DNA of 64,000 nt, taken from assembly GCA_963699165.1 (NCBI GenBank), contig OY969413.1, forward strand, positions 141,984 to 205,983. The letters are read 5' to 3'. Positions within the stretch are counted from its first letter, which is position 1, and each line of letters begins with the position of its first letter. The DNA is from Candidatus Kaiserbacteria bacterium. GTDB taxonomy: Bacteria > Patescibacteriota > Minisyncoccia > Phycocordibacterales > Phycocordibacteraceae. Shown here one piece after another: positions 1 through 64,000 of the stretch. Under the pieces are notes generated by a model that did no database searches, had not been told where the DNA came from, and saw nothing but the letters and a program-made list of their open reading frames with translations. The translations under genes were made by a program, and so were the position numbers.

Positions 1-936
1 ATAACAATGATGCGCACCTGGCCCTTCTTGAGTTTCTCGTCGCGCATGATGCCGAAGATGACCTTCGCATTCTTGTCGACGGATTCGCCGACCACTTTCG
101 CCGCTTCCTGCACTTCCAAAATGCCGAGGTCGTCCGAACCGGCGACGACGAAGAGCACGCCTTTCGCGCCGCTGATGGACACATCGAGGAGCGGAGAATT
201 TACCGCCTGCTGCGCGGCATCCTTTGCGCGGTTGTCGCCCTCGGCGATGCCGATGCCCATAAGCGCCGGACCCGCGCCTTCCATAATCGCCTTGATGTCG
301 TTGAAGTCGGTGTTGATGTCGCCCGGCGTCGTGATGATGTCGGACACGCCCTCGACCGCCTGCCGCAAAATTTCATCGCACAGAGCAAACGCATTTTTCG
401 CGGACGTGTCTTTGTCTACTATGGCGAGCAGCTTGTCGTTCGGAATGACGATGAATGCATCAACTTCCTTTTTAAGTTCCGCAAGTCCGCGCTCCGCGAT
501 TTCCTTTCGCTGCGCGCCTTCAAACGCAAACGGCTTCGTGACGACTGCGATGACAAGCGCGCCGACCTCCTTTGCGATTTTCGCGACAATGGCGGATGCG
601 CCGGTGCCCGTGCCGCCGCCCATGCCGCAAGTGATGAACACCATGTCGCTTCCCGAAAGCGCCTCCTGAATCTCCTGACGAGTTTCTTCCGCTGCGCGGC
701 GTCCGAGTTCCGGATTCATGCCGGTGCCAAGCCCGCGCGTCAGATTCTTGCCGATGTGAATTTTGCGCTTCGCGAGCGAGCGGTGCAGGTCTTGTGCATC
801 GGAATTTACGGCGATGAATTCGACGCCGCCGACTTTCGATTCAATCATATGATTAATCGCATTTTTGCCCGAGCCGCCGACTCCGACGACACGAATCCGT
901 GCAAAGGTCTCAATTTCTGGCGCAACGCGTTTTGAC
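1..936 (-). CDS. ftsZ: Cell division GTPase FtsZ (C-terminal end runs off the window start)
   Basis: Minus-strand translation gives MSKRVAPEIETFARIRVVGVGGSGKNAINHMIESKVGGVEFIAVNSDAQDL ... GGGTGTGASAIVAKIA ... NTDFNDIKAIM, i.e. tubulin/FtsZ GGGTG[ST]G signature; start ATG is reverse complement of 934-936. Plus-strand ORF 7..669 is a wrong-frame shadow. Confidence 0.9.
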
Positions 937-1024
937 ATATAAATATAAAATTGGTCTGTTTCCGCCATGATAGCAGAGCTGAGCAATATGCAAATATTGA
1001 CAATTCACCGAGGCAATCTGAGGT

Positions 1025-2182
1025 TTACGGCAAGAATTGTTGCAGGAACTTCCCGAAGGTTGCGCCCATGCTTTTCTTCGGTGCAGTCGTATCGCCGGTG
1101 AGTCCCCAAAACGCAAGTCCGTACGCGACGGCCCAGGTCGCGTCGCGAATTTTCGTATCGGCGGAAATGCGAAACTCCGCAAGTCGCGCCGGAAGTTTGA
1201 GCGACCCTTTCGCAATGTCGCTGATGGAGCCGACGCCCGCGCCGCCGCCCGAGATGATGATTCCGGCCGGAAGCGGGCCGCGCCGTCCGAGCGATTTCAA
1301 ATGCTTGTCGATGAGCGCAAACATCGTGTTCAAGCGATTCGCGATAAAATCATCGACTTTTTTGCGCGGATACATTTGTCCCGAAAGCCGTCCGATTTTT
1401 ACCCGTTCCGCTTCTTCGAGCGAAATGCGGAAACCAAGCGCAATGTCGTCGGTGATGTGCGCCGAGCCCATCGGAAACACTTTTACCGAGATGGGTATGT
1501 TTTCGTCATACACGACGATTGACACCGTCTCGGCGCCGATGTTCGCAAGCACGCATCCTTTCATTTTCTGGTCGCCTTCAAGCAGAACGTACGAGCCCGC
1601 GAGCGGGGAAGCCATCCGGTCAATGATTTCAATGTCGGCGTCTTCGACCGCGGCCGCGAGCGCCTCCTCGTGCTGGGCAAGACAGGTCACAAAAAGATAA
1701 TCGATGTCGAGCTTGACGCCTTTCATGCCGACGGGGTCGCCAAGCACCTTGTTGCCGTCAATGCGGTATTCGAGCGGAATGCTGTGCAGCACATGGCGGT
1801 TGAGAAAGCCCGGTGCGGCTGCTTCGCGCGCCGCCTTGCCCGCTTTTTCCAGGTCGAGCGCTGTGATTTCTTGGTCGGCGCGGGAAATTATCGCCGAGCC
1901 GCTTGCGCGCGCTTCATCGAGCGAGATGCCGCCGATCGCCAAAAAAGCGGCGCGTATCGGAACCCGCGCCACCGACTCCGCCTGCCGCTTCGCTTCGCGG
2001 ATACTGACCGTAACCTCTTCTTTATTGACGATGTAGCCGTGACGCAGCCCTTTTGATTCCGCGAGCCCGGTGCCGAGGATGCGGCGCTGACGCACACCGC
2101 TTTTATCGGTGAGTTCCTCGATGACGACCATTTTCACTTGGTACGTCCCGATGTCGATTCCGGTTGCTATGCGTCGTGACAT
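1025..2182 (-). CDS. ftsA: Cell division protein FtsA
   Basis: ORF 1025..2257; N-terminus MSRRIATGIDIGTYQVKMVVIEE (actin-like ATPase, FtsA/MreB fold), immediately upstream of ftsZ on same strand. Start chosen at MSRR (2182). Confidence 0.85.
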   Translation of the reverse strand: MSRRIATGIDIGTYQVKMVVIEELTDKSGVRQRRILGTGLAESKGLRHGYIVNKEEVTVSIREAKRQAESVARVPIRAAFLAIGGISLDEARASGSAIISRADQEITALDLEKAGKAAREAAAPGFLNRHVLHSIPLEYRIDGNKVLGDPVGMKGVKLDIDYLFVTCLAQHEEALAAAVEDADIEIIDRMASPLAGSYVLLEGDQKMKGCVLANIGAETVSIVVYDENIPISVKVFPMGSAHITDDIALGFRISLEEAERVKIGRLSGQMYPRKKVDDFIANRLNTMFALIDKHLKSLGRRGPLPAGIIISGGGAGVGSISDIAKGSLKLPARLAEFRISADTKIRDATWAVAYGLAFWGLTGDTTAPKKSMGATFGKFLQQFLP

Positions 2183-2585
2183 GTGTAAGGGCGCGCGCGT
2201 CGCTTGCGGCGAATTTAGCCACAAGCTTCCGTTCGCATTGCTCCATAGTAGCGCCATGAGCCCATCCCTTCAAATGGAGTAATCCGTGGATAAACAAATA
2301 CAGCACAAAATCGCGTCCGCTAAGACCGTACTGCGGCGCCTGCTTTTCGGCTTCGCTCGGGCAAATGATAATCTCGCCGCTTCGCTTGCCGACTTCATAG
2401 GACAATACGTTTGGAGTGTATGTCTTGTCGCGCAGCTTTTCGTTGAGCCGCCGTGCCTTTGCCGGTCCGACAAACGCGAGCGAGATGCTCCAGTTCGGCA
2501 ACACGCTTTTGGCAACATCATCGTATGCAAAACGCGGCACCGATTTGCGCCGCGTTAAGTTCTGTATCGAAACAGCACCCTCCAT
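2103..2585 (-). CDS. ybeY: rRNA maturation endoribonuclease YbeY
   Basis: KTYTPNVLSY ... ICPSEAEKQA ... HGLLHLKGWAHG matches YbeY H-x-x-x-H-x5-H metal site; C-terminal tail overlaps ftsA start in another frame. Confidence 0.75.
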   Translation of the reverse strand: MEGAVSIQNLTRRKSVPRFAYDDVAKSVLPNWSISLAFVGPAKARRLNEKLRDKTYTPNVLSYEVGKRSGEIIICPSEAEKQAPQYGLSGRDFVLYLFIHGLLHLKGWAHGATMEQCERKLVAKFAASDARALTHVTTHSNRNRHRDVPSENGRHRGTHR

Positions 2586-2587
2586 TT

Positions 2588-2848
2588 TTAGCGCTTGCCG
2601 CGTGTCTTACGGGCTGCCGGGTCAATCTTGCCGAGTTTGACGAGTTCGTTGTAGTTTTCGCGGCGTGCCTTCGAGACGAGCGCCCGCTTGTGAACCGTGT
2701 TCTTTGATTCGGTGCGCTTTTGATAGCGGCGGTCGCGCATCTCGCGCACAAGACCGAGGCCCTGCGCGCGGCGGGTAAAACGGCGAATAAGAGCGGCCGA
2801 ACTCTCGTTCTTGCCGCGGCGGACCTCAACTCGTGTTCCTGCGTTCAT
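2588..2848 (-). CDS. rpsU: 30S ribosomal protein S21
   Basis: 86 aa, basic; VEVRRGKNESSAALIRRFTRRAQGLGLVREMRDRRYQKRTESKNTVHKRALVSKARRE resembles S21 family. Confidence 0.8.
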   Translation of the reverse strand: MNAGTRVEVRRGKNESSAALIRRFTRRAQGLGLVREMRDRRYQKRTESKNTVHKRALVSKARRENYNELVKLGKIDPAARKTRGKR

Positions 2849-2933
2849 GTGGAGGGGATTCTAGCACACCCGTGTCTTGCTTGTCTATGCCGCGCCGCCG
2901 AAACGCGTTTTGCACAGGTCTCTTTTTGCGGCC

Positions 2934-2961
2934 TTGACTCAAAAATAGGAGGGTGTAGATT
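2934..2961 (+). promoter_or_regulatory. Near-consensus sigma70-type promoter (TTGACT N16 TAGATT) reading into an ORF-free region
   Basis: TTGACT at 2934-2939, TAGATT at 2956-2961 on plus strand; no credible ORF downstream for about 400 bp. Confidence 0.35.
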
Positions 2962-2964
2962 CCG

Positions 2965-3330
2965 ACATAAGCCGACCCTTTCCCAATCGTGATGTTCCCG
3001 CCAGTGACAGCACAAAAGGGGAGAAATCGAACGGGAAAGGCCGGCATGGCATCGTCCAGTCGCCGCGAAGCTGAAACGAAAGAAGTGTGAGACATGGGTC
3101 TCGAGGACTCATAAGTCAAACGCTCGAGCGGAGCGACCATTCGCAAACGACCATCATCGTCGAGGAAAAACTCGCGGGATGATGGTCACACGGAGAGCCG
3201 AATGACGGCTCTTCAGAAAGATGGGGATTCGCGCCGATGTTATCGGTTTGCGAGTTTGTCTGAACCAAGGACCGAACTCGATGGATTGCGTTGCTTTAAG
3301 CGCATCCGTCGAGACCGGTCCTTTTGCTTT
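2965..3330 (+). ncRNA. Candidate structured non-coding RNA of unknown class
   Basis: About 500 bp between rpsU and the IS at 3360 has only short, low-complexity ORFs. Nested inverted repeats are present: CCATCATC..GATGATGG at about 3149-3183 and GAGAGCCG..CGGCTCTC at about 3193-3213. A long-range helix pairs GGTCTCGAGG (about 3096) with CGTCGAGACC (about 3307), and CTCGAG/TCGAG motifs recur. Not identifiable as tmRNA or RNase P from motifs. Confidence 0.2.
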
Positions 3331-3359
3331 TATGACCATAAAATTTGCATACGGGAAGC

Positions 3360-4291
3360 TGTACTAAGTCAACGCGTTGTTGACACTTTCTAGGTACGCC
3401 TCGAGTCTTCCGAATGGAGTTGTTCCGAGCGATTGGTGAATGCGGGTCTGGTTGTACCAGTCCACAAACGCATACAAATAGCGTCGGCGATGGGCTCGAG
3501 AGATGTGATTGGAACGTGTCTTCCCGTGCCATTCGGTCATGAGGGTTTTGATGAATCGCTCCGCTTTTCCATTGGTCCAGGGATGCTTCACTTTCGTGAA
3601 CGCTTGGCTCATGCCCGTTTCCCTGCAGAGTGCCGCCACCGGATGATCCGGTCGTCCCCGGTACTCGCTCCCGTTGTCGGAATAGATGCCGGTCACGGGG
3701 AACGGCAATACTCGCTTGCTCTCGGCGAGGAACATGGCGGCCGAGTATGCGGTCTTGTCGGGGAAGATATCGGCAAAGGCGGTACGAGAGTAGTCGTCAA
3801 TGGCGACAAATAGGTATTCTCTCGGTTGCGCGGCGGCTTCTCCTCGCAGGAGCGGCAGGCGCTTGGTATCGAGATGCAGCATTTCACCCGGTATCGATTT
3901 CTCGTATCGGTTCAATCGATGGGCTTTGCGGGCGAGCTTCTCTCCCACGCGCTTTTCGGTGCGAGCAAGCTTTTGGAACCCGTACAGGATGGTGCGATAT
4001 CGGTGATTCATCGAGGAACGATTCTCGAAGACGTTCAGTCGGGCATCTTTAAGTGTCTCGTATACGGTTTCTCGGGAGACTTTGTATTCTCGGGCCAAAT
4101 GGGTCGCTTGAGCTCCCATACCCCATCTGCGGAACATCTCACGCCGTTGGTACGGCAACAATTTGGTATTCTTGTGCATGCAAGAGGCGCTAACGATTAA
4201 ATGGTCTGAACACCAAAATCGTACCGCGCCTTTTGCGCTTTCAATGAACTCGTCGACGCGAAAAGTGTCAACAACCCGATACTAACGTACA
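3360..4291 (-). mobile_element. Single-copy IS481-family insertion sequence (distinct from the multi-copy IS481 element below) with 8-bp target-site duplication CGGGAAGC
   Basis: Imperfect terminal inverted repeats TGTACTAAGTCAACGCGTTGTTGACAC (3360-) versus reverse complement of ..GTGTCAACAACCCGATACTAACGTACA (-4291); identical CGGGAAGC at 3352-3359 and 4292-4299. Confidence 0.7.
3364..4179 (-). CDS. IS481-family DDE transposase (HTH + rve integrase core)
   Basis: 271 aa; LHLDTKRLP ... FVAIDDYSRTAFADIFPDKTAYSAAMFL ... SDNGSEY ... KVKHPWTNGKAERF ... YNQTRIHQSLG = DDE integrase core motifs. Confidence 0.85.
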   Translation of the reverse strand: MHKNTKLLPYQRREMFRRWGMGAQATHLAREYKVSRETVYETLKDARLNVFENRSSMNHRYRTILYGFQKLARTEKRVGEKLARKAHRLNRYEKSIPGEMLHLDTKRLPLLRGEAAAQPREYLFVAIDDYSRTAFADIFPDKTAYSAAMFLAESKRVLPFPVTGIYSDNGSEYRGRPDHPVAALCRETGMSQAFTKVKHPWTNGKAERFIKTLMTEWHGKTRSNHISRAHRRRYLYAFVDWYNQTRIHQSLGTTPFGRLEAYLESVNNALT

Positions 4292-4299
4292 CGGGAAGC

Positions 4300-5190
4300 T
4301 TGACAGATAAAATACAGTACGTATTCTGCTTCGAGACAACAGCACTCCGAAGGGTATTCAGACTCTGTTGGCACAGCTCCCGTATCATGGAAGCTATGTA
4401 CACGCTCAAACAAATTCCGTCTGAAGTGCAGATTAGAAAGTTTTTGCGGCGAACGTTGTTCGGAAAGAATGTGTTTTGCCCGCTCTGCCGCTCGCGCAGG
4501 ATTGTGCGGTACGAAGACCGGTACCGGTGTGTTGCCTGCCGCCGAAGGTTCTCGCTCCTCTCGCATACCTGGCTCTCAAACCTCAAGCTTCCGCTCCAGA
4601 CGTGGTGGATGCTCCTCTGGTGCTGGACGATACGAGAACCCGTCTTGCAGGCCATGGAGCTCACGCATTTGCCTGAACGAACGATACGCCGCTGGTATGC
4701 CACCTTTCGTGAGCATTTGCCCCAAGAAGAGTATATTCTCGAGCGTATCGTGCAGATGGACGAGGCATATTTCAAGAACGCAGCTCTCGTGATGGCCAAG
4801 CAGAAAGGAACGAGAAAGCTTGCCTATACCGTCATGCACAATCGCTTCCCGAACAAGACGGACGTGATGGACTTTCTCTTTGCCAAAGTGAAGCCGGGGA
4901 GCGAGTTGTGGACCGATGGCGGTTCGATATACCGGGGTGTCGGCAAGCGATGGCCGGTCTCCCACAGCAGAGACATTCATTCAAAATTCGAGTTCGAACA
5001 TACCTCCGAAATCGAAGGCGTGTTCGGCGTATACCGCACCTTTGTGCGGAGGATGTATCATCATCACTGGAGCGAGAACCTCGAGCAATACGTGAGGGAA
5101 TTCTGCTTCAGATTTTCCTCACCGGAATTGTTCGGAAATCCGCGCACTTACTTATTAAAATCATTAACGCTTGTGCCAACTCGTTCTTAA
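4300..5190 (+). CDS. IS1595-family (ISXO2-like) transposase with N-terminal zinc ribbon
   Basis: CPLCRSRRIVRYEDRYRCVACRRRFS zinc ribbon followed by DDE_Tnp_IS1595-like core (IVQMDEAYF ... LWTDGGSIY). True start may be the internal Met near 4390; element boundaries not resolved. Confidence 0.7.
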   Translation: MTDKIQYVFCFETTALRRVFRLCWHSSRIMEAMYTLKQIPSEVQIRKFLRRTLFGKNVFCPLCRSRRIVRYEDRYRCVACRRRFSLLSHTWLSNLKLPLQTWWMLLWCWTIREPVLQAMELTHLPERTIRRWYATFREHLPQEEYILERIVQMDEAYFKNAALVMAKQKGTRKLAYTVMHNRFPNKTDVMDFLFAKVKPGSELWTDGGSIYRGVGKRWPVSHSRDIHSKFEFEHTSEIEGVFGVYRTFVRRMYHHHWSENLEQYVREFCFRFSSPELFGNPRTYLLKSLTLVPTRS

Positions 5191-5221
5191 TACCCACTCC
5201 GAACGTCAAGGAGAATAATTC

Positions 5222-5746
5222 ATGGCAAATCGCGTCGCGGCCGTCCTCGTGATCCTGTTCCTCGCCGCTTCGATGGTGTCCCCGTCGATTGTTGCGGCCC
5301 AGGAAGCCCCGGTAGCGGCCTCGAAGGCAGATGTAACGCCGTCGCCGTCCGCCGAAACCATAGCCGGTCCAACCCCTACCCCGACCCCCTCGAATGGCAA
5401 CTATTCGGCGCGAACCAGGGAGGAGATGGCTCGCGTTGATGAGTCGGTTATCGACAGCGCCGGCTCCCGAAATACTCACCATGTTCTTCAGTACGCGGGT
5501 GCCGCATTGTTTGCGTGGGACATGTACGCCACGCAAGCTCGTGGCAATCAGTGCACAACGCCCGGTTGGATAGACCGCCCGATGTTCCATAATCCCGAAG
5601 TGTCGGTCGGATTCGGCATCGCGGTTGGCGCGATCATTCATTTCGTACCAAACAAGCCGTGGGGAAATGCGCTCCTCGGTCTGTTTGACGGCGTTGACGC
5701 GGTCAACGACCTCGCGTGGCGAAACAGGTGCAAGCCCGCCTCCTAA
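5222..5746 (+). CDS. Secreted hypothetical protein (signal peptide, Pro/Thr linker)
   Basis: N-terminus MANRVAAVLVILFLAASMVSPSIVAAQEAP is a classic signal peptide; followed by terminator hairpin. Confidence 0.5.
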   Translation: MANRVAAVLVILFLAASMVSPSIVAAQEAPVAASKADVTPSPSAETIAGPTPTPTPSNGNYSARTREEMARVDESVIDSAGSRNTHHVLQYAGAALFAWDMYATQARGNQCTTPGWIDRPMFHNPEVSVGFGIAVGAIIHFVPNKPWGNALLGLFDGVDAVNDLAWRNRCKPAS

Positions 5747-5751
5747 AACTA

Positions 5752-5783
5752 GCCCCCGCTCGCCGCATGCGACGAGCGGGGGC
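5752..5783. terminator. Bidirectional GC-rich hairpin terminator between 5222..5746 (+) and hisS-like (-)
   Basis: GCCCCCGCTCGCCGCATGCGACGAGCGGGGGC perfect stem-loop. Confidence 0.5.
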
Positions 5784-5802
5784 GCGTATTTGAATGACAA
5801 TA

Positions 5803-6945
5803 TTATGCAAATGTCCTCAACCGCTCCGCGAGATTGGCAATGGGCAGCATCGTTTCTTCCTGCGTCTGACGATTGCGCAGAATCGCCGAGCCCTCAAGCG
5901 CTTCTTTGCGTCCCATGATGAGGAGATACGGATTGGCGCGCGTCTCGGCGAGATGCAATTGCTCGGTGAGCGATTCGATGCCGATATTTTGCACGATAGG
6001 CACATGCGCTTTTTTAAAGTCCTCCGCGAGACGGATGGAAAGCCGTTTTGCCTCGTCGCCGATGTGGACGAACGTGAAGCGCAGGCGCGGCTGCGGCGGA
6101 TTTTTTACGACCTTTCCTTCCGTCGGCAGTTGGAGAATCGCACAGGTCGCATTGAACGGCGCTTTGGGAAAAAAGTGGCGGGTGAAGTCGCTGTAACGCG
6201 AACCCCATGCAAGCGTGCGGCCGGCGGCGCTGACTTCGAAACAGGTATCGTTCCAAACGTTGCCGCGGCTGATGAGGTTGCGCGCAAGTTCGTACGGAGT
6301 TTCCGTCATTTCAAGATATTCGAGCAAATCCTCAAAACGTTTGCGGCTCGCGTCCGAGAGCTGTTCCGTTGGGGCCGGAAGATCGTCGGCGTATTCGTTT
6401 GCGATGGCAAGTTCGGCCGCTTCAAACGTATCGCGCTTCGCGCAATTGACGCACTCCTCGGGCAATATCGCGGCGCGTTTCTTGAAAAAGTTCCCGAGCT
6501 CGCGCGCGTAGCGCGCGCGTGTCTCTTTGTCGCCCATGGAATTGATGCGAAGCACCGGTTCTTCGTGAAAAATGTCGCGGACAAGCGCGAGAAGCGCGCG
6601 GATGACGACGACGTCCGCAATCGCGCGGTCGCTCCCGAGCGCGTGGAATTGCACAATTGCTTTTTTCTGCGCCGGACGGCCGGGCGCGATATTGGTATGC
6701 CAAATGAAAAGCGGTTGGCGCGGATTCGGCACGGCTTCGATGTTTTGAACGTGCTTCAAAAAACCGGCGACGATTTCAGCGGAGGAATCGATCGAGACGC
6801 CCGCAAGCGATTCGGGATATACCGCCGGTTTGCGCGCGCCGCGCGCTTTGAGCGTAATCGCTGACAACGGCGTGAAGCCGTAGTATTGACCAACCGCATG
6901 CGCTTTGTGCAGGATTTCTTCGGCCGAAATAGTATCTCGCGTCAT
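5803..6945 (-). CDS. hisS: Divergent histidyl-tRNA synthetase-like class II aaRS (HisS/HisZ family)
   Basis: KKAIVQFHALGSD (cf. RYRQFHQ), LRINSMGDKETRARYARE, RGNVWNDTCFEV (cf. RGLDYYnrTVFE), GSRYSDF (cf. GGRYD) and C-terminal anticodon-binding-like LLIMGRKEALEGSAILRNRQTQEE. Start MTRD at 6945 overlaps lepB stop as ATGA. Confidence 0.55.
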   Translation of the reverse strand: MTRDTISAEEILHKAHAVGQYYGFTPLSAITLKARGARKPAVYPESLAGVSIDSSAEIVAGFLKHVQNIEAVPNPRQPLFIWHTNIAPGRPAQKKAIVQFHALGSDRAIADVVVIRALLALVRDIFHEEPVLRINSMGDKETRARYARELGNFFKKRAAILPEECVNCAKRDTFEAAELAIANEYADDLPAPTEQLSDASRKRFEDLLEYLEMTETPYELARNLISRGNVWNDTCFEVSAAGRTLAWGSRYSDFTRHFFPKAPFNATCAILQLPTEGKVVKNPPQPRLRFTFVHIGDEAKRLSIRLAEDFKKAHVPIVQNIGIESLTEQLHLAETRANPYLLIMGRKEALEGSAILRNRQTQEETMLPIANLAERLRTFA

Positions 6946-7553
6946 GGCGTCAGGGGATTTGTCGCGGCAGTTGCCGCTGAGGAGCTTGCATATGAAGCGC
7001 GGCCGGGAAGCGCGCCGAATTCCCGTATGGGAAGCACGCGCAGGTCGACGCGGCCGATGATGTTCTTTCTCGGCAACGGTCCCCACACGCGGCTGTCTGA
7101 GCTGTTCGGCCGGTTGTCGCCCATGACGAAGTATTCGCCCGGATTGAGCGTAACGGTGTTCGTGTATGTCGCGTCTTCGTTCACGATATAGGGCTCGCTG
7201 AGCGTGAAGCTTTGACCGTTCGGTTCGGTGATTGAGACGACGCCGTTGTCAATGGCGACCGTTTCGCCCGGCAAACCGATGATTCGCTTGATGTAAAATA
7301 CGGACGGGTCGCCCGGGTAGCGGAAGACGATGACATCGCCGCGCGCCGGCGCTTTTAGGTCGTACACAAGCTCGTCGACGATGAGATAGTCGAGGTTTTC
7401 GAACGTGGGGTGCATCGACTCGCCGTCCACGACGAACGGGGACGCGACGAAGATGCGAATCGGTATTACAAAGACTACGATGAGAAATGCAAGCGTGAAA
7501 AGATCCTTCAGAAGACCCTTTCCTGTGTCATTCATAAAGGCATTGTACTTGCT
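6942..7553 (-). CDS. lepB: Signal peptidase I
   Basis: VVDGESMHPTF ... YIKRIIGLPGE ... GDNRPNSSDSRVWG: Ser/Lys dyad boxes of SPase I. The longer ORF 6942..8099 is an artefactual N-terminal extension overlapping pth. Confidence 0.8.
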   Translation of the reverse strand, partial: SKYNAFMNDTGKGLLKDLFTLAFLIVVFVIPIRIFVASPFVVDGESMHPTFENLDYLIVDELVYDLKAPARGDVIVFRYPGDPSVFYIKRIIGLPGETVAIDNGVVSITEPNGQSFTLSEPYIVNEDATYTNTVTLNPGEYFVMGDNRPNSSDSRVWGPLPRKNIIGRVDLRVLPIREFGALPGRASYASSSAATAATNPLTP

Positions 7554-7674
7554 CCGCACTAACTTGCAAGCAATCCTCAAAGAAGTCATGTTGCGATCGC
7601 ATGGAAAAGTCAGTGCCGGGGCGCATGCACACACGGTACGCAAGTTTTTGGAAGCACATGGTACTATCGTTTGC

Positions 7675-8271
7675 ATGGCACTCGTAATCGTGGGGCTTGG
7701 AAATCCGGGAAAGGAATACGAAAAGACGCGGCACAACGCGGGAAGAAGCGCCGTCGAGCTTTTGGCGAAGCAAGAGGGCTTCGATGAATTCGTTTTTAAT
7801 AAAACCAGCAATGCGCTCGTGAGCAAAGGCGCAATTGAAGGAGAGAATGCGGCCTTAGTACTTCCCGAAACGATGATGAATCTTTCGGGGAAGGCGGTTG
7901 CGGCGTTTGTGAAGTCGCCGAAAGCGGCAAAAACTCTTTTGGTCGTGCATGACGACCTCGATTTGCCGCTCGGCACCGTCAAAATGGTTTTCGGGCGCGG
8001 CAGCGGCGGCCATAAGGGTGTCGAAAGCATCATGCGCGCAATTAAAACGAAGGACTTTGCGCGCATCCGTATCGGCATCAGCGCGGAAGGCAAACGCAAT
8101 CAAGCGAAAAAGGTCTCGGGCGAAGAAAAAGTCATCAAACACGTCATCGGGAAGTTTAAGTCGACCGAAGAGGCGGCGCTCAAGAAAGTTTTAATGAAAT
8201 CCGCGGAAGCCATCCGTCTTTTTGCGTCCGAAGGAATCGAGTCGGCAACGCAATTTGCGAATACGAGATAG
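7675..8271 (+). CDS. pth: Peptidyl-tRNA hydrolase
   Basis: MALVIVGLGNPGKEYEKTRHNAGRSAVELLA ... MNLSGKAV ... HDDLDLPLGTVKM ... GSGGHKG (Pth active-site H, D, N motifs). Confidence 0.85.
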   Translation: MALVIVGLGNPGKEYEKTRHNAGRSAVELLAKQEGFDEFVFNKTSNALVSKGAIEGENAALVLPETMMNLSGKAVAAFVKSPKAAKTLLVVHDDLDLPLGTVKMVFGRGSGGHKGVESIMRAIKTKDFARIRIGISAEGKRNQAKKVSGEEKVIKHVIGKFKSTEEAALKKVLMKSAEAIRLFASEGIESATQFANTR

Positions 8272-8280
8272 GTTGCGCAT

Positions 8281-8310
8281 ATTGACATGGCATTGTCAAT
8301 ATGCTAGTGT
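8281..8310 (+). promoter_or_regulatory. Perfect palindrome ATTGACAtggcaTTGTCAAT overlapping a -35 TTGACA / -10 TAGTGT promoter upstream of the 3D-domain gene; candidate operator
   Basis: 7-bp inverted repeat with 5-bp spacer at 8281-8300, -10-like hexamer at 8305-8310. Confidence 0.4.
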
Positions 8311-8351
8311 GCTAAATAACGAGGCAGTTGCTTACTGTTTCGACAAAACCA

Positions 8352-8924
8352 ATGTCAAATCTACTAGGAGCCCTAATCGGCTTTTTGCTTTTGTCGGGGG
8401 CGATGGCGCAATCGGCGACCCCCCAGGCAATAGCTCCGGTTCAACCGAGTTACCCCGTAACTCTGACGGCCTATAACGCCGTACCGGCGCAGACCAAAAG
8501 CGACCCCTCGACAACCGCTTCCGGCGCATACTCGAATCCCGAGATTGTCGCCGCCCGCTCCCGTGACCTTGCGGATGAACTGCCGTTCGGCACGATTATT
8601 GAAATCGACGCTCCCGCAGATCCGGATTCGGACGGCAAATGCGGTTATGATACCGTCGCGCCAATCATCGGGTATCGAGTCATCGCCGATACGATGAATG
8701 ACCGGTACACCAACCACATCGATGTTTTATTTAATACCAAGGCGAACTACATCATGAACGACGGAAGCGTGAAGAATGCAAGCAATGTGCTTGGCGTGTG
8801 TAGTGGCGTAACGGCCCGCGTTGTCGGATATATCGATATGAAAAATAACCCGCTTCCAAAGACACAGTCGGAACTTGCCGCAATCGTCGAGGGGCGCGCA
8901 TCTGCACCGCTTGCGGATAAATAA
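8352..8924 (+). CDS. Secreted 3D-domain (MltA/RlpA-like) cell-wall protein
   Basis: Signal peptide MSNLLGALIGFLLLSGAMAQS; LTAYNAVPAQTKSDPSTTASGAYSNPEIVAARS..FGTIIEID matches the 3D domain (conserved D residues). Confidence 0.6.
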   Translation: MSNLLGALIGFLLLSGAMAQSATPQAIAPVQPSYPVTLTAYNAVPAQTKSDPSTTASGAYSNPEIVAARSRDLADELPFGTIIEIDAPADPDSDGKCGYDTVAPIIGYRVIADTMNDRYTNHIDVLFNTKANYIMNDGSVKNASNVLGVCSGVTARVVGYIDMKNNPLPKTQSELAAIVEGRASAPLADK

Positions 8925-8944
8925 TAAAAATCGGTGCGCAAAAA

Positions 8945-8979
8945 AGCGCGGTCCGCCTTAGGCGGGCCGCGCATTTTTG
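8945..8979 (+). terminator. Rho-independent terminator after 3D-domain gene
   Basis: GCGCGGTCCGCCttagGCGGGCCGCGC followed by TTTTT. Confidence 0.5.
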
Positions 8980-8994
8980 CGCTATGCTTTCAAG

Positions 8995-9648
8995 ATGCAG
9001 CGTTTAACGAGAGCGGAGTCCGGTTTGACCGCGGCGGAGTACGAAGTGCTGTCGCGGCTTTCAACGCCGCAAAAAATCCAGGACTTTCTCGATGCCATCC
9101 CGATGAATTGGGAAAAAAAGGGCGACACGCATATGTCGCCGCGTGCCGTTCTTCGAGCGAACAAGGCGCACTGCATCGAAGGTGCAATGCTCGCGGCGGT
9201 GGCGCTCTGGATTAACGGCGAGCCGCCTTTGCTTATGGATTTGTCGGCGCGGCTTGGAAAAGGAGATGTCGATCATGTTATTGCGCTCTACAAGCGCGGC
9301 TGATTTTACGGTGCTATCAGCAAAACCAATCACGCAAGCATTCGATTCCGCGACCCGGTGTACCGCACGCCGCGCGAACTGGCGCTTTCGTATTTTCACG
9401 AATGGTTTATGAACGAGACGGCCGAAAAAACGCTTGAATGCTATTCGAAACCGCTCGATATGCGGCGGCTCGGCTTCGGCTGGATTACCGCCGAAGAAGA
9501 TCTATGGAATGTGGATGATGCGTTGAATTCGCTCACTCATTACAATCTGGTGCCGAAAGGGAATTGGCGTCATGTTCGAAAAGCCGACCCGATGGAACTC
9601 AAAGCCGGCCGCCTCGTTGAGTGGCCGGAGTCCGACCCGCGCACCTAA
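8995..9648 (+). pseudogene. Conserved-looking hypothetical gene interrupted by a single in-frame TGA (9301-9303); two ORF halves in the same frame
   Basis: ORFs 8977..9303 and 9358..9648 are both in frame 1; read-through gives ..VDHVIALYKRG*FYGAISKTNHASIRFRDPVYRTPRELALSYFHEW.. The first ATG (8977) lies inside the upstream terminator, so start taken at MQRL (8995). Confidence 0.5.
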
Positions 9649-9723
9649 CGGTCTGCGAGGGTCTGACCTTCTCAAAGGTCGAATTTGATAAGAGCTCGCC
9701 GAGTATGCTATAAATACTTCATC

Positions 9724-10128
9724 ATGAGTTCGGGAAAATCCACATACCCCGCCCGATTGCGGGTTGGGAGGTCGAGCGCCGGACTCGGTCTGTATGCAAT
9801 GCGGCCGTTTAAAAAAGGCGAACGCATAATCGAATACTTCGGGCGGGAAATATCGAAGAAAGAAGAATACACGAGCCGCAGCAAATATCTCTTCGAGGTC
9901 AGCTCGCGAAAGACGATTGACGGCACGACGCGCAAGAACACGGCGCGATATATCAATCATTCCTGCCGGCCGAATTGCGAGCCGAATATCGTCCGCGGAC
10001 GCATTTTCATCGACGCGATTCGCGGCATCAAAGCCGGGGAAGAATTGACGTACGACTACGGGAAAGATTATTTTGACGAGCACATCAAGCCGCACGGCTG
10101 CCGATGCGCGAAGTGCAGGCCGAAATAG
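9724..10128 (+). CDS. SET-domain protein-lysine methyltransferase-like protein
   Basis: GLGLYAMRPFKKGERIIEYFGREISKKE ... ARYINHSCRPNCEP ... GEELTYDYG ... HGCRCAKCR (NHSC, ELTYDY and post-SET Cys cluster). Promoter-like TTGATA N17 TATAAA upstream. Confidence 0.75.
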   Translation: MSSGKSTYPARLRVGRSSAGLGLYAMRPFKKGERIIEYFGREISKKEEYTSRSKYLFEVSSRKTIDGTTRKNTARYINHSCRPNCEPNIVRGRIFIDAIRGIKAGEELTYDYGKDYFDEHIKPHGCRCAKCRPK

Positions 10129-10130
10129 AA

Positions 10131-10157
10131 AAAGCCCCGCTTTCGCGGGGCTTTTTC
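10131..10157. terminator. Bidirectional terminator between SET gene and cspA
   Basis: AAAAAGCCCCGCtttcGCGGGGCTTTTTCC. Confidence 0.6.
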
Positions 10158-10168
10158 CAACAAGATGA

Positions 10169-10378
10169 TTACACCTTGCTGACGTTGAGAGCGTTGGGGC
10201 CTTTCGGGCTGTCGCCGATTTCAAAGGAAACCTTGTCTCCTTCCTGGAGCTCGTCGAACGAGACGTTCTGGAGTTCGTTGGAATGGAAGAAAAGGTCCTT
10301 TGCACCCGGCTGCGAGCCGTCGACTTTGATGAAGCCGAAACCCTTGTCGTTCTTCTTGATGACGGTACCGTTTTGCAT
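10169..10378 (-). CDS. cspA: Cold-shock protein (CspA family)
   Basis: MQNGTVIKKNDKGFGFIKVDGSQPGAKDLFFHSNEL: RNP1/RNP2 motifs of CSD. Confidence 0.9.
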   Translation of the reverse strand: MQNGTVIKKNDKGFGFIKVDGSQPGAKDLFFHSNELQNVSFDELQEGDKVSFEIGDSPKGPNALNVSKV

Positions 10379-10507
10379 GCTGCAGATAGATATACGTGAC
10401 TAAAATATCAAATCAGTAGCCGAGATAGAAGCTCGATCCCACTTCTCTGGATCAGGCGCTGGTTGATAAATACAGAGTATCAGATATGATATTAATTGTC
10501 AATGAAG

Positions 10508-11587
10508 TGTACGCGTCCAGTACTTTTGGCAGTCCCCGACGGTTAATGTACACACAATATACCGCAAGGGGGACACCATGCCGAGCGACTGGTGCGGGCG
10601 TTTGGTGTTGTACCAGATCAGCCAGTCGACAAGCTTCAGATTGAAGGAATGAATATCGTCCCGCAGCAGGCCCCGATTCAGCATGATGAAGTCCTCGGAG
10701 ACGGTGCGATTGAATCGTTCGACGTGGGCATTCATCTTGGGAGTGCGGGGGCGGGTGTGAAAGTGCGTGAGCCCGAGTTCGGCACAGGCATCCTCGAAGT
10801 GTTTGGCGAACTCGCTCCCGTTGTCGGTCTGCAACTCGTCGATATCGAAGGGGCAAACCTCGATGACTCGGCGAAGGAAGTCGTCCGCGCTTCTCGACGA
10901 GTGGTTCGTATACGCGCCCGCAAAGGCGAACTTCCGCTCCACGTCCACTGCCGTGAGGACGTACCGCTTCACGCCGTCGATGAAGCGGACGACGGTATCG
11001 AGCTCCATGCCGCGCTTGCCGGTGCGGCGAAGCTTGGTACGGCGTTTCTGCGGTGTTTCCGTGTGATTGCCCGTACGTGCGTGGAACGAGAGCCGGCTCT
11101 GCTGCGGGAGCAGACCGCGGTTCTTCAAATCCAGAATGACCCGCCCAACGTATGACTCCGACACGGAGTACCCTTCTTCGCGCAGGAGAACGGCAAGCTT
11201 TGCTTTCCCAAGCCGGGGATGCGCCTGTCGTTCGCGGATGATGAAATCCTCGACCTCGGGCAGAACAGTCCTCCTTCGACGCGCCTTCGGCGCAGTGCTC
11301 TTCGGGTCAAGTGCATCAATGCGGCCCTCGTGGGCTTTGAGTTCCTCCTTCCAGCGATACAAGGTGCGCTCCGAGGTGCCAAAGGCGTCGTATGTGGCCT
11401 CCGTCCCGTGCATGTCCCAGAATCCCAATATCTTCACCCGTCTGTCGACTTCCTTTGGTTTCCGCATATGCCGCAATCGTATCGTCCTTTCCCACATGCT
11501 CAACCAGCCCTTCGTACCCCTGAAATTGCTTCTGATGCGCATATATCCTCGGTTATGAGGACTGCCAAATGTATCTGAACTTATGCA
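10508..11587 (-). mobile_element. IS481-family insertion sequence, multi-copy type, copy 1 (1080 bp; ends TGTACGCG...TTATGCA; TSD TGAAG)
   Basis: Identical to copies at 14328, 28564 and 54500. Imperfect terminal IRs share TTTGGCAGTCC. 5-bp direct repeat TGAAG at 10503-10507 and 11588-11592. Sits about 130 bp upstream of cspA. Confidence 0.9.
10509..11542 (-). CDS. IS481-family transposase (HTH + DDE integrase core)
   Basis: 344 aa; MRIRSNFRG ... LDTVVRFIDGVKRYVLTAVDVERKF ... QTDNGSEF ... HFHTRPRTPKMNAHVERFNRTV ... YNTKRPHQSLG. ORF tails after CQKYWTRT differ between copies because they run into flanking DNA. Confidence 0.9.
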
Positions 11588-11601
11588 TGAAGGCGGGGGT
11601 G

Positions 11602-12615
11602 CTACTTCCCGCGGCCGTAGTATTTTTTCAAAAGCGCGACGTGCTCGGCGTAGGTGTCTGAGCAGTGGAATTGATGGTTTGCATCATGAAAATAGAAAAG
11701 ACAGGACGTCTGTATCGGATTGAGAGCGGCAAGAACGGCCGCGACGGAGGGATTTGCAATCGGTCCCGGCGGGAGTCCCGGATTCAAATACGTGTTGTAC
11801 GGCGACTTTTGAGAAATATCTTTCGGTTTTACGGCCGGCCACCAGCTTGTCGTCGTCGGGTTGTTTGCTTTCGCGTACTGTACCGTCGCATCGATTTGCA
11901 GATTCATATTCGCAAAAAGCCGGTTCCAGATAATGCCGGAAATGATGCGCATATCATCCGGTCCGCCCGCTTCGCGCTCGATGAGCGCGGCGACGTTCAG
12001 AGCTTCGCTCATGGGAACGACCTGCTGCGTCGTTGTTCCGTAATGTGAAGCCACGTCTTCGTAAAAACGTTCGTCCAGCATCGTTTCTGCGGCTGCCGGC
12101 GACGCATTGCTGTCGACGAGGTATACGCCCGGCGAAAATGTTCCGTCGGTTACCGAAAGCAACGGATATCCGGCTGTCGCGAGAAAGTCCTCTTTCTGAC
12201 GGTTAGTCCACCCGAGCGAGTCGGCAAACGCTTCGGCAACCTGTTCTTTGCGCATGCCCGGCTGGACGGTTACGAAGCGGCCGTCAACCGCGCCGAGGTT
12301 TTGATACCACGATGCCGAGGCGATTGAGGTTGCAATCCAGTCGAAGACGTACTGAAACACGGTCTGCGCATTCCATGCTGCGGCTTGCAGCGGGGAATTC
12401 GCATCGTCGAGATATGCGTTTACGGTTGGATTTTCGACTATAATCTTTCTTTGCGGATCAACCGTCACGGGAAACTGCTGCGGCGCCGCAGAGACGGTTT
12501 GATTTTGCGTCTGCCGTACGTCAAGCGCGAGCAGCACCGGAACGGAGACGACTCCGCCGACGAGCGCGCCGGTGCCGATAAGAGCGATGCAGGTAAGCGC
12601 GGCAAAGCGCCGCAT
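11602..12615 (-). CDS. mltG: Endolytic murein transglycosylase MltG (YceG-like)
   Basis: N-terminal TM anchor; YNTYLNPGLPPGPIANPSVAAVLAALNP is the YceG signature. Confidence 0.75.
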   Translation of the reverse strand: MRRFAALTCIALIGTGALVGGVVSVPVLLALDVRQTQNQTVSAAPQQFPVTVDPQRKIIVENPTVNAYLDDANSPLQAAAWNAQTVFQYVFDWIATSIASASWYQNLGAVDGRFVTVQPGMRKEQVAEAFADSLGWTNRQKEDFLATAGYPLLSVTDGTFSPGVYLVDSNASPAAAETMLDERFYEDVASHYGTTTQQVVPMSEALNVAALIEREAGGPDDMRIISGIIWNRLFANMNLQIDATVQYAKANNPTTTSWWPAVKPKDISQKSPYNTYLNPGLPPGPIANPSVAAVLAALNPIQTSCLFYFHDANHQFHCSDTYAEHVALLKKYYGRGK

Positions 12616-12710
12616 GTTATTCGGCCGCGCCGTCTTTTTTCGTTCGTTGTGAGGGATGAGTTCCACGGCGGATATTGATTATCTTCATTGTACCCATAAA
12701 ACTCCGATTT

Positions 12711-13343
12711 TTAAACCCGGCGCCGAAAGCCGTGGGAAAGTCCGATGCCTATCAAAAGCCACAACGCGCCGAGTGCATAGCCCGCAACGACATCGCTTGG
12801 GAAATGAACACCGAGATACAGGCGGCTGAATCCGATAGCAAGCATGCCAATCGCCGCGAACGCGAGCACCAGTTTCTTTTTTGCCGGGAAGCGTTCGCAA
12901 AGAAAAAACGCGATAAAGCCGTACAGCGCGACTGCGATGGTCGCGTGTCCGCTCGGGTATGAATACGAGTGCTCAACGACGGTAGGAATGAGGCCGTTCG
13001 GCCGGGCGCGCTCGATAAAATCCTTCATGGCAAGCATTGAAACACCCGCTCCGAAAAGGTTCACCGCAAACCCTGCTTCGTAGGATTTGCGGTGCGGCGC
13101 AAGCAATAGGTAGACGCCGACAATGACCGCAATGCCGGCAACAACGAGCGGATTTCCAAGATAGGTTATCCAGTCGAACACGTTTAAAAGAAACGGCGTG
13201 CGGATGCCGACCATGAAATTCTCAAACGCCGCATCGGCGGTAAGCACAAAGCTGTTCGGCGAGCTCACTGCCGCCGTAAGCGCGGCAAGAAACAATACTA
13301 AACAAGCGCCCGTCCAGCGTGCGGGGAAATGCCGGTCGGTCAT
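12711..13343 (-). CDS. PAP2-family phosphatase (undecaprenyl-diphosphatase / phosphatidic acid phosphatase type)
   Basis: Multi-TM; KDFIERARP ... SYPSGH ... SRLYLGVHFPSDV = PAP2 motifs KxxxxxxRP, PSGH, SRxxxxxHxxxD. Confidence 0.7.
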   Translation of the reverse strand: MTDRHFPARWTGACLVLFLAALTAAVSSPNSFVLTADAAFENFMVGIRTPFLLNVFDWITYLGNPLVVAGIAVIVGVYLLLAPHRKSYEAGFAVNLFGAGVSMLAMKDFIERARPNGLIPTVVEHSYSYPSGHATIAVALYGFIAFFLCERFPAKKKLVLAFAAIGMLAIGFSRLYLGVHFPSDVVAGYALGALWLLIGIGLSHGFRRRV

Positions 13344-13687
13344 AGGTACGGAATGAAAATGAAGCACGCGAGTAGCGCGGCGCAAAGCGCGGTCACGAGA
13401 ACGGCCGCGGCGGAAAGGTCTTTTATTTTTGCGATGTGCGGGTCGTGCGTCGGCTGAAACTTGTCGCAAAGCTCTTCCAGTGCCGTGTTGAAAATCTCGG
13501 CTGCGAGCACGACGCCGATGGTAAGAAGCACTAGCGCAAACTCGAAGGATGACAGTCCGACGAACAGTCCGAGCGCAATGGCAAGCAGGGCACACGCAAT
13601 TTCAATGCGAAAATTATTTCCTTCCCGCCAAGCGATAGTGAGCCCCTTCCATGCATAGCGAAATGATGCGGCTAGCTGTTTCGACAT
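13340..13687 (-). CDS. dgkA: Diacylglycerol/undecaprenol kinase DgkA-like
   Basis: 115 aa, 3 TM; NFRIEIA ... EIFNTALEELCD resembles the prokaryotic DAGK family; 4-bp overlap with PAP2 gene. Confidence 0.6.
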   Translation of the reverse strand: MSKQLAASFRYAWKGLTIAWREGNNFRIEIACALLAIALGLFVGLSSFEFALVLLTIGVVLAAEIFNTALEELCDKFQPTHDPHIAKIKDLSAAAVLVTALCAALLACFIFIPYL

Positions 13688-14318
13688 ATTTTTTAGTATA
13701 CAACGGCCTGCAAACAAACGCTCCCGCGCCGCCCTGGCATATTTTTCACCATCGGTATAAGATGCGCCATTCGTTGGCCGACGCTCTCAAAGCCGGCTAC
13801 CAAGTATACGGTCTAACCGACGAGGGTTACCTCGTCCGCACGCGAACGGACCGCGGATGGGCACTGGCGCTCGCCGTCCTGCGACCCAAGGGTGTGTACG
13901 CCTAGGCCGCCCGCCCCTCATCACTCATTTCTGTAGACCTCCCTAACCGGAGGTCTCATCCTGTAAGGCATACGTTTTCGCCTTTATTTTTTATACTGAA
14001 ACTTTTAGCAAAAAAATAAACCGCCTGTTGAGGCGGTGGGGCATGAGTGGTTATCGTTCTAGGCAGGGGTATAATGATTGTTCGATTCTTTGCACGAATC
14101 TCCTTCGTCGCGCGACAGAGGGTCGAGAGTCCGATGTGCTGCCACCAGGTGGCCGAAGGGACTTTTTCTATTTGGATTGAGAGCGACCTGTCTGCCGCAT
14201 CCCGGGCACTGTGCGGTTTTTACCGCTTCGCTAACCTGCTCTGGTGTAGCATTCACTGTTTTTCCTCCGAAATGGTTTGAGAACTCTGATTCCAAATTAC
14301 ACAATGCCGTAGCGGCAG

Positions 14319-15362
14319 TCAAGTTTTTGTACGCGTCCAGTACTTTTGGCAGTCCCCGACGGTTAATGTACACACAATATACCGCAAGGGGGACACCATG
14401 CCGAGCGACTGGTGCGGGCGTTTGGTGTTGTACCAGATCAGCCAGTCGACAAGCTTCAGATTGAAGGAATGAATATCGTCCCGCAGCAGGCCCCGATTCA
14501 GCATGATGAAGTCCTCGGACACGGTGCGATTGAATCGTTCGACGTGGGCATTCATCTTGGGAGTGCGGGGGCGGGTGTGAAAGTGCGTGAGCCCGAGTTC
14601 GGCACAGGCATCCTCGAAGTGTTTGGCGAACTCGCTCCCGTTGTCGGTCTGCAACTCGTCGATATCGAAGGGGCAAACCTCGATGACTCGGCGAAGGAAG
14701 TCGTCCGCGCTTCTCGACGAGTGGTTCGTATACGCGCCCGCAAAGGCGAACTTCCGCTCCACGTCCACTGCCGTGAGGACGTACCGCTTCACGCCGTCGA
14801 TGAAGCGGACGACGGTATCGAGCTCCATGCCGCGCTTGCCGGTGCGGCGAAGCTTGGTACGGCGTTTCTGCGGTGTTTCCGTGTGATTGCCCGTACGTGC
14901 GTGGAACGAGAGCCGGCTCTGCTGCGGGAGCAGACCGCGGTTCTTCAAATCCAGAATGACCCGCCCAACGTATGACTCCGACACGGAGTACCCTTCTTCG
15001 CGCAGGAGAACGGCAAGCTTTGCTTTCCCAAGCCGGGGATGCGCCTGTCGTTCGCGGATGATGAAATCCTCGACCTCGGGCAGAACAGTCCTCCTTCGAC
15101 GCGCCTTCGGCGCAGTGCTCTTCGGGTCAAGTGCATCAATGCGGCCCTCGTGGGCTTTGAGTTCCTCCTTCCAGCGATACAAGGTGCGCTCCGAGGTGCC
15201 AAAGGCGTCGTATGTGGCCTCCGTCCCGTGCATGTCCCAGAATCCCAATATCTTCACCCGTCTGTCGACTTCCTTTGGTTTCCGCATATGCCGCAATCGT
15301 ATCGTCCTTTCCCACATGCTCAACCAGCCCTTCGTACCCCTGAAATTGCTTCTGATGCGCAT
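14319..15362 (-). CDS. IS481-family transposase (copy 2)
   Basis: Same protein as copy 1; the ORF-track N-terminal extension to 15419 lies outside the element and is not part of it. Confidence 0.85.
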   Translation of the reverse strand: MRIRSNFRGTKGWLSMWERTIRLRHMRKPKEVDRRVKILGFWDMHGTEATYDAFGTSERTLYRWKEELKAHEGRIDALDPKSTAPKARRRRTVLPEVEDFIIRERQAHPRLGKAKLAVLLREEGYSVSESYVGRVILDLKNRGLLPQQSRLSFHARTGNHTETPQKRRTKLRRTGKRGMELDTVVRFIDGVKRYVLTAVDVERKFAFAGAYTNHSSRSADDFLRRVIEVCPFDIDELQTDNGSEFAKHFEDACAELGLTHFHTRPRTPKMNAHVERFNRTVSEDFIMLNRGLLRDDIHSFNLKLVDWLIWYNTKRPHQSLGMVSPLRYIVCTLTVGDCQKYWTRTKT

Positions 15363-15407
15363 ATATCCTCGGTTATGAGGACTGCCAAATGTATCTGAAC
15401 TTATGCA
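14328..15407 (-). mobile_element. IS481-family insertion sequence copy 2 (TSD GTTTT)
   Basis: 1080 bp identical element; GTTTT at 14323-14327 and 15408-15412. Left flank shares 15 nt (CGGCAGTCAAGTTTT) with the flank of the IS fragment at 51752. Confidence 0.9.
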
Positions 15408-15427
15408 GTTTTCCGCCAAAATACGGC

Positions 15428-16495
15428 TTATTTCTGAGCGCTTACGTCATCGTAGGTGACTTTCGATACTTGCGCGATAAATTTTGATAGAGCATCGACG
15501 TCTTTGCCCTCGGTCATGACGCAAATCAGATACGGGTGCGTCGGGTGATACACGATGCCGCAGTCGCTCAGCTCGACGCCCGTAACCTGACTGTCGGAGG
15601 AGGTGACCGCGTGCTCGCCGAATTTGTGCGCGACGACCACGTCGCTCGGGACGCCCGCCACGAGTCCGCTCGTGAAAGTCGATTCGGAGAGCAGCTTTAG
15701 AATATTGTTGGAGTCACTCCACGAGAGGTCGTATGTTCCGTAATACAAAATGCGCAGGAATCGGGAATATTCCTGCGCCGAAATAGTGAGAGTATTGGTC
15801 GCGCTGGTGCTCGTCGGCTCCTGTATCGACAAGTCGGTGAACATTTGGGTGAGGATTTTCGGGTCCATCGAAAGTACTAACAAGTCCTTTGCGCCGTTGT
15901 CCGAATCGGAAAGCATTTCTTTCAGGAGATAGGGAACCGAATAGGATTGCCCGACCGTTAAATCGACCGGCGGCGCCAAATCAAATTGCGACTGGATGTT
16001 CGCTATGTCTTGCGTGTAAGTGAGTTGCCGTGAAAGAAATCCCGGCGTCGATTCTTCTTGCTTGTATGCGCCTACCGCGAACGCGACTTTGAGCATGCTG
16101 GCCGGGTCGTATTGGTCCGTTTCGTTGATGCCGGTCCACTTGCCGGTGGTGAGGTCTTTGAAGTAGTAGGCATAGCGTGTCACCGCTCCGGCCGGTTGAT
16201 TGGCGGCGATTTTGGCAACATTGTCGTGCAATGACGCCAATTCCGCTTCTTTGTATGTCCTCGAAATGCTGAACGTGAGAAGCGGTTTGATGAACTGATA
16301 CGGCGTGTTGTTGTCGAGTGTATAGCTGACAATGTCGCTGTTTTCCGTTTGGTATACGCCAAACGCATAGCTCGCGTATCCGACTAGAGCGACGAGGATG
16401 ATAACTATGAGAGCGGCAACTGCGAATCGGATTTTCGTTTCTTTTGATTTCGGCAGCAATTCAGCAACGCTCGTTTTCGGATTTTTCCCCGCCAT
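15428..16495 (-). CDS. Membrane-anchored class A beta-lactamase-like serine hydrolase / penicillin-binding-like protein
   Basis: N-terminal TM; DPASMLKV (S-x-x-K) and later SDN-like and KFG motifs (SDSDNGA, AHKFGEH). Confidence 0.5.
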   Translation of the reverse strand: MAGKNPKTSVAELLPKSKETKIRFAVAALIVIILVALVGYASYAFGVYQTENSDIVSYTLDNNTPYQFIKPLLTFSISRTYKEAELASLHDNVAKIAANQPAGAVTRYAYYFKDLTTGKWTGINETDQYDPASMLKVAFAVGAYKQEESTPGFLSRQLTYTQDIANIQSQFDLAPPVDLTVGQSYSVPYLLKEMLSDSDNGAKDLLVLSMDPKILTQMFTDLSIQEPTSTSATNTLTISAQEYSRFLRILYYGTYDLSWSDSNNILKLLSESTFTSGLVAGVPSDVVVAHKFGEHAVTSSDSQVTGVELSDCGIVYHPTHPYLICVMTEGKDVDALSKFIAQVSKVTYDDVSAQK

Positions 16496-16525
16496 GTGCA
16501 AATAGTAGCACGCAACCAACGGCTG

Positions 16526-17797
16526 TTATAATTTATTCAACACGGCGCGGGTAGCGGGGCCGACGGAACCGACGCGGGCAAGTCCGTGCGCGGCCTGAAG
16601 TTTTTTAACGGCCGCGAAGGTTAGCGTTCCGAAATACCCGGTCGGGGTCCCGCCGAGATAGCCAAGCGCTAGTAAACGCTGCTGCAATTGCAGGACGGCA
16701 ACGCCGCGCGACCCGATTCCGAGCGGCGTTGTGAAGATGTATTTTTGCACTGCGGTAGTGACGGCAGGAGTTGCAGCGGCCGCGGAAGTGCTTGCCGCAG
16801 TCGTGGCCGAAGATGTCGTTGCTGCGGGAACGCTTGCCGTCGCTGGTTGCACAATCGGAACGGCCGAAGAAGCCGTAATCATAACCGTCTCGGTTGTCGA
16901 AGCGGAGTTGCCGTATGCGTCGGTTGCAGTCACGACAATCGTGTGGAGGCCGATATCGGAGAGCGTGGGTTCCCACGAGAAGTATCCGGCCGAATTGATA
17001 TTGCTCGCCGCAATCGTGCTTGTGCCGTAAAACTGGTCGCTAACGCCGTACGTCGTCGTGCTCGTAAGTTGTCCCGCATTTGCATAAAACGAGACCGTCG
17101 AGCCGACACCCGCACCCGAGCCGGGCTGCAGGGAACGGATAGATACGGACGGTGCAATCACGGTAATGGTCTGCTGAGTTTGCGCGTTATGCCCCTGGAT
17201 GTCGGATGCGACGACGGTCAGCGCATGAACACCGACATCGTCATTTGCCGGCGTCCACGAGAATGCTCCCGAGGAATTAATATCGCCCGTATTGAGCGAG
17301 CTCATGGGAGACGAGTCATATACCGCGTAGCTCGGGGTTACAAATCCGGGCGCGACGGCGGTGAATGTAATCGTTCGCCCAACGGCAATAACCGGTCCCG
17401 GAGAAATGGCCGTGACGAAAACCGAATTGCTTGCGACAAGGACGCTTACGGTCGTCGATGCGGCATGATTGTACCCATCCGTAACCGTAACGGTAATAGT
17501 GTGTCTGCCGGCGTCATACATGCCGGGCGTCCAGGTGAAATATCCCGAAGCATCAATGCTTCCCGTCGTCGCTCCGGAGCCGGTGTATGAATCGCTGAGC
17601 GTGTATTTGGGGTCGGTAAAACCGGCGCTCGATACGGAAAATGTAACCACTGTGCCGGGCGAAATCGCTTCCGAGGGCGGCGCGCTTGCTATTTGCACCG
17701 ACTCGGCAGAAGCGAATAAGGGAAGGAAACCGAGCACGACAAATATTCCGGCAAAAAACAATCGAAGAAAAAATCGGACAAAATTATGTATAGCCAT
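16526..17797 (-). CDS. Secreted protein with four tandem Ig-like repeats and a C-terminal peptidoglycan-binding domain (PG_binding_1)
   Basis: Signal peptide; repeated ..YxxSDxYxGSxxxxxSIxxSGYFTWTPxxxDxGxHTItVtxTDxxG..; C-terminus AVLQLQQRLLALGYLGGTPTGYFGTLTFAAVKKLQAAHGL. Confidence 0.6.
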   Translation of the reverse strand: MAIHNFVRFFLRLFFAGIFVVLGFLPLFASAESVQIASAPPSEAISPGTVVTFSVSSAGFTDPKYTLSDSYTGSGATTGSIDASGYFTWTPGMYDAGRHTITVTVTDGYNHAASTTVSVLVASNSVFVTAISPGPVIAVGRTITFTAVAPGFVTPSYAVYDSSPMSSLNTGDINSSGAFSWTPANDDVGVHALTVVASDIQGHNAQTQQTITVIAPSVSIRSLQPGSGAGVGSTVSFYANAGQLTSTTTYGVSDQFYGTSTIAASNINSAGYFSWEPTLSDIGLHTIVVTATDAYGNSASTTETVMITASSAVPIVQPATASVPAATTSSATTAASTSAAAATPAVTTAVQKYIFTTPLGIGSRGVAVLQLQQRLLALGYLGGTPTGYFGTLTFAAVKKLQAAHGLARVGSVGPATRAVLNKL

Positions 17798-17852
17798 GCA
17801 ATCATGGTACTACACCCGTTCGGGGAGGCGGACGCACACCTGTTTACAGAAA

Positions 17853-18110
17853 TTACGATTCCGCGATTTTTGTACGGATGGTGAGCCAATCCATCACCTT
17901 TTTTCGATGGCGGTCGAGCGACCATTGTTCGCCTTCTTTGAAAAGCGATTTGTTTGTCTTTCGAAACTCGCGCAAAAGCTCCACTGACGCCTGCGGAAAT
18001 TGCTCGGGCAAGTCCTCGTTGTAAGAGGCGAGGAAATCGGAAAACGAAAGATGCTTCTCGCTCCGTTCTTTGTCCAAATCGGGAATTCTCATTACCTTTG
18101 ATAATACCAC
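17853..18110 (-). CDS. Hypothetical small protein
   Basis: 85-aa ORF followed by hairpin terminator at 18145-18170; no recognisable motif. Confidence 0.3.
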   Translation of the reverse strand: MVLSKVMRIPDLDKERSEKHLSFSDFLASYNEDLPEQFPQASVELLREFRKTNKSLFKEGEQWSLDRHRKKVMDWLTIRTKIAES

Positions 18111-18144
18111 GACTTTTTCAGAAAAGCAATTTTTAAAAAAGTAG

Positions 18145-18170
18145 AGCGCCTCCGGTATTACCGGAGGCGC
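18145..18170. terminator. Hairpin GCGCCTCCGGtattaCCGGAGGCGC
   Basis: Perfect 10-bp stem. Confidence 0.45.
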
Positions 18171-18175
18171 ATGAA

Positions 18176-18358
18176 TCAGGCGTGCTCTCGCGTCAGCCGA
18201 AGCAGTGCGGCACGATCTTTCAGGGTTGCGGCGGTTCCGTCATGTATGAACGGTGAACGTTCACCGCTGCGTGGACGAGGATGATCCGCCAGCCATTCCT
18301 CAAAGGCCTGTCGTGCCTTCGCGAGTTCCGGCGTTTCTCGTTCTGCAGAAATGGTCAT
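18176..18358 (-). CDS. Hypothetical small protein
   Basis: 60-aa ORF, no motif. Confidence 0.25.
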   Translation of the reverse strand: MTISAERETPELAKARQAFEEWLADHPRPRSGERSPFIHDGTAATLKDRAALLRLTREHA

Positions 18359-18499
18359 TTCCCTCTTTCCTCATAACAAAGGTGCGCAAACAAAAAAGTG
18401 CAGTCCTGCACTGGCGACACCATACAATATCGCTTGTAATATCGCAATTGTTTTCAAGAAATGAGGTGTGCATAAGATTTCTGAATAAAGTCATTTGTA

Positions 18500-18532
18500 T
18501 AAAAAAGAGTGAGCCGTCTGGGTAGACGGCTC
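18500..18532 (-). terminator. Rho-independent terminator for minus-strand gene ending at 18531
   Basis: GAGCCGTCTgggtAGACGGCTC preceded on the plus strand by an A-run (T-run on minus). Confidence 0.5.
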
Positions 18533-18758
18533 AATCATCGGGGTCCCCGTTTCTTAGTTGAGCGACCTGCTCGGCATCGGCATTCCACCACGGGCTTCCG
18601 ATGCTTTGTAAAGTTTCTTCCTCGGGGACGACCTCTGCTAATCTCCGGCTTGCGCTCTTTCGACTTCGACGACTCGCGAGTCGCTCACGCGCTCCGGGGT
18701 CAGTGTTTGCCTTCAATATGTCCCGACGCACGTGGTCCGGAATGTGTCTTTCCCCCAT
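18531..18758 (-). CDS. Hypothetical small protein
   Basis: 75-aa ORF ending at the terminator. Confidence 0.3.
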   Translation of the reverse strand: MGERHIPDHVRRDILKANTDPGARERLASRRSRKSASRRLAEVVPEEETLQSIGSPWWNADAEQVAQLRNGDPDD

Positions 18759-18840
18759 AGTACCCCATCTCCTTAGGAGGTGCTATCAGCTTTCCATCAT
18801 ACATAATATCGAAATATAGTCAAGTTTTTCGCCTGTGCAT

Positions 18841-18886
18841 AAAAAGCCCGTGGCGGGGTCGAAACCTCCGCCACGGGGGATGTTTT
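18841..18886. terminator. Bidirectional terminator
   Basis: AAAAAGCCCGTGGCGGggtcgaaacctCCGCCACGGGggatgTTTT. Confidence 0.5.
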
Positions 18887-19208
18887 AGTCGCGGTCCGGA
18901 TATCGATTCGAAAGGATATCCAGCACCATCTCGATTTTATCTACGACTCGGTGCGGCAATTCGAATTGTTGCGCAATTTCCCTCGGGTCGAAACGGCAGT
19001 CGATGACCTTCGGACTTAGGTGCCTAATGCCCGTTCCATCCGAAATGAGCATGTCGGCTCTGCGGTGCCTTCTGATGGTGCCGTTCAAACGGTCTGCATG
19101 GGAACACAAAACTAAATCGAACGGAAGATTTTGTTTCGCCGCGAGCCACTTAATGCTTGCAAAGCTGCCGGATCTCGCCGTTACGACAATGACTGTTGTT
19201 CTGCGCAC
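18885..19208 (-). CDS. Hypothetical protein
   Basis: 107-aa ORF (MRRTTVIVVTARSGSFASIKWL...); no confident family. Confidence 0.35.
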   Translation of the reverse strand: MRRTTVIVVTARSGSFASIKWLAAKQNLPFDLVLCSHADRLNGTIRRHRRADMLISDGTGIRHLSPKVIDCRFDPREIAQQFELPHRVVDKIEMVLDILSNRYPDRD

Positions 19209-19300
19209 GCAAACTCCTCACTCTGCGAATGTGCTTTTCGAAAAACGTCGCATTCGGATTTCTTCTCGTCGCATCGTAATATATATAGTATGATGCGGGT

Positions 19301-20041
19301 ATGAATCCGATTCTACAGCGCGGCGTTCTTTTTCTCGTTCCGTTCTCGCTCGTGTTTTGGTACATGCACGAACAATTCGAATCGGCGATTTTCCGCTCGA
19401 TTCAAAACGGACTCTCCGGATTTTATTCGGCCGATGGAATCATTTTCGGACTTATCGTCGCGTTCGTCATTCAACGGGAATGGGAAATTTGGACGAAACT
19501 TTCGGAGTCGGTTCAGACGGAAATCGACGCGGTTCGCGAATTGTGGAAATGGAGCTCGTTTGCCGAGCCGTCGCTGTGCAATGAGGCGCATCACCACCTC
19601 GAGCAATACCTAAAATGCATCGTTTCAGAGTGGCATAAGGGCGGGGAAGCCGAACGCAGCAAGAGCGTCGACGACGAGCTTGACGCGCTCCGAAGCATGG
19701 TTGCCGCAATGTCGGCGTCCGTGGGGAGTTTGAGTTTTCAATTGCAGGGCGCGTTTACCAATCTGGTGCAGGCGCGCAATCAGCGCTTGAGTTTCGGCAA
19801 CCAGCATATGCCGGGCATCCTGAAGCGCATCGTTATTTTTGCCGACATGCTGCTCATCCTTCTGTCTCTATTTATCGCGGTCAACAATCTGTACATCGAT
19901 TACATTTTTACCGCGTCAATCGGCTTGTTGGCGTTCGCGCTGATTTTGGTTGTCGATGACCTCGACAATCCGTTTCGGCCGGGCGCATGGCACTTGACGA
20001 CTGCGGGGTACGAGGCGATTCTCGCGGAATTGACTCACTGA
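19301..20041 (+). CDS. Integral membrane protein of unknown function (DUF4239/bestrophin-like topology)
   Basis: 246 aa with N- and C-terminal TM pairs and a central soluble coiled region; strong terminator follows. Confidence 0.5.
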   Translation: MNPILQRGVLFLVPFSLVFWYMHEQFESAIFRSIQNGLSGFYSADGIIFGLIVAFVIQREWEIWTKLSESVQTEIDAVRELWKWSSFAEPSLCNEAHHHLEQYLKCIVSEWHKGGEAERSKSVDDELDALRSMVAAMSASVGSLSFQLQGAFTNLVQARNQRLSFGNQHMPGILKRIVIFADMLLILLSLFIAVNNLYIDYIFTASIGLLAFALILVVDDLDNPFRPGAWHLTTAGYEAILAELTH

Positions 20042-20046
20042 ACGAG

Positions 20047-20097
20047 AAAAGCGCGCGGCGGCATGATTTTCATCATGCCGCCGCGCGCTTTTCTTTT
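20047..20097. terminator. Strong bidirectional terminator
   Basis: AAAAGCGCGCGGCGGCATGAttttcaTCATGCCGCCGCGCGCTTTTCTTTTT. Confidence 0.65.
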
Positions 20098-20106
20098 TGA
20101 CGGGTA

Positions 20107-20772
20107 TTAATTGCCGGTGGTGAGGTTGCTCGCGGGCGTCATGGTGACATTGTCCGAACGATCAATCGACCGGATTACGTAATTGTACGTAGTGCTCGGT
20201 TGAAGTCCGGTAATCGTAATCGATTCGTTTGTCTGAGGCGTAGTGTTTTGCGCGAGCGTGCCGCTGATATAGGGCTGCTGGAAGGGCGCGGTCGCCTCGT
20301 TTGATTGAATCGGTTGCGTGCTGTAATACACCTGTCCCTGCGCCGGTTCGTTCGTCGACCAGCTCAGGGTGGCGCCATTCGAGTTTGTCGTTGCCGAGAA
20401 ATTCGATATTACCGGGACGCTCGTATCGAGTCCGAGACCCGAGTTCATCACGGCATTGATTTTTGCCAAGGTCGCCGGTCCAACGCGGCCGACTTGCGCG
20501 ATGCCGTAGCTAACTTGAAACTGCGTAACAGCGGCCTCTGTGAGGGCGCCGAAGTATCCCGTAACGGCTCCCTGTGGATAGATAAGCGGATTCGTTGCGA
20601 GGAATTGTTGAAGCGCCGTCACGTCGCTGCCGGTCGAACCGAGGCCCAGTTGCGTTGTGAGCGCCGCATTCGCATGCCCGGAACCGGCGGTGAACAAAAC
20701 GGCAAGAAACAGCACCGAAAACACGGATGTCGGCAAGAGATTTTTGCTTACGGAGATTGTGTGCATATTCAT
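20107..20772 (-). CDS. Secreted peptidoglycan-binding (PG_binding_1) plus fibronectin-III-like domain protein
   Basis: Signal peptide; TGSDVTALQQFLATNPLIYPQGAVTGYFGALTEAAVTQFQVSYGIAQVGRVGPAT; C-terminal beta-sandwich-like region. Confidence 0.55.
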   Translation of the reverse strand: MNMHTISVSKNLLPTSVFSVLFLAVLFTAGSGHANAALTTQLGLGSTGSDVTALQQFLATNPLIYPQGAVTGYFGALTEAAVTQFQVSYGIAQVGRVGPATLAKINAVMNSGLGLDTSVPVISNFSATTNSNGATLSWSTNEPAQGQVYYSTQPIQSNEATAPFQQPYISGTLAQNTTPQTNESITITGLQPSTTYNYVIRSIDRSDNVTMTPASNLTTGN

Positions 20773-20889
20773 AAAGGGTATTGAGACAATGCCGATAAAT
20801 AATAAGATGCTGGTCGAATGCTCGGCCGCGTATCCGGCCTCTATGGGCGGTGCCGTTGCATGAAGAGTATGATGACAGCCGCGGCGCGG

Positions 20890-21573
20890 TCATTTCTGTC
20901 CTTTGATGCCCTTGATTTGCCGTTCCAGTTCCTTAATTTGGTTTTCCAATTTGTTTGTTCGTTCGGAAATATTTTCTTCCAACTTCTCCTCCATGTGATG
21001 CGTGTGATTGACGAGCGTTTCCGCGACGCTCATAATTTCAGTCACGTCTTCGATTGCCAGCAAAATGATATCGGGAAACAATTTCGAACCGGCGCTGCCG
21101 GCGAAATAAAATTGCCGCGCGTTCACCAGCAATACTTTTCGCCCGACAAACGGAAAATCGTGCACAAGTTCGAATCCTTTAAAAAAAGCATTTGCGGGTA
21201 AAATATCTTCCAGCAATCTTCTCAATTCGGGAATATTCCACTGTCCGTTTCCGAGTTCATACACCGGGACGAGCTCGGCATCCGTGCGATTAATCTGAAA
21301 TGTCCGGCAAAACTCGTCGTTTACCGCCGTAACGCGCAATTCCGTGTCCAAAATCAATACCGGTTCGCGCGCTATGTCGACGACCGCTTTGACGTACGTC
21401 CATCCTTCTTCCCATACTCGTGCAATGAAATCGTCCCACACGGATGCGGATGTTTTTTGAGGATTATTTTTTATCGCCATATCAGTGAGCCGCACTGCGC
21501 CTCCAATTATTGCGGCGGCGTGTAAACTGGCGCCGCGAATCGCATCTCGATTTGCGGCGCAAAAAATCCGCAA
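20890..21573 (-). CDS. Kinase-less PAS-domain protein with C-terminal coiled coil (paralog of the PAS region of the histidine kinase at 24133..25176)
   Basis: EPVLILDTELRVTAVNDEFCRTFQINRTDAELVPVYELGNGQWNIPELRRLLEDILP aligns with EPLIVLDEDLRVVAASRSFYEDFRLSKESSVDKKFYELDGGKWDIPELRTLLEEVIP of the kinase. It ends in EEKLEENISERTNKLENQIKELERQIKG, with no H-box or ATPase. True start may be the internal Met near 21480. Confidence 0.6.
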   Translation of the reverse strand: MRIFCAANRDAIRGASLHAAAIIGGAVRLTDMAIKNNPQKTSASVWDDFIARVWEEGWTYVKAVVDIAREPVLILDTELRVTAVNDEFCRTFQINRTDAELVPVYELGNGQWNIPELRRLLEDILPANAFFKGFELVHDFPFVGRKVLLVNARQFYFAGSAGSKLFPDIILLAIEDVTEIMSVAETLVNHTHHMEEKLEENISERTNKLENQIKELERQIKGIKGQK

Positions 21574-21631
21574 ATGAAATAGGCGCGAATTTTATCTCAA
21601 AAAGACATTCACCGTACTTTCACTGTAATAG

Positions 21632-22186
21632 GTGTGTAATACGCGGGTGATTTCCCAAATTCCAACACCCTCTATGACTTTCCAAGAACAAATCATGCGT
21701 CAGGCGGCATTGACCGAGGCCTATAACGACCACAGAAAAAAACTAAATTCCTATGCATTTCTTAAGGTGCATAATCAGGCCGTGAGCGAGGATTTGGTGC
21801 AGGAGACCTTTACGAAGACGTGGAAGTATCTCGTGCGGGGCGGGCGCATCGATATCATGAAGGCCTTTCTTTACCACATACTCAACAACCTCATCGTGGA
21901 CGAATACCGGAAGCACAAAAACGTCTCGCTCGATGTTCTTCTCGAAAAAGGATATGAACCGAGCGTTGACACATCGGACCAGATGTTAAACGCGCTCGAC
22001 GGGGATTCGGCGGTCGTACTGATTCAGCGTCTGCCGCCCATGTATCAAAACGTCATACGCATGCGATATGTGCAAGGCCTGACGCTCGCGGAAATGGCGC
22101 TTATTACGGGGAAGTCGAAAAACACGATGGCCGTGCAGGTGCATCGCGGACTCGCAAAGCTCAAACAACTGTACAACCGTACCTAG
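21632..22186 (+). CDS. ECF-type sigma-70 family RNA polymerase sigma factor
   Basis: Region 2 (LVQETFTKTWKYL) and region 4 HTH (LTLAEMALITGKSKNTMAVQVHRGLAKLK). No adjacent canonical anti-sigma factor. Confidence 0.75.
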   Translation: MCNTRVISQIPTPSMTFQEQIMRQAALTEAYNDHRKKLNSYAFLKVHNQAVSEDLVQETFTKTWKYLVRGGRIDIMKAFLYHILNNLIVDEYRKHKNVSLDVLLEKGYEPSVDTSDQMLNALDGDSAVVLIQRLPPMYQNVIRMRYVQGLTLAEMALITGKSKNTMAVQVHRGLAKLKQLYNRT

Positions 22187-22193
22187 GTTGTGC

Positions 22194-22238
22194 GGCTAAC
22201 TGAAAGGGCCGCGCAATGCGCGGCCCTTTCAGTTAGCC
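22194..22238 (+). terminator. Terminator after sigma factor gene
   Basis: GGCTAACTGAAAGGGCCGCGCaatgCGCGGCCCTTTCAGTTAGCC long perfect hairpin. Confidence 0.6.
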
Positions 22239-22473
22239 GCGTAATGCGGCAGCAGAGTAGTCATAGCTATCGACATGATGATCAATAACGAAAGAGCTGA
22301 GAATGCGATCGTGGCCGCGTTTCTTCGCGCATTGTACTCGCCCGAAGATGAAAGAATTATGAAAATAAGGCGTATTCCGGCGTCCGGGCGCCTTCATCTT
22401 GCGTTCATGAGGACAGGGCTACACTGCATTCACGGTGCGGGGATTATTTATTAGAAATGGTACTATTGTCAAT

Positions 22474-23148
22474 ATGAGAATACTTGTTGTCGAAGACGAG
22501 GTAAAGCTCGCCGAGAGCTTGGCCGAAGGGCTCGCAAAAAAGGGGTATGCGGTTGACGCGATACACGACGGCGCAAAGGCGTTCACGCGCATATCAATGT
22601 ACCGCAACGACTACGATTTGGTCATCCTCGATCTCATGCTGCCCTCGATGAGCGGATATGATATCTGCAGGCAGATGCGCGCCGAAGGGATGACCGTGCC
22701 GATTTTGGTGCTGACCGCGCGAAGCGAAATCGACGACAAAGTCCAGCTGCTCCTTGCCGGCGCCGATGACTATCTCGAAAAGCCGTTTTCGTTCGCGGAA
22801 CTCACGGCGCGCATTCAGGCGATATTGCGCCGGCCGACTGCGTCGATTCCGTCGGTGCTGCAGGCGCTCGACATCGAGCTCAATCCTTCAGAGCACACGG
22901 CCGCACGCGACGGAGTTCCGCTCACGCTCACGCTCAAGGAATTCGGCCTGCTTGAATATTTTCTCCGCCATCCGAATCAGGTCGTAAATCGCGAAGATCT
23001 CATCACGCACTTATGGGACTCAAATTACGAGTCATTTAGCAACGTAGTCGATGTCCATGTCAAAAACCTCCGCCAAAAACTTGATCGCGGCTCGTACCCA
23101 AGCATACTGGAGACGGTTCGAGGCATCGGTTACCGGCTTCGCGCATAG
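22474..23148 (+). CDS. OmpR-family two-component response regulator
   Basis: MRILVVEDEVKLAE ... DLVILDLMLP ... LVLTARSEIDDKVQLLLAGADDYLEKPFSFAEL ... winged-helix C-terminus IGYRL. Confidence 0.85.
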   Translation: MRILVVEDEVKLAESLAEGLAKKGYAVDAIHDGAKAFTRISMYRNDYDLVILDLMLPSMSGYDICRQMRAEGMTVPILVLTARSEIDDKVQLLLAGADDYLEKPFSFAELTARIQAILRRPTASIPSVLQALDIELNPSEHTAARDGVPLTLTLKEFGLLEYFLRHPNQVVNREDLITHLWDSNYESFSNVVDVHVKNLRQKLDRGSYPSILETVRGIGYRLRA

Positions 23149-24148
23149 GCATAAACTCAAGCTTTTTTTCCGCGTCGAGACGAAAATCATTCTCGCGCAA
23201 GCGGTGTTCGGCCTGCTCATCATCGGGGTCGTTGCCTTCCTTATCTCGTTTGCGCGCACACGCGGGTTCAATTTGATGAGTACCGATGTTCTCACCGACG
23301 TCGTCATCGTCGCGGTTACCGCGGCGTTTGGATATCTTGTCATGCGGCTTGCGCTTGCGCCGACGCACGAAGCGCTCGTCGCGCAGAAACGATTTATCAA
23401 CAGCATTGCGCACGAACTTCGCACGCCGCTGTCGATTATGCGCATGAATGCCGAAGTGACCTTGCTTGAGGAAAATCTCGACGGGCATATTCGCACGCTG
23501 CTCGATTCGAATATCGAGGAAATCGACCGCACGAGCCATATCATCAACAATGTTTTGCTGATGAGCACGTTTCTCGGACCGGATAAAATGGAGTTTGTCG
23601 ATGTCGATCTCGGCAGGATCGTTGACCGCATGTTGCAGAAGCTCGCACCGCTCGCGGAATACCGCGGCATTCGCATTGTCGTGAAAAAAATCGACGGCGG
23701 GGTAGTCGTCGGCAATGCGCAGGCGCTGGAACATGCCGTCGAAAACATCGTTACCAATGCCATAACCTTCACACCGTTCGGCGGCAAAATAAAAATTACC
23801 ATCGGTCCGGAACGGCGGGGCGCAGTCGATTTAACGGTTGAGGACACGGGCATCGGCATTGAACGAAAAGACATCAAGTCCATACTCGAGCCGTTTTATC
23901 GTTCCGAGACGTCGCGAAATCGCGCATTTGGCGGTTCCGGCCTCGGCCTCGCCATCGTAAATGAAATAGTGAAAATGCACCACGGCAAGATTTACATATG
24001 CAGCGCGCCAGGGAAGGGCACAACCGTGTTCGTCTCGCTTGCCCGAAGCCGCGCGCCGCACGGAGAAAAGAAACCGAATGTCGGTTTCGCCGGCGCCGCG
24101 GCCGATGCCGCAAAAATTCGTCAAAATCTGTCTTACTCGCGCGGATGA
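23051..24148 (+). CDS. Sensor histidine kinase (HisKA + HATPase_c), cognate to the OmpR regulator
   Basis: TM segment, H-box FINSIAHELRTPLS, N/G1/G2 boxes (VEDTGIGI .. GGSGLGLAIV). Start uncertain: first ATG overlaps regulator by about 100 bp. Confidence 0.75.
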   Translation: MSMSKTSAKNLIAARTQAYWRRFEASVTGFAHRHKLKLFFRVETKIILAQAVFGLLIIGVVAFLISFARTRGFNLMSTDVLTDVVIVAVTAAFGYLVMRLALAPTHEALVAQKRFINSIAHELRTPLSIMRMNAEVTLLEENLDGHIRTLLDSNIEEIDRTSHIINNVLLMSTFLGPDKMEFVDVDLGRIVDRMLQKLAPLAEYRGIRIVVKKIDGGVVVGNAQALEHAVENIVTNAITFTPFGGKIKITIGPERRGAVDLTVEDTGIGIERKDIKSILEPFYRSETSRNRAFGGSGLGLAIVNEIVKMHHGKIYICSAPGKGTTVFVSLARSRAPHGEKKPNVGFAGAAADAAKIRQNLSYSRG

Positions 24149-25176
24149 GCAATCGAGACGCTTGTTCCTTTCGGCGAACTTTCGGTGCGAACGACGGCGC
24201 CCAGCTGGCTTGCAAGCGCGCCGACGATGCTGGTGCCGAGTCCGCCGCGGTCACCCTCTCTATTTTTTTCCGTATGGCCGACGCCGTTGTCCCGTACTCC
24301 GAGCGTCCATGCCGAACCGTCCGATTCGTAGGTGACGGTAATTTCCCCTTTTTTTCCGTTCGGAAACGCGTGTTTTATCGAATTGATAACCAACTCGGTG
24401 GTGATAAGCCCCATGCTTATGGCCATATCCGACGACGCGGAGCCCTTGCCCGCGACGACTTCTATTTTAATCGGTTTGCGGTCGGCAATCATCGAACGCT
24501 CCAAGCTGTCGCAGAGCCCTTGCAAATACTTCGAGATTCCCACATCCTCTCCGATGCCGACGGGATCGAGCTGCTGTTCGACCGTTGCGATTGACAAAAT
24601 GCGCTGGTGCGCGTCTTCGAGATGCCGGCGGCTTTCCTTCGATTCGACCGTCTCGGCCTTCAGTATCAAAATGCTCGCAATGAGCTGCAAGCTGTTCGCG
24701 ATGCGATGCCGCATTTCGCGCAGCAGCACGTCTTTTTGCGCCATGAGTTTTTCGCGGTCGAGTTCGAGCGTCCGCCGTGCGGTGACGTCCGAAATCGACA
24801 GCAGCATTTTCCGTTGTTTGTCGGGAAAACGTATTTCACGCGCATTAATAAGAACCGTCCGCGGTTCGGACGCGGGCGAAAGGTGGGATACCTCGTAGCC
24901 GGTTACGACTTTGTGCTTCGGTATCACCTCCTCCAAAAGCGTGCGCAGTTCGGGAATGTCCCATTTCCCGCCGTCGAGTTCGTAAAACTTCTTATCGACG
25001 GACGATTCTTTCGATAGGCGGAAGTCCTCGTAAAAAGAACGGCTTGCGGCGACCACGCGCAAATCCTCATCAAGGACAATCAGCGGCTCGCGAATGGTAT
25101 CTATGATTGCGCGCGAAAGGACGTGCCCATCTTTTGAGTCATCGAGCGGATCAAAGACCCTCTGCGGATTCTCCAT
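24133..25176 (-). CDS. Cytoplasmic PAS-domain HisKA_2/HWE-type sensor histidine kinase
   Basis: N-terminal PAS, H-box REMRHRIANSLQLIASIL (HisKA_2 type), HATPase_c (DNGVG ... GGLGTSIV). Convergent with the other kinase gene. Confidence 0.7.
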   Translation of the reverse strand: MENPQRVFDPLDDSKDGHVLSRAIIDTIREPLIVLDEDLRVVAASRSFYEDFRLSKESSVDKKFYELDGGKWDIPELRTLLEEVIPKHKVVTGYEVSHLSPASEPRTVLINAREIRFPDKQRKMLLSISDVTARRTLELDREKLMAQKDVLLREMRHRIANSLQLIASILILKAETVESKESRRHLEDAHQRILSIATVEQQLDPVGIGEDVGISKYLQGLCDSLERSMIADRKPIKIEVVAGKGSASSDMAISMGLITTELVINSIKHAFPNGKKGEITVTYESDGSAWTLGVRDNGVGHTEKNREGDRGGLGTSIVGALASQLGAVVRTESSPKGTSVSIAHPRE

Positions 25177-25286
25177 GTACTCACACTATACTGCATGTTA
25201 ATGAAAGTAAAATGAATTTCTGGGGATGGCGATAGCAGGTCGTAAATTCACGCATTCTCCATGATGAAAAGGGTACTTTTAGTTGC

Positions 25287-25685
25287 ATGTACGGCACCAT
25301 CGCTTTGTATCGGATATATTTCAACATCGCGCGCCGGTCGGCGTGGACGATTGCATTCCTCCTACTTTCTTTCGGCAATTTCGGTTTTATCCAAAATTAT
25401 GCGCACGCCGCCGGTGCCGCGTATGCCGGTGGAGCATCGCTCACCGATGGAGCGGGAACGTTTCTCGGCGGGGAGTTCGCTATGAACACGTTTAATGACG
25501 CGGTGAATCCGCATTCGGGAGTAGTAAGCACCGCCGCGCCGGTGTTGCCGTGGCAATATGTCGCAGTTGCGTTCGCACTGCTCGCTGCAGCCGCCGTATA
25601 TGTTTTTGCGCGCTCGGCGTCGAGTGCGCGCAAAATAAAAATAGCTAGGAATATTTCCATCAAAACGGCGCGCTCCGCCGCATAG
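25287..25685 (+). CDS. Hypothetical small protein with N-terminal signal/TM and C-terminal TM anchor
   Basis: ORF only; hydrophobic termini, Ala/Gly-rich. Confidence 0.3.
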   Translation: MYGTIALYRIYFNIARRSAWTIAFLLLSFGNFGFIQNYAHAAGAAYAGGASLTDGAGTFLGGEFAMNTFNDAVNPHSGVVSTAAPVLPWQYVAVAFALLAAAAVYVFARSASSARKIKIARNISIKTARSAA

Positions 25686-25759
25686 AGTTATCGGGCGGAA
25701 TCGTGTTGGTACAAACACAAGTCCGCCGGTCTGCGCGATGCGCAGACCGGCGGTTCCGC

Positions 25760-26164
25760 TTAGGGCCATTCGATTGGGACCTCGGCGCGAGGAGCGCGCT
25801 CGAAGCATTCCTCCGGGAAAAGGTATTGCTCGAAATCTCGCAGCACCAGTGCCGAATGTTCCGCCTCCTTCACTGCGGTCAGCATGGTGAAAAGCGTTGG
25901 GCGGTATTCATCCGGTCGTGTGACGAATATCACACTAATCGCCGTGACCGGTGTAATCTTCCGTACGACAATGAACACGGTTTTCCCCGGACCCCGTTGG
26001 TCTTCGATGTATCCGGGTTCGTAGAACACGTTGCCGTCAACATCTGTGAGTACTAGTCGATTGAGGGAAACGCAGTCAAGTCCTCGAAGTACGACGTGGC
26101 ACCCCGTTTCGATTTTTTCCTTTAATCTCTCGGTCGCGCGGGTTTGCCTTTCGATTGACGCCAT
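25760..26164 (-). CDS. Hypothetical protein (134 aa)
   Basis: Start taken at MASIERQ (26164); no recognisable motif. Confidence 0.35.
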   Translation of the reverse strand: MASIERQTRATERLKEKIETGCHVVLRGLDCVSLNRLVLTDVDGNVFYEPGYIEDQRGPGKTVFIVVRKITPVTAISVIFVTRPDEYRPTLFTMLTAVKEAEHSALVLRDFEQYLFPEECFERAPRAEVPIEWP

Positions 26165-26260
26165 GCTGAACTCCTTCCGCTGGTTGTATATCAGAAATAG
26201 GGGACATAGGCAACATTTTGTACTATGCTGCATGCAGGTTGCTATCGAATGGAGAGTACG

Positions 26261-26500
26261 ATGTTCGGTTGGTTTTTTGTCATGTATCTCACGGCACTCA
26301 CGGCGGCCTTCTCGGTGTCCGCTCCTAAGACGAACCCAACTCCGAATCGAGGATGTTCGAATCCGCAGTGCAAGAAACCGGGCGCGGGTGTCTATGACGT
26401 CATTGTGATTGATGGCGTACGATTCGAGGCGTGTTCGGCCGCGTGCTTGCATCAGCTCGCCGCGCTCTATCTCAAGGTCTTGCCGACATGTAGGTGGTAA
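26261..26500 (+). CDS. Small secreted YHS/TRASH-like metal-binding domain protein
   Basis: Signal peptide MFGWFFVMYLTALTAAFSVSA; CSNPQCKKPGAGVYDVIVIDGVRFEACSAAC fits the C-x4-C ... FxxCSxxC YHS pattern; hairpin CCCGTgtggaaACGGG downstream. Confidence 0.45.
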   Translation: MFGWFFVMYLTALTAAFSVSAPKTNPTPNRGCSNPQCKKPGAGVYDVIVIDGVRFEACSAACLHQLAALYLKVLPTCRW

Positions 26501-26538
26501 CTTGTTCTCGCGCGCGTTCCCCGTGTGGAAACGGGCGC

Positions 26539-27599
26539 GGCGACTAGTCTTTTGAATTCGAACGTTTGATACATTGAGCGAATGAAAAAACCTCCGGCGG
26601 TGCGCACTTCACAAGGTCCGAACGAGACGAAATACAGATACTGTTAGCGAAGGGATACTCTTTGCAAGATGTCGGAGATGCACTCGACCGACCGAAGAGT
26701 GTCATATGGTACGAGACGCAAAAGAAGAGGAAGGGACGGCCGTATGATGCTGCATATGCGCATCACATTTCATACGTACGAAGGAAATACAGCCGAGCGG
26801 TCGGCAAGATGATTGCTCTCGACCCGAAGCTCCGGAAGTTCATCGAGGCGCATCTCTTCGACGATCAGTCGCCCGAAAACATCTCACTTCGATTGAAGCG
26901 GATCGAGAAGGATATCGGATATGCTTCATCCTCGGCTATACGCCGATATATCAAGAGCCCGTATGGCAGACGGATCGAGTCGCATCGAGCAAAGTTATTC
27001 AAGAAGAGGCGACGCTCTCGGCCATCGAAACCACACATTGCCGACAAGCGCCTGATCGACAAACGACCGAGCAAAATCAACAAGCGATGGGGATTGGGTC
27101 ACATGGAGGGCGACTTCATCGTGTCGGGCAAGAGCGGTCAAGGCATCATTCTTGGTCTGCGGGATCGCAGGGTGCGCAAAAACCTGCTGGAGCGGATCCT
27201 GCCAGTGTCAGTGCGAAACGTGGAGCGAGCGCTTCGCAGAATGAAAAAGCGGTATCCCGAGATGCAGACCATCACATTCGACAACGATATTCTCTTTCTC
27301 GAACACAAACGGCTAGAGAAGGTGCTTGGGGTGAAGATATATTTCTGTCATGTGCATGCGCCATGGGAGAAGCCATCAATCGAGAATCTGAACAAGGACT
27401 TGCGGCGGTACATCCCGAAAAGCTCGGATATTTCAAAGTATTCAAAAAGATTTGTGCAGAAACTCGAAGCAAAGATGAATCGCCGCTTCATGGATGTGCT
27501 CGGTTCACTCACGCCAGATGAGGCGTATGCTGCGGAAAAGAAACAACGCGCTCAGAGGAGCGCAAAAAACCGTCGTTCGAATTGAGGGGTTTGGGTGCC
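26539..27599 (+). mobile_element. IS30-family insertion sequence copy A (1061 bp, TSD CGC)
   Basis: Identical to copies at 35958..37018 and 46880..47940 (both minus). Ends GGCGACTAGTCTTTTGAATTCGAACG / CGTTCGAATTGAGGGGTTTGGGTGCC form imperfect IRs. CGC at 26536-38 and 27600-02. Confidence 0.85.
26662..27585 (+). CDS. IS30-family transposase
   Basis: 307 aa; N-terminal HTH, DDE core HMEGDFIVSGKS ... ITFDNDILF ... CHVHAPWEKPSIENLNKDLRRY. Confidence 0.9.
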   Translation: MQDVGDALDRPKSVIWYETQKKRKGRPYDAAYAHHISYVRRKYSRAVGKMIALDPKLRKFIEAHLFDDQSPENISLRLKRIEKDIGYASSSAIRRYIKSPYGRRIESHRAKLFKKRRRSRPSKPHIADKRLIDKRPSKINKRWGLGHMEGDFIVSGKSGQGIILGLRDRRVRKNLLERILPVSVRNVERALRRMKKRYPEMQTITFDNDILFLEHKRLEKVLGVKIYFCHVHAPWEKPSIENLNKDLRRYIPKSSDISKYSKRFVQKLEAKMNRRFMDVLGSLTPDEAYAAEKKQRAQRSAKNRRSN

Positions 27600-27720
27600 C
27601 GCTTGAAATTTTATGAAATATGGCTCGCTGGAGAGCGATTGTCAACCTTTTTTAGCCATGCATGTGCGTGCACGGAAATCGAGCCCCACATTTGTCAGGG
27701 GGCTCGAGATTGCCTTGTTA

Positions 27721-28041
27721 TCATGCGGACTTTTCCGCGCATTTGTTTAAAACCTCCTGCAAACAACTCCGCGCCGCAGTTTGGATTTCCGCGTAAAGTT
27801 GCGACTTAACGGGAAGTTGGTCCGCCTTTCCTGCCGGTTGGGAGATTTGCCTGAGATTGCCCACCATAGTCCTGTTAGGATTTTTCCTCGCCATGGGCAA
27901 CTCTCCGAAGCAATAACCCCAGACAATCTTTCCGTCTTTTCGATACCCAATGAAAACAATCGGGTATCCTTCACTGTCTTCTGAAAGTCGTGCAACGATT
28001 TTGCCGCGGCTGAAGAAATGCTCTTCGTTTTGTGGTGCCAT
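27721..28041 (-). CDS. Hypothetical protein
   Basis: 106 aa from MAPQNEEHFF; upstream Arg-rich extension of the ORF judged non-coding. Confidence 0.3.
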   Translation of the reverse strand: MAPQNEEHFFSRGKIVARLSEDSEGYPIVFIGYRKDGKIVWGYCFGELPMARKNPNRTMVGNLRQISQPAGKADQLPVKSQLYAEIQTAARSCLQEVLNKCAEKSA

Positions 28042-28162
28042 TCGAACCCTCCTGCCCTCACCATACCATCTGCGATTTTTTGAGTCCAGCGCGTGCCTCG
28101 GGGCAAAGAGAAGGGCCGCTCGTGAGAGCGGCCTTCGTGAATCCGCGCGTTTTATGCGAGTT

Positions 28163-28489
28163 TTAAAGGAACGATTCTGCTCTCGTACTTTCCCGCACGC
28201 GGTCAATTATGGCATCGATATGCGGTGCTGCCGCCAGTAGAACCTTTCTTATGATATCGACGGAGACACCCGGGATTATGATTTGGAACATCTGAATTGG
28301 TCCATCTTGTCTCGGATTCCGACTTCCGAGAAATGGAACTGCTTCTCCGTCCTCGAAAACCCAATCTCGTTTCCGGTGATTGACCTTGACCCCGTTCGGA
28401 GTACCAATCGTAACCGAGAAACTTCCGCCTCTGCGGCATAACCAGATTTCGACCGCCGTGTCTGTGTGCGTATGACTCATCTGCATCAA
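28163..28489 (-). CDS. Hypothetical protein
   Basis: 108-aa ORF, no motif. Confidence 0.3.
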   Translation of the reverse strand: MMQMSHTHTDTAVEIWLCRRGGSFSVTIGTPNGVKVNHRKRDWVFEDGEAVPFLGSRNPRQDGPIQMFQIIIPGVSVDIIRKVLLAAAPHIDAIIDRVRESTRAESFL

Positions 28490-28554
28490 TTTCTACCCCG
28501 ATGTATCGACGACCAATCGCGTCTGAGCCGACTATACTACAACCGTCGCATTTG

Positions 28555-29598
28555 TCAGCGACATGTACGCGTCCAGTACTTTTGGCAGTCCCCGACGGTT
28601 AATGTACACACAATATACCGCAAGGGGGACACCATGCCGAGCGACTGGTGCGGGCGTTTGGTGTTGTACCAGATCAGCCAGTCGACAAGCTTCAGATTGA
28701 AGGAATGAATATCGTCCCGCAGCAGGCCCCGATTCAGCATGATGAAGTCCTCGGAGACGGTGCGATTGAATCGTTCGACGTGGGCATTCATCTTGGGAGT
28801 GCGGGGGCGGGTGTGAAAGTGCGTGAGCCCGAGTTCGGCACAGGCATCCTCGAAGTGTTTGGCGAACTCGCTCCCGTTGTCGGTCTGCAACTCGTCGATA
28901 TCGAAGGGGCAAACCTCGATGACTCGGCGAAGGAAGTCGTCCGCGCTTCTCGACGAGTGGTTCGTATACGCGCCCGCAAAGGCGAACTTCCGCTCCACGT
29001 CCACTGCCGTGAGGACGTACCGCTTCACGCCGTCGATGAAGCGGACGACGGTATCGAGCTCCATGCCGCGCTTGCCGGTGCGGCGAAGCTTGGTACGGCG
29101 TTTCTGCGGTGTTTCCGTGTGATTGCCCGTACGTGCGTGGAACGAGAGCCGGCTCTGCTGCGGGAGCAGACCGCGGTTCTTCAAATCCAGAATGACCCGC
29201 CCAACGTATGACTCCGACACGGAGTACCCTTCTTCGCGCAGGAGAACGGCAAGCTTTGCTTTCCCAAGCCGGGGATGCGCCTGTCGTTCGCGGATGATGA
29301 AATCCTCGACCTCGGGCAGAACAGTCCTCCTTCGACGCGCCTTCGGCGCAGTGCTCTTCGGGTCAAGTGCATCAATGCGGCCCTCGTGGGCTTTGAGTTC
29401 CTCCTTCCAGCGATACAAGGTGCGCTCCGAGGTGCCAAAGGCGTCGTATGCGGCCTCCGTCCCGTGCATGTCCCAGAATCCCAATATCTTCACCCGTCTG
29501 TCGACTTCCTTTGGTTTCCGCATATGCCGCAATCGTATCGTCCTTTCCCACATGCTCAACCAGCCCTTCGTACCCCTGAAATTGCTTCTGATGTGCAT
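28555..29598 (-). CDS. IS481-family transposase (copy 3)
   Basis: Same protein; one M-to-H substitution near N-terminus (MHIRSNFRG). Confidence 0.85.
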   Translation of the reverse strand: MHIRSNFRGTKGWLSMWERTIRLRHMRKPKEVDRRVKILGFWDMHGTEAAYDAFGTSERTLYRWKEELKAHEGRIDALDPKSTAPKARRRRTVLPEVEDFIIRERQAHPRLGKAKLAVLLREEGYSVSESYVGRVILDLKNRGLLPQQSRLSFHARTGNHTETPQKRRTKLRRTGKRGMELDTVVRFIDGVKRYVLTAVDVERKFAFAGAYTNHSSRSADDFLRRVIEVCPFDIDELQTDNGSEFAKHFEDACAELGLTHFHTRPRTPKMNAHVERFNRTVSEDFIMLNRGLLRDDIHSFNLKLVDWLIWYNTKRPHQSLGMVSPLRYIVCTLTVGDCQKYWTRTCR

Positions 29599-29643
29599 AT
29601 ATCCTCGGTTATGAGGACTGCCAAATGTATCTGAACTTATGCA
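28564..29643 (-). mobile_element. IS481-family insertion sequence copy 3 (TSD CGACA)
   Basis: CGACA at 28559-28563 and 29644-29648; inserted about 50 bp upstream of tsaC start. Confidence 0.9.
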
Positions 29644-29696
29644 CGACAACGTGTTGGACGCGGGACAATTTCCTCACATCTGATATGTTTTCTGGA

Positions 29697-30242
29697 ATGA
29701 AAGAAGCGGAAATGCTGCTGGAAGGGAAGATGGGCGTGATTCCGACGGATACGATTTACGGGCTTGTTGCGTCGGCGCGCGACGGCGAAGCCGTCGCGCG
29801 CGTCTACACCCTCAAAGGCCGCACGCCCGCAAAGCCCTGTATCATTCTCATTTCTTCGCTTGGCGACCTCGCGGAATTCGGCATCTCGTTGACTCCCGAG
29901 CGCGAAAAAATCCTGTCGGAGTATTGGCCGGGGCCGGTCAGCATCGCGATGAAATGCGGCACTGACGTGCCGGAATATTTACACCGCGGCACGCACACGC
30001 TGGTGTTTCGGTTGCCGAGCGATGATCGGCTTGTTGATTTACTGAAAAAAGCGGGCCCGCTCATTGCGCCGAGCGCAAATCCCGAAGGGCAACCACCCGC
30101 AGCAACAATCGACGAGGCAAAAAAATATTTCGGCGGCAACGTTGACTTTTATGTGGACGGCGGAATTCTTGATGGCGCGCCGTCGACTCTGGTTTCATCG
30201 GACGAGCAAAACACGATTGCTGTTTTGCGCAAAGGCAGATAA
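29697..30242 (+). CDS. tsaC: L-threonylcarbamoyladenylate synthase (TsaC/YrdC/Sua5 family)
   Basis: VIPTDTIYGLVASA ... KGRTPAKPCIILI ... WPGPVSIAMK ... PSANPEGQPP = YrdC motifs. Confidence 0.8.
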   Translation: MKEAEMLLEGKMGVIPTDTIYGLVASARDGEAVARVYTLKGRTPAKPCIILISSLGDLAEFGISLTPEREKILSEYWPGPVSIAMKCGTDVPEYLHRGTHTLVFRLPSDDRLVDLLKKAGPLIAPSANPEGQPPAATIDEAKKYFGGNVDFYVDGGILDGAPSTLVSSDEQNTIAVLRKGR

Positions 30243-30263
30243 TCGTTTTCTGGACAAAAAGTC

Positions 30264-30297
30264 AGCCCCGTCGCAGTACGAGGGGCCTAACTTTTTG
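30264..30297 (+). terminator. Terminator after tsaC
   Basis: GCCCCGtcgcagtacgaGGGGC then CTTTTTGC. Confidence 0.5.
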
Positions 30298-30308
30298 CTT
30301 CCACATTT

Positions 30309-30785
30309 TTAATTGAATCGGCAGCTTTTGAATACGCTGCCCATGCCATGTCGGATTTCACCCCGTTCCCAGTCAAGGAAAATGAAGAATTCCAAGAACT
30401 TCAATAGAACCGGTGACTCCAGATGCAATTGGTAAAGAAAGATCTCTTGTGTGAGGTTTGCCAGTTCATGCCAGGGCTGATAGCGGCAAGTTTCGATTGC
30501 TCCCTCGCACGAATGTTTTTGAGTTTCGAGCAATTCCGCCAGAAATAAATACAGTTTTCCGGATACCCGACACCCATGGCCGGTCGCGTTTATTGGAATC
30601 GAACCGTAGGGGATGCTTTTCAATCTCCATAAGAAGTTCAAAAAATTCTTCCTATCCTCTGCCGAATAATTTTGCACAAACGCTCCTGTTTCGAAAGATT
30701 TGGAGATGTACTCTCCATGAGAATACCCTATCACCCGAGGGCCGGCAGGTCTATCGTTCGTGTGCATACCGAAAAGCTGCCGCAC
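30309..30785 (-). CDS. Hypothetical protein (last gene of the HD-hydrolase operon)
   Basis: 158-aa ORF; Cys/His residues but no assignable family. Confidence 0.35.
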   Translation of the reverse strand: MRQLFGMHTNDRPAGPRVIGYSHGEYISKSFETGAFVQNYSAEDRKNFLNFLWRLKSIPYGSIPINATGHGCRVSGKLYLFLAELLETQKHSCEGAIETCRYQPWHELANLTQEIFLYQLHLESPVLLKFLEFFIFLDWERGEIRHGMGSVFKSCRFN

Positions 30786-30812
30786 CGGGAAGGACGGCAG
30801 CTTCGAACATCT

Positions 30813-31070
30813 TTATCGCCGCGGCGATTCTTCTGCCAGCGGTTCGGGCAAGGGCCGCACCATGTAGAGTTCCGAACATTCCATAACCCGCTGGCCGATC
30901 ATAATCCGAAGCGGCGGACCCCATTCTCCCGAAGGGTTTGGACAACGGTCGTTTTCATCGATGATGTCTCCCGGAACAAGCATGATTCCGTACAGAACTG
31001 CGCCGCTGCGGTGATGGAAATGTTTCGTCGGTTTGAGCACGCACGCCTCCTCGATGCGATGGAATCCCAA
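30813..31070 (-). CDS. Small cupin-like protein
   Basis: KHFHHRSGAVLYGIMLVPGD and later GPPLRIMIGQRVMECSELYMVRP resemble cupin motifs 1 and 2; assignment weak. Confidence 0.3.
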   Translation of the reverse strand: MGFHRIEEACVLKPTKHFHHRSGAVLYGIMLVPGDIIDENDRCPNPSGEWGPPLRIMIGQRVMECSELYMVRPLPEPLAEESPRR

Positions 31071-31193
31071 AATGGGTAAAAAACTTCCGAATACGATTAT
31101 GCCGCAAGCCCAATGAATTTATTTTGAAATTGTCGGTATAAAAACAGAAAGCCCGCTGCGAAGCAGGGGACCTTCTGCTCGCGGCGGGCTGTC

Positions 31194-31757
31194 TTAAAAT
31201 CCTTCGTCTTCGATGCTTTCTGGATATTCAATCTCGGCTGCTATAGAGGGAGCTTTCCCTATTTGTTGCTCCTGTGTATCCACAAGAACCGCAATATGAA
31301 GATGGTCTCTTGCCTCTGCCGACGTTGCGTACGGGACGGTCAGTATCTGGCGATGGCATTTCTTGCCGGCCATGACGTTCTTAAAAACCACGAACGCAGT
31401 GATGTGTGCATCGATTTGACCGATGTTATAGACAGGGAACGGTTTGCACGCCTCGTTATCCCTGAATTTTGGCGTCCCGAGTGGCGGGACCACGACGATC
31501 TCCGTTAGGAGAAACAGCGCCGCAAGAAATGCGGAATTCATACACGCCTCCTCGGAACCATGTTCCACCACAAAACTATCACCTTGTCCCGCTTTATACA
31601 ATGGTCCAGAGTGCACAACTTTTTCGGATGCTACACTCTGCGCATGTTCATACAAGCCGTCAGAATTTTTCTTTTCATACTTATCATCGTCGGCATCGGA
31701 CTTTTGTGTACGCAAAATCTTTGGGTGCCGGGATTGGTGAATTGGATTTTGGCGCAT
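31194..31757 (-). CDS. Hypothetical protein (187 aa)
   Basis: ORF 31194..31946 trimmed to MRQNP start to avoid overlap with upstream HD gene. Confidence 0.35.
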   Translation of the reverse strand: MRQNPIHQSRHPKILRTQKSDADDDKYEKKNSDGLYEHAQSVASEKVVHSGPLYKAGQGDSFVVEHGSEEACMNSAFLAALFLLTEIVVVPPLGTPKFRDNEACKPFPVYNIGQIDAHITAFVVFKNVMAGKKCHRQILTVPYATSAEARDHLHIAVLVDTQEQQIGKAPSIAAEIEYPESIEDEGF

Positions 31758-31797
31758 TAAGTATTCCCAAAAAAAGACGCCCGCAGGTTGCGGGCGT

Positions 31798-32427
31798 TTA
31801 GGAAACCGGCTTGCCGTCCGGTCGCCACTCAGCCATTGCTTCGTGGATTTTCTCTTCGATAATATTTGCGTACGAACGCCACGGCTCGCCGTGTTCCCGC
31901 AGTGCGGGAATGAGGATTGGCAGATGGAACGCCATCGTTTCCTCAAGCTGATCTGACCTTTTTTGTTCAGTGCAGCCGTAAAGCGTGCGAAGGTTGTGCA
32001 AACGGTCGCACAACTTCGCGAGAATCGCTATCGGTCCCGCGGCCACGATTCTGCCAAGATATTTCTCGGTAGTTTCTTTCCCTCGGGGCAATTTCGTAAG
32101 CGCGACCACATACAAAGCGATTTCTTTGCCGAAATTAAGCGCAATTCTGTATGGCGACATCAAATCGGCATTTTCCTCGATGTCATGCAACAAGATCGTG
32201 ATTGCCACATCGGGATCACGACCATTCAGCTCGTAAGTATAGATCCACGTGGCCGACTTCGGATGGTCGAAATACCTGCTTCCGTCATCTCGCGTTTGTT
32301 GCGCATGGCCATGTTTCGAAACGATGTAAGCATATCTGATGCGCTCGAAGTCGGCCGGGTCGAGCAGTGCAAACGGCGCAAGGAAGAGTTCACGTCCGGG
32401 AGGACGTGGTCGAGGATTATCTCTCAC
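31798..32427 (-). CDS. HD-domain (p)ppGpp-hydrolase-like protein (small alarmone hydrolase, RelA/SpoT HD family)
   Basis: SKHGHAQQTRDDGSRYFDHP ... LLHDIEEN ... KLCDRLHNLRTL mirror the SpoT hydrolase H..H(x)nHD..ED and downstream motifs; no synthetase domain. Confidence 0.65.
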   Translation of the reverse strand: MRDNPRPRPPGRELFLAPFALLDPADFERIRYAYIVSKHGHAQQTRDDGSRYFDHPKSATWIYTYELNGRDPDVAITILLHDIEENADLMSPYRIALNFGKEIALYVVALTKLPRGKETTEKYLGRIVAAGPIAILAKLCDRLHNLRTLYGCTEQKRSDQLEETMAFHLPILIPALREHGEPWRSYANIIEEKIHEAMAEWRPDGKPVS

Positions 32428-32566
32428 GATTCGTCTCCTTTCGTGAAAAGGTCAAATGCTGCTTCAAATAACGCTCCGGCGGTAATAAATCATTAAATCG
32501 AAGAACAGTCAATCGTCGTCTCCGTCTCCGCACCAAAGAATCGGCAAATTCGTATATACTCCCAAC

Positions 32567-33502
32567 ATGCCATCGCTATCCGTCGTCGTGCCGGTCTACA
32601 ACGAGGAGAAAAATGTGAGAGATTTGCACGCGGAAATCGTCGCCACGCTTCGGCATTTGAAATACAAGAGCGAAATTATTTTCGTGAACGACGGCAGCAC
32701 CGACGGAACTCTCGCTGCGCTGAAGTCGCTCAAAGGCGTCACCATTCTCAATCTCAATCGCAATTACGGGCAGGCAACGGCGCTCGACGCGGGCTTTAAG
32801 GCGGCGGAAGGCGACGTCATCGTGTCGCTCGACGGTGACGGGCAAAATGACCCGCGCGACATCCCGCTGCTCGTACATGCCCTCGAAGAAAAGCACGTCG
32901 ATGTCATCGCCGGATGGCGCAAAAATCGGAAGGATGAAGCGGACATCCGCATGCTTACGCGCATCGGCCGGCAGTTGCGGAAATCGTTTATCAGCGACCC
33001 GATTCACGATTCGGGCTGCACGCTCCGCGCATACACGAACGAGGCGGTGAAAAGTTTGGACATCGGCGGCGAGATGCACCGCTACATTCTCGCGCTATTG
33101 CGCTGGAAGGGTTTTAGCATTGCGGAAGTCGAGGTGAATCACCGCGAACGTGTGAACGGCGTAAGCAAATACAATTCGCAAAAAGCGGCACGCGGATTTA
33201 TCGACTTACTGTATATATGGTTCATTCATAAATATTCCCAGCGGCCGCTGCATTTGTTCGGCTATTTGAGCTTCTTTTCATTTTTCTGCGGCATTCTTGC
33301 GGCGGCGTGGACGCTCTACAATTCCATCTATTTGGGCATTCACTTCGCCCGCGACGTCTGGGTTGTCGTCGCATTCTTTTTCTTTCTTTCGGCCATGCTG
33401 TTTTTTTGCTTCGGCATCGTCATCGATTTGCTCATCCGCATCCATCTCAACATTTCTCCGTACGAGAAGCGGTATTACATCCGTGATACGATAAAAACAT
33501 AA
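32567..33502 (+). CDS. GT2-family polyprenyl-phosphate sugar transferase (ArnC/DPM1-like)
   Basis: SVVVPVYNEEKN ... FVNDGSTDGT ... SLDGDGQNDP plus two C-terminal TM helices. Confidence 0.8.
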   Translation: MPSLSVVVPVYNEEKNVRDLHAEIVATLRHLKYKSEIIFVNDGSTDGTLAALKSLKGVTILNLNRNYGQATALDAGFKAAEGDVIVSLDGDGQNDPRDIPLLVHALEEKHVDVIAGWRKNRKDEADIRMLTRIGRQLRKSFISDPIHDSGCTLRAYTNEAVKSLDIGGEMHRYILALLRWKGFSIAEVEVNHRERVNGVSKYNSQKAARGFIDLLYIWFIHKYSQRPLHLFGYLSFFSFFCGILAAAWTLYNSIYLGIHFARDVWVVVAFFFFLSAMLFFCFGIVIDLLIRIHLNISPYEKRYYIRDTIKT

Positions 33503-33503
33503 T

Positions 33504-33752
33504 ATGCAACTCGATTACGTCTGGCTGTTCATCGGATTCTTGGGACAGGGCATTTTCTTTTTGCGGTTCATCGTGCAGTGGTGGATGTCCGAAAAGGAGA
33601 AAAAAGTCGTCATCCCGAAAAGTTTTTGGTATTTGAGCATCGCGGGCACGATTGTCATCCTCGTTTATTCGATTCACATACATGACATCGTTTTCATCAC
33701 CGCGCAAGTACTTTCGCTGTTTATCTATGTCCGTAACATGTCGTTTGCGTAG
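33504..33752 (+). CDS. Small membrane protein, lipid-A-biosynthesis N-terminal (LAB_N) domain type
   Basis: 82 aa, 3 TM, start 2 bp after GT2 stop; this family is typically coupled to ArnC-like GT2 genes. Confidence 0.5.
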   Translation: MQLDYVWLFIGFLGQGIFFLRFIVQWWMSEKEKKVVIPKSFWYLSIAGTIVILVYSIHIHDIVFITAQVLSLFIYVRNMSFA

Positions 33753-35186
33753 TCAGAGCGTCTGAAAAAGCGTGACCTGAGTTCCCGCATAGAGCGTCTT
33801 GAAAGCGGCGTCCGGAAAATCTTTAGAAAGCGTGCTCGTGGCATCGGAGCCGACGACGAGGAAACTTCCGCTTTCCGGTTTGTAGCCCGGCTCCAAATCA
33901 AGCGCGTGTAAATTTTGGCCGTAAAACTTTATGTCGCCGAGATTGTCTTCCTTGTAAATGTAGAGCGGCGCCGTTCCTTCGCGGTCGGCGAGCGTTTGTC
34001 CGACGATTTTCTCTTCGTTCGCGAGCTGCAGCTCGGTCGAATAATACGGATTGATGTGATACGCGTTGTATACGCAAAACGGCACGGCGTACGCAACGAG
34101 AATGACGGCGGCGAGCGCCGGGATGAAGCGGGTTTGCTGAAGTGAAAAAAGTTTTGAGGCAACAACGCCGACGGCGAGCGCTGCAAAAGGATACAATGGA
34201 ACGAGATACGTCGGCGCTTTGGTGACGGCGCCGAAATAGACGGCGACCATAGAAACGATTGTGCCAAGAAATGCAACGACAGCCGCGCGTTCATTTTTTT
34301 GGCTCTTGTTCCACCAAAAAGGTATCGAAGCAAGCGCGGCAAAAAAAACCCATAGCCACGGCGCGGCAAATTGGCCGAGATACGAAATGTAATCGCCATT
34401 CGTAATGGTGACGGTCCAGAAAAGATTCTGCTGCGCGCGGGCGATGACCTCCGTGCCGATGTAGCTTTGCCAGAACGCGTTTCCAAAGCGCAGCGTTTCG
34501 TATATATGCCAGGGCAGAACGACAAGGAGAAAGACACCGATACCTACCCAAAAATATTTGTTTTTAAGCCAATCGAATCGTCGGAGAAAAAGGGCGATAC
34601 AGAGGGCGAATACGCCTGCGAACACGGCGATGACGCTTTTCGAAAGGACGGCAAGTCCCGCCGCAAATCCGAAAAGCAAGAACCAGCGAGGATTGGCGAG
34701 CGCGCGGAAGAAAAAATATGCCGTAAGCACGATGAACAGCGAAACGAGCACGTCGAATCGCGACTCGCGCGCCGTTTCGAGAAAGGGCGCCGTGGTCGCA
34801 AGCGCCGCGCCCGCAAGCGCCGCGCCGTACCAATTTCCCGAAACCTCATACGCAAAGAGCATGGCAACCGCGATGAGTGCAATGCCCGCAAGTGCCGACG
34901 GGAGCCGCGCCGCCGCTTCGACGCTCGGCGTCAATTCTTCCGACACGCCGATAAGCCAGAAAAGAAGAGGCGGTTTTTTGAAATACGGCTGATGGTTGTA
35001 GGTGAAGGAAAGGAAATCGTGATTTACAAACGCTTCGTGAACCACTTCCGCATAGGTCGCCTCGTCGTAATCCTGAAGGGGCTCTCGTCCGAGATGGTAC
35101 AAAAAAAGTACGGACGCGCCGAGCAAAACGAACGCAGCGAGCGTTATGCCGAGTGTTTCGCGAACATCCATTCCGGTATGAGCCAT
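33753..35186 (-). CDS. ArnT/PMT-like polyprenyl-phosphate-dependent glycosyltransferase (GT39/GT83 fold)
   Basis: Multi-TM; DEATYAEVVHEAFVNHDFLSFTYNHQPYFKKPPLLFWL (DE motif and periplasmic loop 1 of PMT_2/ArnT). Start taken at MAHTG; ORF track extends to 35369. Confidence 0.7.
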   Translation of the reverse strand: MAHTGMDVRETLGITLAAFVLLGASVLFLYHLGREPLQDYDEATYAEVVHEAFVNHDFLSFTYNHQPYFKKPPLLFWLIGVSEELTPSVEAAARLPSALAGIALIAVAMLFAYEVSGNWYGAALAGAALATTAPFLETARESRFDVLVSLFIVLTAYFFFRALANPRWFLLFGFAAGLAVLSKSVIAVFAGVFALCIALFLRRFDWLKNKYFWVGIGVFLLVVLPWHIYETLRFGNAFWQSYIGTEVIARAQQNLFWTVTITNGDYISYLGQFAAPWLWVFFAALASIPFWWNKSQKNERAAVVAFLGTIVSMVAVYFGAVTKAPTYLVPLYPFAALAVGVVASKLFSLQQTRFIPALAAVILVAYAVPFCVYNAYHINPYYSTELQLANEEKIVGQTLADREGTAPLYIYKEDNLGDIKFYGQNLHALDLEPGYKPESGSFLVVGSDATSTLSKDFPDAAFKTLYAGTQVTLFQTL

Positions 35187-35957
35187 TGCGTTTGAGTATA
35201 CCGCGACGGCGATTGGGGCAGCAGTATCGCCTAAAAAAATTGAAGAGCGGTGGAATCGGATTCCACCGCTCTGTTGCTGTCTGCAGCCGTCTCCTGCTCT
35301 TATGCCTCCGTGCAACGGAGAATTTGCCGGAAGCCGAGGCCCATGTCCCTCACGGGTTTGCAACCTCAAATGAGGCGTTTCGTTTATCGCACGTTCATGC
35401 TAACACAACGCGGGAAGTTTGCATGAAGTTTTCAACGATGAAAAATGTCCGGGTGCCGTGCAAAAGAAAGAATCGCCCGACGTGTCGAGCCATTCTTTAG
35501 GGTGTGTTTGTGCGAATTAGTAATCCGCCCATCGCCCCCCGTTTAACTCAAAGAACTTCTCCTGCCGCTCAGCTTCCTTTGTAGCCAGAGCGAAGAGATG
35601 CGATCGGAAATCTTCATCGGGCGGGTTTAGAGAATCGCGAGGGAAGTTTCCGATGTCTCTTCGGACGGTTAACAATCTCAGGCGATCGTCGCACGATGGC
35701 CGCTCGGGCGGACTTGCTATTATGGCGAGCAGATTTTGTGCCAGTGATGCAAGCAGGGGGTCCGTACCCCTTCAATTCTCCTTTCCGGCCCTGCCTGTTC
35801 AAAGAAGTATCATCAAATGCCGTGCCAGTCCAATTTTTAGTCGCGCACCTTAGGGCTGAAGGGATGATTACGGTATATCTTTCGTAGCATAACAAATATT
35901 ACGTCAAATGCTTGACTTTTCGGGCGGGAGGTTTATGGTGATGAGCGGACCCACAAA

Positions 35958-37018
35958 GGCACCCAAACCCCTCAATTCGAACGACGGTTTTTTGCGCTCC
36001 TCTGAGCGCGTTGTTTCTTTTCCGCAGCATACGCCTCATCTGGCGTGAGTGAACCGAGCACATCCATGAAGCGGCGATTCATCTTTGCTTCGAGTTTCTG
36101 CACAAATCTTTTTGAATACTTTGAAATATCCGAGCTTTTCGGGATGTACCGCCGCAAGTCCTTGTTCAGATTCTCGATTGATGGCTTCTCCCATGGCGCA
36201 TGCACATGACAGAAATATATCTTCACCCCAAGCACCTTCTCTAGCCGTTTGTGTTCGAGAAAGAGAATATCGTTGTCGAATGTGATGGTCTGCATCTCGG
36301 GATACCGCTTTTTCATTCTGCGAAGCGCTCGCTCCACGTTTCGCACTGACACTGGCAGGATCCGCTCCAGCAGGTTTTTGCGCACCCTGCGATCCCGCAG
36401 ACCAAGAATGATGCCTTGACCGCTCTTGCCCGACACGATGAAGTCGCCCTCCATGTGACCCAATCCCCATCGCTTGTTGATTTTGCTCGGTCGTTTGTCG
36501 ATCAGGCGCTTGTCGGCAATGTGTGGTTTCGATGGCCGAGAGCGTCGCCTCTTCTTGAATACCTTTGCTCGATGCGACTCGATCCGTCTGCCATACGGGC
36601 TCTTGATATATCGGCGTATAGCCGAGGATGAAGCATATCCGATATCCTTCTCGATCCGCTTCAATCGAAGTGAGATGTTTTCGGGCGACTGATCGTCGAA
36701 GAGATGCGCCTCGATGAACTTCCGGAGCTTCGGGTCGAGAGCAATCATCTTGCCGACCGCTCGGCTGTATTTCCTTCGTACGTATGAAATGTGATGCGCA
36801 TATGCAGCATCATACGGCCGTCCCTTCCTCTTCTTTTGCGTCTCGTACCATATGACACTCTTCGGTCGGTCGAGTGCATCTCCGACATCTTGCAAAGAGT
36901 ATCCCTTCGCTAACAGTATCTGTATTTCGTCTCGTTCGGACCTTGTGAAGTGCGCACCGCCGGAGGTTTTTTCATTCGCTCAATGTATCAAACGTTCGAA
37001 TTCAAAAGACCAGTCGCC
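35958..37018 (-). mobile_element. IS30-family insertion sequence copy B (TSD AAA on plus strand)
   Basis: AAA at 35955-57 and 37019-21; inverted relative to copy A. Confidence 0.85.
35972..36895 (-). CDS. IS30-family transposase (copy B)
   Basis: Same 307-aa protein with one K/V substitution (RAKVFKK). Confidence 0.9.
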   Translation of the reverse strand: MQDVGDALDRPKSVIWYETQKKRKGRPYDAAYAHHISYVRRKYSRAVGKMIALDPKLRKFIEAHLFDDQSPENISLRLKRIEKDIGYASSSAIRRYIKSPYGRRIESHRAKVFKKRRRSRPSKPHIADKRLIDKRPSKINKRWGLGHMEGDFIVSGKSGQGIILGLRDRRVRKNLLERILPVSVRNVERALRRMKKRYPEMQTITFDNDILFLEHKRLEKVLGVKIYFCHVHAPWEKPSIENLNKDLRRYIPKSSDISKYSKRFVQKLEAKMNRRFMDVLGSLTPDEAYAAEKKQRAQRSAKNRRSN

Positions 37019-37064
37019 AAATGCCGGATCCTTTCCGGCTATCTTTTGACAGGAAGGAATCAGA

Positions 37065-37904
37065 ATGAACTTCGGGAAAGTAGGGAAAGCCCTGGCGTTG
37101 GCCGCGCTGGCTGCAATGCTCGCCCAGCCGGCGCTCGCATGCAAAACCCAACCGCCTTCGCACGGCGGCACCGTGAACAACGGCGGCCAAGGTGGCGAGG
37201 GCGGACAGGGCGGGCAAGGTGGCACGGGCATCGGGTACGGTGGCGCTGGCGGAGCCGGTGGTGCCGGAGGGAACGGGTACGGAGGCGAGGGTGGAAACGG
37301 GTATGGTGGGAGCTCCTCATCATCCTCTTCTTCCTTAGCGACGGGAGGAAGCGCGAACGCGGCAGGTGGTTCGGCAACCCTGTACGGCGGTTCGTATATC
37401 CAGATCCCCAACTTCCCTCAAGCACCCGGCGGTTGCGCAGGTTCAGACACCGTGTCGGTACAGGGCGGAGTCATGGGGAGTACGGGCATCGGGACCCAAC
37501 CCGTGCCGTACGGAGGTGTTGCCTGGTCCAAAACGTTCAACGGCCCAAAAATGACTCCGGAGCTGTGCGCAAACCGCACCATTGTGTATGTGACGAACAA
37601 CTATACGATGCCTCCGGCAGCCCCGGCGCCGGAAGCCAAGGTCGTGTTCGTTCCGATCACGCGGGAGAAGGTCGTGTATGTGCATGACACGAACTGCCCA
37701 GCACTGGTTGCATATCCAGAGTTGGCCGCCGACAAGGCACAGATCTACGGTCTCGCCAAATCGCATCGATACTGGAATCATGCCGATTTGGTAGCAGTGA
37801 CACGGCTGTGGAAGCACGGCTACATATGCGGGGTCAGCCTGCTCAAGATCATCGATGATTCCAAAGCTCTCGCATCCTATCTGGATCAGCACCCGATCCA
37901 GTAG
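37065..37904 (+). CDS. Secreted glycine-rich protein (GGQGGEGG / GYGG repeats, poly-Ser) with Cys-containing C-terminal domain
   Basis: Signal peptide MNFGKVGKALALAALAAMLAQPALA; low-complexity Gly block; antisense ORF 36980..37411 is a Pro-rich shadow. Confidence 0.55.
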   Translation: MNFGKVGKALALAALAAMLAQPALACKTQPPSHGGTVNNGGQGGEGGQGGQGGTGIGYGGAGGAGGAGGNGYGGEGGNGYGGSSSSSSSSLATGGSANAAGGSATLYGGSYIQIPNFPQAPGGCAGSDTVSVQGGVMGSTGIGTQPVPYGGVAWSKTFNGPKMTPELCANRTIVYVTNNYTMPPAAPAPEAKVVFVPITREKVVYVHDTNCPALVAYPELAADKAQIYGLAKSHRYWNHADLVAVTRLWKHGYICGVSLLKIIDDSKALASYLDQHPIQ

Positions 37905-37919
37905 CAGGCCCCACGTCCG

Positions 37920-37975
37920 CGGGCGGGTTCCATTCCGATGGAACCCGCCCGCCCGGCGGGGTTTTTTGTTTTATC
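37920..37975 (+). terminator. Strong terminator
   Basis: GCGGGCGGGTTCCATtccgATGGAACCCGCCCGCC then GGGGTTTTTTGTTTT. Confidence 0.65.
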
Positions 37976-38149
37976 GAGCAACACTATTTTGTAACAAGCC
38001 GCCCGATGCCGCGTCTATTGTGTCGGGCGCAAGGCGCGCACAGCTTCGCCGTTGCATTGCAGAAACTATAACGGCATACTTATGCTGCGAAGCCGTGTCG
38101 CCCTTGCGCTTCGCATTTATCAGCGTCAATACCGTAATCATTACAGCGC

Positions 38150-39565
38150 ATGAGAAAGTTCATTTCATGGTTGTCCGTTTCGGCGCTTCTTGGAAGCATT
38201 GCCGCCGGATTTTTAATCCCGGCCGCGAATGCCGCGCCTGTCGCGAATTGGAACATCAGCGGGGCATGGGCGTTGAGTTTTGTGTACAACGGCGTGCCGA
38301 ATCCGAGCGCGTACGATGTAACGCTCGCGCAAAACGGGAATTCGCTCGCCGGGTCGGGCGGGTATCCGTCCGGCGGGCCGTATCAGTATCAATGGGTCAT
38401 CGACTCGGGAACGGTGAGCGGGAACAATTTCAACTTCACCGCGCATTACACCGCGGGCGCGGACGCGCTCACGCCGCTTACGACAATGCAGGTGAGCGGC
38501 ACGGTCGCGCCCGACGGTTCGATAAGCGGCGTCTGGAGCGATAATTATCAGGGCGGCAGCCGTTCCGGCACCTGGACCGGCACATCGACCTGCACCGCGA
38601 TTGCGGGACAGACGCTTGACACACTTCCCGTAACCGCCGCGGTCGTTGCGGCGAACGGACAGAAGATTAACGGCAAGCTCGCTGTGAGCAAATGCGGTGT
38701 CGGGGTGTATGTTGGTCCGAGCGTTACCGGCGTATCCGTCGGTGCGACCATAAACAATGACACGCTCGCAGGCGTGGACGTAAACGGCGGCGGCGCGGAT
38801 GTCACCGGCGCGACCATTTCCAACATCGGCGACACGCCGCTTGATGGAAATCAGTACGGCTGGGGCGTCTTGTATGCGAACGGCGCAACGGGGAAGGTCG
38901 CCAACAGCAAAATCAGCTCGTATCAAAAGGCGGGTGTGAAAATCACCGACGCCGGCACGAACGTAACCGTTTCCGGCAATACCGTCACCGGCCAGGGACA
39001 AATCACGTACATTGCGCAAAACGGCGTGGAATACGTTGATGGTGCGACGGGAGGTGTCACAAACAATCAAATTAGCGGAAACAGCTACGTTGGTCCGACC
39101 GCATGCGCGGATGAAAATTACTTCGCCCCGAGCTGCTATCAATCGGGCGGCGTATTGCTCTATGATGCTGCCTCCGGCATCACAATTGCCAATAACAAAG
39201 TGTCGAATAATGACATCGGCATTTGGCCGTATGAAGACACGGTTGCGAACAAGACGTATACCGTCAGCAACAACTGGCTTCAGAACAATTATGGGTACGG
39301 AGTCGTATTCGATGGAGCGAACGGAACGAGCACTCTCAACTCATTCCAAAACAACCAGGTCGGACTCTTGGTCACGGATGAATCGCAAAACTCGGTTGTA
39401 ACGAGTTTGAACGACCAGTTCGCGGGGAACGACGTGAACAACGAAGCGATTCAGGCAACGCCCGGGTCAGCGCTCTATGAAAACCTCGTAGTCGAGACAA
39501 CCGGTCGGTTTGTTCACTTGCCCGTGTTCGGAGGACCGCATTCGCCGCGATTCCCGAGATGGTAA
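38150..39565 (+). CDS. Secreted right-handed parallel beta-helix repeat protein (pectate-lyase/NosD-like fold)
   Basis: Signal peptide; many repeats of NxxVxGNTVTG / ITIANNKVSNNDIGIW type typical of PbH1 repeats. Confidence 0.55.
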   Translation: MRKFISWLSVSALLGSIAAGFLIPAANAAPVANWNISGAWALSFVYNGVPNPSAYDVTLAQNGNSLAGSGGYPSGGPYQYQWVIDSGTVSGNNFNFTAHYTAGADALTPLTTMQVSGTVAPDGSISGVWSDNYQGGSRSGTWTGTSTCTAIAGQTLDTLPVTAAVVAANGQKINGKLAVSKCGVGVYVGPSVTGVSVGATINNDTLAGVDVNGGGADVTGATISNIGDTPLDGNQYGWGVLYANGATGKVANSKISSYQKAGVKITDAGTNVTVSGNTVTGQGQITYIAQNGVEYVDGATGGVTNNQISGNSYVGPTACADENYFAPSCYQSGGVLLYDAASGITIANNKVSNNDIGIWPYEDTVANKTYTVSNNWLQNNYGYGVVFDGANGTSTLNSFQNNQVGLLVTDESQNSVVTSLNDQFAGNDVNNEAIQATPGSALYENLVVETTGRFVHLPVFGGPHSPRFPRW

Positions 39566-39669
39566 TGGGTAGTGTTGAATAGACAACGCTCGGCGTCTTA
39601 ATCGGGCGCAAAAGCAAAATCGTCCTCAAACGAGGACGATTTTGCTTTTGCGCCCGGTCGGAATCTTGG

Positions 39670-40137
39670 TCAGGACTTCTCCGGTCGATATATTTCGCCG
39701 TTATTAAAATTGCGAAGCGTCCGCTCCGTCGATTCGAACAGATTTTTCGGCAACGAATCGAGCGGAAACCATTTCCATTCTTTGCACTTTTGCGGCTCCA
39801 TCACTTTCGGCTCGCCGCTCGCGATAATTCCGAGAACACCCATATTTAAATAATGTTTATTGTCTGTTTTGATGTACCGCATCTCATCGCACACGGAAAT
39901 TAACTTGCATTCGCCAACGTTCAAATCCGTTTCTTCCTTTACTTCGCGCACGGCGGTCTGAAAGACGGTTTCGCCGAATTCCACATGACCGCCGGGGAAG
40001 GCCCACTCGCCGGCGCCATGTGCGCCGGCGCGCAGGCCGAGCAATACTTCGCCTTTTTCGTTTTGAATCATGACGCCTACGCCGACGCGCGGCCGCGGCT
40101 CTTCGCCGTTCGCATTTTTTTCCATGCCGCACAGCAT
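39670..40137 (-). CDS. NUDIX hydrolase
   Basis: Nudix box GGHVEFGETVFQTAVREVKEETDL. Confidence 0.8.
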   Translation of the reverse strand: MLCGMEKNANGEEPRPRVGVGVMIQNEKGEVLLGLRAGAHGAGEWAFPGGHVEFGETVFQTAVREVKEETDLNVGECKLISVCDEMRYIKTDNKHYLNMGVLGIIASGEPKVMEPQKCKEWKWFPLDSLPKNLFESTERTLRNFNNGEIYRPEKS

Positions 40138-40138
40138 A

Positions 40139-40732
40139 TCATTTCTTGTCCCGATTTTTGTATCGCCGCGAGATTAAAATGGCAGCCGCGATGACGATAA
40201 CGAACAATATCCAGTCGGCTGTTGTGAGAATTGCCGAAAAATTCTGCCAGTCGATTCCGAGCACATATCCCGCGCACAGAACGAGTCCGTTTGAAGCAAC
40301 GTTGCCGAGGATGTCGTACGCGATAAACGTCGTGAACGGAACGCCGATGAAGCCGGCAAACAGATTCGTAAGCGGGTCGGCGGTGCCGATGAATCGCGTA
40401 ATGAAAATGGTGGAACGCGGATGCCGTTCTACGTACCGCTCGAGCCGTTCGAGATATGCCGGCGTGCGCCGATGGAGCATGCCGAGAAGGCGGCGGCCGT
40501 ATGTGCGCGCAAGCGCGTACATGAGCGTATCGCCAAGCGTGTTTGCTCCCGCGGCGATGGCAAGCGAAACGGGGAAGTTGAAATATCCCTGGCCGGAAAA
40601 TGCGCCCACGGCAAGCAGCACCGTGCTCGTCGGAAGCGGAAAAATGAGTCCTGCGACGAGCATGACCGCAAACAGCGCCCAGTATTTATACAAAAGCAAA
40701 AACGACAGCAGGAACGAAATAAACCCGGTCAT
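40139..40732 (-). CDS. DedA/VTT-domain family membrane protein
   Basis: Multi-TM; GDTLMYALARTYGRRLL is the DedA signature region; 1-bp spacing to nudix gene. Confidence 0.7.
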   Translation of the reverse strand: MTGFISFLLSFLLLYKYWALFAVMLVAGLIFPLPTSTVLLAVGAFSGQGYFNFPVSLAIAAGANTLGDTLMYALARTYGRRLLGMLHRRTPAYLERLERYVERHPRSTIFITRFIGTADPLTNLFAGFIGVPFTTFIAYDILGNVASNGLVLCAGYVLGIDWQNFSAILTTADWILFVIVIAAAILISRRYKNRDKK

Positions 40733-41130
40733 TGCGCTTTTGCCGCGTAAGCGCGGACGGCGTCTTGCACTTGCTTCAAAAATGCCGCCTGCGCACGACC
40801 TTCGCTTTTGGCGCAGGCGGCTATAGTCAGACGCGGGTATTCATGATCGGTTATGGCAAGAGCCGTTTGCAGATATATCGGAGGCAGATTGAAGAGATGA
40901 TTGATGTAATCGAACGTCATCCATGACGCAATGCGATTTGCATCGTTTGCGGTTGCGGGTCCGTGCGCATGGATTCTAGCCAGCAGAGATGCGCGCGCAT
41001 TCGCGTAATTAAGTTGACTTAACCGGTCGGATTCTCGGACGAGAAGCGCGCACAGGATGATAAGAATAGCCGCCGCGGCCGCGATGCAGATTTTCATGAG
41101 GAGACGTAGTCGTTTTCGTGTCGATTGCAT
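40729..41130 (-). CDS. Membrane-anchored hypothetical protein, translationally coupled (ATGA) to dedA
   Basis: Start chosen at MQSTRKRL (TM segment ICIAAAAAILIILCALLV); longer ORF to 41274 would overlap lctP. Confidence 0.4.
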   Translation of the reverse strand: MQSTRKRLRLLMKICIAAAAAILIILCALLVRESDRLSQLNYANARASLLARIHAHGPATANDANRIASWMTFDYINHLFNLPPIYLQTALAITDHEYPRLTIAACAKSEGRAQAAFLKQVQDAVRAYAAKAQ

Positions 41131-41173
41131 AAGACGTTTTATTTGCGCACATACATAGTACAATAATACGGAC

Positions 41174-42931
41174 ATGTGGCAGCAGGCGACGGACCCATTC
41201 CATAGCGTAATCGTTTCCGCGGCGGTCGCGGCCGTCCCGATTCTATTTCTTTTCATCCTCCTTTTGAGCCGCAAGGTTGCCGGACATGTCGCGGCATTGC
41301 TGACGCTCTTGCTCGGGTTGGCTCTCGCCGTGACTGCGTTCGCGATGCCGGTCGGACTTGCGGGAATGGCCGCGCTCTACGGCGTTCTGAACGGATTGTT
41401 CCCGATCGGGTGGATTGTGCTGAATGCGGTGTTTCTTTACAACATCAGCGTCCGAAGCGGCGGTTTTGAAATCGTACGAGACAGTATTGAGTCGGTTACG
41501 GCCGACCGGCGGTTGCAAGCACTTCTCATTGCTTTTTGCTTCGGCGCATTTCTCGAAGGCGCTGCCGGATTCGGGGCGCCGGTTGCCATTACCGCGGGCA
41601 TGCTGGTCGGACTCGGTTTCGAAGCGCTGTATGCGGCGGGCGTTTGTCTTATTGCAAATACCGCTCCGGTGGCTTTCGGCGGCATCGGCATTGCGGTTAT
41701 CACGGCAGGACATTTGACCGGCATCGACCCGAATGTGTTAAGCAAAATGATTGCGCACCAGCTTCCGTTCATCGCGCTCATCATCCCGCTCTGGCTCGTA
41801 GTCATCGTCGCGGGTTGGAAAGGTGCGCGTGAAGTATGGCCGGCCGTTTTGGTAACCGGCGCTTCTTACGCGCTCACGATGTTTCTGACCGCAAGCTATC
41901 TCGGTCCCATGCTGCCGGACGTGCTATCGGCCATCGTCTCGATTCTTTGTTTGATAGGACTGCTCAAAATATGGCATCCGATAGAGGTTTGGCGTTTCCC
42001 GAAAGAACGGCTGAACGCTCTTGCGCCGTCGAATCGCGCGCATAGTTGGGATGAACTGATCCGCGCATGGTCGCCGTTTCTGTTACTCGTGATTTTCGTC
42101 GGCAACTGGGGAACACCGGGCGTGCAGCAGCTCCTCAATAAAGTAACCATTCAAATACCTTTCGGCATTCTCGCGCACTCGATTATCGGCAATGGCGTCC
42201 CGCTTTCAATCAGCTATTCTTTCGCATGGCTTGAAGCCGCAGGCACCGCAATATTTTTTGCAGCCGCTCTTTCCGCCGTCATGCTCGGCCTTTCGTGGAT
42301 CGCATTTTGGCAGACGGCGCTGCAGACGCTCAAGGAATTGTTCAAGCCGCTTGCCACCATCGGTTCGATTGTCGGCTTCGCGTATGTTGCGAATTATTCG
42401 GGCATGTCCGTTGCCATAGGGAACGCGCTCGCCGACACGGGAGTGTTCTTTCCGTTTCTTTCGCCGCTTATCGGCTGGTTCGGCGTTTTCATAACGGGAA
42501 GCGATACGTCGTCAAATGCTCTTTTCAGCACCATTCAGTCGCAGACCGCGCAATCGCTCGGTGTGAGCCCGGTCTTGAGTGTCGCGTCAAACAGCAGCGG
42601 CGGAGTTGCGGCAAAGATGATTTCTCCGCAAAGCATCGCCGTGGCGACCGCTTCCGCAAAGCTTCCGGAGCAGGAGGGAAGATTGTTCAGGTTCACCATC
42701 CTGCATAGCGTTGGACTCGTGCTCGTCATTTGCACGATTGCCTATTTGCAGGCGCGATACGCGACGTGGATGATTCCAAAAGCGGCGGCTGCATCGGCAT
42801 CGGCGGCAGGCGGGTTCGATTATGTCGCGGCAAGCATTGCAACCGCATCAATCGTCGCAGTGCTTTTTCTTGCGGTCGTATCCCGCTCGGTCGGGCGTAC
42901 TGTGTTCGACAGAACGGCACTTGCCCGATAA
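41174..42931 (+). CDS. lctP: L-lactate permease (LctP family)
   Basis: 585 aa, about 14 TM, N-terminus MWQQATDPFHSVIVSAAVAAVPILFLF and conserved GAAGFGAPVAITAGML. Confidence 0.8.
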   Translation: MWQQATDPFHSVIVSAAVAAVPILFLFILLLSRKVAGHVAALLTLLLGLALAVTAFAMPVGLAGMAALYGVLNGLFPIGWIVLNAVFLYNISVRSGGFEIVRDSIESVTADRRLQALLIAFCFGAFLEGAAGFGAPVAITAGMLVGLGFEALYAAGVCLIANTAPVAFGGIGIAVITAGHLTGIDPNVLSKMIAHQLPFIALIIPLWLVVIVAGWKGAREVWPAVLVTGASYALTMFLTASYLGPMLPDVLSAIVSILCLIGLLKIWHPIEVWRFPKERLNALAPSNRAHSWDELIRAWSPFLLLVIFVGNWGTPGVQQLLNKVTIQIPFGILAHSIIGNGVPLSISYSFAWLEAAGTAIFFAAALSAVMLGLSWIAFWQTALQTLKELFKPLATIGSIVGFAYVANYSGMSVAIGNALADTGVFFPFLSPLIGWFGVFITGSDTSSNALFSTIQSQTAQSLGVSPVLSVASNSSGGVAAKMISPQSIAVATASAKLPEQEGRLFRFTILHSVGLVLVICTIAYLQARYATWMIPKAAAASASAAGGFDYVAASIATASIVAVLFLAVVSRSVGRTVFDRTALAR

Positions 42932-42945
42932 AATACGCGCATCGC

Positions 42946-43332
42946 ATGGAACCGAATTCCGCAGAACAAATTATCGGGGTAAACGCGCCGCTCATTTGCC
43001 CGTATTGCCATCAGCCGGTCGAGCCGACCTTTTATTATTGTCCGAATTGCGGCACAAAGCTCAACGTCGCACCGCTTTCGACAACGCCGCTCACGCAGGC
43101 GTGGATTTACGCGTTCAGCATCATCCTGCCGTTTATCTGCTTCTTGGCAGTGGGGAAATGGCCGGGATTGAAATATTATCGGTCCGAAGATCCGAAGACG
43201 AAATCAATCGGAATGACCGCGTGGATTCTGATGCTTCTCTCGACGATTGTCATGTGCTGGCTCGCCTACGTTTGGACGATGGACGCGATTCAGTCGACGG
43301 TAAATAGCATCAATACGGATTTGAGCGCATGA
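42946..43332 (+). CDS. Zinc-ribbon domain membrane protein
   Basis: CPYCHQPVEPTFYYCPNCGTKL followed by two TM helices. Confidence 0.5.
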   Translation: MEPNSAEQIIGVNAPLICPYCHQPVEPTFYYCPNCGTKLNVAPLSTTPLTQAWIYAFSIILPFICFLAVGKWPGLKYYRSEDPKTKSIGMTAWILMLLSTIVMCWLAYVWTMDAIQSTVNSINTDLSA

Positions 43333-43420
43333 TTTTCGGAGCGCGCGACGTTGCTCGACTGTACTGAGTGTAAAGCAATCCGCCGTGAGGCGGATTTCTT
43401 TTTTTTGGTTTCTTTCGACT

Positions 43421-44050
43421 TTAGCCGTTTGATCGTTTGAGATTGAACGTGCCGGAAATTTCTCCGTATTGGCTTGACCTCGTGAAGGTTCCCGAAACGG
43501 TGTCCCCGGATTGCGTTCCCGTAAAGGTAATGTTCGCACCGGTCTCGGCCTGGCCCGAGAAGCTGAGCGAATTGCCGTTAACTTGCAACTGAACCGGTCT
43601 GCCGGCGACACTGGTGCATTGCGGTTTTTCGGTTACGGGCGATGCTCCGGTGAGGGTGATGACCTCGGTTGTGCACAAATTGCTGTACGAGAGTGTGCCG
43701 ACGGCGGTGCCGTTCTCGACTTTCTGAATGACGATGGTTACGTCGCCGCTCGTGGTGACTGCGGTGCTCGAGTGTGCAAGAACGATTTTCCCCGACCCTT
43801 GCATTCCTTTGCCCGGCGTTGCCGAAACCCATGTCCCGACCAAACTTGAAGCGGCAGGCGCATTTGCCGCCGCCGTGTTGGTGACACCCGCGGCCGCCGT
43901 GCCGGTTGTGCTTGCCGCCGGTACGTTCGCCGTTTGCGAAGTTTGCTCCGAGGATTTGGTTTTGTTAAGTACGGAGACCGCTATGACGACAATGAATACC
44001 AGAACGAACGCCCCGATCGCGTAGTACAGCAAGGAAGATTTTTTGTTCAT
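43421..44050 (-). CDS. Membrane-anchored hypothetical protein with Thr/Ala-rich linker
   Basis: N-terminal TM, low-complexity linker, about 130-aa C-terminal domain with two Cys. Confidence 0.4.
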   Translation of the reverse strand: MNKKSSLLYYAIGAFVLVFIVVIAVSVLNKTKSSEQTSQTANVPAASTTGTAAAGVTNTAAANAPAASSLVGTWVSATPGKGMQGSGKIVLAHSSTAVTTSGDVTIVIQKVENGTAVGTLSYSNLCTTEVITLTGASPVTEKPQCTSVAGRPVQLQVNGNSLSFSGQAETGANITFTGTQSGDTVSGTFTRSSQYGEISGTFNLKRSNG

Positions 44051-44178
44051 ATAAGTAAATATCTATAAAAAGAGTACGAGATCCGCGGTATTTTGCCGCA
44101 AGTATATGATAGCAGATTTGCAGTGCGTGCGGAGCATTCTTCATGCGATATTTCGAATTCGGTTTGTAAAATTTGCGC

Positions 44179-44397
44179 ATGAAAACAATGACTTGCGCGC
44201 AAATGGGCGGCGAATGCGATGCGGAAATATCGGCCGAAACGCCGGATGAAATGATTGAGAAGGGCATGGCGCATCTCGAAATCGCGCATCCGAAAATGGC
44301 CGCCGATGTCAAAGCAACGCCCGAAGACGATCCGATTATGGTCGCATGGGGCGAAAAGTTTGCAAAAGAATGGGAAGCGGCTCCCGAGGCGAAGTAG
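44179..44397 (+). CDS. DUF1059-family small protein
   Basis: MKTMTCAQMGGECDAEISAETPDEMIEKGMAHLEIAHP fits the DUF1059 N-terminal C..G..CD pattern. Confidence 0.5.
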   Translation: MKTMTCAQMGGECDAEISAETPDEMIEKGMAHLEIAHPKMAADVKATPEDDPIMVAWGEKFAKEWEAAPEAK

Positions 44398-44499
44398 CAT
44401 CGGTAATGTTCTTCATGATGATACGGCGTAATGAATACGGAAATAACATGAAGGGACGGCGGTAATTTCCTTACTTTAGCCATAACGACGTATCGGCTT

Positions 44500-46824
44500 A
44501 TGATTTACTCGGCACATCGGCGTCTTGCGGGACCGGTTTTGTTTTTGCTTGGCGGTTTTTTCGCGGCGCCGCTTTTTGCGAATGCAGGCACCAACCTCAT
44601 TCAGAATCCGACGTTTGCGATTCAAGGCGCCACGACTTCGCCGATGAACTGGATACCGGTTTTCTGGGGCGCTGCGGCAAGTTCGACGTTTGCATATCCG
44701 GTTTCCGGCGAGGACGATAATTTTGCCGCGCAAGTCACGGTACCGACATACGGTGCCGTCGGTGAAGGGAATGGTTCCGCCGAATGGCTGCCGGGACGCG
44801 TCCTCATTAATCCGGGCGCGTTGTATACCTTTTCCGATTGGTACAAATCCGATGCCGAAAGTTATGTCGCCGTACAATGGCTGCTGAACGACGGAACGTT
44901 TTTGACGGAATCCGTGGCGACGCTCGCGCCGACGGGAGGGCAGTGGGCAAACGACATGCAGATTTTCAGCGCGCCCGAGAATGCAATCGCCGTGACGCCG
45001 ATTCATTTCATTCAAAGCGCAGGGACGTTCGCCATCGACAATGTTTCTCTGGCCGAGGGCGCAAATGCGTTCCCCGGAGCATTAAATAAAGCGATTGTAT
45101 CGCTGACGTTTGACAACGGATACGAATCGCAATATCTGAACGCGTTTCCGATATTGCAGTCCGCGCATCTGCCGGCTACGTTCTATATCATCACAAATAC
45201 AATCAAGAATTCCATCTACGACTTCTTTACCGACCCTAACGAAGCGATAAAGACCGCGACAACGTCGACGAGCGCCGCATGGTCGCAGATTTACACGGAT
45301 TCGAAAGTGCAGGCGCTCATTTTCTCGGATACGTATACTTCCGACGGGACAAGCACGATTGAAGCCGACTACACCATTAACAGTGCCGCGAGTTCGACAA
45401 TTCTCGGAACGCTTGCCGCCGGAACAAACGCACGGGCGTTATTCACATTCACTCTTCCGATTGTCGCGAGCAGTACGGTTACCCCGATAAGCATCATGCA
45501 TCGGAGTTCGTCCGCGCTCACCGCTTCCAATCCGTCGCTGATTGAAAACATTCCGCAGCAAATGAGCGTTCCGCAATTGCAGGCGCTCTGGGCGGCTGGC
45601 AATGAAATTGCTTCGCACACCGTTACGCATAGCGACCTGACCGCGCTCTCGACCGCGCAAGTATCGCAAGAACTCGCGAATTCCCGTGCGGCGCTCGCCT
45701 CATGGGGCATAGTCCCGGACGATGGATTGGCGTATCCTTTCGGGAACTATAGCGCCGGCATTGAAACGCAGACGGCGGGAGCGGGCTACATAGACGCACG
45801 CACCGTGGACATCGGGTATAACACGGCGCTCACCGACAAATTTGCACTAAAGAGTCAGAGTTTGGTGTCCTCGACGACCTTTAGCGTTGCGCAGTCGTGG
45901 ATAGACACGGCAATTGCCAACAAGCTTTGGCTCATCATTACGTTCCATGACGTCGACAATCAGGCCACGATTAATGCCAACGGGGAAACGTACGGCACGA
46001 CGCCTCAAATCCTGCAGCAGATTGCGGATTATCTGAAATCGCAATCGTCGAATGTGTCGGTGCTGAGCGTACACGACGCGCTCGGACATCTGAGTACGAC
46101 GACAGACGCAACGTCAACGCCTCCGGCCGATACGACTCCGCCGGTTATAACGCTTAACGGTTCGCCAACGATTACGCTCACCGTCGGTGATGCGTATACG
46201 GAACCTGGCGCGACCGCTACCGATACCGTAGATAGCACGGATGCCGTCGTCATAAGCGGCGATGCGGTCAATACCGCAGTTCCCGGCATATATGTCGTGA
46301 AATATGATGCGACCGATGCGGCGGGGAATCATGCCGTGGAGGTGACGCGCACCGTAACCGTGGTCGCGGCTACTTCGTCGGTCACGACGGGCGGAGGCGG
46401 CGGAAGCAGTAGTGGCGGCGGCAGTATCGGCGGAGGCGGAGGATCGATTCTCGCCGGCAGTAGCGGTTCGCCGAATCCGTACCCGTGGGAAATTCACGAT
46501 GCGGCAAGCACGACGCCTGAAGCCGTTCCCGTCATTTCGAAACATATCAAGCCGCACACCGGTTACGTGCTCGGCGCCGCAACGTTCAAGTTTTCCAAAC
46601 ATCTAGCGCTTCGCTCACACGGCACGGACGTAACCGAGCTTCAGAAGTTTCTCATTGAAGAAGGTTTCCGAATTCCTTCCGGCGCTTCCGGTTACTTCGG
46701 TGCGCAGACCAAGGCGGCGGTAATAGCGTATCAAAAGGCAAACGGCCTTCCGCATACGGGCTATGTCGGTCCGCTTACGCTCGCGCTCTTAAACAAGGGC
46801 AGCGGTCTCGCGTTGGGGAAATAA
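44500..46824 (+). CDS. Secreted multidomain polysaccharide deacetylase (NodB) with an Ig-like domain (DUF5011 type), a poly-Gly linker and a C-terminal PG_binding_1 domain
   Basis: Signal peptide; IVSLTFDNGYESQY ... ITFHDV (NodB motifs); PPVITLNGSPTITLTVGDAYTEPGATATD (Ig-like); C-terminal TDVTELQKFLIEEGFRIPSGASGYFGAQTKAAVIAYQKANGL. Confidence 0.7.
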   Translation: MIYSAHRRLAGPVLFLLGGFFAAPLFANAGTNLIQNPTFAIQGATTSPMNWIPVFWGAAASSTFAYPVSGEDDNFAAQVTVPTYGAVGEGNGSAEWLPGRVLINPGALYTFSDWYKSDAESYVAVQWLLNDGTFLTESVATLAPTGGQWANDMQIFSAPENAIAVTPIHFIQSAGTFAIDNVSLAEGANAFPGALNKAIVSLTFDNGYESQYLNAFPILQSAHLPATFYIITNTIKNSIYDFFTDPNEAIKTATTSTSAAWSQIYTDSKVQALIFSDTYTSDGTSTIEADYTINSAASSTILGTLAAGTNARALFTFTLPIVASSTVTPISIMHRSSSALTASNPSLIENIPQQMSVPQLQALWAAGNEIASHTVTHSDLTALSTAQVSQELANSRAALASWGIVPDDGLAYPFGNYSAGIETQTAGAGYIDARTVDIGYNTALTDKFALKSQSLVSSTTFSVAQSWIDTAIANKLWLIITFHDVDNQATINANGETYGTTPQILQQIADYLKSQSSNVSVLSVHDALGHLSTTTDATSTPPADTTPPVITLNGSPTITLTVGDAYTEPGATATDTVDSTDAVVISGDAVNTAVPGIYVVKYDATDAAGNHAVEVTRTVTVVAATSSVTTGGGGGSSSGGGSIGGGGGSILAGSSGSPNPYPWEIHDAASTTPEAVPVISKHIKPHTGYVLGAATFKFSKHLALRSHGTDVTELQKFLIEEGFRIPSGASGYFGAQTKAAVIAYQKANGLPHTGYVGPLTLALLNKGSGLALGK

Positions 46825-46879
46825 CGAGACGGTTGACAGGATTCAAGGTAATGGGTTATATACAGCCAGTATAGTTCAC

Positions 46880-47940
46880 GGCACCCAAACCCCTCAATTC
46901 GAACGACGGTTTTTTGCGCTCCTCTGAGCGCGTTGTTTCTTTTCCGCAGCATACGCCTCATCTGGCGTGAGTGAACCGAGCACATCCATGAAGCGGCGAT
47001 TCATCTTTGCTTCGAGTTTCTGCACAAATCTTTTTGAATACTTTGAAATATCCGAGCTTTTCGGGATGTACCGCCGCAAGTCCTTGTTCAGATTCTCGAT
47101 TGATGGCTTCTCCCATGGCGCATGCACATGACAGAAATATATCTTCACCCCAAGCACCTTCTCTAGCCGTTTGTGTTCGAGAAAGAGAATATCGTTGTCG
47201 AATGTGATGGTCTGCATCTCGGGATACCGCTTTTTCATTCTGCGAAGCGCTCGCTCCACGTTTCGCACTGACACTGGCAGGATCCGCTCCAGCAGGTTTT
47301 TGCGCACCCTGCGATCCCGCAGACCAAGAATGATGCCTTGACCGCTCTTGCCCGACACGATGAAGTCGCCCTCCATGTGACCCAATCCCCATCGCTTGTT
47401 GATTTTGCTCGGTCGTTTGTCGATCAGGCGCTTGTCGGCAATGTGTGGTTTCGATGGCCGAGAGCGTCGCCTCTTCTTGAATAACTTTGCTCGATGCGAC
47501 TCGATCCGTCTGCCATACGGGCTCTTGATATATCGGCGTATAGCCGAGGATGAAGCATATCCGATATCCTTCTCGATCCGCTTCAATCGAAGTGAGATGT
47601 TTTCGGGCGACTGATCGTCGAAGAGATGCGCCTCGATGAACTTCCGGAGCTTCGGGTCGAGAGCAATCATCTTGCCGACCGCTCGGCTGTATTTCCTTCG
47701 TACGTATGAAATGTGATGCGCATATGCAGCATCATACGGCCGTCCCTTCCTCTTCTTTTGCGTCTCGTACCATATGACACTCTTCGGTCGGTCGAGTGCA
47801 TCTCCGACATCTTGCAAAGAGTATCCCTTCGCTAACAGTATCTGTATTTCGTCTCGTTCGGACCTTGTGAAGTGCGCACCGCCGGAGGTTTTTTCATTCG
47901 CTCAATGTATCAAACGTTCGAATTCAAAAGACCAGTCGCC
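46880..47940 (-). mobile_element. IS30-family insertion sequence copy C (imperfect TSD)
   Basis: Identical 1061 bp; flanks give TTG/GTG (2 of 3) in element orientation; about 28 bp upstream of the KGG gene start. Confidence 0.85.
46894..47817 (-). CDS. IS30-family transposase (copy C)
   Basis: Identical to copy A protein. Confidence 0.9.
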   Translation of the reverse strand: MQDVGDALDRPKSVIWYETQKKRKGRPYDAAYAHHISYVRRKYSRAVGKMIALDPKLRKFIEAHLFDDQSPENISLRLKRIEKDIGYASSSAIRRYIKSPYGRRIESHRAKLFKKRRRSRPSKPHIADKRLIDKRPSKINKRWGLGHMEGDFIVSGKSGQGIILGLRDRRVRKNLLERILPVSVRNVERALRRMKKRYPEMQTITFDNDILFLEHKRLEKVLGVKIYFCHVHAPWEKPSIENLNKDLRRYIPKSSDISKYSKRFVQKLEAKMNRRFMDVLGSLTPDEAYAAEKKQRAQRSAKNRRSN

Positions 47941-47967
47941 CAAAGTCAGAAGGGGAGGGTTCGAGTT

Positions 47968-48252
47968 TTGAGCGGAAAAAACAGCCAGCCGGAAAACACG
48001 CCGAACGTGGGAGACATGTCCGTCCGCAAGGCCGGTCAGAAGGGTGGAAACGTCGTTAAAGACCGATACGGCCCGGATTTTTACAAAGAAATCGGCCGCA
48101 AGGGCGGCCTGGCCACCCGTCAACGGCACGGTGACGAGTTCTACAGAGAAATCGGGGTGAAGGGAGGTCAGGAAGCCCAACGCCTCATTAGAAAGGCGGC
48201 CGAAGCAAACGCCCAGGCCGAAGGGGCGGCGAAAAAGCCGGTCTCGAAGTGA
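47968..48252 (+). CDS. KGG-repeat stress-induced protein (general stress protein B-like)
   Basis: AGQKGGNVVKDRYGPDFYKEIGRKGGLATRQRHGDEFYREIGVKGGQEA: three KGG repeats; SD-like GGGGAGGG 8 nt before TTG at 47968; ORF-track upstream part lies inside the IS. Confidence 0.6.
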   Translation: MSGKNSQPENTPNVGDMSVRKAGQKGGNVVKDRYGPDFYKEIGRKGGLATRQRHGDEFYREIGVKGGQEAQRLIRKAAEANAQAEGAAKKPVSK

Positions 48253-48256
48253 GGCG

Positions 48257-48290
48257 CGGGGACGCACTGCTGTGCGTCCCCTTTTTTTTA
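48257..48290 (+). terminator. Terminator after KGG gene
   Basis: GGGGACGCACtgctGTGCGTCCCC then TTTTTTTT; a second hairpin TCCGCCttgcGGCGGA follows and can serve the minus-strand gene. Confidence 0.65.
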
Positions 48291-48350
48291 AACCAAAAAC
48301 AAAGAAATCCGCCTTGCGGCGGACTTCATTTTTTGTTTTGTCATGATAGG

Positions 48351-48788
48351 TTATGGGTCCTCAATCGATTCGAACTCACTCGAGCCAGGGGCACCTATCG
48401 CCACCAAGTATGGTTGATTCCATATAAGGAACCCGATGCTCACAACAGAGAACTCGCCGAGGCAACGTTCCGCAGCAGAATGCTGGTATTTGAAGACGCC
48501 GTCGTTTTCCGTTCGAGGATAGCCGAGCGCGTGAAGGCAGACGCCCTGCGACACGGCGTATCGTCGGATCGCATATGCAGGTTCTTCGGCATAAGTCCAA
48601 AAACCGGAAACCGTATCGATTAAGTTCGGTACGGTTTTCCCTTTCCTATCAATTTGACAGGACATTGACCCAGTGTATTCTCGCAGCAGAGGGAGGTTGT
48701 CAATGAAAAAACATGGGATCCCAAGAGCATCGGACAGCGATTGCAAGATAGGCCGCGCGATTTCCGAAAGGGGGATATATAGTCGCAA
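48351..48788 (-). CDS. Hypothetical protein (145 aa)
   Basis: ORF bounded by terminators on both sides; no motif. Confidence 0.4.
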   Translation of the reverse strand: MRLYIPLSEIARPILQSLSDALGIPCFFIDNLPLLREYTGSMSCQIDRKGKTVPNLIDTVSGFWTYAEEPAYAIRRYAVSQGVCLHALGYPRTENDGVFKYQHSAAERCLGEFSVVSIGFLIWNQPYLVAIGAPGSSEFESIEDP

Positions 48789-49107
48789 TCTTAGGAGCTT
48801 CTGGACAATACATCGTCATTTTCTTTGACAAGCAGCTCGATGAGCTTCGCGTTGCGGACTGTGTCGGCAACTACACGGAATGGGCAGGTAAATTCTATCT
48901 GGTCGGAAGAGCACGGTATGAGGACGTACCGGCGCCCAGCAAAGACGAGATGGAAGAGTTTGCCAACTATCTTCAATACATGGGCGACAATCTAACTCCG
49001 CGAAGACGCGGATCAGTGCTCGACGACTAAAGAGCGCATAACCCAACGGCCCCGCTCGAACGAGAGCGGGGTCGCATCCTTTTATAATTTCTCGGACGAC
49101 GGTATTC

Positions 49108-49653
49108 TTATGCCAATACTTTCTCGGTTATATCCTGCAGCAGTATTGACGACGCAATCAGGATAGGTCCGGCGATGAGCGCATACACGCCAAGCACCCA
49201 CGTAAACGCCAATCCTCCGGCCGCCGGATATGCGAGGACTGCGACGCCGGCTATCAAACTCAAAATGCCGGCAATGGCGAGGTATGTCCGCACCGCGCCG
49301 CCATATACGGTATCGAATGCAACGGCGATTTCAAAGATGCCGCGGGCGCAAAACAGAAATCCGATAAGCGTCACGAATGCGCCGACGGAAATGAGCGGAT
49401 GCGCGAGCGCATACACGCCGACGGCAATCTCCAATAGTCCCAACAGCAGCGCAAGAAACCAATACCGGTAGGTTTTTACGCCGACAAGACCCTGAACGAT
49501 GTTAATCACGCCCGAAACGAATATGTAGGCGGCAAAGATTATCGCGAGCGTAACCAGCGTAATCCCCGGCCAGACGACGGTTAGGACTCCGAAAAGAATT
49601 AAAAATATGCCCCGTAACAGTAGCAACCACCACACCTGTTGTATCATGGTCAT
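49108..49653 (-). CDS. hdeD: HdeD/DUF308-family acid-resistance-type membrane protein
   Basis: Six TM, WWLLLLRGIFLILFGVLTVVWPGITL repeated twice internally (DUF308 tandem). Confidence 0.6.
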   Translation of the reverse strand: MTMIQQVWWLLLLRGIFLILFGVLTVVWPGITLVTLAIIFAAYIFVSGVINIVQGLVGVKTYRYWFLALLLGLLEIAVGVYALAHPLISVGAFVTLIGFLFCARGIFEIAVAFDTVYGGAVRTYLAIAGILSLIAGVAVLAYPAAGGLAFTWVLGVYALIAGPILIASSILLQDITEKVLA

Positions 49654-49765
49654 ACGATTTATTTTAGAGAAACGGGTTTGTAATTCTGCCTGAAAGCATA
49701 CAGCGCGCTATATCGGGTCAAGGCAAACTATGGTATAATATATGTGAAAATAACATTAATTAAAT

Positions 49766-50443
49766 ATGACCACTTCAAACGATGGATTGGTTGGATTTAT
49801 TCGAGGCACGTACGCGTGGATGTGCATCGGTCTGCTGGTAACGGCGGCAGCGGCTTTGATAGTTGCGATAACCCCCGGCTTGACCGATTTCTTCGACGGC
49901 AATATCTTGGTCTTTTACATTCTCATTTTTCTTCAAATTGTCGCCATGTTCTACCTCTCGATTGCCGCGCAAAAGGTGTCCGCCGCTTCCGCCGGCATGG
50001 TTTTTCTCCTGTATGCGGTATTAAACGGAATAACGCTTTCGCTCATTTTCCTCGTCTACACCGACAGTTCGATTGTGCTCGCGTTCCTCGTTGCCGCCGC
50101 AATGTTCGGCATTATGAGCATCTACGGATATTTCACAAAAATGGACTTAACCGCGGTGGGAAACATTGCCGGCATGGCTCTTGTCGGCATCATACTCGCA
50201 TCCGTCGTCAATTTGTTTTTCGCAAACGACACGATTTACTGGATTACGACCTATGCCGGAGTGCTTATCTTTGTCGGATTGACCGCGTACGATACCCAGA
50301 AGCTCAAGCAGTTGTATTTGGTCGGCGAGAGCACCGCCGATGGCGAGCGCAAAGAGGCGATAGTCGGAGCGCTGACCCTCTATCTCGATGTCATAAATCT
50401 TTTTCTCGACTTCCTTAGAATATTTGGAAAACGGCGGAATTGA
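49766..50443 (+). CDS. Bax-inhibitor-1/YccA-family membrane protein
   Basis: 225 aa, 7 TM, GTYAWMCIGLLVTAAAA and C-terminal basic tail typical of the BI-1 family. Confidence 0.7.
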   Translation: MTTSNDGLVGFIRGTYAWMCIGLLVTAAAALIVAITPGLTDFFDGNILVFYILIFLQIVAMFYLSIAAQKVSAASAGMVFLLYAVLNGITLSLIFLVYTDSSIVLAFLVAAAMFGIMSIYGYFTKMDLTAVGNIAGMALVGIILASVVNLFFANDTIYWITTYAGVLIFVGLTAYDTQKLKQLYLVGESTADGERKEAIVGALTLYLDVINLFLDFLRIFGKRRN

Positions 50444-50596
50444 TAGACGTAGGAATCCTTCACGACCGGCACATCTTTTGCAAGGATTTGTGCAATACGA
50501 ACCGCATCGTCGAACTATATTTTTTCTTAAATCAAAACTCATTTTGGTTGAGATAAAATTCACCGCTTACTGCGATATCAATAACACAAAAACGCC

Positions 50597-50998
50597 ATGA
50601 GCAACCGACCCATACATTTTGAAGTTCAGGCCGATGATGCGGCGCGGGCAAAGACCTTTTACGAAAATGCCCTCGGCTGGAAAATCGAGAAATCGAAACT
50701 GCCCGAGGTTGGCATGGATTACTGGATGGTGATGACGGGCGAAGGGCCGGGAATAGACGGCGGATTGTATGAGCGGAAGGATAACCCGTTGCGAAAAATT
50801 ACAAGCTTCGACTGCACGATACTTGTCGATGATATTGATGCGGTGATTGCCGCGGTAAAGAACAACGGCGGCAGCGTCGAGCCGTGGGAGGGAAAAGAGA
50901 AATGGGAAATGAAAGGCATCGGCTGGTTCTCGCGCGCGACAGACACCGAAGGCAATGTGTTCGGTTTGCTTCAAGCCACCGATTGGAAGCCGGAGTGA
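50597..50998 (+). CDS. VOC-family (glyoxalase/bleomycin-resistance fold) protein
   Basis: PIHFEVQADDAARAKTFYENALGWKIE .. GGSVEPWEG. Confidence 0.65.
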   Translation: MSNRPIHFEVQADDAARAKTFYENALGWKIEKSKLPEVGMDYWMVMTGEGPGIDGGLYERKDNPLRKITSFDCTILVDDIDAVIAAVKNNGGSVEPWEGKEKWEMKGIGWFSRATDTEGNVFGLLQATDWKPE

Positions 50999-51160
50999 GC
51001 GTGAGCGGAAGCGAGCGTATTTGCTAAAATTGCCCGATGACCAAAAATAATTGCCGGCGGCATTGTTTGCATAAAAGAAAACCGCCCCTTCATCGCCCCT
51101 TCATCGTACTGAAGGGGCAGGTGTTAGGGCGGACGACGTAGCCCGATGCGGTTCGAGGTC

Positions 51161-51442
51161 TCATGGGGCACGTTTTTCGGCCATCAAATTTTCCTCCATG
51201 TCCTCAAGCGTCCGAAGTAAATCCTTGATGGAGAACTCGCAGTTCCTAAAGTCGGCCCCTCGTGACGCGACCCTCAGGGATTTAAGAGAAAAGGTTTGCG
51301 TTTCCCAATGCTCTTCACCTTTCCGGTCCCGATAGAGGAATTCAAGGTCCACTACGGGAACTCGAGCGAGGGTTGTGATTCGGGTGCCGAGATGAATCGC
51401 GGAAACAGCGGTCGCGTTCGTAGGTTTGTGTCCCCGACGCAT
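51161..51442 (-). CDS. Hypothetical protein (93 aa)
   Basis: ORF followed downstream (lower coordinates) by a hairpin and T-run, and by a tandem 11-bp repeat CCCCTTCATCG x2. Confidence 0.3.
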   Translation of the reverse strand: MRRGHKPTNATAVSAIHLGTRITTLARVPVVDLEFLYRDRKGEEHWETQTFSLKSLRVASRGADFRNCEFSIKDLLRTLEDMEENLMAEKRAP

Positions 51443-51751
51443 TGAAACCTCCTTTGCGAAAGAGCAACTTACAGGCGGAGCATTTCATAATTCATGGCAT
51501 CGGTCAATCTTGCCGTAATGGTTCAATCTCGGAGTCGTATTGGGGAAAAATTAAGTCGATTGAATATAAAAGACCGAGGCGCTATGTCCTCGGACTTGAG
51601 CCAGTTGCTGCACAGCAGTTTTACTTCCGTCCGGTGGAAAAGATAAAAACACCGGCGTCATCAGTTCACCGCCCAAGCAGCAACCCCTGTCATCTTTGTA
51701 CTTCGGTGCTCGCAAAGATACTACAGAAACTCAAAACGGCAGTCAAGTTTT

Positions 51752-51895
51752 TGTACGCGTCCAGTACTTTTGGCAGTCCCCGACGGTTAATGTACACACA
51801 ATATACCGCAAGGGGGACACCATGCCGAGCGACTGGTGCGGGCGTTTGGTGTTGTACCAGATCAGCCAGTCGACAAGCTTCAGATTGAAGGAATG
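51752..51895 (-). mobile_element. 144-bp fragment (transposase-stop end) of the multi-copy IS481 element, truncated by the IS3 element
   Basis: Identical to the first 144 bp of the full copies; diverges exactly where the IS3 inverted repeat begins. Confidence 0.85.
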
Positions 51896-51923
51896 TACCG
51901 ACCCCTATTCTTCAGACCACTTC

Positions 51924-52736
51924 CTAGACGAGTGAAGATAGTGTACGGGTGATGTGCGATTTCGCAAACTCTCTCGGTGCCATCTTGAGTGTTGAGTGTA
52001 TACGCACGGTGTTGTACCGGTGAATTGTCTGATAGATTTCAGCAACAAGTTCACCAAGCGTATCGAAGCGATTGGGATCGCCCAGATCAGTTTTGAATTT
52101 TCCATAGAACGATTCTTGGTACCCGTTCTCCCACGGACAGCCCTTTTTTGAGCGAGAGATGCTGATGCCGAAATTGATGAGCATCTCTCGGAAGGATGCG
52201 GCATTGTATTCCACTCCGTTGTCGCTGTGAAAGATGGTGGGACGAGGATGGTTGAGAAGTGCCGCGCACAATGCCTGCGTCACAAGTACGGTTCCACCTC
52301 GCGTACCAATGGCGAGCCCAACGACACTTCGAGTGTATACGTCCATGGTGGTTGCCACACGAATGTCTTTCCCTTTGAAATACACATGAGTGAAATCAGC
52401 GACCCATGCTTGATGCGGATAGGCGGGTACAATCCGCATCAGGAGATTTGGATACTCCACGGCTTGTTTCCTTGATTTCCTCCACCGTCTTCCTCTTCTT
52501 CGATATGCTTTGATACCAAAGAGTCGCATGACTCTTTGAACCTTCTTTTTGTTCTCCTTGAGATACAGGGCAACTCTCCGGTATCCATACGAAGGAAACT
52601 CTCGAAGGACTTCTTCAATACGGCATTTGAGTGCCCAGTCTTTGTCAGGCTTCTTCTTTTGATACCAGAAGGTGGAACGAGCTATACCAAGAGTACGCGC
52701 TGTTGTGCGCGTACCAATCGGAGATTCTTTGCTCAC
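51924..52736 (-). CDS. IS3-family transposase OrfB (DDE integrase core)
   Basis: WVADFTHVY ... HSDNGVEY ... GCPWENGYQESFYGKFKTD. Confidence 0.85.
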   Translation of the reverse strand: MSKESPIGTRTTARTLGIARSTFWYQKKKPDKDWALKCRIEEVLREFPSYGYRRVALYLKENKKKVQRVMRLFGIKAYRRRGRRWRKSRKQAVEYPNLLMRIVPAYPHQAWVADFTHVYFKGKDIRVATTMDVYTRSVVGLAIGTRGGTVLVTQALCAALLNHPRPTIFHSDNGVEYNAASFREMLINFGISISRSKKGCPWENGYQESFYGKFKTDLGDPNRFDTLGELVAEIYQTIHRYNTVRIHSTLKMAPREFAKSHITRTLSSLV

Positions 52737-52990
52737 TTCTTTTTTTGGGTTTCAGACAGCTTGAGCGTCATGAGTCCAACAAGACGAAGGAGTTCGTCAT
52801 TCTCTTTTCGAAGTCTCGCAATCTCAAGAACAGATGCGGTACCGTCTTGCACTTTCGCACCAAGCCAGCCATAGATGGTGGTCTCGTGGATACCATGCTC
52901 TTTGGCCGCTTGGGCGACAGTGACACCATCGTTCTTGATTCGATTAATGATTTGTTCCTTCACCTCAGGAGCGATGCGGTATTGCTTCAT
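52733..52990 (-). CDS. IS3-family transposase OrfA (HTH)
   Basis: 85 aa; KEQIINRIKNDGVTVAQAAKEHGIHETTIYGW HTH, leucine-zipper tail; overlaps orfB by 4 bp in the -1 frame. Confidence 0.8.
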   Translation of the reverse strand: MKQYRIAPEVKEQIINRIKNDGVTVAQAAKEHGIHETTIYGWLGAKVQDGTASVLEIARLRKENDELLRLVGLMTLKLSETQKKK

Positions 52991-53037
52991 ATGACGTCAT
53001 TCTAGCGGTTAATCCCGTCTAGAACATGGTCTGAAAT

Positions 53038-54387
53038 TTGGGGGTCAGGTCAGATGCAGGAGAGATAACCTATATGATACGCACGGGTGTCATTGAAGAC
53101 CTCAAGCTCGCCGCCTATCATTTTGAAAACACGCCCGAGGGTATTTGGATGCTTCAAATGGCACTCTCACAATCTCAATACGAAAGCGCAAAGAAGGGGC
53201 GCGATGTGAAGCGTGGACTTATGCAGAAAGCAAAAATGGGTGTTTATCCTGCGCCCGCGTCCATCGGCTATATGAATGACAAGCACGCCGAAAAGGGATA
53301 CAAGACCATCCACGCGGACCCCGAACGCTTTGACATCGTGCGGAAGATGTTTGACCTGATGCTCGCAGGTGCGCATACGCCACCGCGTATTTTGGAGATT
53401 GCGACGAAAGAGTGGGAGCTACGGATGCCGAAAGGAAAACCTTTGAGCCGAAGCAATGTCTATCTGCTTTTTACACGCGAGTTCTACTACGGCGAGTTTG
53501 AGTACCCTGTAGGAAGCGGCAACTGGCACAAAGGCGTCCATAAGCCGATGATTACGCGCGAGGAGTTTGACCGCATACAAGTATTGCTCGGCAGGAGAAG
53601 CAACCCACGCCAGAAACGGCACGAGATTATGTATCGCGGTCCGATAAAGTGTGGCGAGTGCGGCTGTATGATTACTGCCGAGGAAAAAACGAAGTATCAG
53701 AAAAACGGCAATAAGCACGATTACACCTACTATCATTGCACCAAGCGTAGGGACCCGAACTGCAAGCAACCCCCGATTGAAGAAGCCGAGCTTGAAAAGC
53801 AGATTGCCAAAGAGGTTGGCTCTATAGAGATACCCGAGGACTTCACAAAATGGGCTCTGGCACGCCTTCGGGAGATGAATACGCAGGAGGTATCTGACCG
53901 AGACCGCATCTACGGCTCGCAGAGGCGCGAATACGAGGGATGTGTGCGTAAGATAGATAACCTCATTGATATGCGTGCCAATAACGAACTCACAGAGGAT
54001 GAGTTCAAGGGCAGAAAGCAAACACTCCTTGCTGAAAAGGAGCGACTTGCCTCACTGCTCAAGGATACTGACAAGCGCGTAGAGAACTGGCTTGAGATTG
54101 CCGAGCGCGGTTTCAACTTTGCAGAGAAAGCGGCGGCTATTTTTGCCGAAGCGAAGGAGAATGACGACATTGAGACGCGCAAAGAGATTTTTGCCTCATT
54201 AGGTTCGGACCTCATCTTGAAAGACAAAATACTAAGCATTGACTGGGATAATCTGCTGTTCCCGATACAAACAATGGCAAAAGAAGTCCGCGCCGTTCAC
54301 GCAGAGTTAGAACCTGTAGAAAACTCAGTAAATACAAAGGATTATGGCGAACTCTACTCTCAAAATCCTATCTTGCTCCGGCGGTAG
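53038..54387 (+). pseudogene. N-terminally truncated large serine recombinase (Recombinase domain + zinc-ribbon + coiled coil; resolvase catalytic domain missing)
   Basis: GVYPAPASIGYMNDKHAEKGYKTIHADPERFDIVRKMFDLMLAGAHTPPRILEIATKEWELRMPKGKPLSRSNVYLLFTREFYYGEFEY is the Recombinase domain (PF07508 type). CGECGCMITAEEKTKYQKNGNKHDYTYYHCTKRR is the zinc ribbon. The ORF begins inside the IS3 right end, so the Ser catalytic domain is absent. The 3' end overlaps the tRNA-Asn 3' end. Confidence 0.65.
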
Positions 54388-54447
54388 GATTCGAACCTAC
54401 AACCAACGCCTTAACAGGGCGCTGCTCTACCATTGAGCTACACCGGA
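54376..54447 (-). tRNA. tRNA-Asn (anticodon GUU)
   Basis: Reverse complement reads TCCGGTG ta GCTC AATGGTA GAGC a GCGCC CTGTTAA GGCGT tggtt GTAGG TTCGAAT CCTAC CGCCGGA g: 7-bp acceptor, D-arm, anticodon loop CUGUUAA, T-arm with TTCGAAT. Confidence 0.8.
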
Positions 54448-54481
54448 ATATATAGCGAACTTATGCATTCTAACCGAAAAA

Positions 54482-55534
54482 TCATAGTCCGCAATGGTAT
54501 GTACGCGTCCAGTACTTTTGGCAGTCCCCGACGGTTAATGTACACACAATATACCGCAAGGGGGACACCATGCCGAGCGACTGGTGCGGGCGTTTGGTGT
54601 TGTACCAGATCAGCCAGTCGACAAGCTTCAGATTGAAGGAATGAATATCGTCCCGCAGCAGGCCCCGATTCAGCATGATGAAGTCCTCGGAGACGGTGCG
54701 ATTGAATCGTTCGACGTGGGCATTCATCTTGGGAGTGCGGGGGCGGGTGTGAAAGTGCGTGAGCCCGAGTTCGGCACAGGCATCCTCGAAGTGTTTGGCG
54801 AACTCGCTCCCGTTGTCGGTCTGCAACTCGTCGATATCGAAGGGGCAAACCTCGATGACTCGGCGAAGGAAGTCGTCCGCGCTTCTCGACGAGTGGTTCG
54901 TATACGCGCCCGCAAAGGCGAACTTCCGCTCCACGTCCACTGCCGTGAGGACGTACCGCTTCACGCCGTCGATGAAGCGTACGACGGTATCGAGCTCCAT
55001 GCCGCGCTTGCCGGTGCGGCGAAGCTTGGTACGGCGTTTCTGCGGTGTTTCCGTGTGATTGCCCGTACGTGCGTGGAACGAGAGCCGGCTCTGCTGCGGG
55101 AGCAGACCGCGGTTCTTCAAATCCAGAATGACCCGCCCAACGTATGACTCCGACACGGAGTACCCTTCTTCGCGCAGGAGAACGGCAAGCTTTGCTTTCC
55201 CAAGCCGGGGATGCGCCTGTCGTTCGCGGATGATGAAATCCTCGACCTCGGGCAGAACAGTCCTCCTTCGACGCGCCTTCGGCGCAGTGCTCTTCGGGTC
55301 AAGTGCATCAATGCGGCCCTCGTGGGCTTTGAGTTCCTCCTTCCAGCGATACAAGGTGCGCTCCGAGGTGCCAAAGGCGTCGTATGTGGCCTCCGTCCCG
55401 TGCATGTCCCAGAATCCCAATATCTTCACCCGTCTGTCGACTTCCTTTGGTTTCCGCATATGCCGCAATCGTATCGTCCTTTCCCACATGCTCAACCAGC
55501 CCTTCGTACCCCTGAAATTGCTTCTGATGCGCAT
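54482..55534 (-). CDS. IS481-family transposase (copy 4)
   Basis: Same protein, one D-to-Y substitution (VDEAYDGIEL on opposite-frame shadow corresponds to a single nt change). Confidence 0.85.
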   Translation of the reverse strand: MRIRSNFRGTKGWLSMWERTIRLRHMRKPKEVDRRVKILGFWDMHGTEATYDAFGTSERTLYRWKEELKAHEGRIDALDPKSTAPKARRRRTVLPEVEDFIIRERQAHPRLGKAKLAVLLREEGYSVSESYVGRVILDLKNRGLLPQQSRLSFHARTGNHTETPQKRRTKLRRTGKRGMELDTVVRFIDGVKRYVLTAVDVERKFAFAGAYTNHSSRSADDFLRRVIEVCPFDIDELQTDNGSEFAKHFEDACAELGLTHFHTRPRTPKMNAHVERFNRTVSEDFIMLNRGLLRDDIHSFNLKLVDWLIWYNTKRPHQSLGMVSPLRYIVCTLTVGDCQKYWTRTYHCGL

Positions 55535-55579
55535 ATATCCTCGGTTATGAGGACTGCCAAATGTATCTGAACTTATGCA
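54500..55579 (-). mobile_element. IS481-family insertion sequence copy 4 (TSD TGGTA)
   Basis: TGGTA at 54495-54499 and 55580-55584; inserted 52 bp from the tRNA. Confidence 0.9.
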
Positions 55580-55603
55580 TGGTAGAATATGCGCGGCAGA
55601 CAT

Positions 55604-55822
55604 ATGTATATAAAAGTATTCGTTACTCCCGGGGCGAAACGAGAAAAGGTTGAAGAGAAAGGCGAGACGCTCGCCGTTTCGGTCCGCGAACCGGCGGCGG
55701 GGAACCGGGCAAATGACCGCGTCCGCGCGGTCATTGCCGAGCGGCTCAGCGTGCCGTTTGGCAAAGTGCGCATCCTGACAGGACACCGTTCAAGAGCTAA
55801 AATGATAAGCGTTACCAACTGA
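55604..55822 (+). CDS. DUF167/YggU-family small protein
   Basis: MYIKVFVTPGAKREKVEEKGETLAVSVREPAAGNRANDRV matches the YggU N-terminus pattern. Confidence 0.55.
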   Translation: MYIKVFVTPGAKREKVEEKGETLAVSVREPAAGNRANDRVRAVIAERLSVPFGKVRILTGHRSRAKMISVTN

Positions 55823-55833
55823 CCTTTCCTCGT

Positions 55834-56196
55834 ATGAATATCACCATCAAGGCGACTGACAAACCGTTAAGCACGGAAGCGCAGCTTTTTATTGAAAAGA
55901 AATTTTCCGCGCTGGAAAAACTTGTTGGGAGTTCAACCGATTCGGCATTGCTCGCGTGCGAAATCGACGAACCGGTCGAGCTTGCGCGTGACGGGCTCAA
56001 GTTTCGAGTCGAAGGAAATCTTACCGTTGACGGGAAATTGTATCGCGCCGAATCGAGAAGCGTCACGCTCGAAGGCGCGGTTGACGGCGTGCGCGACGAC
56101 CTCATGCGCGACCTGCGCACTTCGCGCGGCAAGCAGCGCGGGCTCGTGCGCCGCGGCGGAGCGGCGCTGAAGCAGATGCTTCGTTTCGGCCGCTAG
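55834..56196 (+). CDS. hpf: Ribosome hibernation promoting factor / RaiA (short form)
   Basis: MNITIKATDKPLSTEAQLFIEKKFSALEKL, typical HPF N-terminus and length. Confidence 0.7.
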   Translation: MNITIKATDKPLSTEAQLFIEKKFSALEKLVGSSTDSALLACEIDEPVELARDGLKFRVEGNLTVDGKLYRAESRSVTLEGAVDGVRDDLMRDLRTSRGKQRGLVRRGGAALKQMLRFGR

Positions 56197-57116
56197 TCGT
56201 CGCGCAATCCCGACGGCGCATTGTTTTTCGCGAAGTCGCCGTAATTCATTTCGCGTTTGCCCTCCGGCACAACGCGCTCGATGACGAACTTTCCGTTCGT
56301 GAAATGCGCGACGACGATTTTTATGCGTTTGCCCTGCGCGAAAAAATACGTGCCGATGCTGTCGGCGTATGCGCGGTATTTGTTCCAGTTTGCTTCCGCG
56401 GGCGCGTCGAGCGAAAGCAGGCCGTCTTCTTTCGAGAGTTTGCGCGAGCGCGTGGCTTTTGAAGCGTCCTGCGCAATCGGCGTGATGTCGCCGCGCTCAA
56501 ATGCCGGCAAGGTGTCGGCGAGAAGATTCGCGCCGAGCGCGATGAGCCGCGGACGAAGTTCTCGCGCCGTGTCGGAGAGCGCAATCGGCGTCGCTGCTTG
56601 CGCGATGATATCGCCTGCATCGAGTTCTTTCACCATCTTCTGCACCGTAACGCCCGTTTCTTTTTCGCCTGCAAGAAGCGCGCCTTCAAGCGGCGTTGCG
56701 CCGCGGTATTTCGGCAGAAGTGAATAATGCACGTTCAATACGCCGAGCGGAAAGGCGTCAATCAATTCCTGAGGAAAAATTTTTCCATAGGCGACGACGA
56801 CGGCATATTCGCAGCCGTGCTCGCGAATGGCCGCAACGGTTTCCGCGTCGAGCGAAAGCGGCGTACTAACCGTGAGTCCGCGGTCGAGCGCGAGCATCTT
56901 CGTTTCCGACGGCGTGAGTTCGAGCCCGCGGCCGCGCGGCGCGTCCGGTGAAGTAATAATGAGAGCCGGTGAAAAGCCGCGCTCAATGAGAATCGCGAGC
57001 GTGTCGCTCGCAACTTTCGGCGTGCCAAAGTACGCGAAGCGAAGCGGAGTCCCTTCGCTCGTCCGCGAGCGTTGTTGGACAAATTTTTTATGTGACGGCG
57101 GCATGTTCAACATCAA
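56193..57116 (-). CDS. fmt: Methionyl-tRNA formyltransferase
   Basis: LRFAYFGTPKVAS ... VVVAYGKIFP ... LNVHYSLLPKYRGATPLEGALLAGEKETGVTVQ (formyl-transferase SLLP and HxSLLPxxRG motifs). Confidence 0.8.
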   Translation of the reverse strand: MMLNMPPSHKKFVQQRSRTSEGTPLRFAYFGTPKVASDTLAILIERGFSPALIITSPDAPRGRGLELTPSETKMLALDRGLTVSTPLSLDAETVAAIREHGCEYAVVVAYGKIFPQELIDAFPLGVLNVHYSLLPKYRGATPLEGALLAGEKETGVTVQKMVKELDAGDIIAQAATPIALSDTARELRPRLIALGANLLADTLPAFERGDITPIAQDASKATRSRKLSKEDGLLSLDAPAEANWNKYRAYADSIGTYFFAQGKRIKIVVAHFTNGKFVIERVVPEGKREMNYGDFAKNNAPSGLRDD

Positions 57117-57618
57117 CTAAATTTTCCGCATGGTCGATAAACAAAATGCCGTTTAGATGGTCGATTTCGTGTTCGAAGATTTGCGCCATCAGCCCGCCCG
57201 CGCCGCGTTCCACTTTCGAACCGTCCGGACGCCGCGCGCGAATCGTGACGCGCTCGTGCCGATCGGTAATCCCATATATGCCGCGGACGGAGAGGCATCC
57301 TTCGTCGGAACGCTTACGTTTGCGCGAGGTTTTTACGATTTCAGGATTTATGTATGCTTCGACTTCGGGAGCCGGGGAGCCGGTTTCCCGTGAGTCCTCG
57401 TGCGGAGGAGGAAGCGTACGGTCCTTTCGCACGATGAAAATCCGATAAGGAATGCCGATTTGCGGCGCGGCGAGCGCAACGCCTTCAAGGTACGGGTCAA
57501 GCGCCTCTTCCATGTCATTGAGGATGCCCGCAAGTTCCGCCGAGCCGAAAAGATCTTCCGGAAGCGGTTTTGCTATGCCGCGCAGTATTGGCGCGCCGTC
57601 CTGCACGATGTTCTTCAT
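57088..57618 (-). CDS. def: Peptide deformylase
   Basis: GVALAAPQIG (motif 1), EGCLS (motif 2), HEIDHLNG (motif 3); overlaps fmt start by 29 bp as in def-fmt operons. Confidence 0.85.
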   Translation of the reverse strand: MKNIVQDGAPILRGIAKPLPEDLFGSAELAGILNDMEEALDPYLEGVALAAPQIGIPYRIFIVRKDRTLPPPHEDSRETGSPAPEVEAYINPEIVKTSRKRKRSDEGCLSVRGIYGITDRHERVTIRARRPDGSKVERGAGGLMAQIFEHEIDHLNGILFIDHAENLVDVEHAAVT

Positions 57619-57702
57619 GATTGCAAATATAGCAAAAATTTTGGCGGTGCGGGCGAACATTTTGCAAAGCAAAATGTTCGCCCAATGCGTGCAGGGCGCG
57701 CA

Positions 57703-57990
57703 TCAGGGGTGTTTCGTCGGGTCCAATTCCCACCAGAATTTTTTTCCGAAATTTTTCGCCTGGCTGCAAACGCTTTTTAAATAGTACAGGTCTTGCGTCG
57801 GGATTTTTTCGAGCACGGTGCCGAGGTGCGCCATCGTCATCGGCGGCAATCCGTCATGCGATCGGGAATAATTCAAATGCCGCAGGAAAAATCGCATGAG
57901 CTCGCCGCGCTCGGTTTGGCGCTTCCGTCCTTTCGGCGCTTCGGCCGCTTTCTTTTCAAAGTCCGGCAGAAAATCACCGATGGGTTTCAT
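57703..57990 (-). CDS. Hypothetical protein (95 aa) between murA and def
   Basis: ORF only. Confidence 0.35.
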   Translation of the reverse strand: MKPIGDFLPDFEKKAAEAPKGRKRQTERGELMRFFLRHLNYSRSHDGLPPMTMAHLGTVLEKIPTQDLYYLKSVCSQAKNFGKKFWWELDPTKHP

Positions 57991-57992
57991 TT

Positions 57993-59303
57993 TCAGTCGG
58001 TGCGCGCTTCGATGACCGCGCCCAATTTTTGCAGGCGAAGCACGATGTCTTCGTAGCCGCGATTGATGCTGTACACGTTGCGCAGCATCGAACGGCCCTT
58101 CGCCGCGAGCATGCCGACGAGAATGATGGTCGCGGGTCGGAGCGCAGGCGGGCAGATTACTTGCGCGGCTTTCAACCGGGTCGGACCTTCAATCGAAATG
58201 CGGTGCGGGTCATGGAGCGTGGTCGTCGCGCCGAGTCGGTCGAGTTCGGTGTAATAAATCGCACGCTTTTCATACGACCAGTCGTGAATCAAGGTCGAGC
58301 CCTTTGCCTGCGTTGCGATGACGGCGAAAAAGGGAAGATTGTCGATATTGAGCGCAGGGTAGGGGCGCGCGTGGATTTTTTCCGGAAATGCCGTCAGCTC
58401 GGACTCATATATATGTATGTCCGCAAGTTTGGTAATGCCGTTTTCGGAGACGCCCGCGTCCGTAACGGTAAATCGCATACCCATTTTTTCCAACACCAAA
58501 AGCTCGACCTCTAGAAATTCAATCGGCGCTTTCGCAATCGTAATCTCGCTGCCGGTCGTGGCCGCCGCCGCAATAAAAAACATTGCGTCGGTCGGGTCCT
58601 CCGCAATGCTGTATTCAATGTCTTTATGAATGTCTTCGATGCCGGTGACGACAAGCGTGCTTGTGCCGATGCCCTTGATGCCGACGCCGAGCGCTTGCAG
58701 ATAGCCGCAAAGTTCCTGCACCTGATAATTTGCGGAACAGTATTTTATGGTGCTCGTGCCCGGAATGCGCGCCGCTGCGAGAAGCGCGTTTTCGGTCGCG
58801 GTGTCGCTCGCTTCATAGAGAATGACGGTCGCCGGCTTGAGTTCGCCGTGCGAAATTTGATAGCGGTCGGTGCGCGTCTCGATATGAACGCCGAATTTTT
58901 CGAGCGCCATGAGATGCGGGCGCACGGAGCGCAGCCCGAGCGTGCAGCCGCCCGATTGCGGCAGTTCGAATTCGTTGAAAAGGTGAATGAGCGAACCGAT
59001 GAACATCAAGATGCTCCGTGTTTTTGTCGCGGCCACGCGGTCGATGCTCGCGAGCGACAAATGTTTCGGCCGTTGAATGACGACCGTCGAGCCGTTCCAT
59101 TCAACGCTCACGCCGATGGAAACGAGCACCTCGACGAGGCGTTTGACCTCTTCGATTTTCGGCATATGCGTGAGCGTTGTGCGGCCGCTGTTCAAAAGCG
59201 ATGCGGCCAAGAGCGCGACCGCGCCGTTTTTCGAGCGGCTCGTCTCGACGGTGCCCGAAAGTTTTGTGCCGCCCTCGATTACGAAATTGAGTTCTCCTTG
59301 CAT
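57993..59303 (-). CDS. murA: UDP-N-acetylglucosamine 1-carboxyvinyltransferase
   Basis: LNFVIEGGTKLSGTVETSRSKNGAVALLAASLL ... PQSGGCTLGLRSV (catalytic Cys loop) ... LRNVYSINRGYEDIVLRLQKLGAVIE. Start MQGELNF chosen; ORF track begins 23 codons earlier. Confidence 0.85.
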   Translation of the reverse strand: MQGELNFVIEGGTKLSGTVETSRSKNGAVALLAASLLNSGRTTLTHMPKIEEVKRLVEVLVSIGVSVEWNGSTVVIQRPKHLSLASIDRVAATKTRSILMFIGSLIHLFNEFELPQSGGCTLGLRSVRPHLMALEKFGVHIETRTDRYQISHGELKPATVILYEASDTATENALLAAARIPGTSTIKYCSANYQVQELCGYLQALGVGIKGIGTSTLVVTGIEDIHKDIEYSIAEDPTDAMFFIAAAATTGSEITIAKAPIEFLEVELLVLEKMGMRFTVTDAGVSENGITKLADIHIYESELTAFPEKIHARPYPALNIDNLPFFAVIATQAKGSTLIHDWSYEKRAIYYTELDRLGATTTLHDPHRISIEGPTRLKAAQVICPPALRPATIILVGMLAAKGRSMLRNVYSINRGYEDIVLRLQKLGAVIEARTD

Positions 59304-59430
59304 GACCGTATCGTACCATTTCATGCCGCACTTTTGCACAAGTGCATAATTTGACCTTGCGCGAGTCGCCAAAGCGGGTGTTGATAACTCCGATTGGCCG
59401 CCGGTATGCAGGTATACTTCGAACTAGGGT

Positions 59431-60729
59431 ATGTTACGGATGGAAAATCTCGATAAGAAATTATTCGCATTGTGCCTCTGCACAGTAGCGTTTGCAGTCG
59501 TCCCCTTGTTGGTGTTTGCACAAAGCGGCGCTGCCACGCCGACTTCGAGAATGCAGGTCATCGGGTCGGTTGGCGTATTTGATGCTTCGGTTACGCAAAA
59601 TACGGGAAGTTTGGAAGTGAAATTTACAATCTCCAACGGCCAGGGATCGCAGGGAGACATCCGCTATGCAGTAGCACTTTACTCTTTGAATGCGTCCGGT
59701 CAGCACGCAAAAGTCGATGAGTATGTCGCACCCGATGCGGTATCCCTTTCTCCGGGCCAGAGCACTCAAAAGACGGTGACCTATCAGCCGTCGCCGTCTC
59801 TATTAGGTACCTACCAGGTTTGGGTCGAAGTCCAGAACTCTAGCGGGATGCCTTTCAGTGCCGTTAATGCGGGTACGATTACTCTTTCCGCTTCTCCTTC
59901 CGGACAGGATAACTCCGTCGAATTTCCTCCCCAAGCGTGTGTTCTTCTGGTCGATTCCGACCCGGCAAAGGGGACGTTCAGCATGGAACAGGGTGTAGAT
60001 ATTCTTCCGAGCGAAAGTTTGGAAGCAGAATGCACACTTCGGACGCATTATTCCGCTTCCGTGGATCTTACTCCTTCGTTCACAACCTATGCCCGCACGC
60101 AGTTCGGGTCCGAGGTTGGAACGCAAACCGGCAAAACCGTCACGGTTAATCCGACCGGCGATGCGACATTTCTCTTTTCCATACCGATTCAATCGAAACC
60201 GCAGGCATACGATGTCGATATATCGCTTGTGGATGCGTCCGGCAAAACGGTTTCCAACACCGTGACCGCACATTACGTGCTTCGAGGTATATCGGGGACG
60301 ATACAAAACGCCGTTTTAGACGCAAATCGATATTCGCCCGGCGATACTGCCAAGGCAACGGTGAGCTGGTACGGTTCTGCGGATAGTTTCCCCGGGTCCA
60401 GATACGGTTCGGCATCATCAACTCAGAACTTCACGGTGCAACTTGCGCTAGATAACGGCAGCGGCGGAGATTCCTGCGGTTCCGTCGTATCGCAGCATGT
60501 ACCGCAGAATGGGCGAACTGCCCTTATCGGAATACCCGTGCATTCAAGTTGCGACAATCCTTCTTTAAAAGTCACACTTGAGGATGAAAAGGGGAATATT
60601 CTTGATCAAAAGACCTTTGGCACTGTCACTCCTTTGTTTGTTTTCATCGCCGTATCAGGCCCCTTTGATGGCGGCTGCCGCCATCCTCATTTTCGTCGCA
60701 GTATTGATAGCCCTATCGGTGTTTATTAA
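59431..60729 (+). CDS. Secreted surface protein with C-terminal TM anchor
   Basis: Signal peptide LFALCLCTVAFAVVPLLVFAQSGAATP; Ser/Thr-rich beta-rich body; C-terminal AAAILIFVAVLIALSVFIKRRNAKF. Confidence 0.5.
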   Translation: MLRMENLDKKLFALCLCTVAFAVVPLLVFAQSGAATPTSRMQVIGSVGVFDASVTQNTGSLEVKFTISNGQGSQGDIRYAVALYSLNASGQHAKVDEYVAPDAVSLSPGQSTQKTVTYQPSPSLLGTYQVWVEVQNSSGMPFSAVNAGTITLSASPSGQDNSVEFPPQACVLLVDSDPAKGTFSMEQGVDILPSESLEAECTLRTHYSASVDLTPSFTTYARTQFGSEVGTQTGKTVTVNPTGDATFLFSIPIQSKPQAYDVDISLVDASGKTVSNTVTAHYVLRGISGTIQNAVLDANRYSPGDTAKATVSWYGSADSFPGSRYGSASSTQNFTVQLALDNGSGGDSCGSVVSQHVPQNGRTALIGIPVHSSCDNPSLKVTLEDEKGNILDQKTFGTVTPLFVFIAVSGPFDGGCRHPHFRRSIDSPIGVY

Positions 60730-60759
60730 AAGAAGGAATGCTAAATTCATGGAGCCGGT

Positions 60760-63549
60760 ATGATGAAAAAATGCGCTGCAATTATGTCCACGTTAAAAAA
60801 AATGCCGGCATCGCAAAAAGGGATTCTCATACTCGCGCTTATTGCCGTTTCGGCGTATGTGGTTACGACGCATTCTTCATTTGCTCAATCAACAGGCAAT
60901 CAGGGAACTTGTAACAACTATTAGTGCACCTTCCAGGCGACATTTCCTCAAAACACAACCAGTTGGGGAGCGCAAACCGTTGTGACCGACACCACACTTA
61001 CCGCGACATTCGACCGTCAAGACAGAAGTTATTATCCCGGTCAAACGGTCACCATAACGGGATTTGCTCCGCAGCTTTCGGTTTGCTCGAATGGGTGGCC
61101 GATGTCCATTGACACCCTATTTACTCAAAACGGTATTCCGACAAACGTCTCTTCAGGCAACTCGGCCTGTTTTAATTCGGCGACCAATATATATCAAGGC
61201 GAGATTATAAATACGTCGAATTCGAATAACCCGCTCATTGATACCATGAATGCGGAATGGTGCGGGCAAATGAATGTCCCGACTAATGCTCAAACGAAGG
61301 TAATTACCGACGGCAGCACTTTAACAGACGGAAACTGGCTGGAGTGGATGGGTCCCGTCAAAGCGCCCGGCTGGGGATGTTCGACGAACGGTCCCGCGAC
61401 GACTATATTTATTGCCGCCAATCAATCCGCACTGCAAAATCTCGCGGTGTCCAAAGGCAGCGGTATATGCAACCAGGGCGAAGAGGACGTCTATTCATAC
61501 TCGTTCACGGTGCCATACTCTGCAACCGTCGGCCAAGATCAAACGGTCGGCATACGAATGAGCACCGACAATGCCGATACTTATGACGCTACGGGCGCCA
61601 TGATTTACCATGTGGTTGCGCCGCCCGCTTCTACATGTGCTCTACCGTGGGGTGGATATATCGGCAACGGACAGTCGGTTACTGCGTATCAATCCGCGCA
61701 AGTCACGTCGCCGGCAACTCCCGTTTCGGAGGTGCGCACATGCAATAACGGAACTTTGAGCGGCATCGGCTATACCAATCAAAATTGCACGGTCGTCGGA
61801 AGTTCCGGGTCGCCAACCGCATCGCTGCTTGGCAGCGCGTCTTCGAGTGGTCCGTTTTCAAGTATCGTAAATATCTTAAACGGGCAACACGCATTTCTGC
61901 AATGGAGCTCAAGCGGTGCTGCCTCATGTTCGGCAATAGGCACTGCATTTTCATTGCCGGGCGGTTCGACCGCGGGCACTCTTGATTTGGGTCCGCTATC
62001 CTCGTCGGGAGCATATTCTGTCTCTTGTTCAGGTTCCGGCACCGGAACAAGCAACGGCACCGGCGGCTCGCAGACCGTATATCCCACAAATACCACCACA
62101 TACACAGGCACCTTTACCGGACCAAAAGGCACTAACGTTTGTTCGGCAACAGTGAACGTTTCAAGCGGAACGGCAAACCTTACGACTCCTTCAATTGCGC
62201 AGATGTCTCCTATTGCCACATATACATCCGCCTCTTCTGTCTCCGCTACACTTCCAAGTATTCCCGCCGCAGGCGACACGCTCGTGGCTATGGTCGAAAC
62301 GTCTAACAACACCGTCACCGCGCCGACCGGTTGGACGGTGCAAGATAACGAGACCGGCTTCAGCGGTTTTGCCGCTCTGACGGGCGTTGTGGGGAAAAAT
62401 GGTCTTACCGCAGCAAAGACATACACGTTCGACACCGGAGCGTGCGGCACGGCACAGATTTTCGATGTTTCGGGCGCCGGAAAAACAATTATTACATCGA
62501 CGGATTCGTCTAACTCCGGGCCATCCTATCCGCGCATGCTTCAAGTCCCGATTAGCAACGGTTTGCTGCTTACCGGTTGGGGCGGATGGGAGGTGAATTC
62601 GGCAAACGCGTGGGTTTCCATCGCCGACTCGCTTCCGGGCGGACAAACTTCGAGCGTTTTAGGTTATTTGCTGAACAGCCCGATTAGCGCATCTTGCGGC
62701 GGCGGAAGATTCGCATACCGCTCCTCGGACATAACGAGTGAACCGTTCAATGCGGCGCAACCGTTTACCAATACCGCACAAGTTACGATAAACCCGGTCC
62801 TTGACACGGGCTACAACACGAGCGGCCAATTAATATGGCTGTCGCCGGTAATTTCAACACCTCCAACTTGCGCTATTACTGCGTCGCCAAACTCAATAAA
62901 TTCCGGACAACCTTCACTTCTAACGTGGACTTCAATGAACGCGGCGAGCGGGACGATTACCGCTGTCATCGGCAACGGAACGTCCGGGTCGCAAATCGTC
63001 TTCCCGAACGGCAACACGACGTACACGGGAACATTCGTCGGTGACAGCGGAACTGCGAACTGCTCAGTGACCGTTCTCGTTGGCGGTTCATCCGGTACTG
63101 TTGCTCCGGCTTGCACGTTGACCGCCTCGCCGGGATCGATTACCCCCGGACAGGCGGCGACGCTCACCTGGAGTTCGACCAATGCGACCTCCGGGACAAT
63201 CCCCAATCTTCAAACCTCGGCACCGGCCATTTCGGCGCCGGTAACGATAACGGTCGCCCCGTCGAGCGATTCTCTCACTGCAACGCCGAATCGCGTAGCG
63301 CTCGGGAGCGCGACGATTCTCTCGGCTTACGCCACGAGCACGAGCGTGTGCTATCTGTACGCCAACGGCACGCCGATAAAAACCTGGAATGCGACCGGCG
63401 GCATCGTGAATGTGCCCTCCTATACGTCGCCCCCCGTACAAACGCAGACAACTTTCCAGCTCCTGTGCAACGGCCAAAGCAATCCGAATTGGTATTCGAC
63501 GTCCACGCAGTTGGTGAATGTCACCTCAAGCAATTTCCAGGACTTCTAG
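60760..63549 (+). pseudogene. Large Thr/Ser/Gly/Asn-rich Ig-repeat adhesin-like protein whose signal peptide is separated from the 855-aa body by one in-frame TAG (60922-60924)
   Basis: ATG 60760 encodes MMKKCAAIMSTLKKMPASQKGILILALIAVSAYVVTTHSSFAQS..NNY then TAG, then the same frame continues CTFQATFPQNTTSWGAQTV and the ORF-track protein (GTG 60982). Internal repeats SQTVYPTNTTTYTGTFTGPKGTNVCSATVNVSSG / SQIVFPNGNTTYTGTFVGDSGTANCSVTVLVGG. Confidence 0.55.
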
Positions 63550-63648
63550 AAGTTCGTGTACGCGGACAGGTTGACTCATCTGCTCGATTCGGTAGCATGA
63601 GTACCGGGCCGATGCCGCATGTGCGGTACGGCAATGTATTGAAAGGGT

Positions 63649-63978
63649 TTGTCAATGTTGTTTTTTCTATCGCCCGCGTGGCGCATTCCTCTCACCATCG
63701 TGGCTGCGGTGGTCGGTTGCTCGACGGCAGCAGGCGCGCACGGTTCCAATCTCTGGCTGAACGAGGACGTGGTGTTCGGAATCGTCGCCGGCTTCCTTGC
63801 GTGCTCAGTTTTCGCCGAATTGGAGAGGCGGCGGTACGGCAAGAAGTGGACGATGTTCTATTCGGCCACCCTTTTCTTACTGGCCTTCCTCTCGGGATTG
63901 GGCGGGCTGGCGGTCGCGATAGCTTTGACGGCTTTCGTGACCATCATTTCCTTGGGCGGGGAAAGAGCCCCGTCTTAA
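63649..63978 (+). CDS. Small multi-TM membrane protein, hypothetical
   Basis: 109-aa ORF, four hydrophobic segments. Confidence 0.35.
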   Translation: MSMLFFLSPAWRIPLTIVAAVVGCSTAAGAHGSNLWLNEDVVFGIVAGFLACSVFAELERRRYGKKWTMFYSATLFLLAFLSGLGGLAVAIALTAFVTIISLGGERAPS

Positions 63979-64000
63979 AGCGCCCGAGAACCGAAGCCCC

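Follow-up and report, generated by a model that had tools for sequence, protein, structure and literature searches.

Organization of the hisS-rpsU locus

The region analyzed here (positions 2849-3359) adjoins rpsU in an uncultured Kaiserbacteria-like CPR bacterium (Paceibacterota/Minisyncoccia) and belongs to a 64-kb window (the whole stretch of DNA that was analyzed) taken from a contig of ~993 kb. Two IS elements, an orphan gene and hisS follow on its right. The flanking features are:

2588-2848, minus strand: rpsU, ribosomal protein gene, followed by ybeY, ftsA and ftsZ
2858-2887, minus strand: rpsU promoter, -35 TAGACA (2887-2882), 18-nt spacer, extended -10 TGcTAGAAT (2866-2858); 10/12 match, TG present
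3352-3359 and 4292-4299: 8-bp target-site duplication of the IS481-like element, CGGGAAGC
3360-4291, minus strand: IS481-like element with inverted ends TGTAC...GTTGTTGACACTTT; its 30-nt inverted end starts at 3360
3364-4179, minus strand: rve-family transposase of the IS481-like element
4300-4327, plus strand: orphan gene promoter, TTGACA-16-TATTCT, 10/12 match, now cut off from its gene by the IS1595-like element
4344-4351 and 5196-5203: target-site duplication of the IS1595-like element, ACTCCGAA
4352-5195, plus strand: IS1595-like element with inverted ends GGGTATTCAG.../...TTAATACCC
5222-5746, plus strand: orphan gene of 174 aa, with an N-terminal signal or transmembrane segment and native-like codon usage
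5803-7086, minus strand: hisS, whose 3' end faces the orphan gene terminator

With both IS elements removed, the order reads rpsU (minus), RNA region, promoter at 4300-4327, ribosome-binding site, 174-aa gene (plus), hairpin terminator and 3' end of hisS (minus). The hisS-rpsU gap then measures ~1.1 kb, filled by the RNA region and the 174-aa gene. A search among 5.8 billion proteins for relatives of the 174-aa protein returned only the protein itself, and an AlphaFold model made without an alignment was unusable (pLDDT 49). The host genome is rich in IS elements, with at least 10 copies in the 64-kb window.

The IS481-like and IS1595-like elements both inserted into the spacer of ~98 nt (pre-IS) that separates the terminator of the candidate RNA described below from the ATG of the orphan gene, leaving the RNA untouched. 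Since the inverted ends and 8-bp duplications lie outside the RNA region, the region is not an IS end. The earlier note had allowed that it might be recognized as the decayed end of its neighbor. That it represents a decayed or extended end of the adjoining element is an idea suggested by direct contact with the IS481-like element, and one we consider virtually out of the question: the 30-nt inverted end begins at 3360, CGGGAAGC is duplicated on either side of the element, and no likeness was found between the region and any of the at least 10 IS copies in the window. Moreover, the same-strain contigs found in three other data sets match 2849-3359 at 100% identity, and every one of them breaks off a short way into the IS481-like element, not within the RNA region. 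The RNA region is independent of the IS elements.

The left edge of the region is occupied by the rpsU promoter. The rpsU ATG (2848) lies only 9 nt past the -10, so that rpsU mRNA is effectively leaderless. This same promoter is kept in nearly all of 21 relatives inspected; where hisS directly adjoins rpsU, the TAG that ends hisS doubles as part of the rpsU -35. The ~40 leftmost nt of 2849-3359 thus belong to rpsU and fall outside the RNA candidate. The whole of 2849-3359 had been proposed as one ncRNA region; its body holds as an RNA candidate, whereas its edges do not, as 2849-2887 is the opposite-strand rpsU promoter and 3352-3359 the IS target duplication.

Absence of coding potential

When codon usage was modeled from 32 long ORFs of the window, in-frame genes (0.26±0.18) separated from off-frames (-0.29±0.22). 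In the six frames of 2849-3359, codon log-odds per 50-codon segment were mostly between -0.6 and +0.1, and every frame carried 2-8 stops. The single segment to reach +0.30, on the minus strand opposite hairpins H5-H6, belongs to an ORF that scores 0.03 over its whole length. ORFs of the region had no Pfam or PHROG matches. When the region was compared by tblastx with 96 loci from relatives nothing significant was returned, the top match (L056) being out of frame and containing stop codons. The region is without coding potential, in agreement with the earlier reading that none of its frames is protein-like.

Transcription signals and predicted fold

A candidate transcription unit on the plus strand is made up of the following elements:

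2934-2961, plus strand: candidate RNA promoter, TTGACT-16-TAGATT, sigma-70-like, 9/12 match; predicted start ~2967-2969
2967-3331, plus strand: predicted RNA of ~365 nt, delimited from fold, strand asymmetry and signals
2971-3045, plus strand: H1, long interrupted hairpin with core CCUUUCCC/GGGAAAGG; pair probability 0.91-0.99
3046-3084, plus strand: purine-rich linker 1, GCGAAGCUGAAACGAAAGAAG; weakly structured, pair probability 0.1-0.56
3085-3123, plus strand: H2, hairpin; pair probability 0.94-0.97
3124-3148, plus strand: purine-rich linker 2, weakly paired
3149-3187, plus strand: H3, 10-bp perfect stem and inner 4-bp stem; pair probability 0.99
3192-3214, plus strand: H4, 9-bp hairpin; pair probability 0.99
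3219-3261, plus strand: H5, 18-bp hairpin in which 5 bp are G-U
3267-3331, plus strand: H6, predicted terminator, 23-bp hairpin (3267-3323, ~-36 kcal/mol) followed by UUUUGCUUUU

The candidate promoter stands back-to-back with that of rpsU, and H1 starts 3-5 nt downstream of the predicted RNA start. Shuffled sequence yields about 1.2 sites of 9/12 quality per 2 kb, so the promoter match by itself is weak evidence; the TTGACT-N16-TAGATT site is present where it had been described, yet "near-consensus" overstates it. At the other end, the minus-strand copy of the H6 hairpin has no trailing U run. With the U run on the plus side only, H6 is a strong predicted intrinsic terminator for the plus strand alone. 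This terminator does not figure in the earlier description of the region. The sequence hallmarks of a stand-alone sRNA gene (promoter, Rho-independent terminator and no ORF) are all present in 2934-3331. The plus strand of the predicted RNA is also purine-rich (GC skew +0.155, AT skew +0.237), in contrast to its flanks. A replication origin was rejected, the region having no DnaA boxes.

Folding of 2965-3340 yielded -162.5 kcal/mol on the plus strand (z -8.0; none of 100 shuffles as stable) and -143.2 kcal/mol on the minus strand (z -5.0). Without the terminator hairpin, the body retained a z of -5.1 on the plus strand (0 of 200 shuffles) versus -3.4 on the minus strand. In a scan of 2122 360-nt segments over the 64 kb, those overlapping the region (3061-3540, plus strand) ranked near the top for excess folding at their GC content, and the sole comparable place was one perfect palindromic terminator between convergent genes. 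The other strongly folding spots of the window are single long perfect palindromes at gene ends; the multi-hairpin, G-U-rich build of the candidate RNA differs from these single-palindrome terminators. Very long perfect hairpins at gene ends are a habit of the host genome, as seen across the 64-kb window. Counted over the plus-strand helices, G-U pairs number 14 and A-C 1x1 mismatches 0. Decaying DNA palindromes should give G-U and A-C equally, hence the 14-to-0 count points to an RNA of the plus strand. The excess of structure is thus strand-specific, being larger on the plus strand.

Six hairpins are predicted, with pair probabilities of 0.9-0.99. Two of them correspond to perfect inverted repeats, GACCATCATC/GATGATGGTC at 3149-3158/3178-3187 (H3) and GGAGAGCCG/CGGCUCUUC at 3192-3200/3206-3214 (H4). 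These repeats had been described as nested; they exist, but as two adjacent hairpins. A long-range helix closing a domain of ~220 nt had also been proposed. It amounts to an 8-nt perfect match (3097-3104/3309-3316), of which one was seen versus 1.75 expected by chance, and both of its arms are locked in local hairpins with pair probabilities of 0.94-0.95; the domain is not supported. The predicted fold is a plain string of hairpins, with no multi-way junction, GNRA or UNCG terminal loop, or supported long-range pairing.

Comparison with known RNA classes

Rfam 15 run on the whole window at the gathering threshold assigned no RNA family to the region. Relaxed to E≤10 on 2700-3500 (801 nt, both strands), the search returned only a chance match to mir-146 (22 bits versus a gathering score of 50). 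ARAGORN called no tmRNA, its only prediction being tRNA-Asn at 54375-54447. The Rfam search proposed in the earlier note agrees with the lack of RNase P and tmRNA hallmarks described there: RNase P RNA, tmRNA, 6S RNA and SRP RNA were not detected by Rfam or ARAGORN. Models relevant to this comparison are RF00018, RF00010/RF00011, RF00023, RF00013 and RF01854, for CsrB/RsmB, bacterial RNase P RNA, tmRNA, 6S RNA and large SRP RNA, respectively.

RNAs of the CsrB/RsmB family are ~350 nt long and built of many hairpins. The candidate resembles them in size, sigma-70-type promoter, Rho-independent terminator, string of independent stem-loops and non-coding nature. A Csr/Rsm-type sponge was nonetheless rejected: GGA motifs are not enriched (10 versus 9.3±2.2 expected from shuffles), 8 of the 10 lie in stems rather than loops, and there was no Rfam match. 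With RNase P RNA and tmRNA the candidate shares a length of ~350-400 nt, high structure content and the status of a single-copy non-coding gene; one point of difference is its absence from relatives at the hisS-rpsU locus. RNase P RNA was rejected for want of a type A or B covariance match, either at the gathering threshold or at E≤10, and of a P4 pairing. On reading the sequence for the P4 segments (GGAAAGUCCGG and ACAGAAnCCGGCUUA), no partner motif was found on either strand, and AAGCCGACC and GGCCGGC make up just the base of the local hairpin H1. For tmRNA there was no ARAGORN call, Rfam match, tRNA-like domain (acceptor stem, T-arm) or tag ORF.

6S RNA is a rod of ~180 nt closed by its 5' and 3' ends and containing a central bubble. 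Like 6S RNA and large SRP RNA, the candidate is non-coding, structured and, as predicted, independently transcribed. It is twice the size of 6S RNA, forms no end-to-end rod with a central bubble (its ends pair over ≤5 bp) and gave no Rfam match to it; small and large SRP RNAs were rejected in the absence of a domain IV motif and of an Rfam match. That a divergent RNase P RNA, tmRNA, 6S or SRP RNA was missed by standard models is extremely improbable. A length of ~365 nt would suit RNase P RNA or tmRNA, and no such RNA was found elsewhere in the 64-kb window; the window is, however, only part of the ~993-kb contig, and the real genes may lie in its other ~930 kb. Against a housekeeping RNA, in addition to the null Rfam result at E≤10 on 801 nt and the absence of an ARAGORN tmRNA, the region has no P4 motif (GGAAAGUCC with ...CCGGCUUA), T-arm, acceptor-CCA or 6S-like rod, and it sits in a lineage-specific insert absent from relatives, all of which must have these RNAs.

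Riboswitches, T-boxes and guide arrays were likewise rejected. A riboswitch or T-box had no Rfam match at E≤10, the sole alternative pairing is the chance-level 8-mer, and the downstream gene has its own promoter. A TIGR/CRISPR-type guide array would have tandem or spaced repeats, of which there were none, and the neighbors are rpsU, two transposases and an orphan gene. Clusters of REP/BIME-like or MITE-like elements share with the region strong hairpins crowded into an intergenic hot spot, and relatives have such elements at this junction. The hairpins of the candidate differ in being unique in the 64-kb window and in 96 relatives' loci, in the G-U pairs of one strand and in their promoter/terminator frame.

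The hisS-rpsU junction in relatives

For comparison of the junction, 80 rpsU loci were fetched from species representatives, and 96 relatives' loci entered the similarity searches. In nearly all of the 80, rpsU has hisS as its immediate upstream neighbor, at a distance of 30-116 nt in 47 loci. In 28 of the 80 the two genes are 213-1983 nt apart, and what separates them is unrelated from locus to locus (small genes, terminators, long palindromes). Long palindromes dominate several of these inserts, as in L012 (a hairpin of ~150 nt) and in L035, L053 and L088, which share CCTATAGG-centered hairpins. Further relatives inspected have no gap, or protein-coding or palindromic inserts. Judged by these comparisons, the hisS-rpsU junction is an insertion hot spot and the ~1.1-kb insert of the window (RNA region plus orphan 174-aa gene) a lineage-specific one. 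GCATA occurs at the hisS stop (5808-5804) and again just ahead of the rpsU -35 (2890-2886). Its presence at both edges is compatible with an insertion, accompanied by a 5-bp duplication, into an ancestral GCATAGACA; no terminal inverted repeats of the ~1.1-kb insert were seen.

Searches for homologues of the region were negative. No homologue was found by nhmmer or blastn among 96 relatives' loci; nhmmer, blastn and tblastx against its own 64-kb window recovered only the region itself, its hairpins being single-copy there. Two single-sequence covariance models (H3-H5 and H1-H2) gave spurious matches only in 799 kb, among them one in L025, where 57 nt were spread across 119 model positions, and one in L010 (8612-8759) that lies inside a 307-aa ORF. 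There was no blastn match to phages or plasmids, and three 20-21-mers had 0 matches in viral contigs. A 21-mer searched against JGI metagenomes had a single match, within a coding gene of 190 aa (EKLKRKK), that we attribute to chance. Four copies of the region were recovered (the window and L001-L003), all identical and so without variation for a covariation analysis, and no IS-free allele was among them. The earlier note had named a lack of conservation in relatives as grounds for refuting the ncRNA, and conservation was indeed not detectable in ~90 hisS-rpsU loci or in any collection searched.

A possible positional counterpart in the closest relative

The nearest HisRS in a large protein collection, 82% identical, is encoded by L084 (JGI Ga0480566_0022325), the closest relative, whose contig ends 319 nt past hisS. 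Read on the strand antisense to hisS, in the same relative orientation as the RNA of the window, these 319 nt contain a TTGACA-16-TATGGT promoter-like site, a hairpin stretch of ~240 nt and a strong terminator, in which UUUUUAUUUUU comes after GGCCGCG...CGCGGUC. The unit folds at -120 kcal/mol (z -5.3) versus -82 (z -2.6) on the opposite strand, and contains 18 G-U pairs against 0 A-C mismatches. The asymmetry between its strands exceeds that of the RNA of the window.

Like the window RNA, the L084 unit lies just past the hisS stop, runs antisense to hisS, has a promoter of the type TTGAC -35 / ...AGGGTGTA... and comprises several G-U-rich hairpins and a strong terminator. It differs in length (~240 versus ~365 nt), in the order and size of its hairpins and in sequence, with no significant similarity between the two. 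Homology was considered and remains unproven: 13 of 200 shuffles scored at least as high in local alignment, and the common 9-mer is expected by chance. Rfam had no match for the L084 unit, no homologues of it were found among relatives' loci, and neither of the two window-RNA covariance models matched it. The unit points at the hisS 3' end, with no gene downstream. Two unrelated sequences of the same build in the same place suggest a family of RNAs, which two cases do not establish.

Interpretation of the candidate RNA

With moderate confidence, we read the region as a gene that stands alone, is specific to its lineage and encodes a structured RNA of ~365 nt on the plus strand (~2967-3331). 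In favor of an RNA gene are the lack of coding potential, a promoter-like site directly ahead of the first helix, a terminator on the plus strand only, the difference in z between strands (-8.0 versus -5.0) and the count of 14 G-U pairs to no A-C mismatches. The purine-rich plus strand, the over-folded segments, the single copy in the window, IS boundaries that lie outside and the L084 unit argue in the same direction. Weighing against it are the lack of a homologue, the identity of all copies, a promoter of 9/12 quality, the hot-spot nature of the junction, a fold that is a plain hairpin string and the dissimilarity of the L084 unit. The ncRNA reading of the earlier note accordingly survives in part. 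A structured plus-strand RNA unlike the usual housekeeping RNAs is upheld, backed by the terminator, the strand-specific fold, the G-U asymmetry and the separation from IS elements; conservation was not detected, and the 220-nt domain is not supported.

We propose that an insert of ~1.1 kb carrying the RNA and the orphan gene split the conserved hisS-rpsU junction, and that the two IS elements landed later. The RNA would be transcribed from the sigma-70-type promoter at 2934-2961, divergently from leaderless rpsU, would end at its own intrinsic terminator (3267-3331) and would fold into a row of six stem-loops connected by two linkers that are rich in purines and weakly paired. That the RNA is transcribed, stable and trans-acting is what we infer from these features; the likeliest mode in trans would be pairing through the unpaired linkers, or service as a protein-binding scaffold.

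The main rival to an RNA gene is that the region is insertion DNA, rich in hairpins and perhaps transcribed but without function: palindromic elements or terminators in decay, with a site that resembles a promoter by accident. We rate this as a real if minority possibility. The unrelated material of 213-1983 nt that 28 of 80 relatives have at the same junction, in several cases (L012, L035, L053, L088) dominated by long, apparently non-functional palindromes, would make such DNA unsurprising here, as would a host that places very long perfect hairpins at gene ends, a genome full of IS elements and the lack of conservation. Decaying palindromes, however, should lose pairing symmetrically, which does not fit the 14 G-U pairs against no A-C mismatches or the asymmetric z. 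Nor do the hairpins recur within the 64 kb or among relatives, and the promoter, 5' hairpin and one-way terminator frame the structure exactly. A weak argument in the same sense is that both IS elements hit the ~98-nt spacer and not the structured part of ~400 nt. The region might instead have been a cis-acting leader (attenuator- or riboswitch-like) of the orphan gene at 5222-5746, ending in a conditional terminator and since disconnected by the two IS elements, a scenario we find improbable. Region and gene have the same orientation, the pre-IS terminator is ~98 nt upstream of the ATG, and the H2 segment 3097-3104 can pair with the terminator 3' arm (3309-3316) in antiterminator-like fashion. 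That pairing, though, is at chance level (1 seen versus 1.75 expected), and in stability the 8-bp alternative falls far short of the terminator stem (-36 kcal/mol). The orphan gene, moreover, has its own 10/12 promoter between terminator and ribosome-binding site, no riboswitch or T-box matched even at E≤10, and the analogous L084 unit faces the hisS 3' end rather than a gene downstream.

A 14-codon ORF begins at 3047, inside the linker at 3046-3084, and could be taken for a leader peptide under a cis-acting leader. It could also make the transcript an mRNA or a dual-function RNA for very small proteins, encoded by this 14-aa ORF (3047-3091) or by one of ~53 aa (pre-IS form) from 3202. Shine-Dalgarno-like purine runs do precede both starts, with GGAG 6 nt upstream of 3202. 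These Shine-Dalgarno-like sequences are, however, buried in stems; the 3202 ORF has a codon score of -0.23 versus 0.26 for real genes and crosses the terminator hairpin and U tract, and Pfam and PHROG gave no match. We therefore regard small proteins as very improbable products of the region.

Beyond an RNA gene in this one genome, the L084 unit admits a broader and doubtful speculation, namely that this Kaiserbacteria-like sublineage has a fast-evolving large RNA gene, conserved in position and orientation, at the hisS-rpsU junction (~365 nt in the window, ~240 nt in L084). Such RNAs would form a CPR-specific class whose location, type of promoter and hairpin- and G-U-rich build persist while sequence similarity is lost altogether, and might be tied to leaderless rpsU or to hisS, for instance as an antisense insulator or read-through regulator.

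CPR genomes are ~1 Mb in size and have very little non-coding DNA. Given such scant non-coding DNA, an ORF-free, structured promoter-to-terminator unit of ~400 nt is unlikely to be idle. To our knowledge, the regulatory and structural RNAs of CPR are almost unexplored. The candidate described here is a credible orphan RNA gene belonging to no described family, on the evidence of a single sequence. As an orphan RNA candidate from one genome, its present value is that of a concrete target for metatranscriptomics rather than a finding in itself. If transcribed, it would be among the few large non-housekeeping RNAs proposed for CPR, and a relative may have its counterpart by position.

Insertions between hisS and rpsU

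Among relatives, the hisS-rpsU junction is a hot spot for insertions: in 28 of 80 loci (within L008-L083), 213-1983 nt of mutually unrelated material separate the two genes. The gap of L012 holds a near-perfect hairpin of ~150 nt, and CCTATAGG-centred palindromes are common to the hisS-rpsU gaps of L035, L053 and L088. In the window, the genes are parted by a ~1.1-kb block comprising the RNA region (the candidate structured RNA gene) and an orphan gene. GCATA occurs at both edges of the material between hisS and the rpsU promoter (2886-2890 and 5804-5808), whereas relatives carry a single GCATAGACA at the corresponding place. The ~1.1-kb block thus appears to have been inserted with duplication of a 5-bp target, and its ends showed no terminal inverted repeats. 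The closest relative (L084; HisRS, 82%) harbors a predicted unit of its own:

L084 2103-2421, minus strand of the locus: unannotated predicted promoter, G-U-rich structured RNA of ~240 nt and terminator, directly past hisS and antisense to it

Neither an Rfam match nor a detectable homologue was obtained for this predicted RNA. The 174-aa product of the window's orphan gene, predicted to carry an N-terminal signal or membrane segment, has no relative among 5.8 billion proteins. The orphan gene (within 5204-5746) is parted from its putative promoter, TTGACA-16-TATTCT (within 4300-4351), by the IS1595-like insertion, and the insertion point of the IS481-like element lies directly upstream of the -35 of the same promoter.

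Genes flanking the junction

The rpsU promoter, with consensus (T/A)RGACA-17/18-TGnGCTAGAGT, is strongly conserved between the window (2846-2887, minus strand) and the sequence upstream of rpsU in loci L004-L088. In loci with hisS directly next to rpsU, the TAG stop codon of hisS contributes to the -35 element. Because the rpsU ATG follows the -10 element by only ~9-10 nt in the window and in relatives' loci, rpsU mRNA is predicted to be leaderless across Kaiserbacteria-like genomes. The HisRS-like protein encoded at 5803-7086 (minus strand) is given as 380 aa in database entries. Its sole Pfam match is the anticodon-binding domain (HGTP_anticodon, E 1.7e-6), with the catalytic part escaping Pfam recognition, and its NCBI name derives from the C-terminal domain only.

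Insertion sequences and gene-end hairpins

The 64-kb window of this ~1-Mb CPR genome contains at least 10 IS copies, which is unusually many for a reduced genome:

10.5k, 14.3k, 28.5k, 51.7k and 54.5k: an IS481-type element encoding a 347-aa rve transposase, present five times
26539-27599, 35958-37018 and 46880-47940: three identical 1061-bp elements (307-aa transposase, phrog_4646)
3360-4291: one further IS481-like element
4352-5195: one IS1595-like element

Fold-energy outliers of the window are mostly very long perfect palindromic hairpins at gene ends:

20043-20100, 22192-22240 and 39601-39658: perfect palindromic hairpins of ~22-27 bp with A and T runs on their flanks

These gene-end hairpins look like bidirectional terminators.

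Follow-up and report, generated by a model that had tools for sequence, protein, structure and literature searches.

A probable recent glycine-to-opal nonsense mutation in a CPR-C4-family protease gene of a Kaiserbacteria-like genome

Introduction

Nascent pseudogenes are known in bacterial lineages in which insertion sequences (ISs) are expanding, such as Shigella, Sodalis glossinidius and Mycobacterium leprae. Within the Patescibacteria superphylum, the closest described case of an in-frame TGA at a glycine-conserved position is code 25 of Gracilibacteria/Absconditabacteria (SR1), in which UGA is read as Gly. This use of UGA has been reported as restricted to the Gracilibacteria/JAEDAM01 (SR1) lineage, and its presence at sites that hold Gly in orthologs was the signature by which it was found in SR1 (review PMC13293708). 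[quoted passage not shown] The catalytic triad of CPR-C4 is non-canonical: its third member, beside Cys61 and His93, is the backbone carbonyl of Leu115, and Ser108 is located near the His. The catalytic Cys and His (C61 and H93) are 99.9% conserved (PMC9108980).

Both nonsense mutation as a phenomenon and the CPR-C4 family are therefore already known. Here we describe a gene in which the two meet, in a 64-kb stretch of Kaiserbacteria-like DNA, the whole of which is referred to as the window. An original prediction, made from the sequence of this stretch, had pointed to a gene split by a single TGA and had proposed several explanations for it, from a nonsense mutation to a sequencing error or rare programmed read-through.

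A CPR-C4-family gene interrupted by a single in-frame TGA

The gene extends on the forward strand over 8995..9648 and comprises 217 codons plus TAA. Its start (ATG 8995), a TGA at codon 103 (9301..9303) and the terminal TAA (9646-9648) share one frame, and no second internal stop is present in the 217 codons, which bears out the original prediction that a single in-frame TGA splits the gene; the reading of the sequence across the stop (..ALYKRG*FYGAISK..) was also correct. The 217-residue read-through product, with X at the stop, was used as a query and matched more than 5000 proteins of ~217 aa. The best 120 matches are nearly all 217 aa long, with 96-100% query coverage and 71-81% identity, and the organisms named among them are Candidatus Kaiserbacteria or other Parcubacteria/Patescibacteria groups. 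Because the read-through product is matched full-length by these proteins, the two open reading frames (ORFs) must be parts of a single gene that do not adjoin by chance, and the impression that the read-through protein looks intact was well founded. The halves had been given as 8977..9303 and 9358..9648; they do belong to one gene, but the ortholog alignment places the start codon at ATG 8995, where orthologs begin (MKRLTRAQSGLT), rather than at TTG 8977. The gene is present in a single copy within the 64-kb window.

The TGA divides the gene into an N-terminal fragment of 102 aa (8995..9300, + strand) and a stranded C-terminal portion of 114 codons (9304..9648, + strand). The latter encodes, downstream of residue 103, FYGAISK and TPRELALSYFHEWFMNETAEK, together with Ser109, Ile116, the KTNH and RFRDP motifs and the remaining fold, and all its invariant residues are kept. 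A weak hairpin (7 pairs) followed by CTGATTTTAC was also observed at 9281-9310, with a terminator-like score to which the mutated T contributes by adding to the T count; it is probably a meaningless consensus match within coding sequence.

Regarding the identity of the family, searches of Pfam and NCBIfam with the protein matched no family model, and it was only the search against PDB sequences that named it. A profile built from the window read-through and 22 orthologs (alignment A1) matches the CPR-C4 chains 7OB6/7PJO with E=4e-64 over profile positions 6-214. On the basis of this similarity the interrupted gene is assigned to the CPR-C4 family. In the numbering of the window protein, Cys60 corresponds to C61 of CPR-C4, His94 to H93, Ser109 to S108 and Ile116 to L115. 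Both C60 (in the motif HCIEGA) and H94 (in DHV) are present in the window copy, within its N-terminal fragment, and are invariant in alignments A1 and A2. The window copy departs from the family in that the ~217-aa ORF is interrupted by the TGA at 9301-9303, and in that the positions equivalent to Ser108 and to the Leu115 carbonyl are absent from the translated product, S109 and I116 being encoded downstream of the TGA and reachable by read-through only.

The residue and codon replaced by the stop

The original prediction had proposed that a TGG-to-TGA change removed a tryptophan and had suggested an ortholog alignment to see whether Trp is conserved at this site. Such comparisons gave a different answer. 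The column of the stop contains Gly in 19 and Asn in 3 of the 22 aligned orthologs, while the 120 closest proteins carry Gly (105), Asn (11), Asp (2), Ala (1) and Ser (1). At the DNA level, 55 of 80 species-representative loci have a GGN codon at the site (GGC 24, GGG 16, GGA 8, GGT 7), Arg is found in 15 and other residues in 10, and neither TGG nor a stop occurs in any of them. The solved CPR-C4 protein has Gly102 at the equivalent position. Trp at codon 103 was accordingly rejected, as it is absent from the orthologs, proteins and loci alike; a conserved Trp does exist, two residues further on. Since the orthologs hold Gly, encoded by GGN, and never Trp, the ancestral codon was almost certainly GGA rather than TGG, and a G-to-T transversion at 9301 would have produced the TGA, the direction of the change being deduced from the orthologs.

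Absence of decay downstream of the stop

At columns conserved in at least 90% of the sequences, the window copy shows 2 deviations in the 59 positions before the stop and 2 in the 71 after it, the means for intact orthologs being 1.6 and 1.4 deviations, respectively, and 38% of these orthologs deviate downstream at least as often as the window copy. Mean identity to orthologs, 0.75 in the N half and 0.78 in the C half, does not differ from that among intact orthologs. No second lesion other than the TGA was found when the 217 codons were compared with orthologs. As the downstream half shows no decay, these data suggest that the mutation is recent, or else that the gene is still under selection.

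The TGA recurs in two further assemblies

The N- and C-terminal fragments are recorded with the exact same sequence in the NCBI assembly GCA_049279115.1 (contig JBAPNL010000090.1, 5563 bp), and the same TGA-bearing fragments appear in the Logan assembly of SRR27973122 (5369 bp, samples_with_this_contig = 2). These contigs are 100% identical to window positions 5071-10633 and 5168-10536, respectively, and both break at IS copies, like short-read assemblies. In particular, JBAPNL010000090.1 ends 126 nt inside an IS copy found four more times in the window, which is the mark that a k=127 short-read assembly leaves where a repeat interrupts it. The change at 9301 is a substitution, with no insertion or deletion, and it is situated outside any homopolymer. 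Because the identical TGA is present in two further assemblies, which match the window perfectly over 5.4-5.6 kb, and because it is a substitution outside a homopolymer, the sequencing error considered in the original prediction is unlikely.

The three TGA-bearing assemblies may come from one sample or population. A scan of JGI metagenomes for an intact allele of the same strain, using a 26-nt flank pattern with N at the mutated base, gave 0 matches, and searching for the exact sequence of either gene half or of the neighboring SET protein returned only the same two TGA-bearing contigs. The closest intact ortholog protein is 81% identical.

TGA works as a terminator in the window

Several lines of evidence bear on whether TGA could be recoded or read through. 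In a greedy longest-ORF set of 74 long ORFs, some of them spurious, 31 end on TAA, 27 on TGA and 16 on TAG. The TGA-ended ORFs include transposases and also conserved genes in which the stop follows 5-20 aa after the end of the Pfam domain. Thus, MurA ends on TGA 15 aa past its domain (the EPSP_synthase match reaches model position 414/417 at residue 444/459), Bax1-I ends on a TGATAG tandem stop (model 207/207 at residue 220/225), NUDIX ends on TGA (model 132/134 at residue 142/155), and a bestrophin-like protein has a TGA end likewise soon after its domain. The two features that would be expected under code 25, namely many in-frame TGAs at Gly sites and the loss of TGA as a terminator, are both absent within the window.

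Two other pairs of same-frame ORFs separated by a single TGA were detected, both on the reverse strand, and were rejected as cases of recoding. In the first (20107-21591, TGA at 20890), a cytoplasmic PAS protein precedes a peptidoglycan-binding protein that is secreted and has a signal peptide of its own; in the second (57088-57990, TGA at 57703), a 95-aa protein precedes peptide deformylase. These are distinct genes that by coincidence have no TAA or TAG between them, so the statement that no other gene here uses an in-frame TGA holds.

The search for decoding elements was negative as well. The only tRNA in the 64-kb window is tRNA-Asn, and neither a tRNA with a UCA anticodon nor a tRNA-Sec was found. 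The fold of 9295-9365, around and after the TGA, has a minimum free energy of -12.5 kcal/mol and is weaker than that of shuffled sequences (z=+1.06), the Rfam search gave no family match, and no SECIS-like hairpin was detected. Selenocysteine was consequently rejected, with the SECIS hairpin absent and the relatives holding Gly, Asn, Asp or Arg and never Cys at the site. None of the CPR-C4 homologs at the 80 related loci (species representatives) has an in-frame stop, and a conserved stop at the site, as would be looked for in programmed read-through, occurs in 0/80 loci and 0/120 proteins. Given that TGA terminates neighboring genes, that a SECIS-like hairpin is lacking and that no related locus carries an in-frame stop, recoding of TGA here is very unlikely. 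The earlier view that code 4 or 25 is improbable is in this way confirmed by the 27 of 74 ORFs that end on TGA and by the single in-frame case, the DNA being moderately GC-rich (window mean ~54%). Rare programmed read-through, which had been left as an option, finds no support in view of the missing stop in the 80 relatives and the lack of downstream structure.

Predicted consequence for the protein

An AlphaFold2 model of an 81%-identical ortholog, obtained with database proteins as input, has a moderate pLDDT of 72 and a pTM of 0.75. In this model, residues 102-103 constitute a beta-hairpin turn between strand 93-101, which contains His94, and strand 104-108, which leads to Ser109, a location that would fit with the Gly/Asn/Asp preference at the site. 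Normal translation would proceed as follows. Once a G-to-T change at 9301 had turned the GGA codon of Gly103 into TGA, ribosomes would terminate after Gly102 and release a 102-residue fragment. This fragment would retain Cys60 and His94 and would be devoid of the next beta-strand with Ser109, of the third triad position (the carbonyl of 116) and of 114 residues of the fold and the dimer, among which are the invariant G106, A107, K110, T111, N112, H113, R117, F118, R119, D120 and P121. The enzyme would thus be lost or nearly lost, and we infer a loss of protease activity from the residues that are missing.

Transcription and neighbors of the gene

A strong intrinsic-terminator-like hairpin of the upstream gene (8946..8978, + strand; 12 pairs, 11 of them GC, followed by a T-run) precedes the CPR-C4 gene, and a separate transcript therefore probably begins at the latter. 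ATG 8995 has a TATGCT box (8983-8988) 6 nt ahead of it and no Shine-Dalgarno, and for this reason the CPR-C4 mRNA is likely to be leaderless. The same arrangement, with a -10-like TAnnnT box 6-12 nt upstream and no Shine-Dalgarno, was observed at ATGs 8995, 9724, 19301, 25176 (-), 32567, 41174 and 10378 (-), and suggests that leaderless mRNAs may be widespread in this genome.

The order of the locus (a 198-aa gene, CPR-C4, SET and the cold-shock gene CSD) is syntenic with ~20 related genomes. The adjacency of CPR-C4 and a SET-domain (lysine methyltransferase-like) gene, which together occupy 8995-10128 in the window, was seen in ~19 CPR genomes, including metagenome-assembled genomes labeled as Moranbacteria and Vogelbacteria (loci L003-L024, L034, L037, L038 and L041). 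This conserved pairing contrasts with the description of CPR-C4, where gene context gave no functional hint (PMC9108980). Elsewhere in the window, two further genes deserve mention. One is a full-length L-lactate permease (41174-42931; Pfam Lactate_perm, E=1e-165), in a host that is a small-genome, symbiont-type bacterium. The other is a 380-aa HisRS-like protein (5803-6945, -) that matches the C-terminal two-thirds of the hisS model only, with 75 bits against a cut-off of 287, and that could be a divergent or paralogous HisRS/HisZ-like protein.

A high load of mobile elements

The window carries ~11 mobile-element genes in 64 kb, a very high IS load for a Patescibacterium. They include four 100% identical IS481-like copies (at ~10.5, 14.3, 28.6 and 54.5 kb) plus a fragment at 51752-51877, three IS30 copies of 1061 nt that are also 100% identical, a single IS3 element, an IS1595 transposase and a second IS481-like gene. 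The IS and mobile-element stretches lie at 3364-5190, 10496-11560, 14316-15420, 26539-27599, 28552-29650, 35958-37018, 46880-47940, 51752-52990 and 54488-55590. One of the IS481-like copies separates the cold-shock gene from yceG; in relatives these two genes are direct or near neighbors. In addition, a large serine recombinase gene (Recombinase and Zn_ribbon_recom domains, 53038-54447), flanked by IS3 and IS481-like elements, overlaps by 13 nt the 3' end of tRNA-Asn (54375-54447, -), and this site may mark the edge of an integrated element. The identical copies suggest a recent IS burst. Such a burst would agree with a population under weak purifying selection, where a newly arisen nonsense allele might be retained even in a conserved gene. 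Our literature search on pseudogenes or ISs in Kaiserbacteria found nothing relevant.

Discussion

The reading that we consider very probable is that Gly103 was converted into an opal codon by a recent and lineage-specific nonsense mutation, giving rise to a nascent pseudogene in a CPR-C4-family protease gene, within a Kaiserbacteria-like genome that would also be undergoing an IS burst. A fresh nonsense mutation was among the explanations first proposed, and it is the best supported by the Gly of the orthologs, the intact downstream half and the occurrence of the TGA in further assemblies. The stop, the assignment to the family and the use of TGA as a terminator all enter into this reading, to which a link between the lesion and relaxed selection may tentatively be added. 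The counter-point is the strong conservation of the family, with none of the 80 species representatives having an in-frame stop. One would not expect a CPR-C4 gene so conserved to be lost, and the allele could be a short-lived or slightly deleterious one. A perfectly preserved downstream half is also what would be seen with no real lesion at all, that is, if the TGA had arisen in sequencing or assembly, or were a minority allele taken up into the consensus, in an organism that really has GGA and an intact gene; moreover, this is a single-base substitution in one strain only, with no independent strain bearing the TGA. Such an artefact is nevertheless improbable when the same base is found in three assemblies from different pipelines, two of which look short-read and break at IS repeats, when the Logan contig is counted in two samples and when the site is a substitution rather than an indel, outside a homopolymer. 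The preserved downstream half could likewise be put down to a leaky UGA, where near-cognate read-through (e.g., by tRNA-Trp) would yield some full-length protease and keep the gene partly functional and selected. UGA is the leakiest stop codon in bacteria, and homologs accept G, N, D, A, S, R, K or E at the surface beta-turn where it lies. However, the base after the stop is U, and UGAU is a strong termination context in E. coli, although this may not hold for the Patescibacteria phylum; no stimulatory structure follows the stop (fold z +1.06), the stop is conserved in no relative, and recency explains the preservation of the downstream half equally well, all of which leaves functional leakiness with little probability.

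Programmed recoding, whether to Gly (the code 25 of Gracilibacteria/SR1) or to selenocysteine, could be invoked because the host is a Patescibacterium and the site is Gly in orthologs, as in the cases from which UGA=Gly was recognized in SR1 (PMC13293708). This match is a weak coincidence, since only 8 sense codons, GGA among them, are a single step away from TGA, and recoding becomes extremely improbable when one considers that there is one such TGA in 64 kb, that TGA ends 27 of 74 ORFs, including MurA, Bax1-I, NUDIX and transposases, that GC is 54% and UGA=Gly has been reported only in Gracilibacteria/JAEDAM01 (PMC13293708), and that the window is devoid of a UCA-anticodon tRNA and of tRNA-Sec, with no SECIS-like hairpin and no Rfam match at the site; selenocysteine would furthermore predict Cys in the orthologs, which have Gly. 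A variant of this idea, with scarcely any probability, is that the Kaiserbacteria-like lineage is in an early and ambiguous phase of UGA-to-Gly capture, in which an occasional UGA at a Gly site would be decoded through tRNA-Gly(UCA) or efficient suppression while UGA is still the main terminator; if this were true, the CPR-C4 gene would be fully functional here. It is also hardly conceivable that the 102-aa N-terminal product and a C-terminal product of 79-96 aa are made separately and reassemble as a functional split protease. Gene callers do annotate downstream ORFs of 96 aa (GTG 9358) and 79 aa (ATG 9409), but residues 104-121 (or 104-138) would be absent from both pieces, and with them the invariant G106, A107, K110, T111, N112, H113, R117 and R119, as well as Ser109 and position 116. 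Furthermore, both starts lack a Shine-Dalgarno, and GTG 9358 also lacks a promoter-like box. ATG 9409 is preceded at 12 nt by a TATTTT, the letters of which are fixed by the conserved SYFHEWF codons, and a split homolog occurs in 0/80 loci.

If the preferred explanation of a nascent pseudogene is accepted, annotation should join the two ORFs (8995-9303 and 9358-9648) into a single CPR-C4-family pseudogene that contains an internal stop, and should not list them as two hypothetical proteins. The case also calls for caution, in that an in-frame TGA at a Gly site in a Patescibacterium is no evidence for code 25 when the neighboring genes end on TGA. If the allele is fixed, it would represent a natural knockout in a clade where nearly all members otherwise have this protease (0/80 relatives disrupted), and it would be mildly useful for judging the dispensability of CPR-C4; beyond annotation, its importance is little.

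Comparison with known systems

As in the pseudogenes of Shigella, Sodalis and M. leprae, one disabling point mutation is found here in an otherwise intact conserved gene, in the company of many 100% identical IS copies. Unlike in those lineages, the 64 kb covered here contain no second point-mutation pseudogene. With code 25 of Gracilibacteria/Absconditabacteria (SR1) the locus shares its place in the Patescibacteria superphylum and an in-frame TGA at a Gly-conserved position. It differs from SR1 in having a single instance in 64 kb, TGA as a working terminator, a GC content of 54% and no tRNA-Gly(UCA) in the window, and in belonging to a lineage outside the reported recoding clade. Regarding CPR-C4 itself, the window copy is distinguished by a TGA that falls prematurely where CPR-C4 has G102, with normal translation giving the first 102 residues only, by a loop before the His that is longer by 2 residues, and by its Kaiserbacteria-like host, the source of CPR-C4 being thermophilic and Adlerbacteria-like. 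The encoded protein resembles CPR-C4 in its whole-length sequence match (E=4e-64, positions 6-214) and its length of ~217-221 aa. It also shares with it the conserved catalytic Cys and His, the Ser (S109), the KTNH and RFRDP motifs and the third position of the triad (I116).

Follow-up and report, generated by a model that had tools for sequence, protein, structure and literature searches.

An open reading frame at positions 9724 to 10128 of the forward strand, within the 64,000-nucleotide stretch of DNA analyzed here (the window), encodes a small SET domain protein. The gene is intact, real, and under purifying selection, and its sequence and modeled structure make it very probable that the product is an active, cytoplasmic, near-minimal SET + post-SET enzyme acting as an AdoMet-dependent protein-lysine N-methyltransferase. 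Bacterial SET-domain enzymes are known mostly as effectors that rewrite host chromatin, and many free-living or non-pathogenic bacteria also carry them. Here, a compact SET + post-SET enzyme has been retained under purifying selection in a Patescibacterial genome of about 1 Mb, despite a decayed neighbor and the spread of insertion sequences. The gene and the features in and around it are as follows.

8995 to 9648, + strand: CPR-C4-family cysteine protease gene, probably inactivated, with an in-frame TGA at 9301-9303
9685 to 9690, + strand: -35-like hexamer TTGATA, read from the sequence, with an 18-nt spacer to the -10-like element
9706 to 9714, + strand: extended -10-like element TGcTATAAA, read from the sequence, ending 9 nt before the ATG
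9724 to 10128, + strand: open reading frame for the predicted SET + post-SET protein-lysine methyltransferase (134 aa, 15.4 kDa, pI 9.8)
9781 to 9789, + strand: GxG motif (G20-L21-G22), with G20 and G22 invariant in 141 sequences
9955 to 9966, + strand: NHSC motif (N78-H79-S80-C81), aligning with NHSC of KMT2C
10042 to 10059, + strand: ELTYDY motif, with E107, Y110, and Y112 invariant, aligning with EELCYDY of KMT2C
10099 to 10116, + strand: post-SET CxCxxC cluster (C126, C128, C131), aligning with the post-SET region of KMT2C
10128 to 10157, either strand: bidirectional intrinsic terminator A5-GCCCCGC-loop-GCGGGGC-T5, common to the SET gene (+) and csp (-)
10169 to 10378, - strand: convergent cold-shock-domain gene csp, 69 aa, PF00313 at 64.8 bits

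The reading frame begins with ATG, ends with TAG, and comprises 134 codons of protein. An earlier note on this DNA had described a 134-residue SET protein with the signatures NHSCRPNC and ELTYDYG and a C-terminal Cys cluster, and all of these are present in the translation, the first as residues 78-85 (nucleotides 9955-9978) and the second as residues 107-113 (nucleotides 10042-10062). The Pfam search that the note had proposed returned the SET model PF00856 at 84.8 bits, roughly four times the gathering score of 22.4 (E 6.6e-24), and the model was matched end to end (positions 1-105 of 105). When the protein was searched against the PDB with phmmer, the SET domain of KMT2C was matched (E 4.8e-21) over residues 12-132, a span holding SET and post-SET only. 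The NHSC, EEL(T/C)YDY, and post-SET regions were all in register in this alignment, which settles the note's concern that the NHS and ELTYDY motifs might be misaligned. As a sequence finding, this identification is unsurprising, as the family is known and very large and annotation pipelines had already correctly labeled the exact protein: an identical entry at NCBI from Minisyncoccia, MFZ1075474.1, is named "SET domain-containing protein-lysine N-methyltransferase". The organism is a Patescibacteria (Minisyncoccia/Paceibacteria) bacterium with a genome of about 1 Mb. A literature search for SET domains in Patescibacteria or the Candidate Phyla Radiation (CPR) found nothing relevant.

The protein keeps the SET motifs G20xG22, E37-Y38-x-G40, Y55-L56-F57, N78-H79-S80-C81, E107-L-T-Y110-D-Y112, and C126xC128xxC131, and the motif residues were invariant or nearly so in each of three alignments, of 36, 20, and 141 sequences. 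Among the 141 homologues, N78 was invariant, while H79, S80, and C81 were each conserved in at least 90%, with C81 sometimes replaced by His; C126 and C128 were invariant, and position 131 was Cys in at least 90% and His or Lys in a few. The stretch R75-Y-I-N78-H79-S80 fits the (R)xxNHS pattern, and the four residues of the predicted Zn site, C81, C126, C128, and C131, are all present. Following established SET-domain knowledge, we take G20-L21-G22 to be AdoMet-binding motif I and NHSC to be the AdoMet-binding and pseudoknot motif, with C81 as a predicted ligand of the post-SET Zn. Y110 is presumably the Phe/Tyr-switch position and Y112 the catalytic Tyr, given mutagenesis of DIM-5, G9a, and MLL1. 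Comparison with four orthologues gave a dN/dS of about 0.08-0.13 (pN/pS 0.15-0.19 over 0.63-0.81).

The protein is predicted to adopt the SET + post-SET fold. With an input alignment of only 36 sequences at 72-80% identity, AlphaFold (AF2) gave a pLDDT of 49, and that model was discarded; after a profile search had added diverse sequences, the model reached a pLDDT of 86.7 and a pTM of 0.80. Foldseek with this model returned 382 PDB matches at E ≤ 1e-3, and all 50 of the matches listed were SET domains. Among the SET structures listed, the TM score ranged from 0.65 to 0.83 at a probability of 1.00, with values up to 0.83 and an rmsd of 2.2-2.4 Å for GLP and the best E-values for MLL1 and MLL3.

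The KMT2/MLL-SET1 enzymes (KMT2C, PDB 5F59; MLL1, 2W5Y) were thus the best matches, at 36-39% identity and a TM score of about 0.7. They likewise carry GxG, NHSC, and EELxYDY, a Tyr at the Phe/Tyr switch, and a Cys-rich post-SET region. Unlike these enzymes, the window protein lacks N-SET, the WIN motif, and other flanking regions, with nothing N-terminal to the aligned SET domain; its post-SET cluster reads CxCxxC rather than CxCx4C, and alignment gaps make its SET-I insert about 10 residues shorter than that of KMT2C. It is a stand-alone bacterial protein of 134 residues, and neither WRAD partners nor dependence on the WDR5-RbBP5-ASH2L core of KMT2/SET1 (COMPASS) would be expected of it. Chlorella virus vSET, a minimal SET protein of 119 aa acting on H3K27, consists of the catalytic core alone, lacks a Cys-rich post-SET region, and works as a dimer. 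Set against this description, the window protein is similarly minimal in size but has a conserved post-SET cluster; vSET is mentioned in a review of SET proteins (PMC10117894).

By the logic of SET enzymology, the GxG and NHS motifs on one side and a post-SET Zn(Cys/His)4 knot of C81, C126, C128, and C131 on the other would hold AdoMet, while Y55, Y110, and Y112 would line the narrow channel that the substrate lysine enters, with Y112 assisting methyl transfer. Since switch position 110 is Tyr rather than Phe, as in MLL1, mono- or di-methylation is predicted, not tri-methylation. The enzyme most likely modifies an abundant and basic endogenous protein, for instance one associated with the nucleoid or a ribosomal/RNA-binding protein, by analogy with the action of Chlamydia cpnSET on Hc1 and of Methanosarcina Go1-SET on MC1-alpha (PMC3980110, PMC10117894). 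Chlamydia cpnSET/NUE and Go1-SET of Methanosarcina mazei are also stand-alone prokaryotic SET enzymes, likened to the window protein by published description, and with their histone-like substrates they served as our functional model, with the difference that NUE is a type-III-secreted effector while nothing in the window protein suggests secretion. We note alongside this proposal that the SET enzyme is itself basic, with a pI of 9.8. With its size of 15 kDa, single domain, and thousands of metagenomic relatives, this clade would be a tractable target in which to find an endogenous substrate of bacterial lysine methylation.

The earlier note had called SET proteins sporadic in bacteria, which understates the present family: a profile search found at least 7,990 clusters of relatives at 90% identity with E ≤ 1e-10. 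These occur chiefly in Patescibacteria, with an additional clade in Hyphomonadaceae, and relatives with 55-70% identity were found in MAGs assigned to Alphaproteobacteria (Hyphomonadaceae/Terricaulis) and Acidobacteria. In an indicative neighbor-joining tree, the Hyphomonadaceae clade may nest inside Patescibacteria, which would point to horizontal transfer. In 16 loci the SET gene was missed by a longest-ORF caller, which picked spurious antisense reading frames instead.

The DNA flanking the gene suggests transcription from its own extended -10 promoter, with a leaderless or near-leaderless mRNA as the product. Because the -10-like element ends 9 nt before the ATG, the message probably has no leader, or one of 1-3 nt; there is no Shine-Dalgarno sequence. 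Of 35 distinct SET orthologues from Patescibacteria, 12 had a strict TGnTAnnnT whose end lies 6-15 nt ahead of the start codon, where chance would give 0.55, and Shine-Dalgarno-like motifs preceded 1 of the 35 Patescibacterial versus 13 of 41 Alphaproteobacterial orthologues. The -10 of the window gene (TATAAA) is imperfect, in that its last base is A, which places it outside the strict pattern and caused a consensus scanner to pass over the promoter. The promoter that the note had assigned to this gene is plausible, in view of the elements upstream, with the imperfect -10 as the point against it. A literature search on leaderless translation in CPR found nothing useful.

The transcript would end at the bidirectional terminator common to the SET gene and the convergent csp. 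The claim that the gene has a terminator of its own is well borne out by a 13-bp hairpin at 10128-10157 that is strong on both strands, with dG values of -24 and -29.5 kcal/mol (z -5.5 and -6.5) for the + and - strands, respectively. Of 24 distinct SET-csp spacers from orthologous loci, about 20 contain an equivalent arrangement of A-tract, GC-hairpin, and T-tract, built on other stem sequences. A simple scanner overlooked this terminator because its A and T tracts pair into the stem. Neither element was in the scanner output; the promoter was found by reading the sequence and the terminator by folding. Folding gave no terminator-like structure between the upstream pseudogene and the SET gene (z -1.15), and read-through or co-transcription from the pseudogene is therefore possible. 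The description of the gene as monocistronic thus holds as regards its own promoter-like element and terminator, but nothing comparable separates it from the gene upstream. An Rfam scan found no RNA family near the SET gene, the only hit being one tRNA at 54376-54447.

The gene does lie, as described earlier, between a pseudogene and a cold shock gene, with a TGA-interrupted gene upstream and a cold-shock-domain gene (PF00313) downstream. The upstream gene is a CPR-C4 gene, encoding a vasohibin-like cysteine protease, and is probably nonsense-mutated. Its two open reading frames lie in one frame, and the position of the TGA is a Gly codon, GGN, in five orthologues. Neither half matched Pfam or NCBIfam, and a full-length orthologue gave nothing significant in Pfam; only a PDB sequence search identified the gene, in that 'CPR-C4' (PDB 7OB6/7PJO) was matched by an intact orthologue over residues 11-213 (E 2.9e-54). 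Orthologues L001 and L002 share 69-82% identity with the copy in the window. A single GGN-to-TGA nonsense mutation is the simplest reading; a sequencing error is possible, and the three identical assemblies may share reads. Recoding of the TGA, as Gly (code 25) or selenocysteine, was considered in view of the Gly codons in the orthologues and then rejected: TGA terminates the predicted signal-peptidase gene, and the remaining neighbors read through under table 11, which makes TGA a true stop codon in this genome. The product of csp, on the other side, scored under the cutoff of every named Csp equivalog in NCBIfam.

The recurrence of these neighbors allows a refinement of the main explanation that does not exclude it, namely that SET together with CPR-C4 and/or csp forms a conserved protein-modification module. 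The methyltransferase and the protease might, for instance, share a substrate, or their targets might be each other or Csp. We consider such a module unlikely, although several observations point toward it. In loci retrieved via CPR-C4 alone, SET was found within 2.5 kb in 31 of 80, and it was near CPR-C4 in 11 of the 21 whose flanks both extended 3 kb or more. The two genes adjoin in tandem in the window and in L002 and divergently in L007, L018, L055, L159, and L160. Of the genes found within about 10 kb on either side of SET in the window, only CPR-C4 and/or csp remain near it in these distant lineages, the genes for Pth, signal peptidase, a HisRS-like protein, and YceG being gone from its vicinity; L160 has kept CPR-C4, SET, and csp together. 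The csp gene is convergent to SET in every case, mostly at a distance of 55-90 nt, and it lay within 500 nt downstream in 14 of 21 CPR-C4-derived loci having SET and enough room and in 7 of 84 SET-derived loci. The paper on CPR-C4 found no informative gene context and did not describe an association with SET or csp (PMC9108980).

Against such a module, the three genes do not form one operon, csp being convergent, and CPR-C4 and SET are separated in L083 and L085 by an F420-ligase-like gene on the opposite strand, with a cupin gene in addition in L083. Many CPR-C4 loci with ample flanks are without SET, the majority of SET loci have neither CPR-C4 nor csp, and the loci compared are phylogenetically non-independent. 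In the window itself CPR-C4 is inactivated, yet SET is intact and under purifying selection. The stronger proposal, in which the three genes are an ancient, selectively maintained neighborhood whose methylation and proteolytic trimming would converge on a shared target, possibly a nucleic-acid-binding or host-facing one, appears to us unlikely. If true, it would give CPR-C4 its first functional context and a bacterial SET enzyme in CPR its first endogenous pathway. The neighborhood offers concrete substrate candidates, and as a lead it is only mildly novel.

We regard as very unlikely the possibility, raised earlier as one option, that the SET protein is an effector delivered to the bacterial, archaeal, or protist host of an episymbiont, where it would methylate nucleoid proteins or histones in the manner that Chlamydia NUE, Legionella RomA/LegAS4, Burkholderia BtSET, and Bacillus BaSET do in eukaryotic hosts. 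In its favor, Patescibacteria are described as generally host-dependent and the class Minisyncoccia as including an archaeal parasite, and the characterized bacterial SET proteins in a 2022 review are mostly secreted nucleomodulins (PMC10117894). The top sequence and structure matches of the window protein are eukaryotic H3K4 methyltransferases, but any SET + post-SET domain would be expected to resemble MLL. The Legionella protein RomA/LegAS4 (AnkI), a Dot/Icm effector, has the SET core in common with the window protein, but its model, NF043024, was matched with only 29 bits against a cutoff of 550, over residues 16-114 and model positions 31-141 of 439. Ankyrin repeats and the N-terminal NLS region of RomA/LegAS4 are absent; by eye, the catalytic domain takes up practically all of the 134 residues, and neither an accessory domain, whether ankyrin, NLS-bearing, or of another kind, nor a hydrophobic N-terminal signal is present. 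The occurrence of relatives with 55-70% identity in Hyphomonadaceae/Terricaulis and Acidobacteria MAGs also argues against an effector role. PADLOC and other libraries gave no hint of a conflict system: neither SET nor CPR-C4 was matched by the PADLOC models, csp matched only the generic CSD_V, and there was no membership in a defense system. An endogenous methyltransferase is the reading we favor over this one. That the gene is a decaying or non-catalytic remnant amid insertion sequence expansion and pseudogenization is hardly credible and largely refuted, for although the adjacent CPR-C4 carries a nonsense mutation and IS481-family elements, nearly identical to one another, occur at least four times in the window, including one that lies 130 nt upstream of the start codon of csp, the SET reading frame is full length, every motif residue matches the family consensus, dN/dS is about 0.1, and the promoter-like element and terminator are intact.

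In Alphaproteobacteria, the neighbors of the SET gene are, by eye, RpiA-like and GlmU-like genes, along with tRNA genes, and offer no functional clue. An apparent tandem second copy of SET in these genomes, produced by the longest-ORF caller, was rejected as an artefact of cluster chaining through spurious reading frames over tRNA genes and small GIY-YIG-like reading frames. The Alphaproteobacterial SET orthologues carry long, basic C-terminal tails rich in Ala, Lys, and Pro.

The SET gene and the features that bear on it are placed in the window as follows.

8995..9648, + strand: CPR-C4-family gene, interrupted; it starts with the ATG at 8995, and its same-frame ORFs are split by a TGA at 9301-9303
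9685-9690, + strand: -35-like TTGATA, read from the sequence, with an 18-nt spacer to the -10-like element
9706-9714, + strand: extended -10-like TGcTATAAA, read from the sequence, ending 9 nt before the SET ATG
9724..10128, + strand: SET coding sequence, an ATG-to-TAG ORF of 134 codons
10128-10157, both strands: bidirectional intrinsic terminator, A5-GCCCCGC-TTTC-GCGGGGC-T5, directly 3' of the SET stop codon
10169..10378, - strand: csp, a cold-shock-domain gene (PF00313, 64.8 bits), convergent with SET
about 10496-11589 (transposase 10499..11542, - strand): IS481-family element (NF033577, 181.6 bits), beyond csp
~10496..11589, 14328..15407, 28552..29643, and 54500..55581, strand not given: full IS481-family copies, about 1.08 kb each
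51752..51895, strand not given: partial IS481-family copy in the same 64-kb window

The earlier note read 9724..10128 as encoding a SET methyltransferase-like protein, and this reading was supported. The product, with a computed mass of 15.4 kDa and pI of 9.8, does carry the signatures claimed for it, with NHSCRPNC at residues 78-85 and ELTYDYG at 107-113, plus C126, C128, and C131. Its match to the Pfam SET model PF00856 spanned the whole model (positions 1-105 of 105) and scored 84.8 bits, compared to a gathering score of 22.4 (E 6.6e-24). When searched by phmmer against all PDB chains, the protein revealed 130 sequences at E <= 1e-3, of which the 60 best listed were all SET-domain enzymes. 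The top match was KMT2C (E 4.8e-21), and NHSC, EEL(T/C)YDY, and the post-SET region all aligned in register. The note had proposed that a subthreshold HMM score or misaligned NHS and ELTYDY motifs would overturn the assignment; given the full PF00856 match and the in-register KMT2C alignment, neither does so. The window protein is a genuine SET-domain superfamily protein and belongs to the SET plus post-SET subclass. A gene caller based on longest ORFs was led astray by an antisense ORF of 267 aa (9502..10305, - strand) that overlaps the SET gene and part of csp; this ORF is almost certainly not a gene, considering its GC content of 54% and the Pfam hits and conservation in the sense frames.

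An identical protein, MFZ1075474.1, is encoded on a 993-kb contig and labeled by NCBI as 'SET domain-containing protein-lysine N-methyltransferase [Minisyncoccia bacterium]', so that the pipeline naming of the exact protein is already correct. Over 3,300 relatives were recovered by a word-indexed search; among the best 120, identity was 73-83% and length 119-195 aa, most commonly 132-146 aa. In the profile search, 90%-identity clusters at E <= 1e-10 numbered at least 7,990. When 50%-identity representatives were searched exhaustively, 59 clusters passed E <= 1e-30 and 1,766 passed E <= 1e-10. The top match in both the representative and profile searches was P0121, a metagenomic homologue of 264 aa with two tandem SET domains in one polypeptide, seen as two matched stretches of 270-359 bits.

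In a 141-sequence alignment, the invariant residues were G20, G22, L23, E37, Y38, G40, Y55, L56, F57, G67, N72, A74, Y76, N78, N84, E107, Y110, Y112, C126, and C128, while H79, S80, C81, and C131 were at least 90% conserved. Within a 36-sequence alignment some proteins had His at the position of C81, and position 131 was Cys, His, or Lys; a Zn ligand tolerates Cys/His interchange. Comparison with four orthologues gave pN of 0.15-0.19 and pS of 0.63-0.81, and therefore a dN/dS of roughly 0.08-0.13, with dS close to saturation. AlphaFold reached a pLDDT of 49 with a shallow alignment; the model reported here, made with the 141-sequence alignment, had a pLDDT of 86.7 and a pTM of 0.80. Foldseek matched this model to 382 PDB entries at E <= 1e-3, and all 50 of those listed were SET domains. 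Among the matches listed, E-values were lowest for MLL1 and MLL3, and TM scores were highest for GLP/G9a (0.81-0.83, rmsd 2.2-2.4 A over about 137 columns).

The SET plus post-SET fold is conserved with every cofactor and catalytic motif intact. By established SET enzymology, AdoMet would be bound between the GxG and NHS motifs and the post-SET Zn knot (C81, C126, C128, and C131), the substrate lysine would enter a Tyr-lined channel, and Y112 would act as the catalytic Tyr. With Tyr at the Phe/Tyr-switch position (Tyr110), as in MLL1, the enzyme is predicted to mono- or dimethylate rather than trimethylate. Architecturally, the protein is not a member of KMT2/COMPASS.

The substrate is probably a basic protein of the cell itself that binds nucleic acids; this reading is favored by analogy, with cpnSET (acting on Hc1) and Go1-SET (on MC1-alpha) as precedents (PMC3980110, PMC10117894). 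Delivery to a host as an effector, in the manner of NUE, RomA/LegAS4, BtSET, or BaSET, would suit a host-dependent organism but is less likely: the protein scored 29 bits with the LegAS4 equivalog model, whose cutoff is 550, and does not belong to the LegAS4/RomA family; it lacks accessory domains and a signal sequence; and close relatives occur in MAGs of non-symbiotic lineages.

Scanning species-representative genomes gave 478 stretches that encode relatives. The best 80 of these (54-76% identity) included about 28 labeled Patescibacteria (Paceibacterota, Nomura-, Vogel-, Yonath-, and Moranii-bacteria, and some Saccharibacteria), about 43 Alphaproteobacteria of the Hyphomonadaceae/Terricaulis/Vitreimonas type, two Acidobacteria, and a few others. 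The alphaproteobacterial proteins (MAG loci between L005 and L075, 55-70% identical) formed one clade inside the patescibacterial diversity in a rough NJ tree, and the sequences hint at one inter-phylum transfer. The alphaproteobacterial genes often adjoin tRNA genes and their products bear a long, basic, Ala/Lys/Pro-rich C-terminal tail; there is likewise a hint of nucleic-acid association.

Cataloguing of bacterial SET proteins dates back to 2007, with reviews in 2014 and 2022, and the one in the window is a further member of this known kind. In the library searched, no paper had 'SET domain' together with 'Patescibacteria'; in one paper 'SET domain' and 'Candidate Phyla Radiation' occur once each. 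The clade appears to be biochemically unstudied.

The note further described the gene as monocistronic, with its own promoter and terminator. The terminator was borne out: for the hairpin at 10128-10157, the + strand fold came to -24 kcal/mol (z -5.5) and the - strand fold to -29.5 kcal/mol (z -6.5), and the structure is shared by SET and csp. Of 24 distinct orthologous SET-csp spacers, about 20 had an A-tract, GC-rich hairpin, and T-tract, with stems that varied (GCCCCGC, GTCCCGC, CACCCCGCC, GTCCGGC, CCGCTCGCC, GGGGCACCCTCG, and others), and this retention of architecture despite differing stems is good comparative evidence for a functional structure.

We examined the 40 nt upstream of SET orthologues for TGnTAnnnT, and scored Shine-Dalgarno-like motifs at -20 to -5. 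The strict motif ended 6-15 nt before the start in 12 of 35 distinct patescibacterial orthologues (loci L003, L022, L024, L029, L030, L031, L057, L066, L071, L076, L077, and L078), compared to 0.55 expected from the background rate, and in none of 41 alphaproteobacterial ones. Shine-Dalgarno-like motifs were present in one of the 35, as against 13 of the 41. The window element misses the strict motif through its final A, and no Shine-Dalgarno sequence precedes the window ATG. From the position of the -10 element, its enrichment among orthologues, and the scarcity of Shine-Dalgarno motifs, we infer an extended -10 promoter and an mRNA that is leaderless or has a 1-3-nt leader. Judged from the SET orthologues alone, these organisms may commonly use leaderless expression. 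The monocistronic claim carries a caveat: the 78-nt spacer from the upstream gene had no significant structure on folding (z -1.15) and read-through into SET may occur.

That upstream gene had been called a pseudogene, and it probably is one. Its first ORF (8995..9303) ends at the TGA and the second continues to 9648, while five orthologues have a Gly codon (GGN) at this position. Recoding was rejected: TGA is an ordinary stop in this genome, ending a predicted signal-peptidase gene, and other neighbors read through under table 11, so the codon is most simply a nonsense mutation. Two identical public contigs carry it as well (L081/L082; one NCBI MAG, one Logan assembly). Pfam and NCBIfam searches of the gene gave no match, but an intact orthologue matched PDB 7OB6/7OB7/7PJO, 'CPR-C4', at E 2.9e-54, which by homology identifies the pseudogene as a member of the family of this Candidate-Phyla-Radiation cysteine protease with a vasohibin-like fold (PMC9108980). 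Farther upstream, a 198-aa ORF with a hydrophobic N-terminus (8328..8924, + strand) had no match in Pfam, NCBIfam, or PADLOC; it is kept directly 5' of CPR-C4 in many related loci (55-66% identity), with matches in 59 of the 165 fetched.

The neighborhood was tested by a metagenome scan seeded with CPR-C4 alone, yielding 80 loci (L086-L165). SET lay within 2.5 kb of CPR-C4 in 31 of the 80; among the 21 whose flanks both reached 3 kb or more, 11 had it. As a rule SET followed CPR-C4 on the same strand, with at most two unrelated genes separating them. In L083 and L085 the two are separated by an opposite-strand F420-ligase-like gene, accompanied in L083 by a cupin gene; CPR-C4 is divergent from SET in the more distant lineages L007, L018, L055, L159, and L160. 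Convergent csp followed SET within 500 nt in 14 of 21 CPR-C4-derived loci having SET and enough room, and in 7 of 84 SET-derived loci, two of them (L013 and L076) distant. Because CPR-C4 and/or csp are the sole window-neighborhood genes still near SET in all these distant loci, the recurrence suggests linkage under selection, exceeding simple residual synteny. The three genes are not an operon, the association is absent from most loci, and in the window an intact SET accompanies a CPR-C4 that is probably inactive, so that here SET would not depend on CPR-C4. We consider it improbable that CPR-C4, SET, and Csp work together as a conserved module for protein modification, or that host proteins are substrates of SET. 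The recurrent neighborhood is the one lead with some novelty; the published gene context of CPR-C4 gave no functional clue (PMC9108980).

The IS481-family copies in the window are 99.5-99.9% identical, four full and one partial within 64 kb of a roughly 1-Mb genome, and both short-read contigs carrying SET end at the element next to csp. A distance of 130 nt separates the csp start codon from the copy upstream of it, and the tRNA gene at 54376-54447 directly borders another.

Follow-up and report, generated by a model that had tools for sequence, protein, structure and literature searches.

A recently active insertion sequence (IS) of the IS481 family, found in the ~1-Mb genome of a Kaiserbacteria-like member of the Patescibacteria, very probably integrates in one direction only, 5 bp upstream of promoter -35 hexamers. 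Four full copies of 1080 bp, all in one common orientation, lie on the minus strand of the window, i.e., the whole stretch of 64,000 nucleotides that was analysed. Sequence comparison placed copy 1 at 10508-11587, copy 2 at 14328-15407, copy 3 at 28564-29643 and copy 4 at 54500-55579. The sequence-only reading had reported that each copy has its own perfect 5-bp direct repeat, and this was confirmed: the target-site duplications (TSDs), which all adjoin the 1080-bp unit, are TGAAG (10503-10507 and 11588-11592), GTTTT (14323-14327 and 15408-15412), CGACA (28559-28563 and 29644-29648) and TGGTA (54495-54499 and 55580-55584). It had also called the four copies identical; their number, coordinates and length stood, but strict identity did not, as 0-2 SNPs separate the copies. 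Relative to copy 1, copy 2 carries one SNP (position 193) and copy 4 another (position 481), both synonymous, and copy 3 carries two (888 and 1031), which are nonsynonymous (R2H and T50A). With at most 2 SNPs per 1080 bp in a base-by-base alignment, every flanking repeat present and four different perfect duplications, the proposed recent and independent transposition was borne out. Perfect 5-bp duplications also flank the element in 10 metagenome loci and in three loci from complete records (L083, L095 and L086).

The ends of the element had been given as TGTACGCG...TTATGCA, which was correct. The termini are of the TG..CA type (TGTACG... and ...TTATGCA), and the ends common to its relatives are TGCATAAGTTCA... 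and ...TGGACnnGTACA. The terminal inverted repeats are imperfect and 28 nt long, with 21 of 28 positions matching and one gap; in copy 1 the repeat at the transposase-distal end (TGTACGCGTCCAGTACTTTTGGCAGTCC) occupies 10508-10535 on the plus strand and its partner 11559-11587. Neither of the two 28-29-nt terminal sequences was matched in 100 shuffles of the window. The single truncated copy previously noticed was recovered as well (51752-51895, minus strand): it comprises 144 bp of the transposase-distal end, is 100% identical to the full-copy end over this length, and is cut short by an IS3-family element (51894-53052). IS DNA, three families together, makes up 13.8% of the window.

The transposase is encoded by a single open reading frame that runs for 345 codons from its ATG to the element end without a stop and without a programmed frameshift. 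Its product matched the Pfam domains rve (45.8 bits), rve_3 (59 bits) and HTH_32 (38.9 bits), all over the cut-off. The alignment shows no variation at D182, D240 and E275, and the predicted fold resembles the cores of retroviral integrase and IstA. Among the NCBIfam models the best family was IS481 (NF033577), with 181.6 bits, which is below the curated cut-off of 224, followed by IS3 (NF033516), with 93 bits against a cut-off of 160, and the nearest annotated relatives, at ~36% identity, are labelled 'IS481 family / ISKpn28'. Membership of the IS3 family was rejected, since there is one reading frame instead of two overlapping ones joined by a -1 frameshift and the IS3 score is below the cut-off. 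The element is best placed as a distant IS481-family IS, in line with the family named in the sequence-only reading. It shares with the family this frameshift-free organization and a length of ~1.0-1.1 kb. IS481 of Bordetella and ISLxc2 and ISLxx4 of Leifsonia have TGT..ACA-type ends and a short target duplication, which in the family ranges from 2 to 15 bp and is mostly 6 bp (PMC10045372).

The transposase gene fills the element, so compactly that the terminal repeat doubles as coding sequence for the conserved C-terminus ...CQKYWTRT. At the other end a conserved hairpin, GUCCUC-AUAACC-GAGGAU (11545-11562, minus strand, and equivalent positions in the other three copies), pairs the Shine-Dalgarno-like GAGGA located 3 nt ahead of the transposase ATG.

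The sequence-only reading missed that the insertion sites are, to all appearances in the flanks, not arbitrary. Next to copy 1 a promoter is predicted at 10474-10502 on the minus strand (-35 TTGACA, 10502-10497; 17-bp spacer; -10 TACTCT, 10479-10474), and downstream of it lies cspA (Pfam CSD; 10169-10378, minus strand). At copy 2 the predicted promoter (14294-14322, minus strand) consists of TTGACT (14322-14317), a 17-bp spacer and TAATTT (14299-14294), and is followed by a small Cys-containing ORF on the same strand, which has GGAGGA 7 nt ahead of a GTG start and ends at 14059. The predicted promoter at copy 3 (28531-28558, minus strand; CTGACA, 28558-28553; 16-bp spacer; TATAGT, 28536-28531) precedes a 108-aa ORF (28163-28489, minus strand). 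That at copy 4 (54467-54494, minus strand; TTGCGG, 54494-54489; 16-bp spacer; TAGAAT, 54472-54467) is separated by 19 nt from the downstream tRNA-Asn (54375-54447, minus strand). At two of the four full copies, then, the hexamer is imperfect (CTGACA at copy 3 and TTGCGG at copy 4). The flank of the partial copy reads AAAAC, TTGACT (51746-51741), 17 bp and TAGTAT (51723-51718), also on the minus strand.

All four window insertions retain the predicted core promoter. The distances that had been proposed from the IS to its neighbours proved accurate: ~130 bp to cspA (129 nt to its ATG at 10378), 52 bp to tRNA-Asn (52 nt to its 5′ end at 54447) and ~50 bp to tsaC (41 nt from the other IS end to the first tsaC ATG outside the IS). 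Judged from these predicted promoters, the proximity of the IS to cspA and tRNA-Asn is not incidental, and their core promoters would be left intact and are not obviously disrupted, because the transposase-distal end lies 5 bp upstream of the -35 hexamer. The only named gene whose upstream region is, as far as the annotation goes, really displaced is tsaC (Sua5/YrdC domain; start ~29685, plus strand), which diverges from the transposase-proximal end of copy 3.

The same arrangement was observed in the flanks of 76 non-redundant (independent) relatives, 52-76% identical and mostly from groundwater metagenomes. On the transposase-distal side TTGAC was present exactly at +6 to +10 in 58 of the 76. 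In a sequence logo of 74 non-redundant flanks the duplicated positions +1 to +5 carried <0.13 bit, positions +6 to +11 read T.95 T.93 G.92 A.84 C.84 A.59, and positions +29 to +34 read T.63 A.71 nnn T.71. TAnnnT followed TTGAC at a spacer of 16, 17 or 18 bp in 10, 30 and 8 flanks, respectively, which accounted for 45 of 51 TTGAC sites (88%), and control offsets gave 1-6 of 51. A properly spaced -10 was also kept in 11 of the 16 flanks with an imperfect hexamer. The distal flank has the order N5 (the duplication), TTGACA, ~17 bp and TAnnnT, i.e., a complete predicted sigma-70-type promoter, and the transposase-proximal flank showed no motif, with 25 nt that never exceeded 0.15 bit. Downstream genes are co-directional with the transposase both in the window and in the loci with tuf, rpoB and secE; those in the relatives' loci comprise secE-nusG-rplK, tuf, rpoB (twice), an RRM protein and a pilin-like gene. 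An identical 5-bp/-35 geometry was found in an element on a Campylobacterota plasmid and in ISKpn28. Within the window, which has 121 TTGAC pentamers, 3 of the 12 TTGAC-N16-18-TAnnnT sites are occupied by the IS.

The hexamer also supplies the transposase stop codon. The IS has none of its own, one frame being open across all 360 codons, and the TGA within T-TGA-CA ends the transposase two codons beyond the element. The minus-strand reading frames accordingly run from the ATG at 11542-11540 to a TGA outside the element at 10501-10499 (copy 1), from 15362 to 14321-14319 (copy 2) and from 29598 to 28557-28555 (copy 3). In copy 4 (start 55534) the frame extends to the TGA at 54484-54482, with a 5-aa tail, because TTGCGG has TGC instead of a stop. 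A stop at the third codon was found in 62 of the 76 non-redundant flanks, and homologues with long tails often have Cys or Trp there (TGC/TGT/TGG). Half of a more distant set (22 of 43 representatives at 33-62% identity) likewise end exactly 2 residues after ...WTRT. In ISKpn28 the frame extends by at least 13 codons because its hexamers have no TGA. As the IS has no stop codon of its own, read-through ORF calls contaminate protein clusters. The 90%-identity cluster of the transposase contains translation factor IF-3 sequences.

Since a frame without its own stop needs one, and intergenic sites are expected to be tolerated, insertion might in principle be random, the flank pattern reflecting the survival of copies that have a nearby stop and disrupt no gene. 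We consider this very improbable, as it is contradicted by the flank logo. Geometric tail lengths would be predicted, with ~4% at exactly 2 codons, yet a tail of exactly 2 residues beyond ...WTRT is present in 90 of 106 homologous proteins (85%); the T at +6 and the C at +10, both outside the stop codon, are conserved like the stop itself; the phasing is exact to the nucleotide; and the other flank carries no signal. The ends of many ISs carry promoters or -35 boxes that face outward, and TTGACA-N17-TAnnnT could be such a mobile promoter of the element, whose true end would then be further out. This has hardly any likelihood. The 5-bp duplication lies between element and hexamer in every verified case (14 of 64 loci, among them all four of the window, plus the three complete-record loci); the spacer and -10 sequences are wholly different between copies of the source genome; and an empty ISKpn28 site (L094) carries CCTCC-TTGCAA, so that the hexamer was present before the insertion. 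For the window copies no empty counterpart came up, and two further loci (L084 and L085) carry the same insertion. Least probable of all is that the copies arose by segmental duplication or misassembly without transposition. The partial copy and copy 2 do have 15 nt of flank in common, but identity between the full copies breaks off exactly where the 1080-bp unit ends, each unit has a perfect 5-bp duplication of its own, and two independent assemblies contain the same IS-cspA junction.

A more serious alternative accepts the same pattern and has a protein lead the element to its target, the transposase being tethered to promoter-bound RNA polymerase holoenzyme (e.g., through the alpha C-terminal domain or sigma region 4 at the -35 box), much as Ty3 is recruited by TFIIIB or as suggested for an IS1202-Xer interaction. 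It would fit the correctly spaced -10 of 88% of TTGAC sites, 25-30 bp from the insertion point, and its retention at 11 of 16 sites with degenerate hexamers. Furthermore, with TTGCAA and TTGCCT at ISKpn28 and TTGCGG at window copy 4, the promoter rather than one pentamer would be the common feature, and conservation within the hexamer falls in the order TTG > A, C > A, in parallel with the known sigma-70 preference at -35 boxes. Against tethering, the hexamer (0.84-0.95) is much better conserved than usual -35 boxes and its distance to the IS is fixed to the nucleotide, so that direct readout is the simplest account; selection against intragenic insertions in gene-dense ~1-Mb genomes could alone enrich real promoters, and any interaction surface would be hypothetical. 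We therefore regard it as rather unlikely that this widespread IS481-type clade targets via promoter-bound RNA polymerase or sigma, and not by DNA sequence alone. If it did, Ty3-style recruitment would have its counterpart in a bacterial DDE enzyme, the insertions would show where promoters are active in bacteria that have not been cultivated, and the system might lend itself to placing DNA near promoters.

In the model that we favor, integration would be aimed at the upstream edge of sigma-70-type promoters with the -35 hexamer as reference, and the recognizing entity would most likely be the transposase-DNA complex at the distal end, by direct readout of the hexamer. Purifying selection in a gene-dense genome would then clear insertions at TTGAC sites outside promoters. 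Because the core promoter survives, the site would be a low-cost safe haven, and it would also be a source of the stop codon. There is no terminator at the element end, so transcription through the IS may continue into the downstream gene, and in transcripts that read into the element, translation is probably held down by the conserved hairpin over the ribosome-binding site. If the IS3 and IS1202 families are taken as a guide, transposition would proceed by copy-out-paste-in via a circular intermediate.

The target specificity is not absolute. A relative on an E. coli plasmid has a flank without a -35-like sequence, some ISKpn28 copies have rearranged flanks, and with colistin as the selecting agent ISKpn28 has been reported within the mgrB reading frame (PMC6101004). 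The duplication is seen in no more than about a quarter of the metagenome loci, several long-contig loci being without one; where it is missing we assume collapsed-repeat assembly or recombination between copies. From natural copies alone, targeting is inseparable from post-insertion selection.

In the IS481 family the insertion site is known to supply the transposase stop codon (PMC2516522). The classical members duplicate 6 bp at the palindrome NCTAGN, with the stop (TAG) inside the duplication, whereas the element described here duplicates 5 bp without sequence preference and its recognized motif is one-sided, lies outside the duplication and equals a -35 box. Assignment to the NCTAGN subgroup was rejected on the TSDs (TGAAG, GTTTT, CGACA and TGGTA) and on the five positions of <0.13 bit in the logo. 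The ISAba32 subgroup of the IS1202 family, a related DDE lineage, also has a fixed direction of insertion, places one of its ends exactly 5 bp from a XerCD site and makes a 5-bp duplication; the site may be recognized via protein or via DNA, and a safe-haven role was proposed (bioRxiv 10.1101/2022.12.17.520857). Both elements thus keep a fixed 5-bp offset from a protein-binding site, but the target is xrs/dif in that subgroup and a promoter here, and the abutting end is transposase-proximal (IRL) there and transposase-distal here. Membership was rejected on the insertion site, the abutting motif being TTGACA-N17-TAnnnT at the transposase-distal end; the transposases of the IS1202 family have signatures of their own. 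IS870 and IS630-type elements, in which a CTAG target creates the stop of a transposase gene that has none, differ in transposase family and have a palindromic TA/CTAG target with no promoter element. Safe havens are also used by Ty3 at Pol III start sites, Tn7 at attTn7 and group IIC introns at terminators, and IS900 inserts between the ribosome-binding site and the start codon. Insertion is likewise referenced to a gene-expression signal, with coding sequence spared and orientation fixed, but the enzymes and mechanisms are different. ISKpn28, from Klebsiella plasmids and chromosomes, has the ~36% identical transposase with a same-type ...MWWTHT end derived from the terminal repeat. In two different hok/sok loci its distal end precedes TTGCAA-17-CATACT and TTGCCT-17-TACTCT by 5 bp, an arrangement that the empty site bears out. 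Intergenic positions make up 59% of its distinct insertion sites (PMC5343135, Table 2), and we found no published statement on its target preference.

It is rare for a simple DDE transposase that acts as a single protein to integrate with both sequence and orientation specified. To our knowledge the -35 hexamer has not been named as the reference point of any bacterial DDE IS, and as far as we could find, neither insertion directed to -35 boxes nor a target that such a box defines has been described in print. Such targeting would explain how an IS can spread through a 1-Mb genome packed with genes and yet spare them. It also goes with extreme compaction, the element being one ORF whose C-terminus is encoded by the terminal repeat and whose stop codon is given by the host -35 box. 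The flanks of these elements are a ready catalogue of predicted promoters for uncultivated Patescibacteria, and ISKpn28 on clinical Klebsiella plasmids, which is experimentally tractable, may have the same targeting.

The four full IS481-type elements of the window (10508, 14328, 28564 and 54500; copies 1-4) lie in one orientation. The sequence-only reading had taken them as strictly identical, whereas relative to copy 1 we found differences at 1 position in copy 2, 2 in copy 3 and 1 in copy 4, two of the nucleotide changes being synonymous and two residue-changing (both in copy 3). The 1080-bp boundaries marked the exact limit of identity among the copies. The perfect 5-bp direct repeat reported for each copy (TGAAG, GTTTT, CGACA and TGGTA) was confirmed, and so was a truncated fifth copy at 51752-51895, which retains 144 bp of the same end, is cut short by an IS3-family element (51894-53052) and shares the orientation of the other four. 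The assignment to the IS481 family also held, with NCBIfam IS481 as the best model and IS481/ISKpn28 elements as annotated kin. The finding stands, as does its classification; taken alone it would be ordinary. The 15 nt flanking copy 2 (14313-14327) are also found beside the partial copy (51737-51751; cggcagtcaagtttt, + strand); the target motif described below accounts for only 5 of these 15 nt, and beyond them the two flanks are wholly different.

Other mobile elements are present in the window. An IS30-family IS of 1061 bp (NCBIfam IS30, 168 bits; cut-off 80) occurs in three near-identical copies, at 26539-27599 (+), 35958-37018 (-) and 46880-47940 (-). The IS3-family element (1159 bp, with orfB at 51924-52736 on the minus strand) lies between the truncated IS481-like copy and the ORF of a 5′-truncated large serine recombinase (53038-54387) and abuts both. 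That ORF terminates within the 3′ end of tRNA-Asn, the only Rfam match in the window, and the region 51894-54447 resembles the remains of an element that had integrated at this tRNA gene. Together, the three IS families contribute 8806 bp (13.8%) of the window.

On the minus strand, a single frame is open over all 1080 bp of the IS481-type element (360 codons), and from an ATG at element position 46 it specifies a protein of 345 residues with HTH_32, rve and rve_3 domains, in which D182, D240 and E275 do not vary among relatives. NCBIfam IS481 was the top match (181.6 bits, under the curated cut-off of 224), followed by IS3 at 93 bits. In the AlphaFold model (pLDDT 71), the N-terminal part forms two helical modules for DNA binding, followed by a basic, disordered linker and a core of the integrase type; a fold search with this model returned retroviral integrases and IS21 IstA, nothing beyond the expected integrase-like fold. 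The ends of the element are TGTACG... and ...TTATGCA, with imperfect inverted repeats of 28 nt. The closest annotated kin are "IS481 family / ISKpn28" transposases (~36% identity). Unlike IS3-family elements, the Kaiserbacteria element lacks a frameshift architecture, and unlike classical IS481 members it lacks the NCTAGN target; it may be filed, on these features, as a distant IS481-family member. The scan of species-representative genomes gave one relative, in a Candidatus Kaiserbacteria MAG (70% identity), and cluster mates of the transposase are named as Minisyncoccia and Patescibacteria.

The DNA just beyond the transposase-distal end, i.e., the end that faces the host promoter, was aligned for 80 related metagenome loci (transposases 52-76% identical) and for complete-genome loci; this yielded 74 non-redundant flanks, or 76 with two complete-genome loci added. 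In the set of 74, positions +1 to +5, which correspond to the duplication, carried no information, positions +6 to +11 read T (.95), T (.93), G (.92), A (.84), C (.84), A (.59), and positions +29 to +34 read T (.63), A (.71), nnn, T (.71). An exact TTGAC was present at +6 to +10 in 58 of 76 non-redundant flanks. A TAnnnT followed at a 16-18-bp spacer in 45 of the 51 TTGAC flanks with enough sequence, against 1-6 of 51 at control offsets, and the cases with spacers of 16, 17 and 18 bp numbered 10, 30 and 8, respectively. Imperfect hexamers (TTGCCA, TTGTCA, CTGACA, TTGCGG and others) were still accompanied by a properly spaced -10 in 11 of 16 flanks. The 25 nt of the opposite flank carried ≤0.15 bit at every position. 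A hexamer with a spaced -10 on one flank indicates that the motif is a complete, one-sided sigma-70-type promoter, and insertion is, as judged from these flanks, phased to the -35 hexamer at nucleotide precision. The window contains 121 TTGAC pentamers, only 12 of them with a spaced TAnnnT, and 3 of those 12 are occupied. At other loci the co-directional downstream genes included secE-nusG-rplK, tuf, rpoB (two loci), an RRM protein gene and a pilin-like gene; strong consensus promoters are expected for genes of this kind.

All the promoters flanking the window copies read on the minus strand. Copy 1, inserted 129 nt upstream of cspA, is followed by CTTCA-TTGACA-17-TACTCT, and before insertion the mltG stop codon was 14 nt from this -35 box. 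The promoter-scan tool made no call at the cspA promoter because TACTCT agrees at only 3/6 positions. The flank of copy 2 is AAAAC-TTGACT-17-TAATTT, after which GGAGGA-N7-GTG starts a small ORF, and that of the partial copy is AAAAC-TTGACT-17-TAGTAT. Copy 3 (TGTCG-CTGACA-16-TATAGT) lies upstream of a 108-aa ORF, and copy 4 (TACCA-TTGCGG-16-TAGAAT) 19 nt upstream of tRNA-Asn. The tsaC gene (Sua5/YrdC) is divergent, at the opposite end of copy 3, and its upstream region past about -47 has been displaced, so that it is the one neighbour whose promoter may truly be affected. No terminator-like site was found at the element end, and hence transcription from the IS through to cspA or tRNA-Asn would be possible. 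The identical IS-cspA junction was also present in two other assemblies; both break inside the IS, and the empty site for copy 1 was not found. A SET-domain protein gene (window 9685-10128; Pfam SET, from the identical neighbour in L084, one of the assemblies with this junction) adjoins cspA.

Several lines of evidence show that the hexamer belongs to the host rather than to the element. A perfect 5-bp duplication separates the element from the hexamer in 4/4 window copies, in ten metagenome loci and in L083 and L095, two loci of GCA_037200965.1; it was missing in three quarters of the metagenome loci, several on long contigs among them. A Nitrosophilus plasmid element (37% identical) has the arrangement AATAA / IS / AATAA-TTGACT-18-TAAAAT. 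Within one genome, the spacer and -10 sequences are wholly different from copy to copy. For ISKpn28 an empty site is available in MK649828.1 (...ggtttact-CCTCC-TTGCAAATTGCACGG...), and its occupied counterpart is ...ggtttact-CCTCC / IS / ACTCC-TTGCAA.... The annotation of a Hok CDS and an Rfam match (sok) place this site in a regulatory region of the hok/sok type, and ISKpn28 inserted independently, in the same arrangement, at a second, diverged hok/sok locus (TCTCC-TTGCCT-17-TACTCT). In the hok/sok loci of the Klebsiella plasmids (L088, L089 and L094), 5 bp separate ISKpn28 from a promoter-like hexamer downstream, and the start codon of hok is 14 nt away; L088 has an additional ~320-bp duplicated 5′ fragment of ISKpn28. 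ISKpn28 is not strictly confined to promoters (PMC6101004), as the flanks examined here also indicated. The 960-kb genome GCA_037200965.1 carries two copies, L082 and L083, at different promoters with the same pentamer, GCTGC, beside the hexamer; L082 has ACCGC on its other flank and lacks a perfect duplication. Recombination between copies or an inherited donor flank could account for the shared pentamer. General inheritance of the hexamer-adjacent 5 nt from donor copies was rejected, since pentamers were shared by 6 pairs of loci against 4.0 +/- 2.0 expected by chance (p ~0.2).

The open frame of the transposase runs out of the element. In copies 1-3 it terminates at a TGA two codons beyond, and in copy 4 five codons beyond. 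Among the 106 homologues with the ...WTRT motif, 90 have a tail of exactly two variable residues after it (~4% expected for random flanks), and in many of the exceptions the third codon differs from TGA by one base and specifies Cys or Trp. The end motif is kept by 43 representatives of 50%-identity clusters (identity with the query, 33-62%), and 22 of the 43 still show the 2-residue tail. The transposase stop is, as read from these junctions, the TGA within T-TGA-CA of the -35 hexamer, and the out-of-element stop codon is a trait of the family. IS481-family elements that target NCTAGN were already known to take their stop codon from the insertion site, with the stop placed inside the duplication (PMC2516522). 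A 99%-identical transposase (P0001) has the two substitutions of copy 3, but its tail is RA, so that it represents a further full copy beyond the four of the window. Sequences of translation initiation factor IF-3 also fall in the 90%-identity protein cluster of P0001, likely drawn in by a read-through ORF call in which the stop-less transposase was joined to a downstream infC.

At its 5′ end, the element encodes a conserved, covarying hairpin (window 11545-11562, with equivalents in the other copies and in loci L001-L081, the related elements), in which a Shine-Dalgarno-like GAGGA, 3-5 nt ahead of the ATG, forms the 3′ arm. Consensus folding of the 5′ ends (RNAalifold, MAFFT alignment) gave no structure, the arms being misaligned; when the 65 distinct sequences were folded one by one, 62 reached ≤-4 kcal/mol (mean z = -3.0). 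The arms covary as CUCCUC/GAGGAG, CUCAGU/ACUGAG, CUCGGAC/GUCUGAG and CUCCGC/GCGGAG, among others. Upstream genes stop 14 nt (copy 1) and 20 nt (copy 2) short of the element, and the hairpin probably guards against translation of transcripts entering from such genes.

The flanks show, as a pattern, that insertion is one-sided and phased to the -35 hexamer; for the mode of recognition we propose that the transposase complex would read the hexamer directly, while selection against intragenic insertions in compact genomes would add promoter bias. This combination is placed first, because the phasing is nucleotide-exact and the hexamer is conserved well above ordinary -35 boxes. Alternatively, the target could be found by tethering to promoter-bound polymerase or sigma; the very high share of sites with a proper -10 and the insertions at variant hexamers would fit such a route, but that share could be inflated by the same selection against intragenic insertions, and we consider tethering rather unlikely. 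The flank logo, the duplications and the empty site contradict two further readings, pure selection and a promoter that travels with the element. A promoter formed at a junction of the two ends (TGGACG at one, TAAGTT at the other) was discarded, given a spacing of ~15 bp and a TAAGTT not kept as TAnnnT in relatives, and no real tandem copy or circle junction, which would read distal end, few nt, proximal end, was found. The target as a mimic of the terminal repeat was likewise discarded: TGGAC or TGAAC in the repeat resembles TTGAC only loosely, and ISKpn28 and the Patescibacteria elements showed no covariation.

In geometry, the nearest precedent comes from the IS1202 family: elements of its ISAba32 subgroup insert in a fixed direction, 5 bp away from XerCD sites, and duplicate 5 bp. 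In the papers searched there was no description of an IS directed to the -35 hexamer, and -35-phased insertion seems to be a form of IS481 behaviour not described before. As a pattern in the loci compared, family-wide insertion phased to the -35 hexamer, which also supplies the transposase with its stop codon, is well supported.
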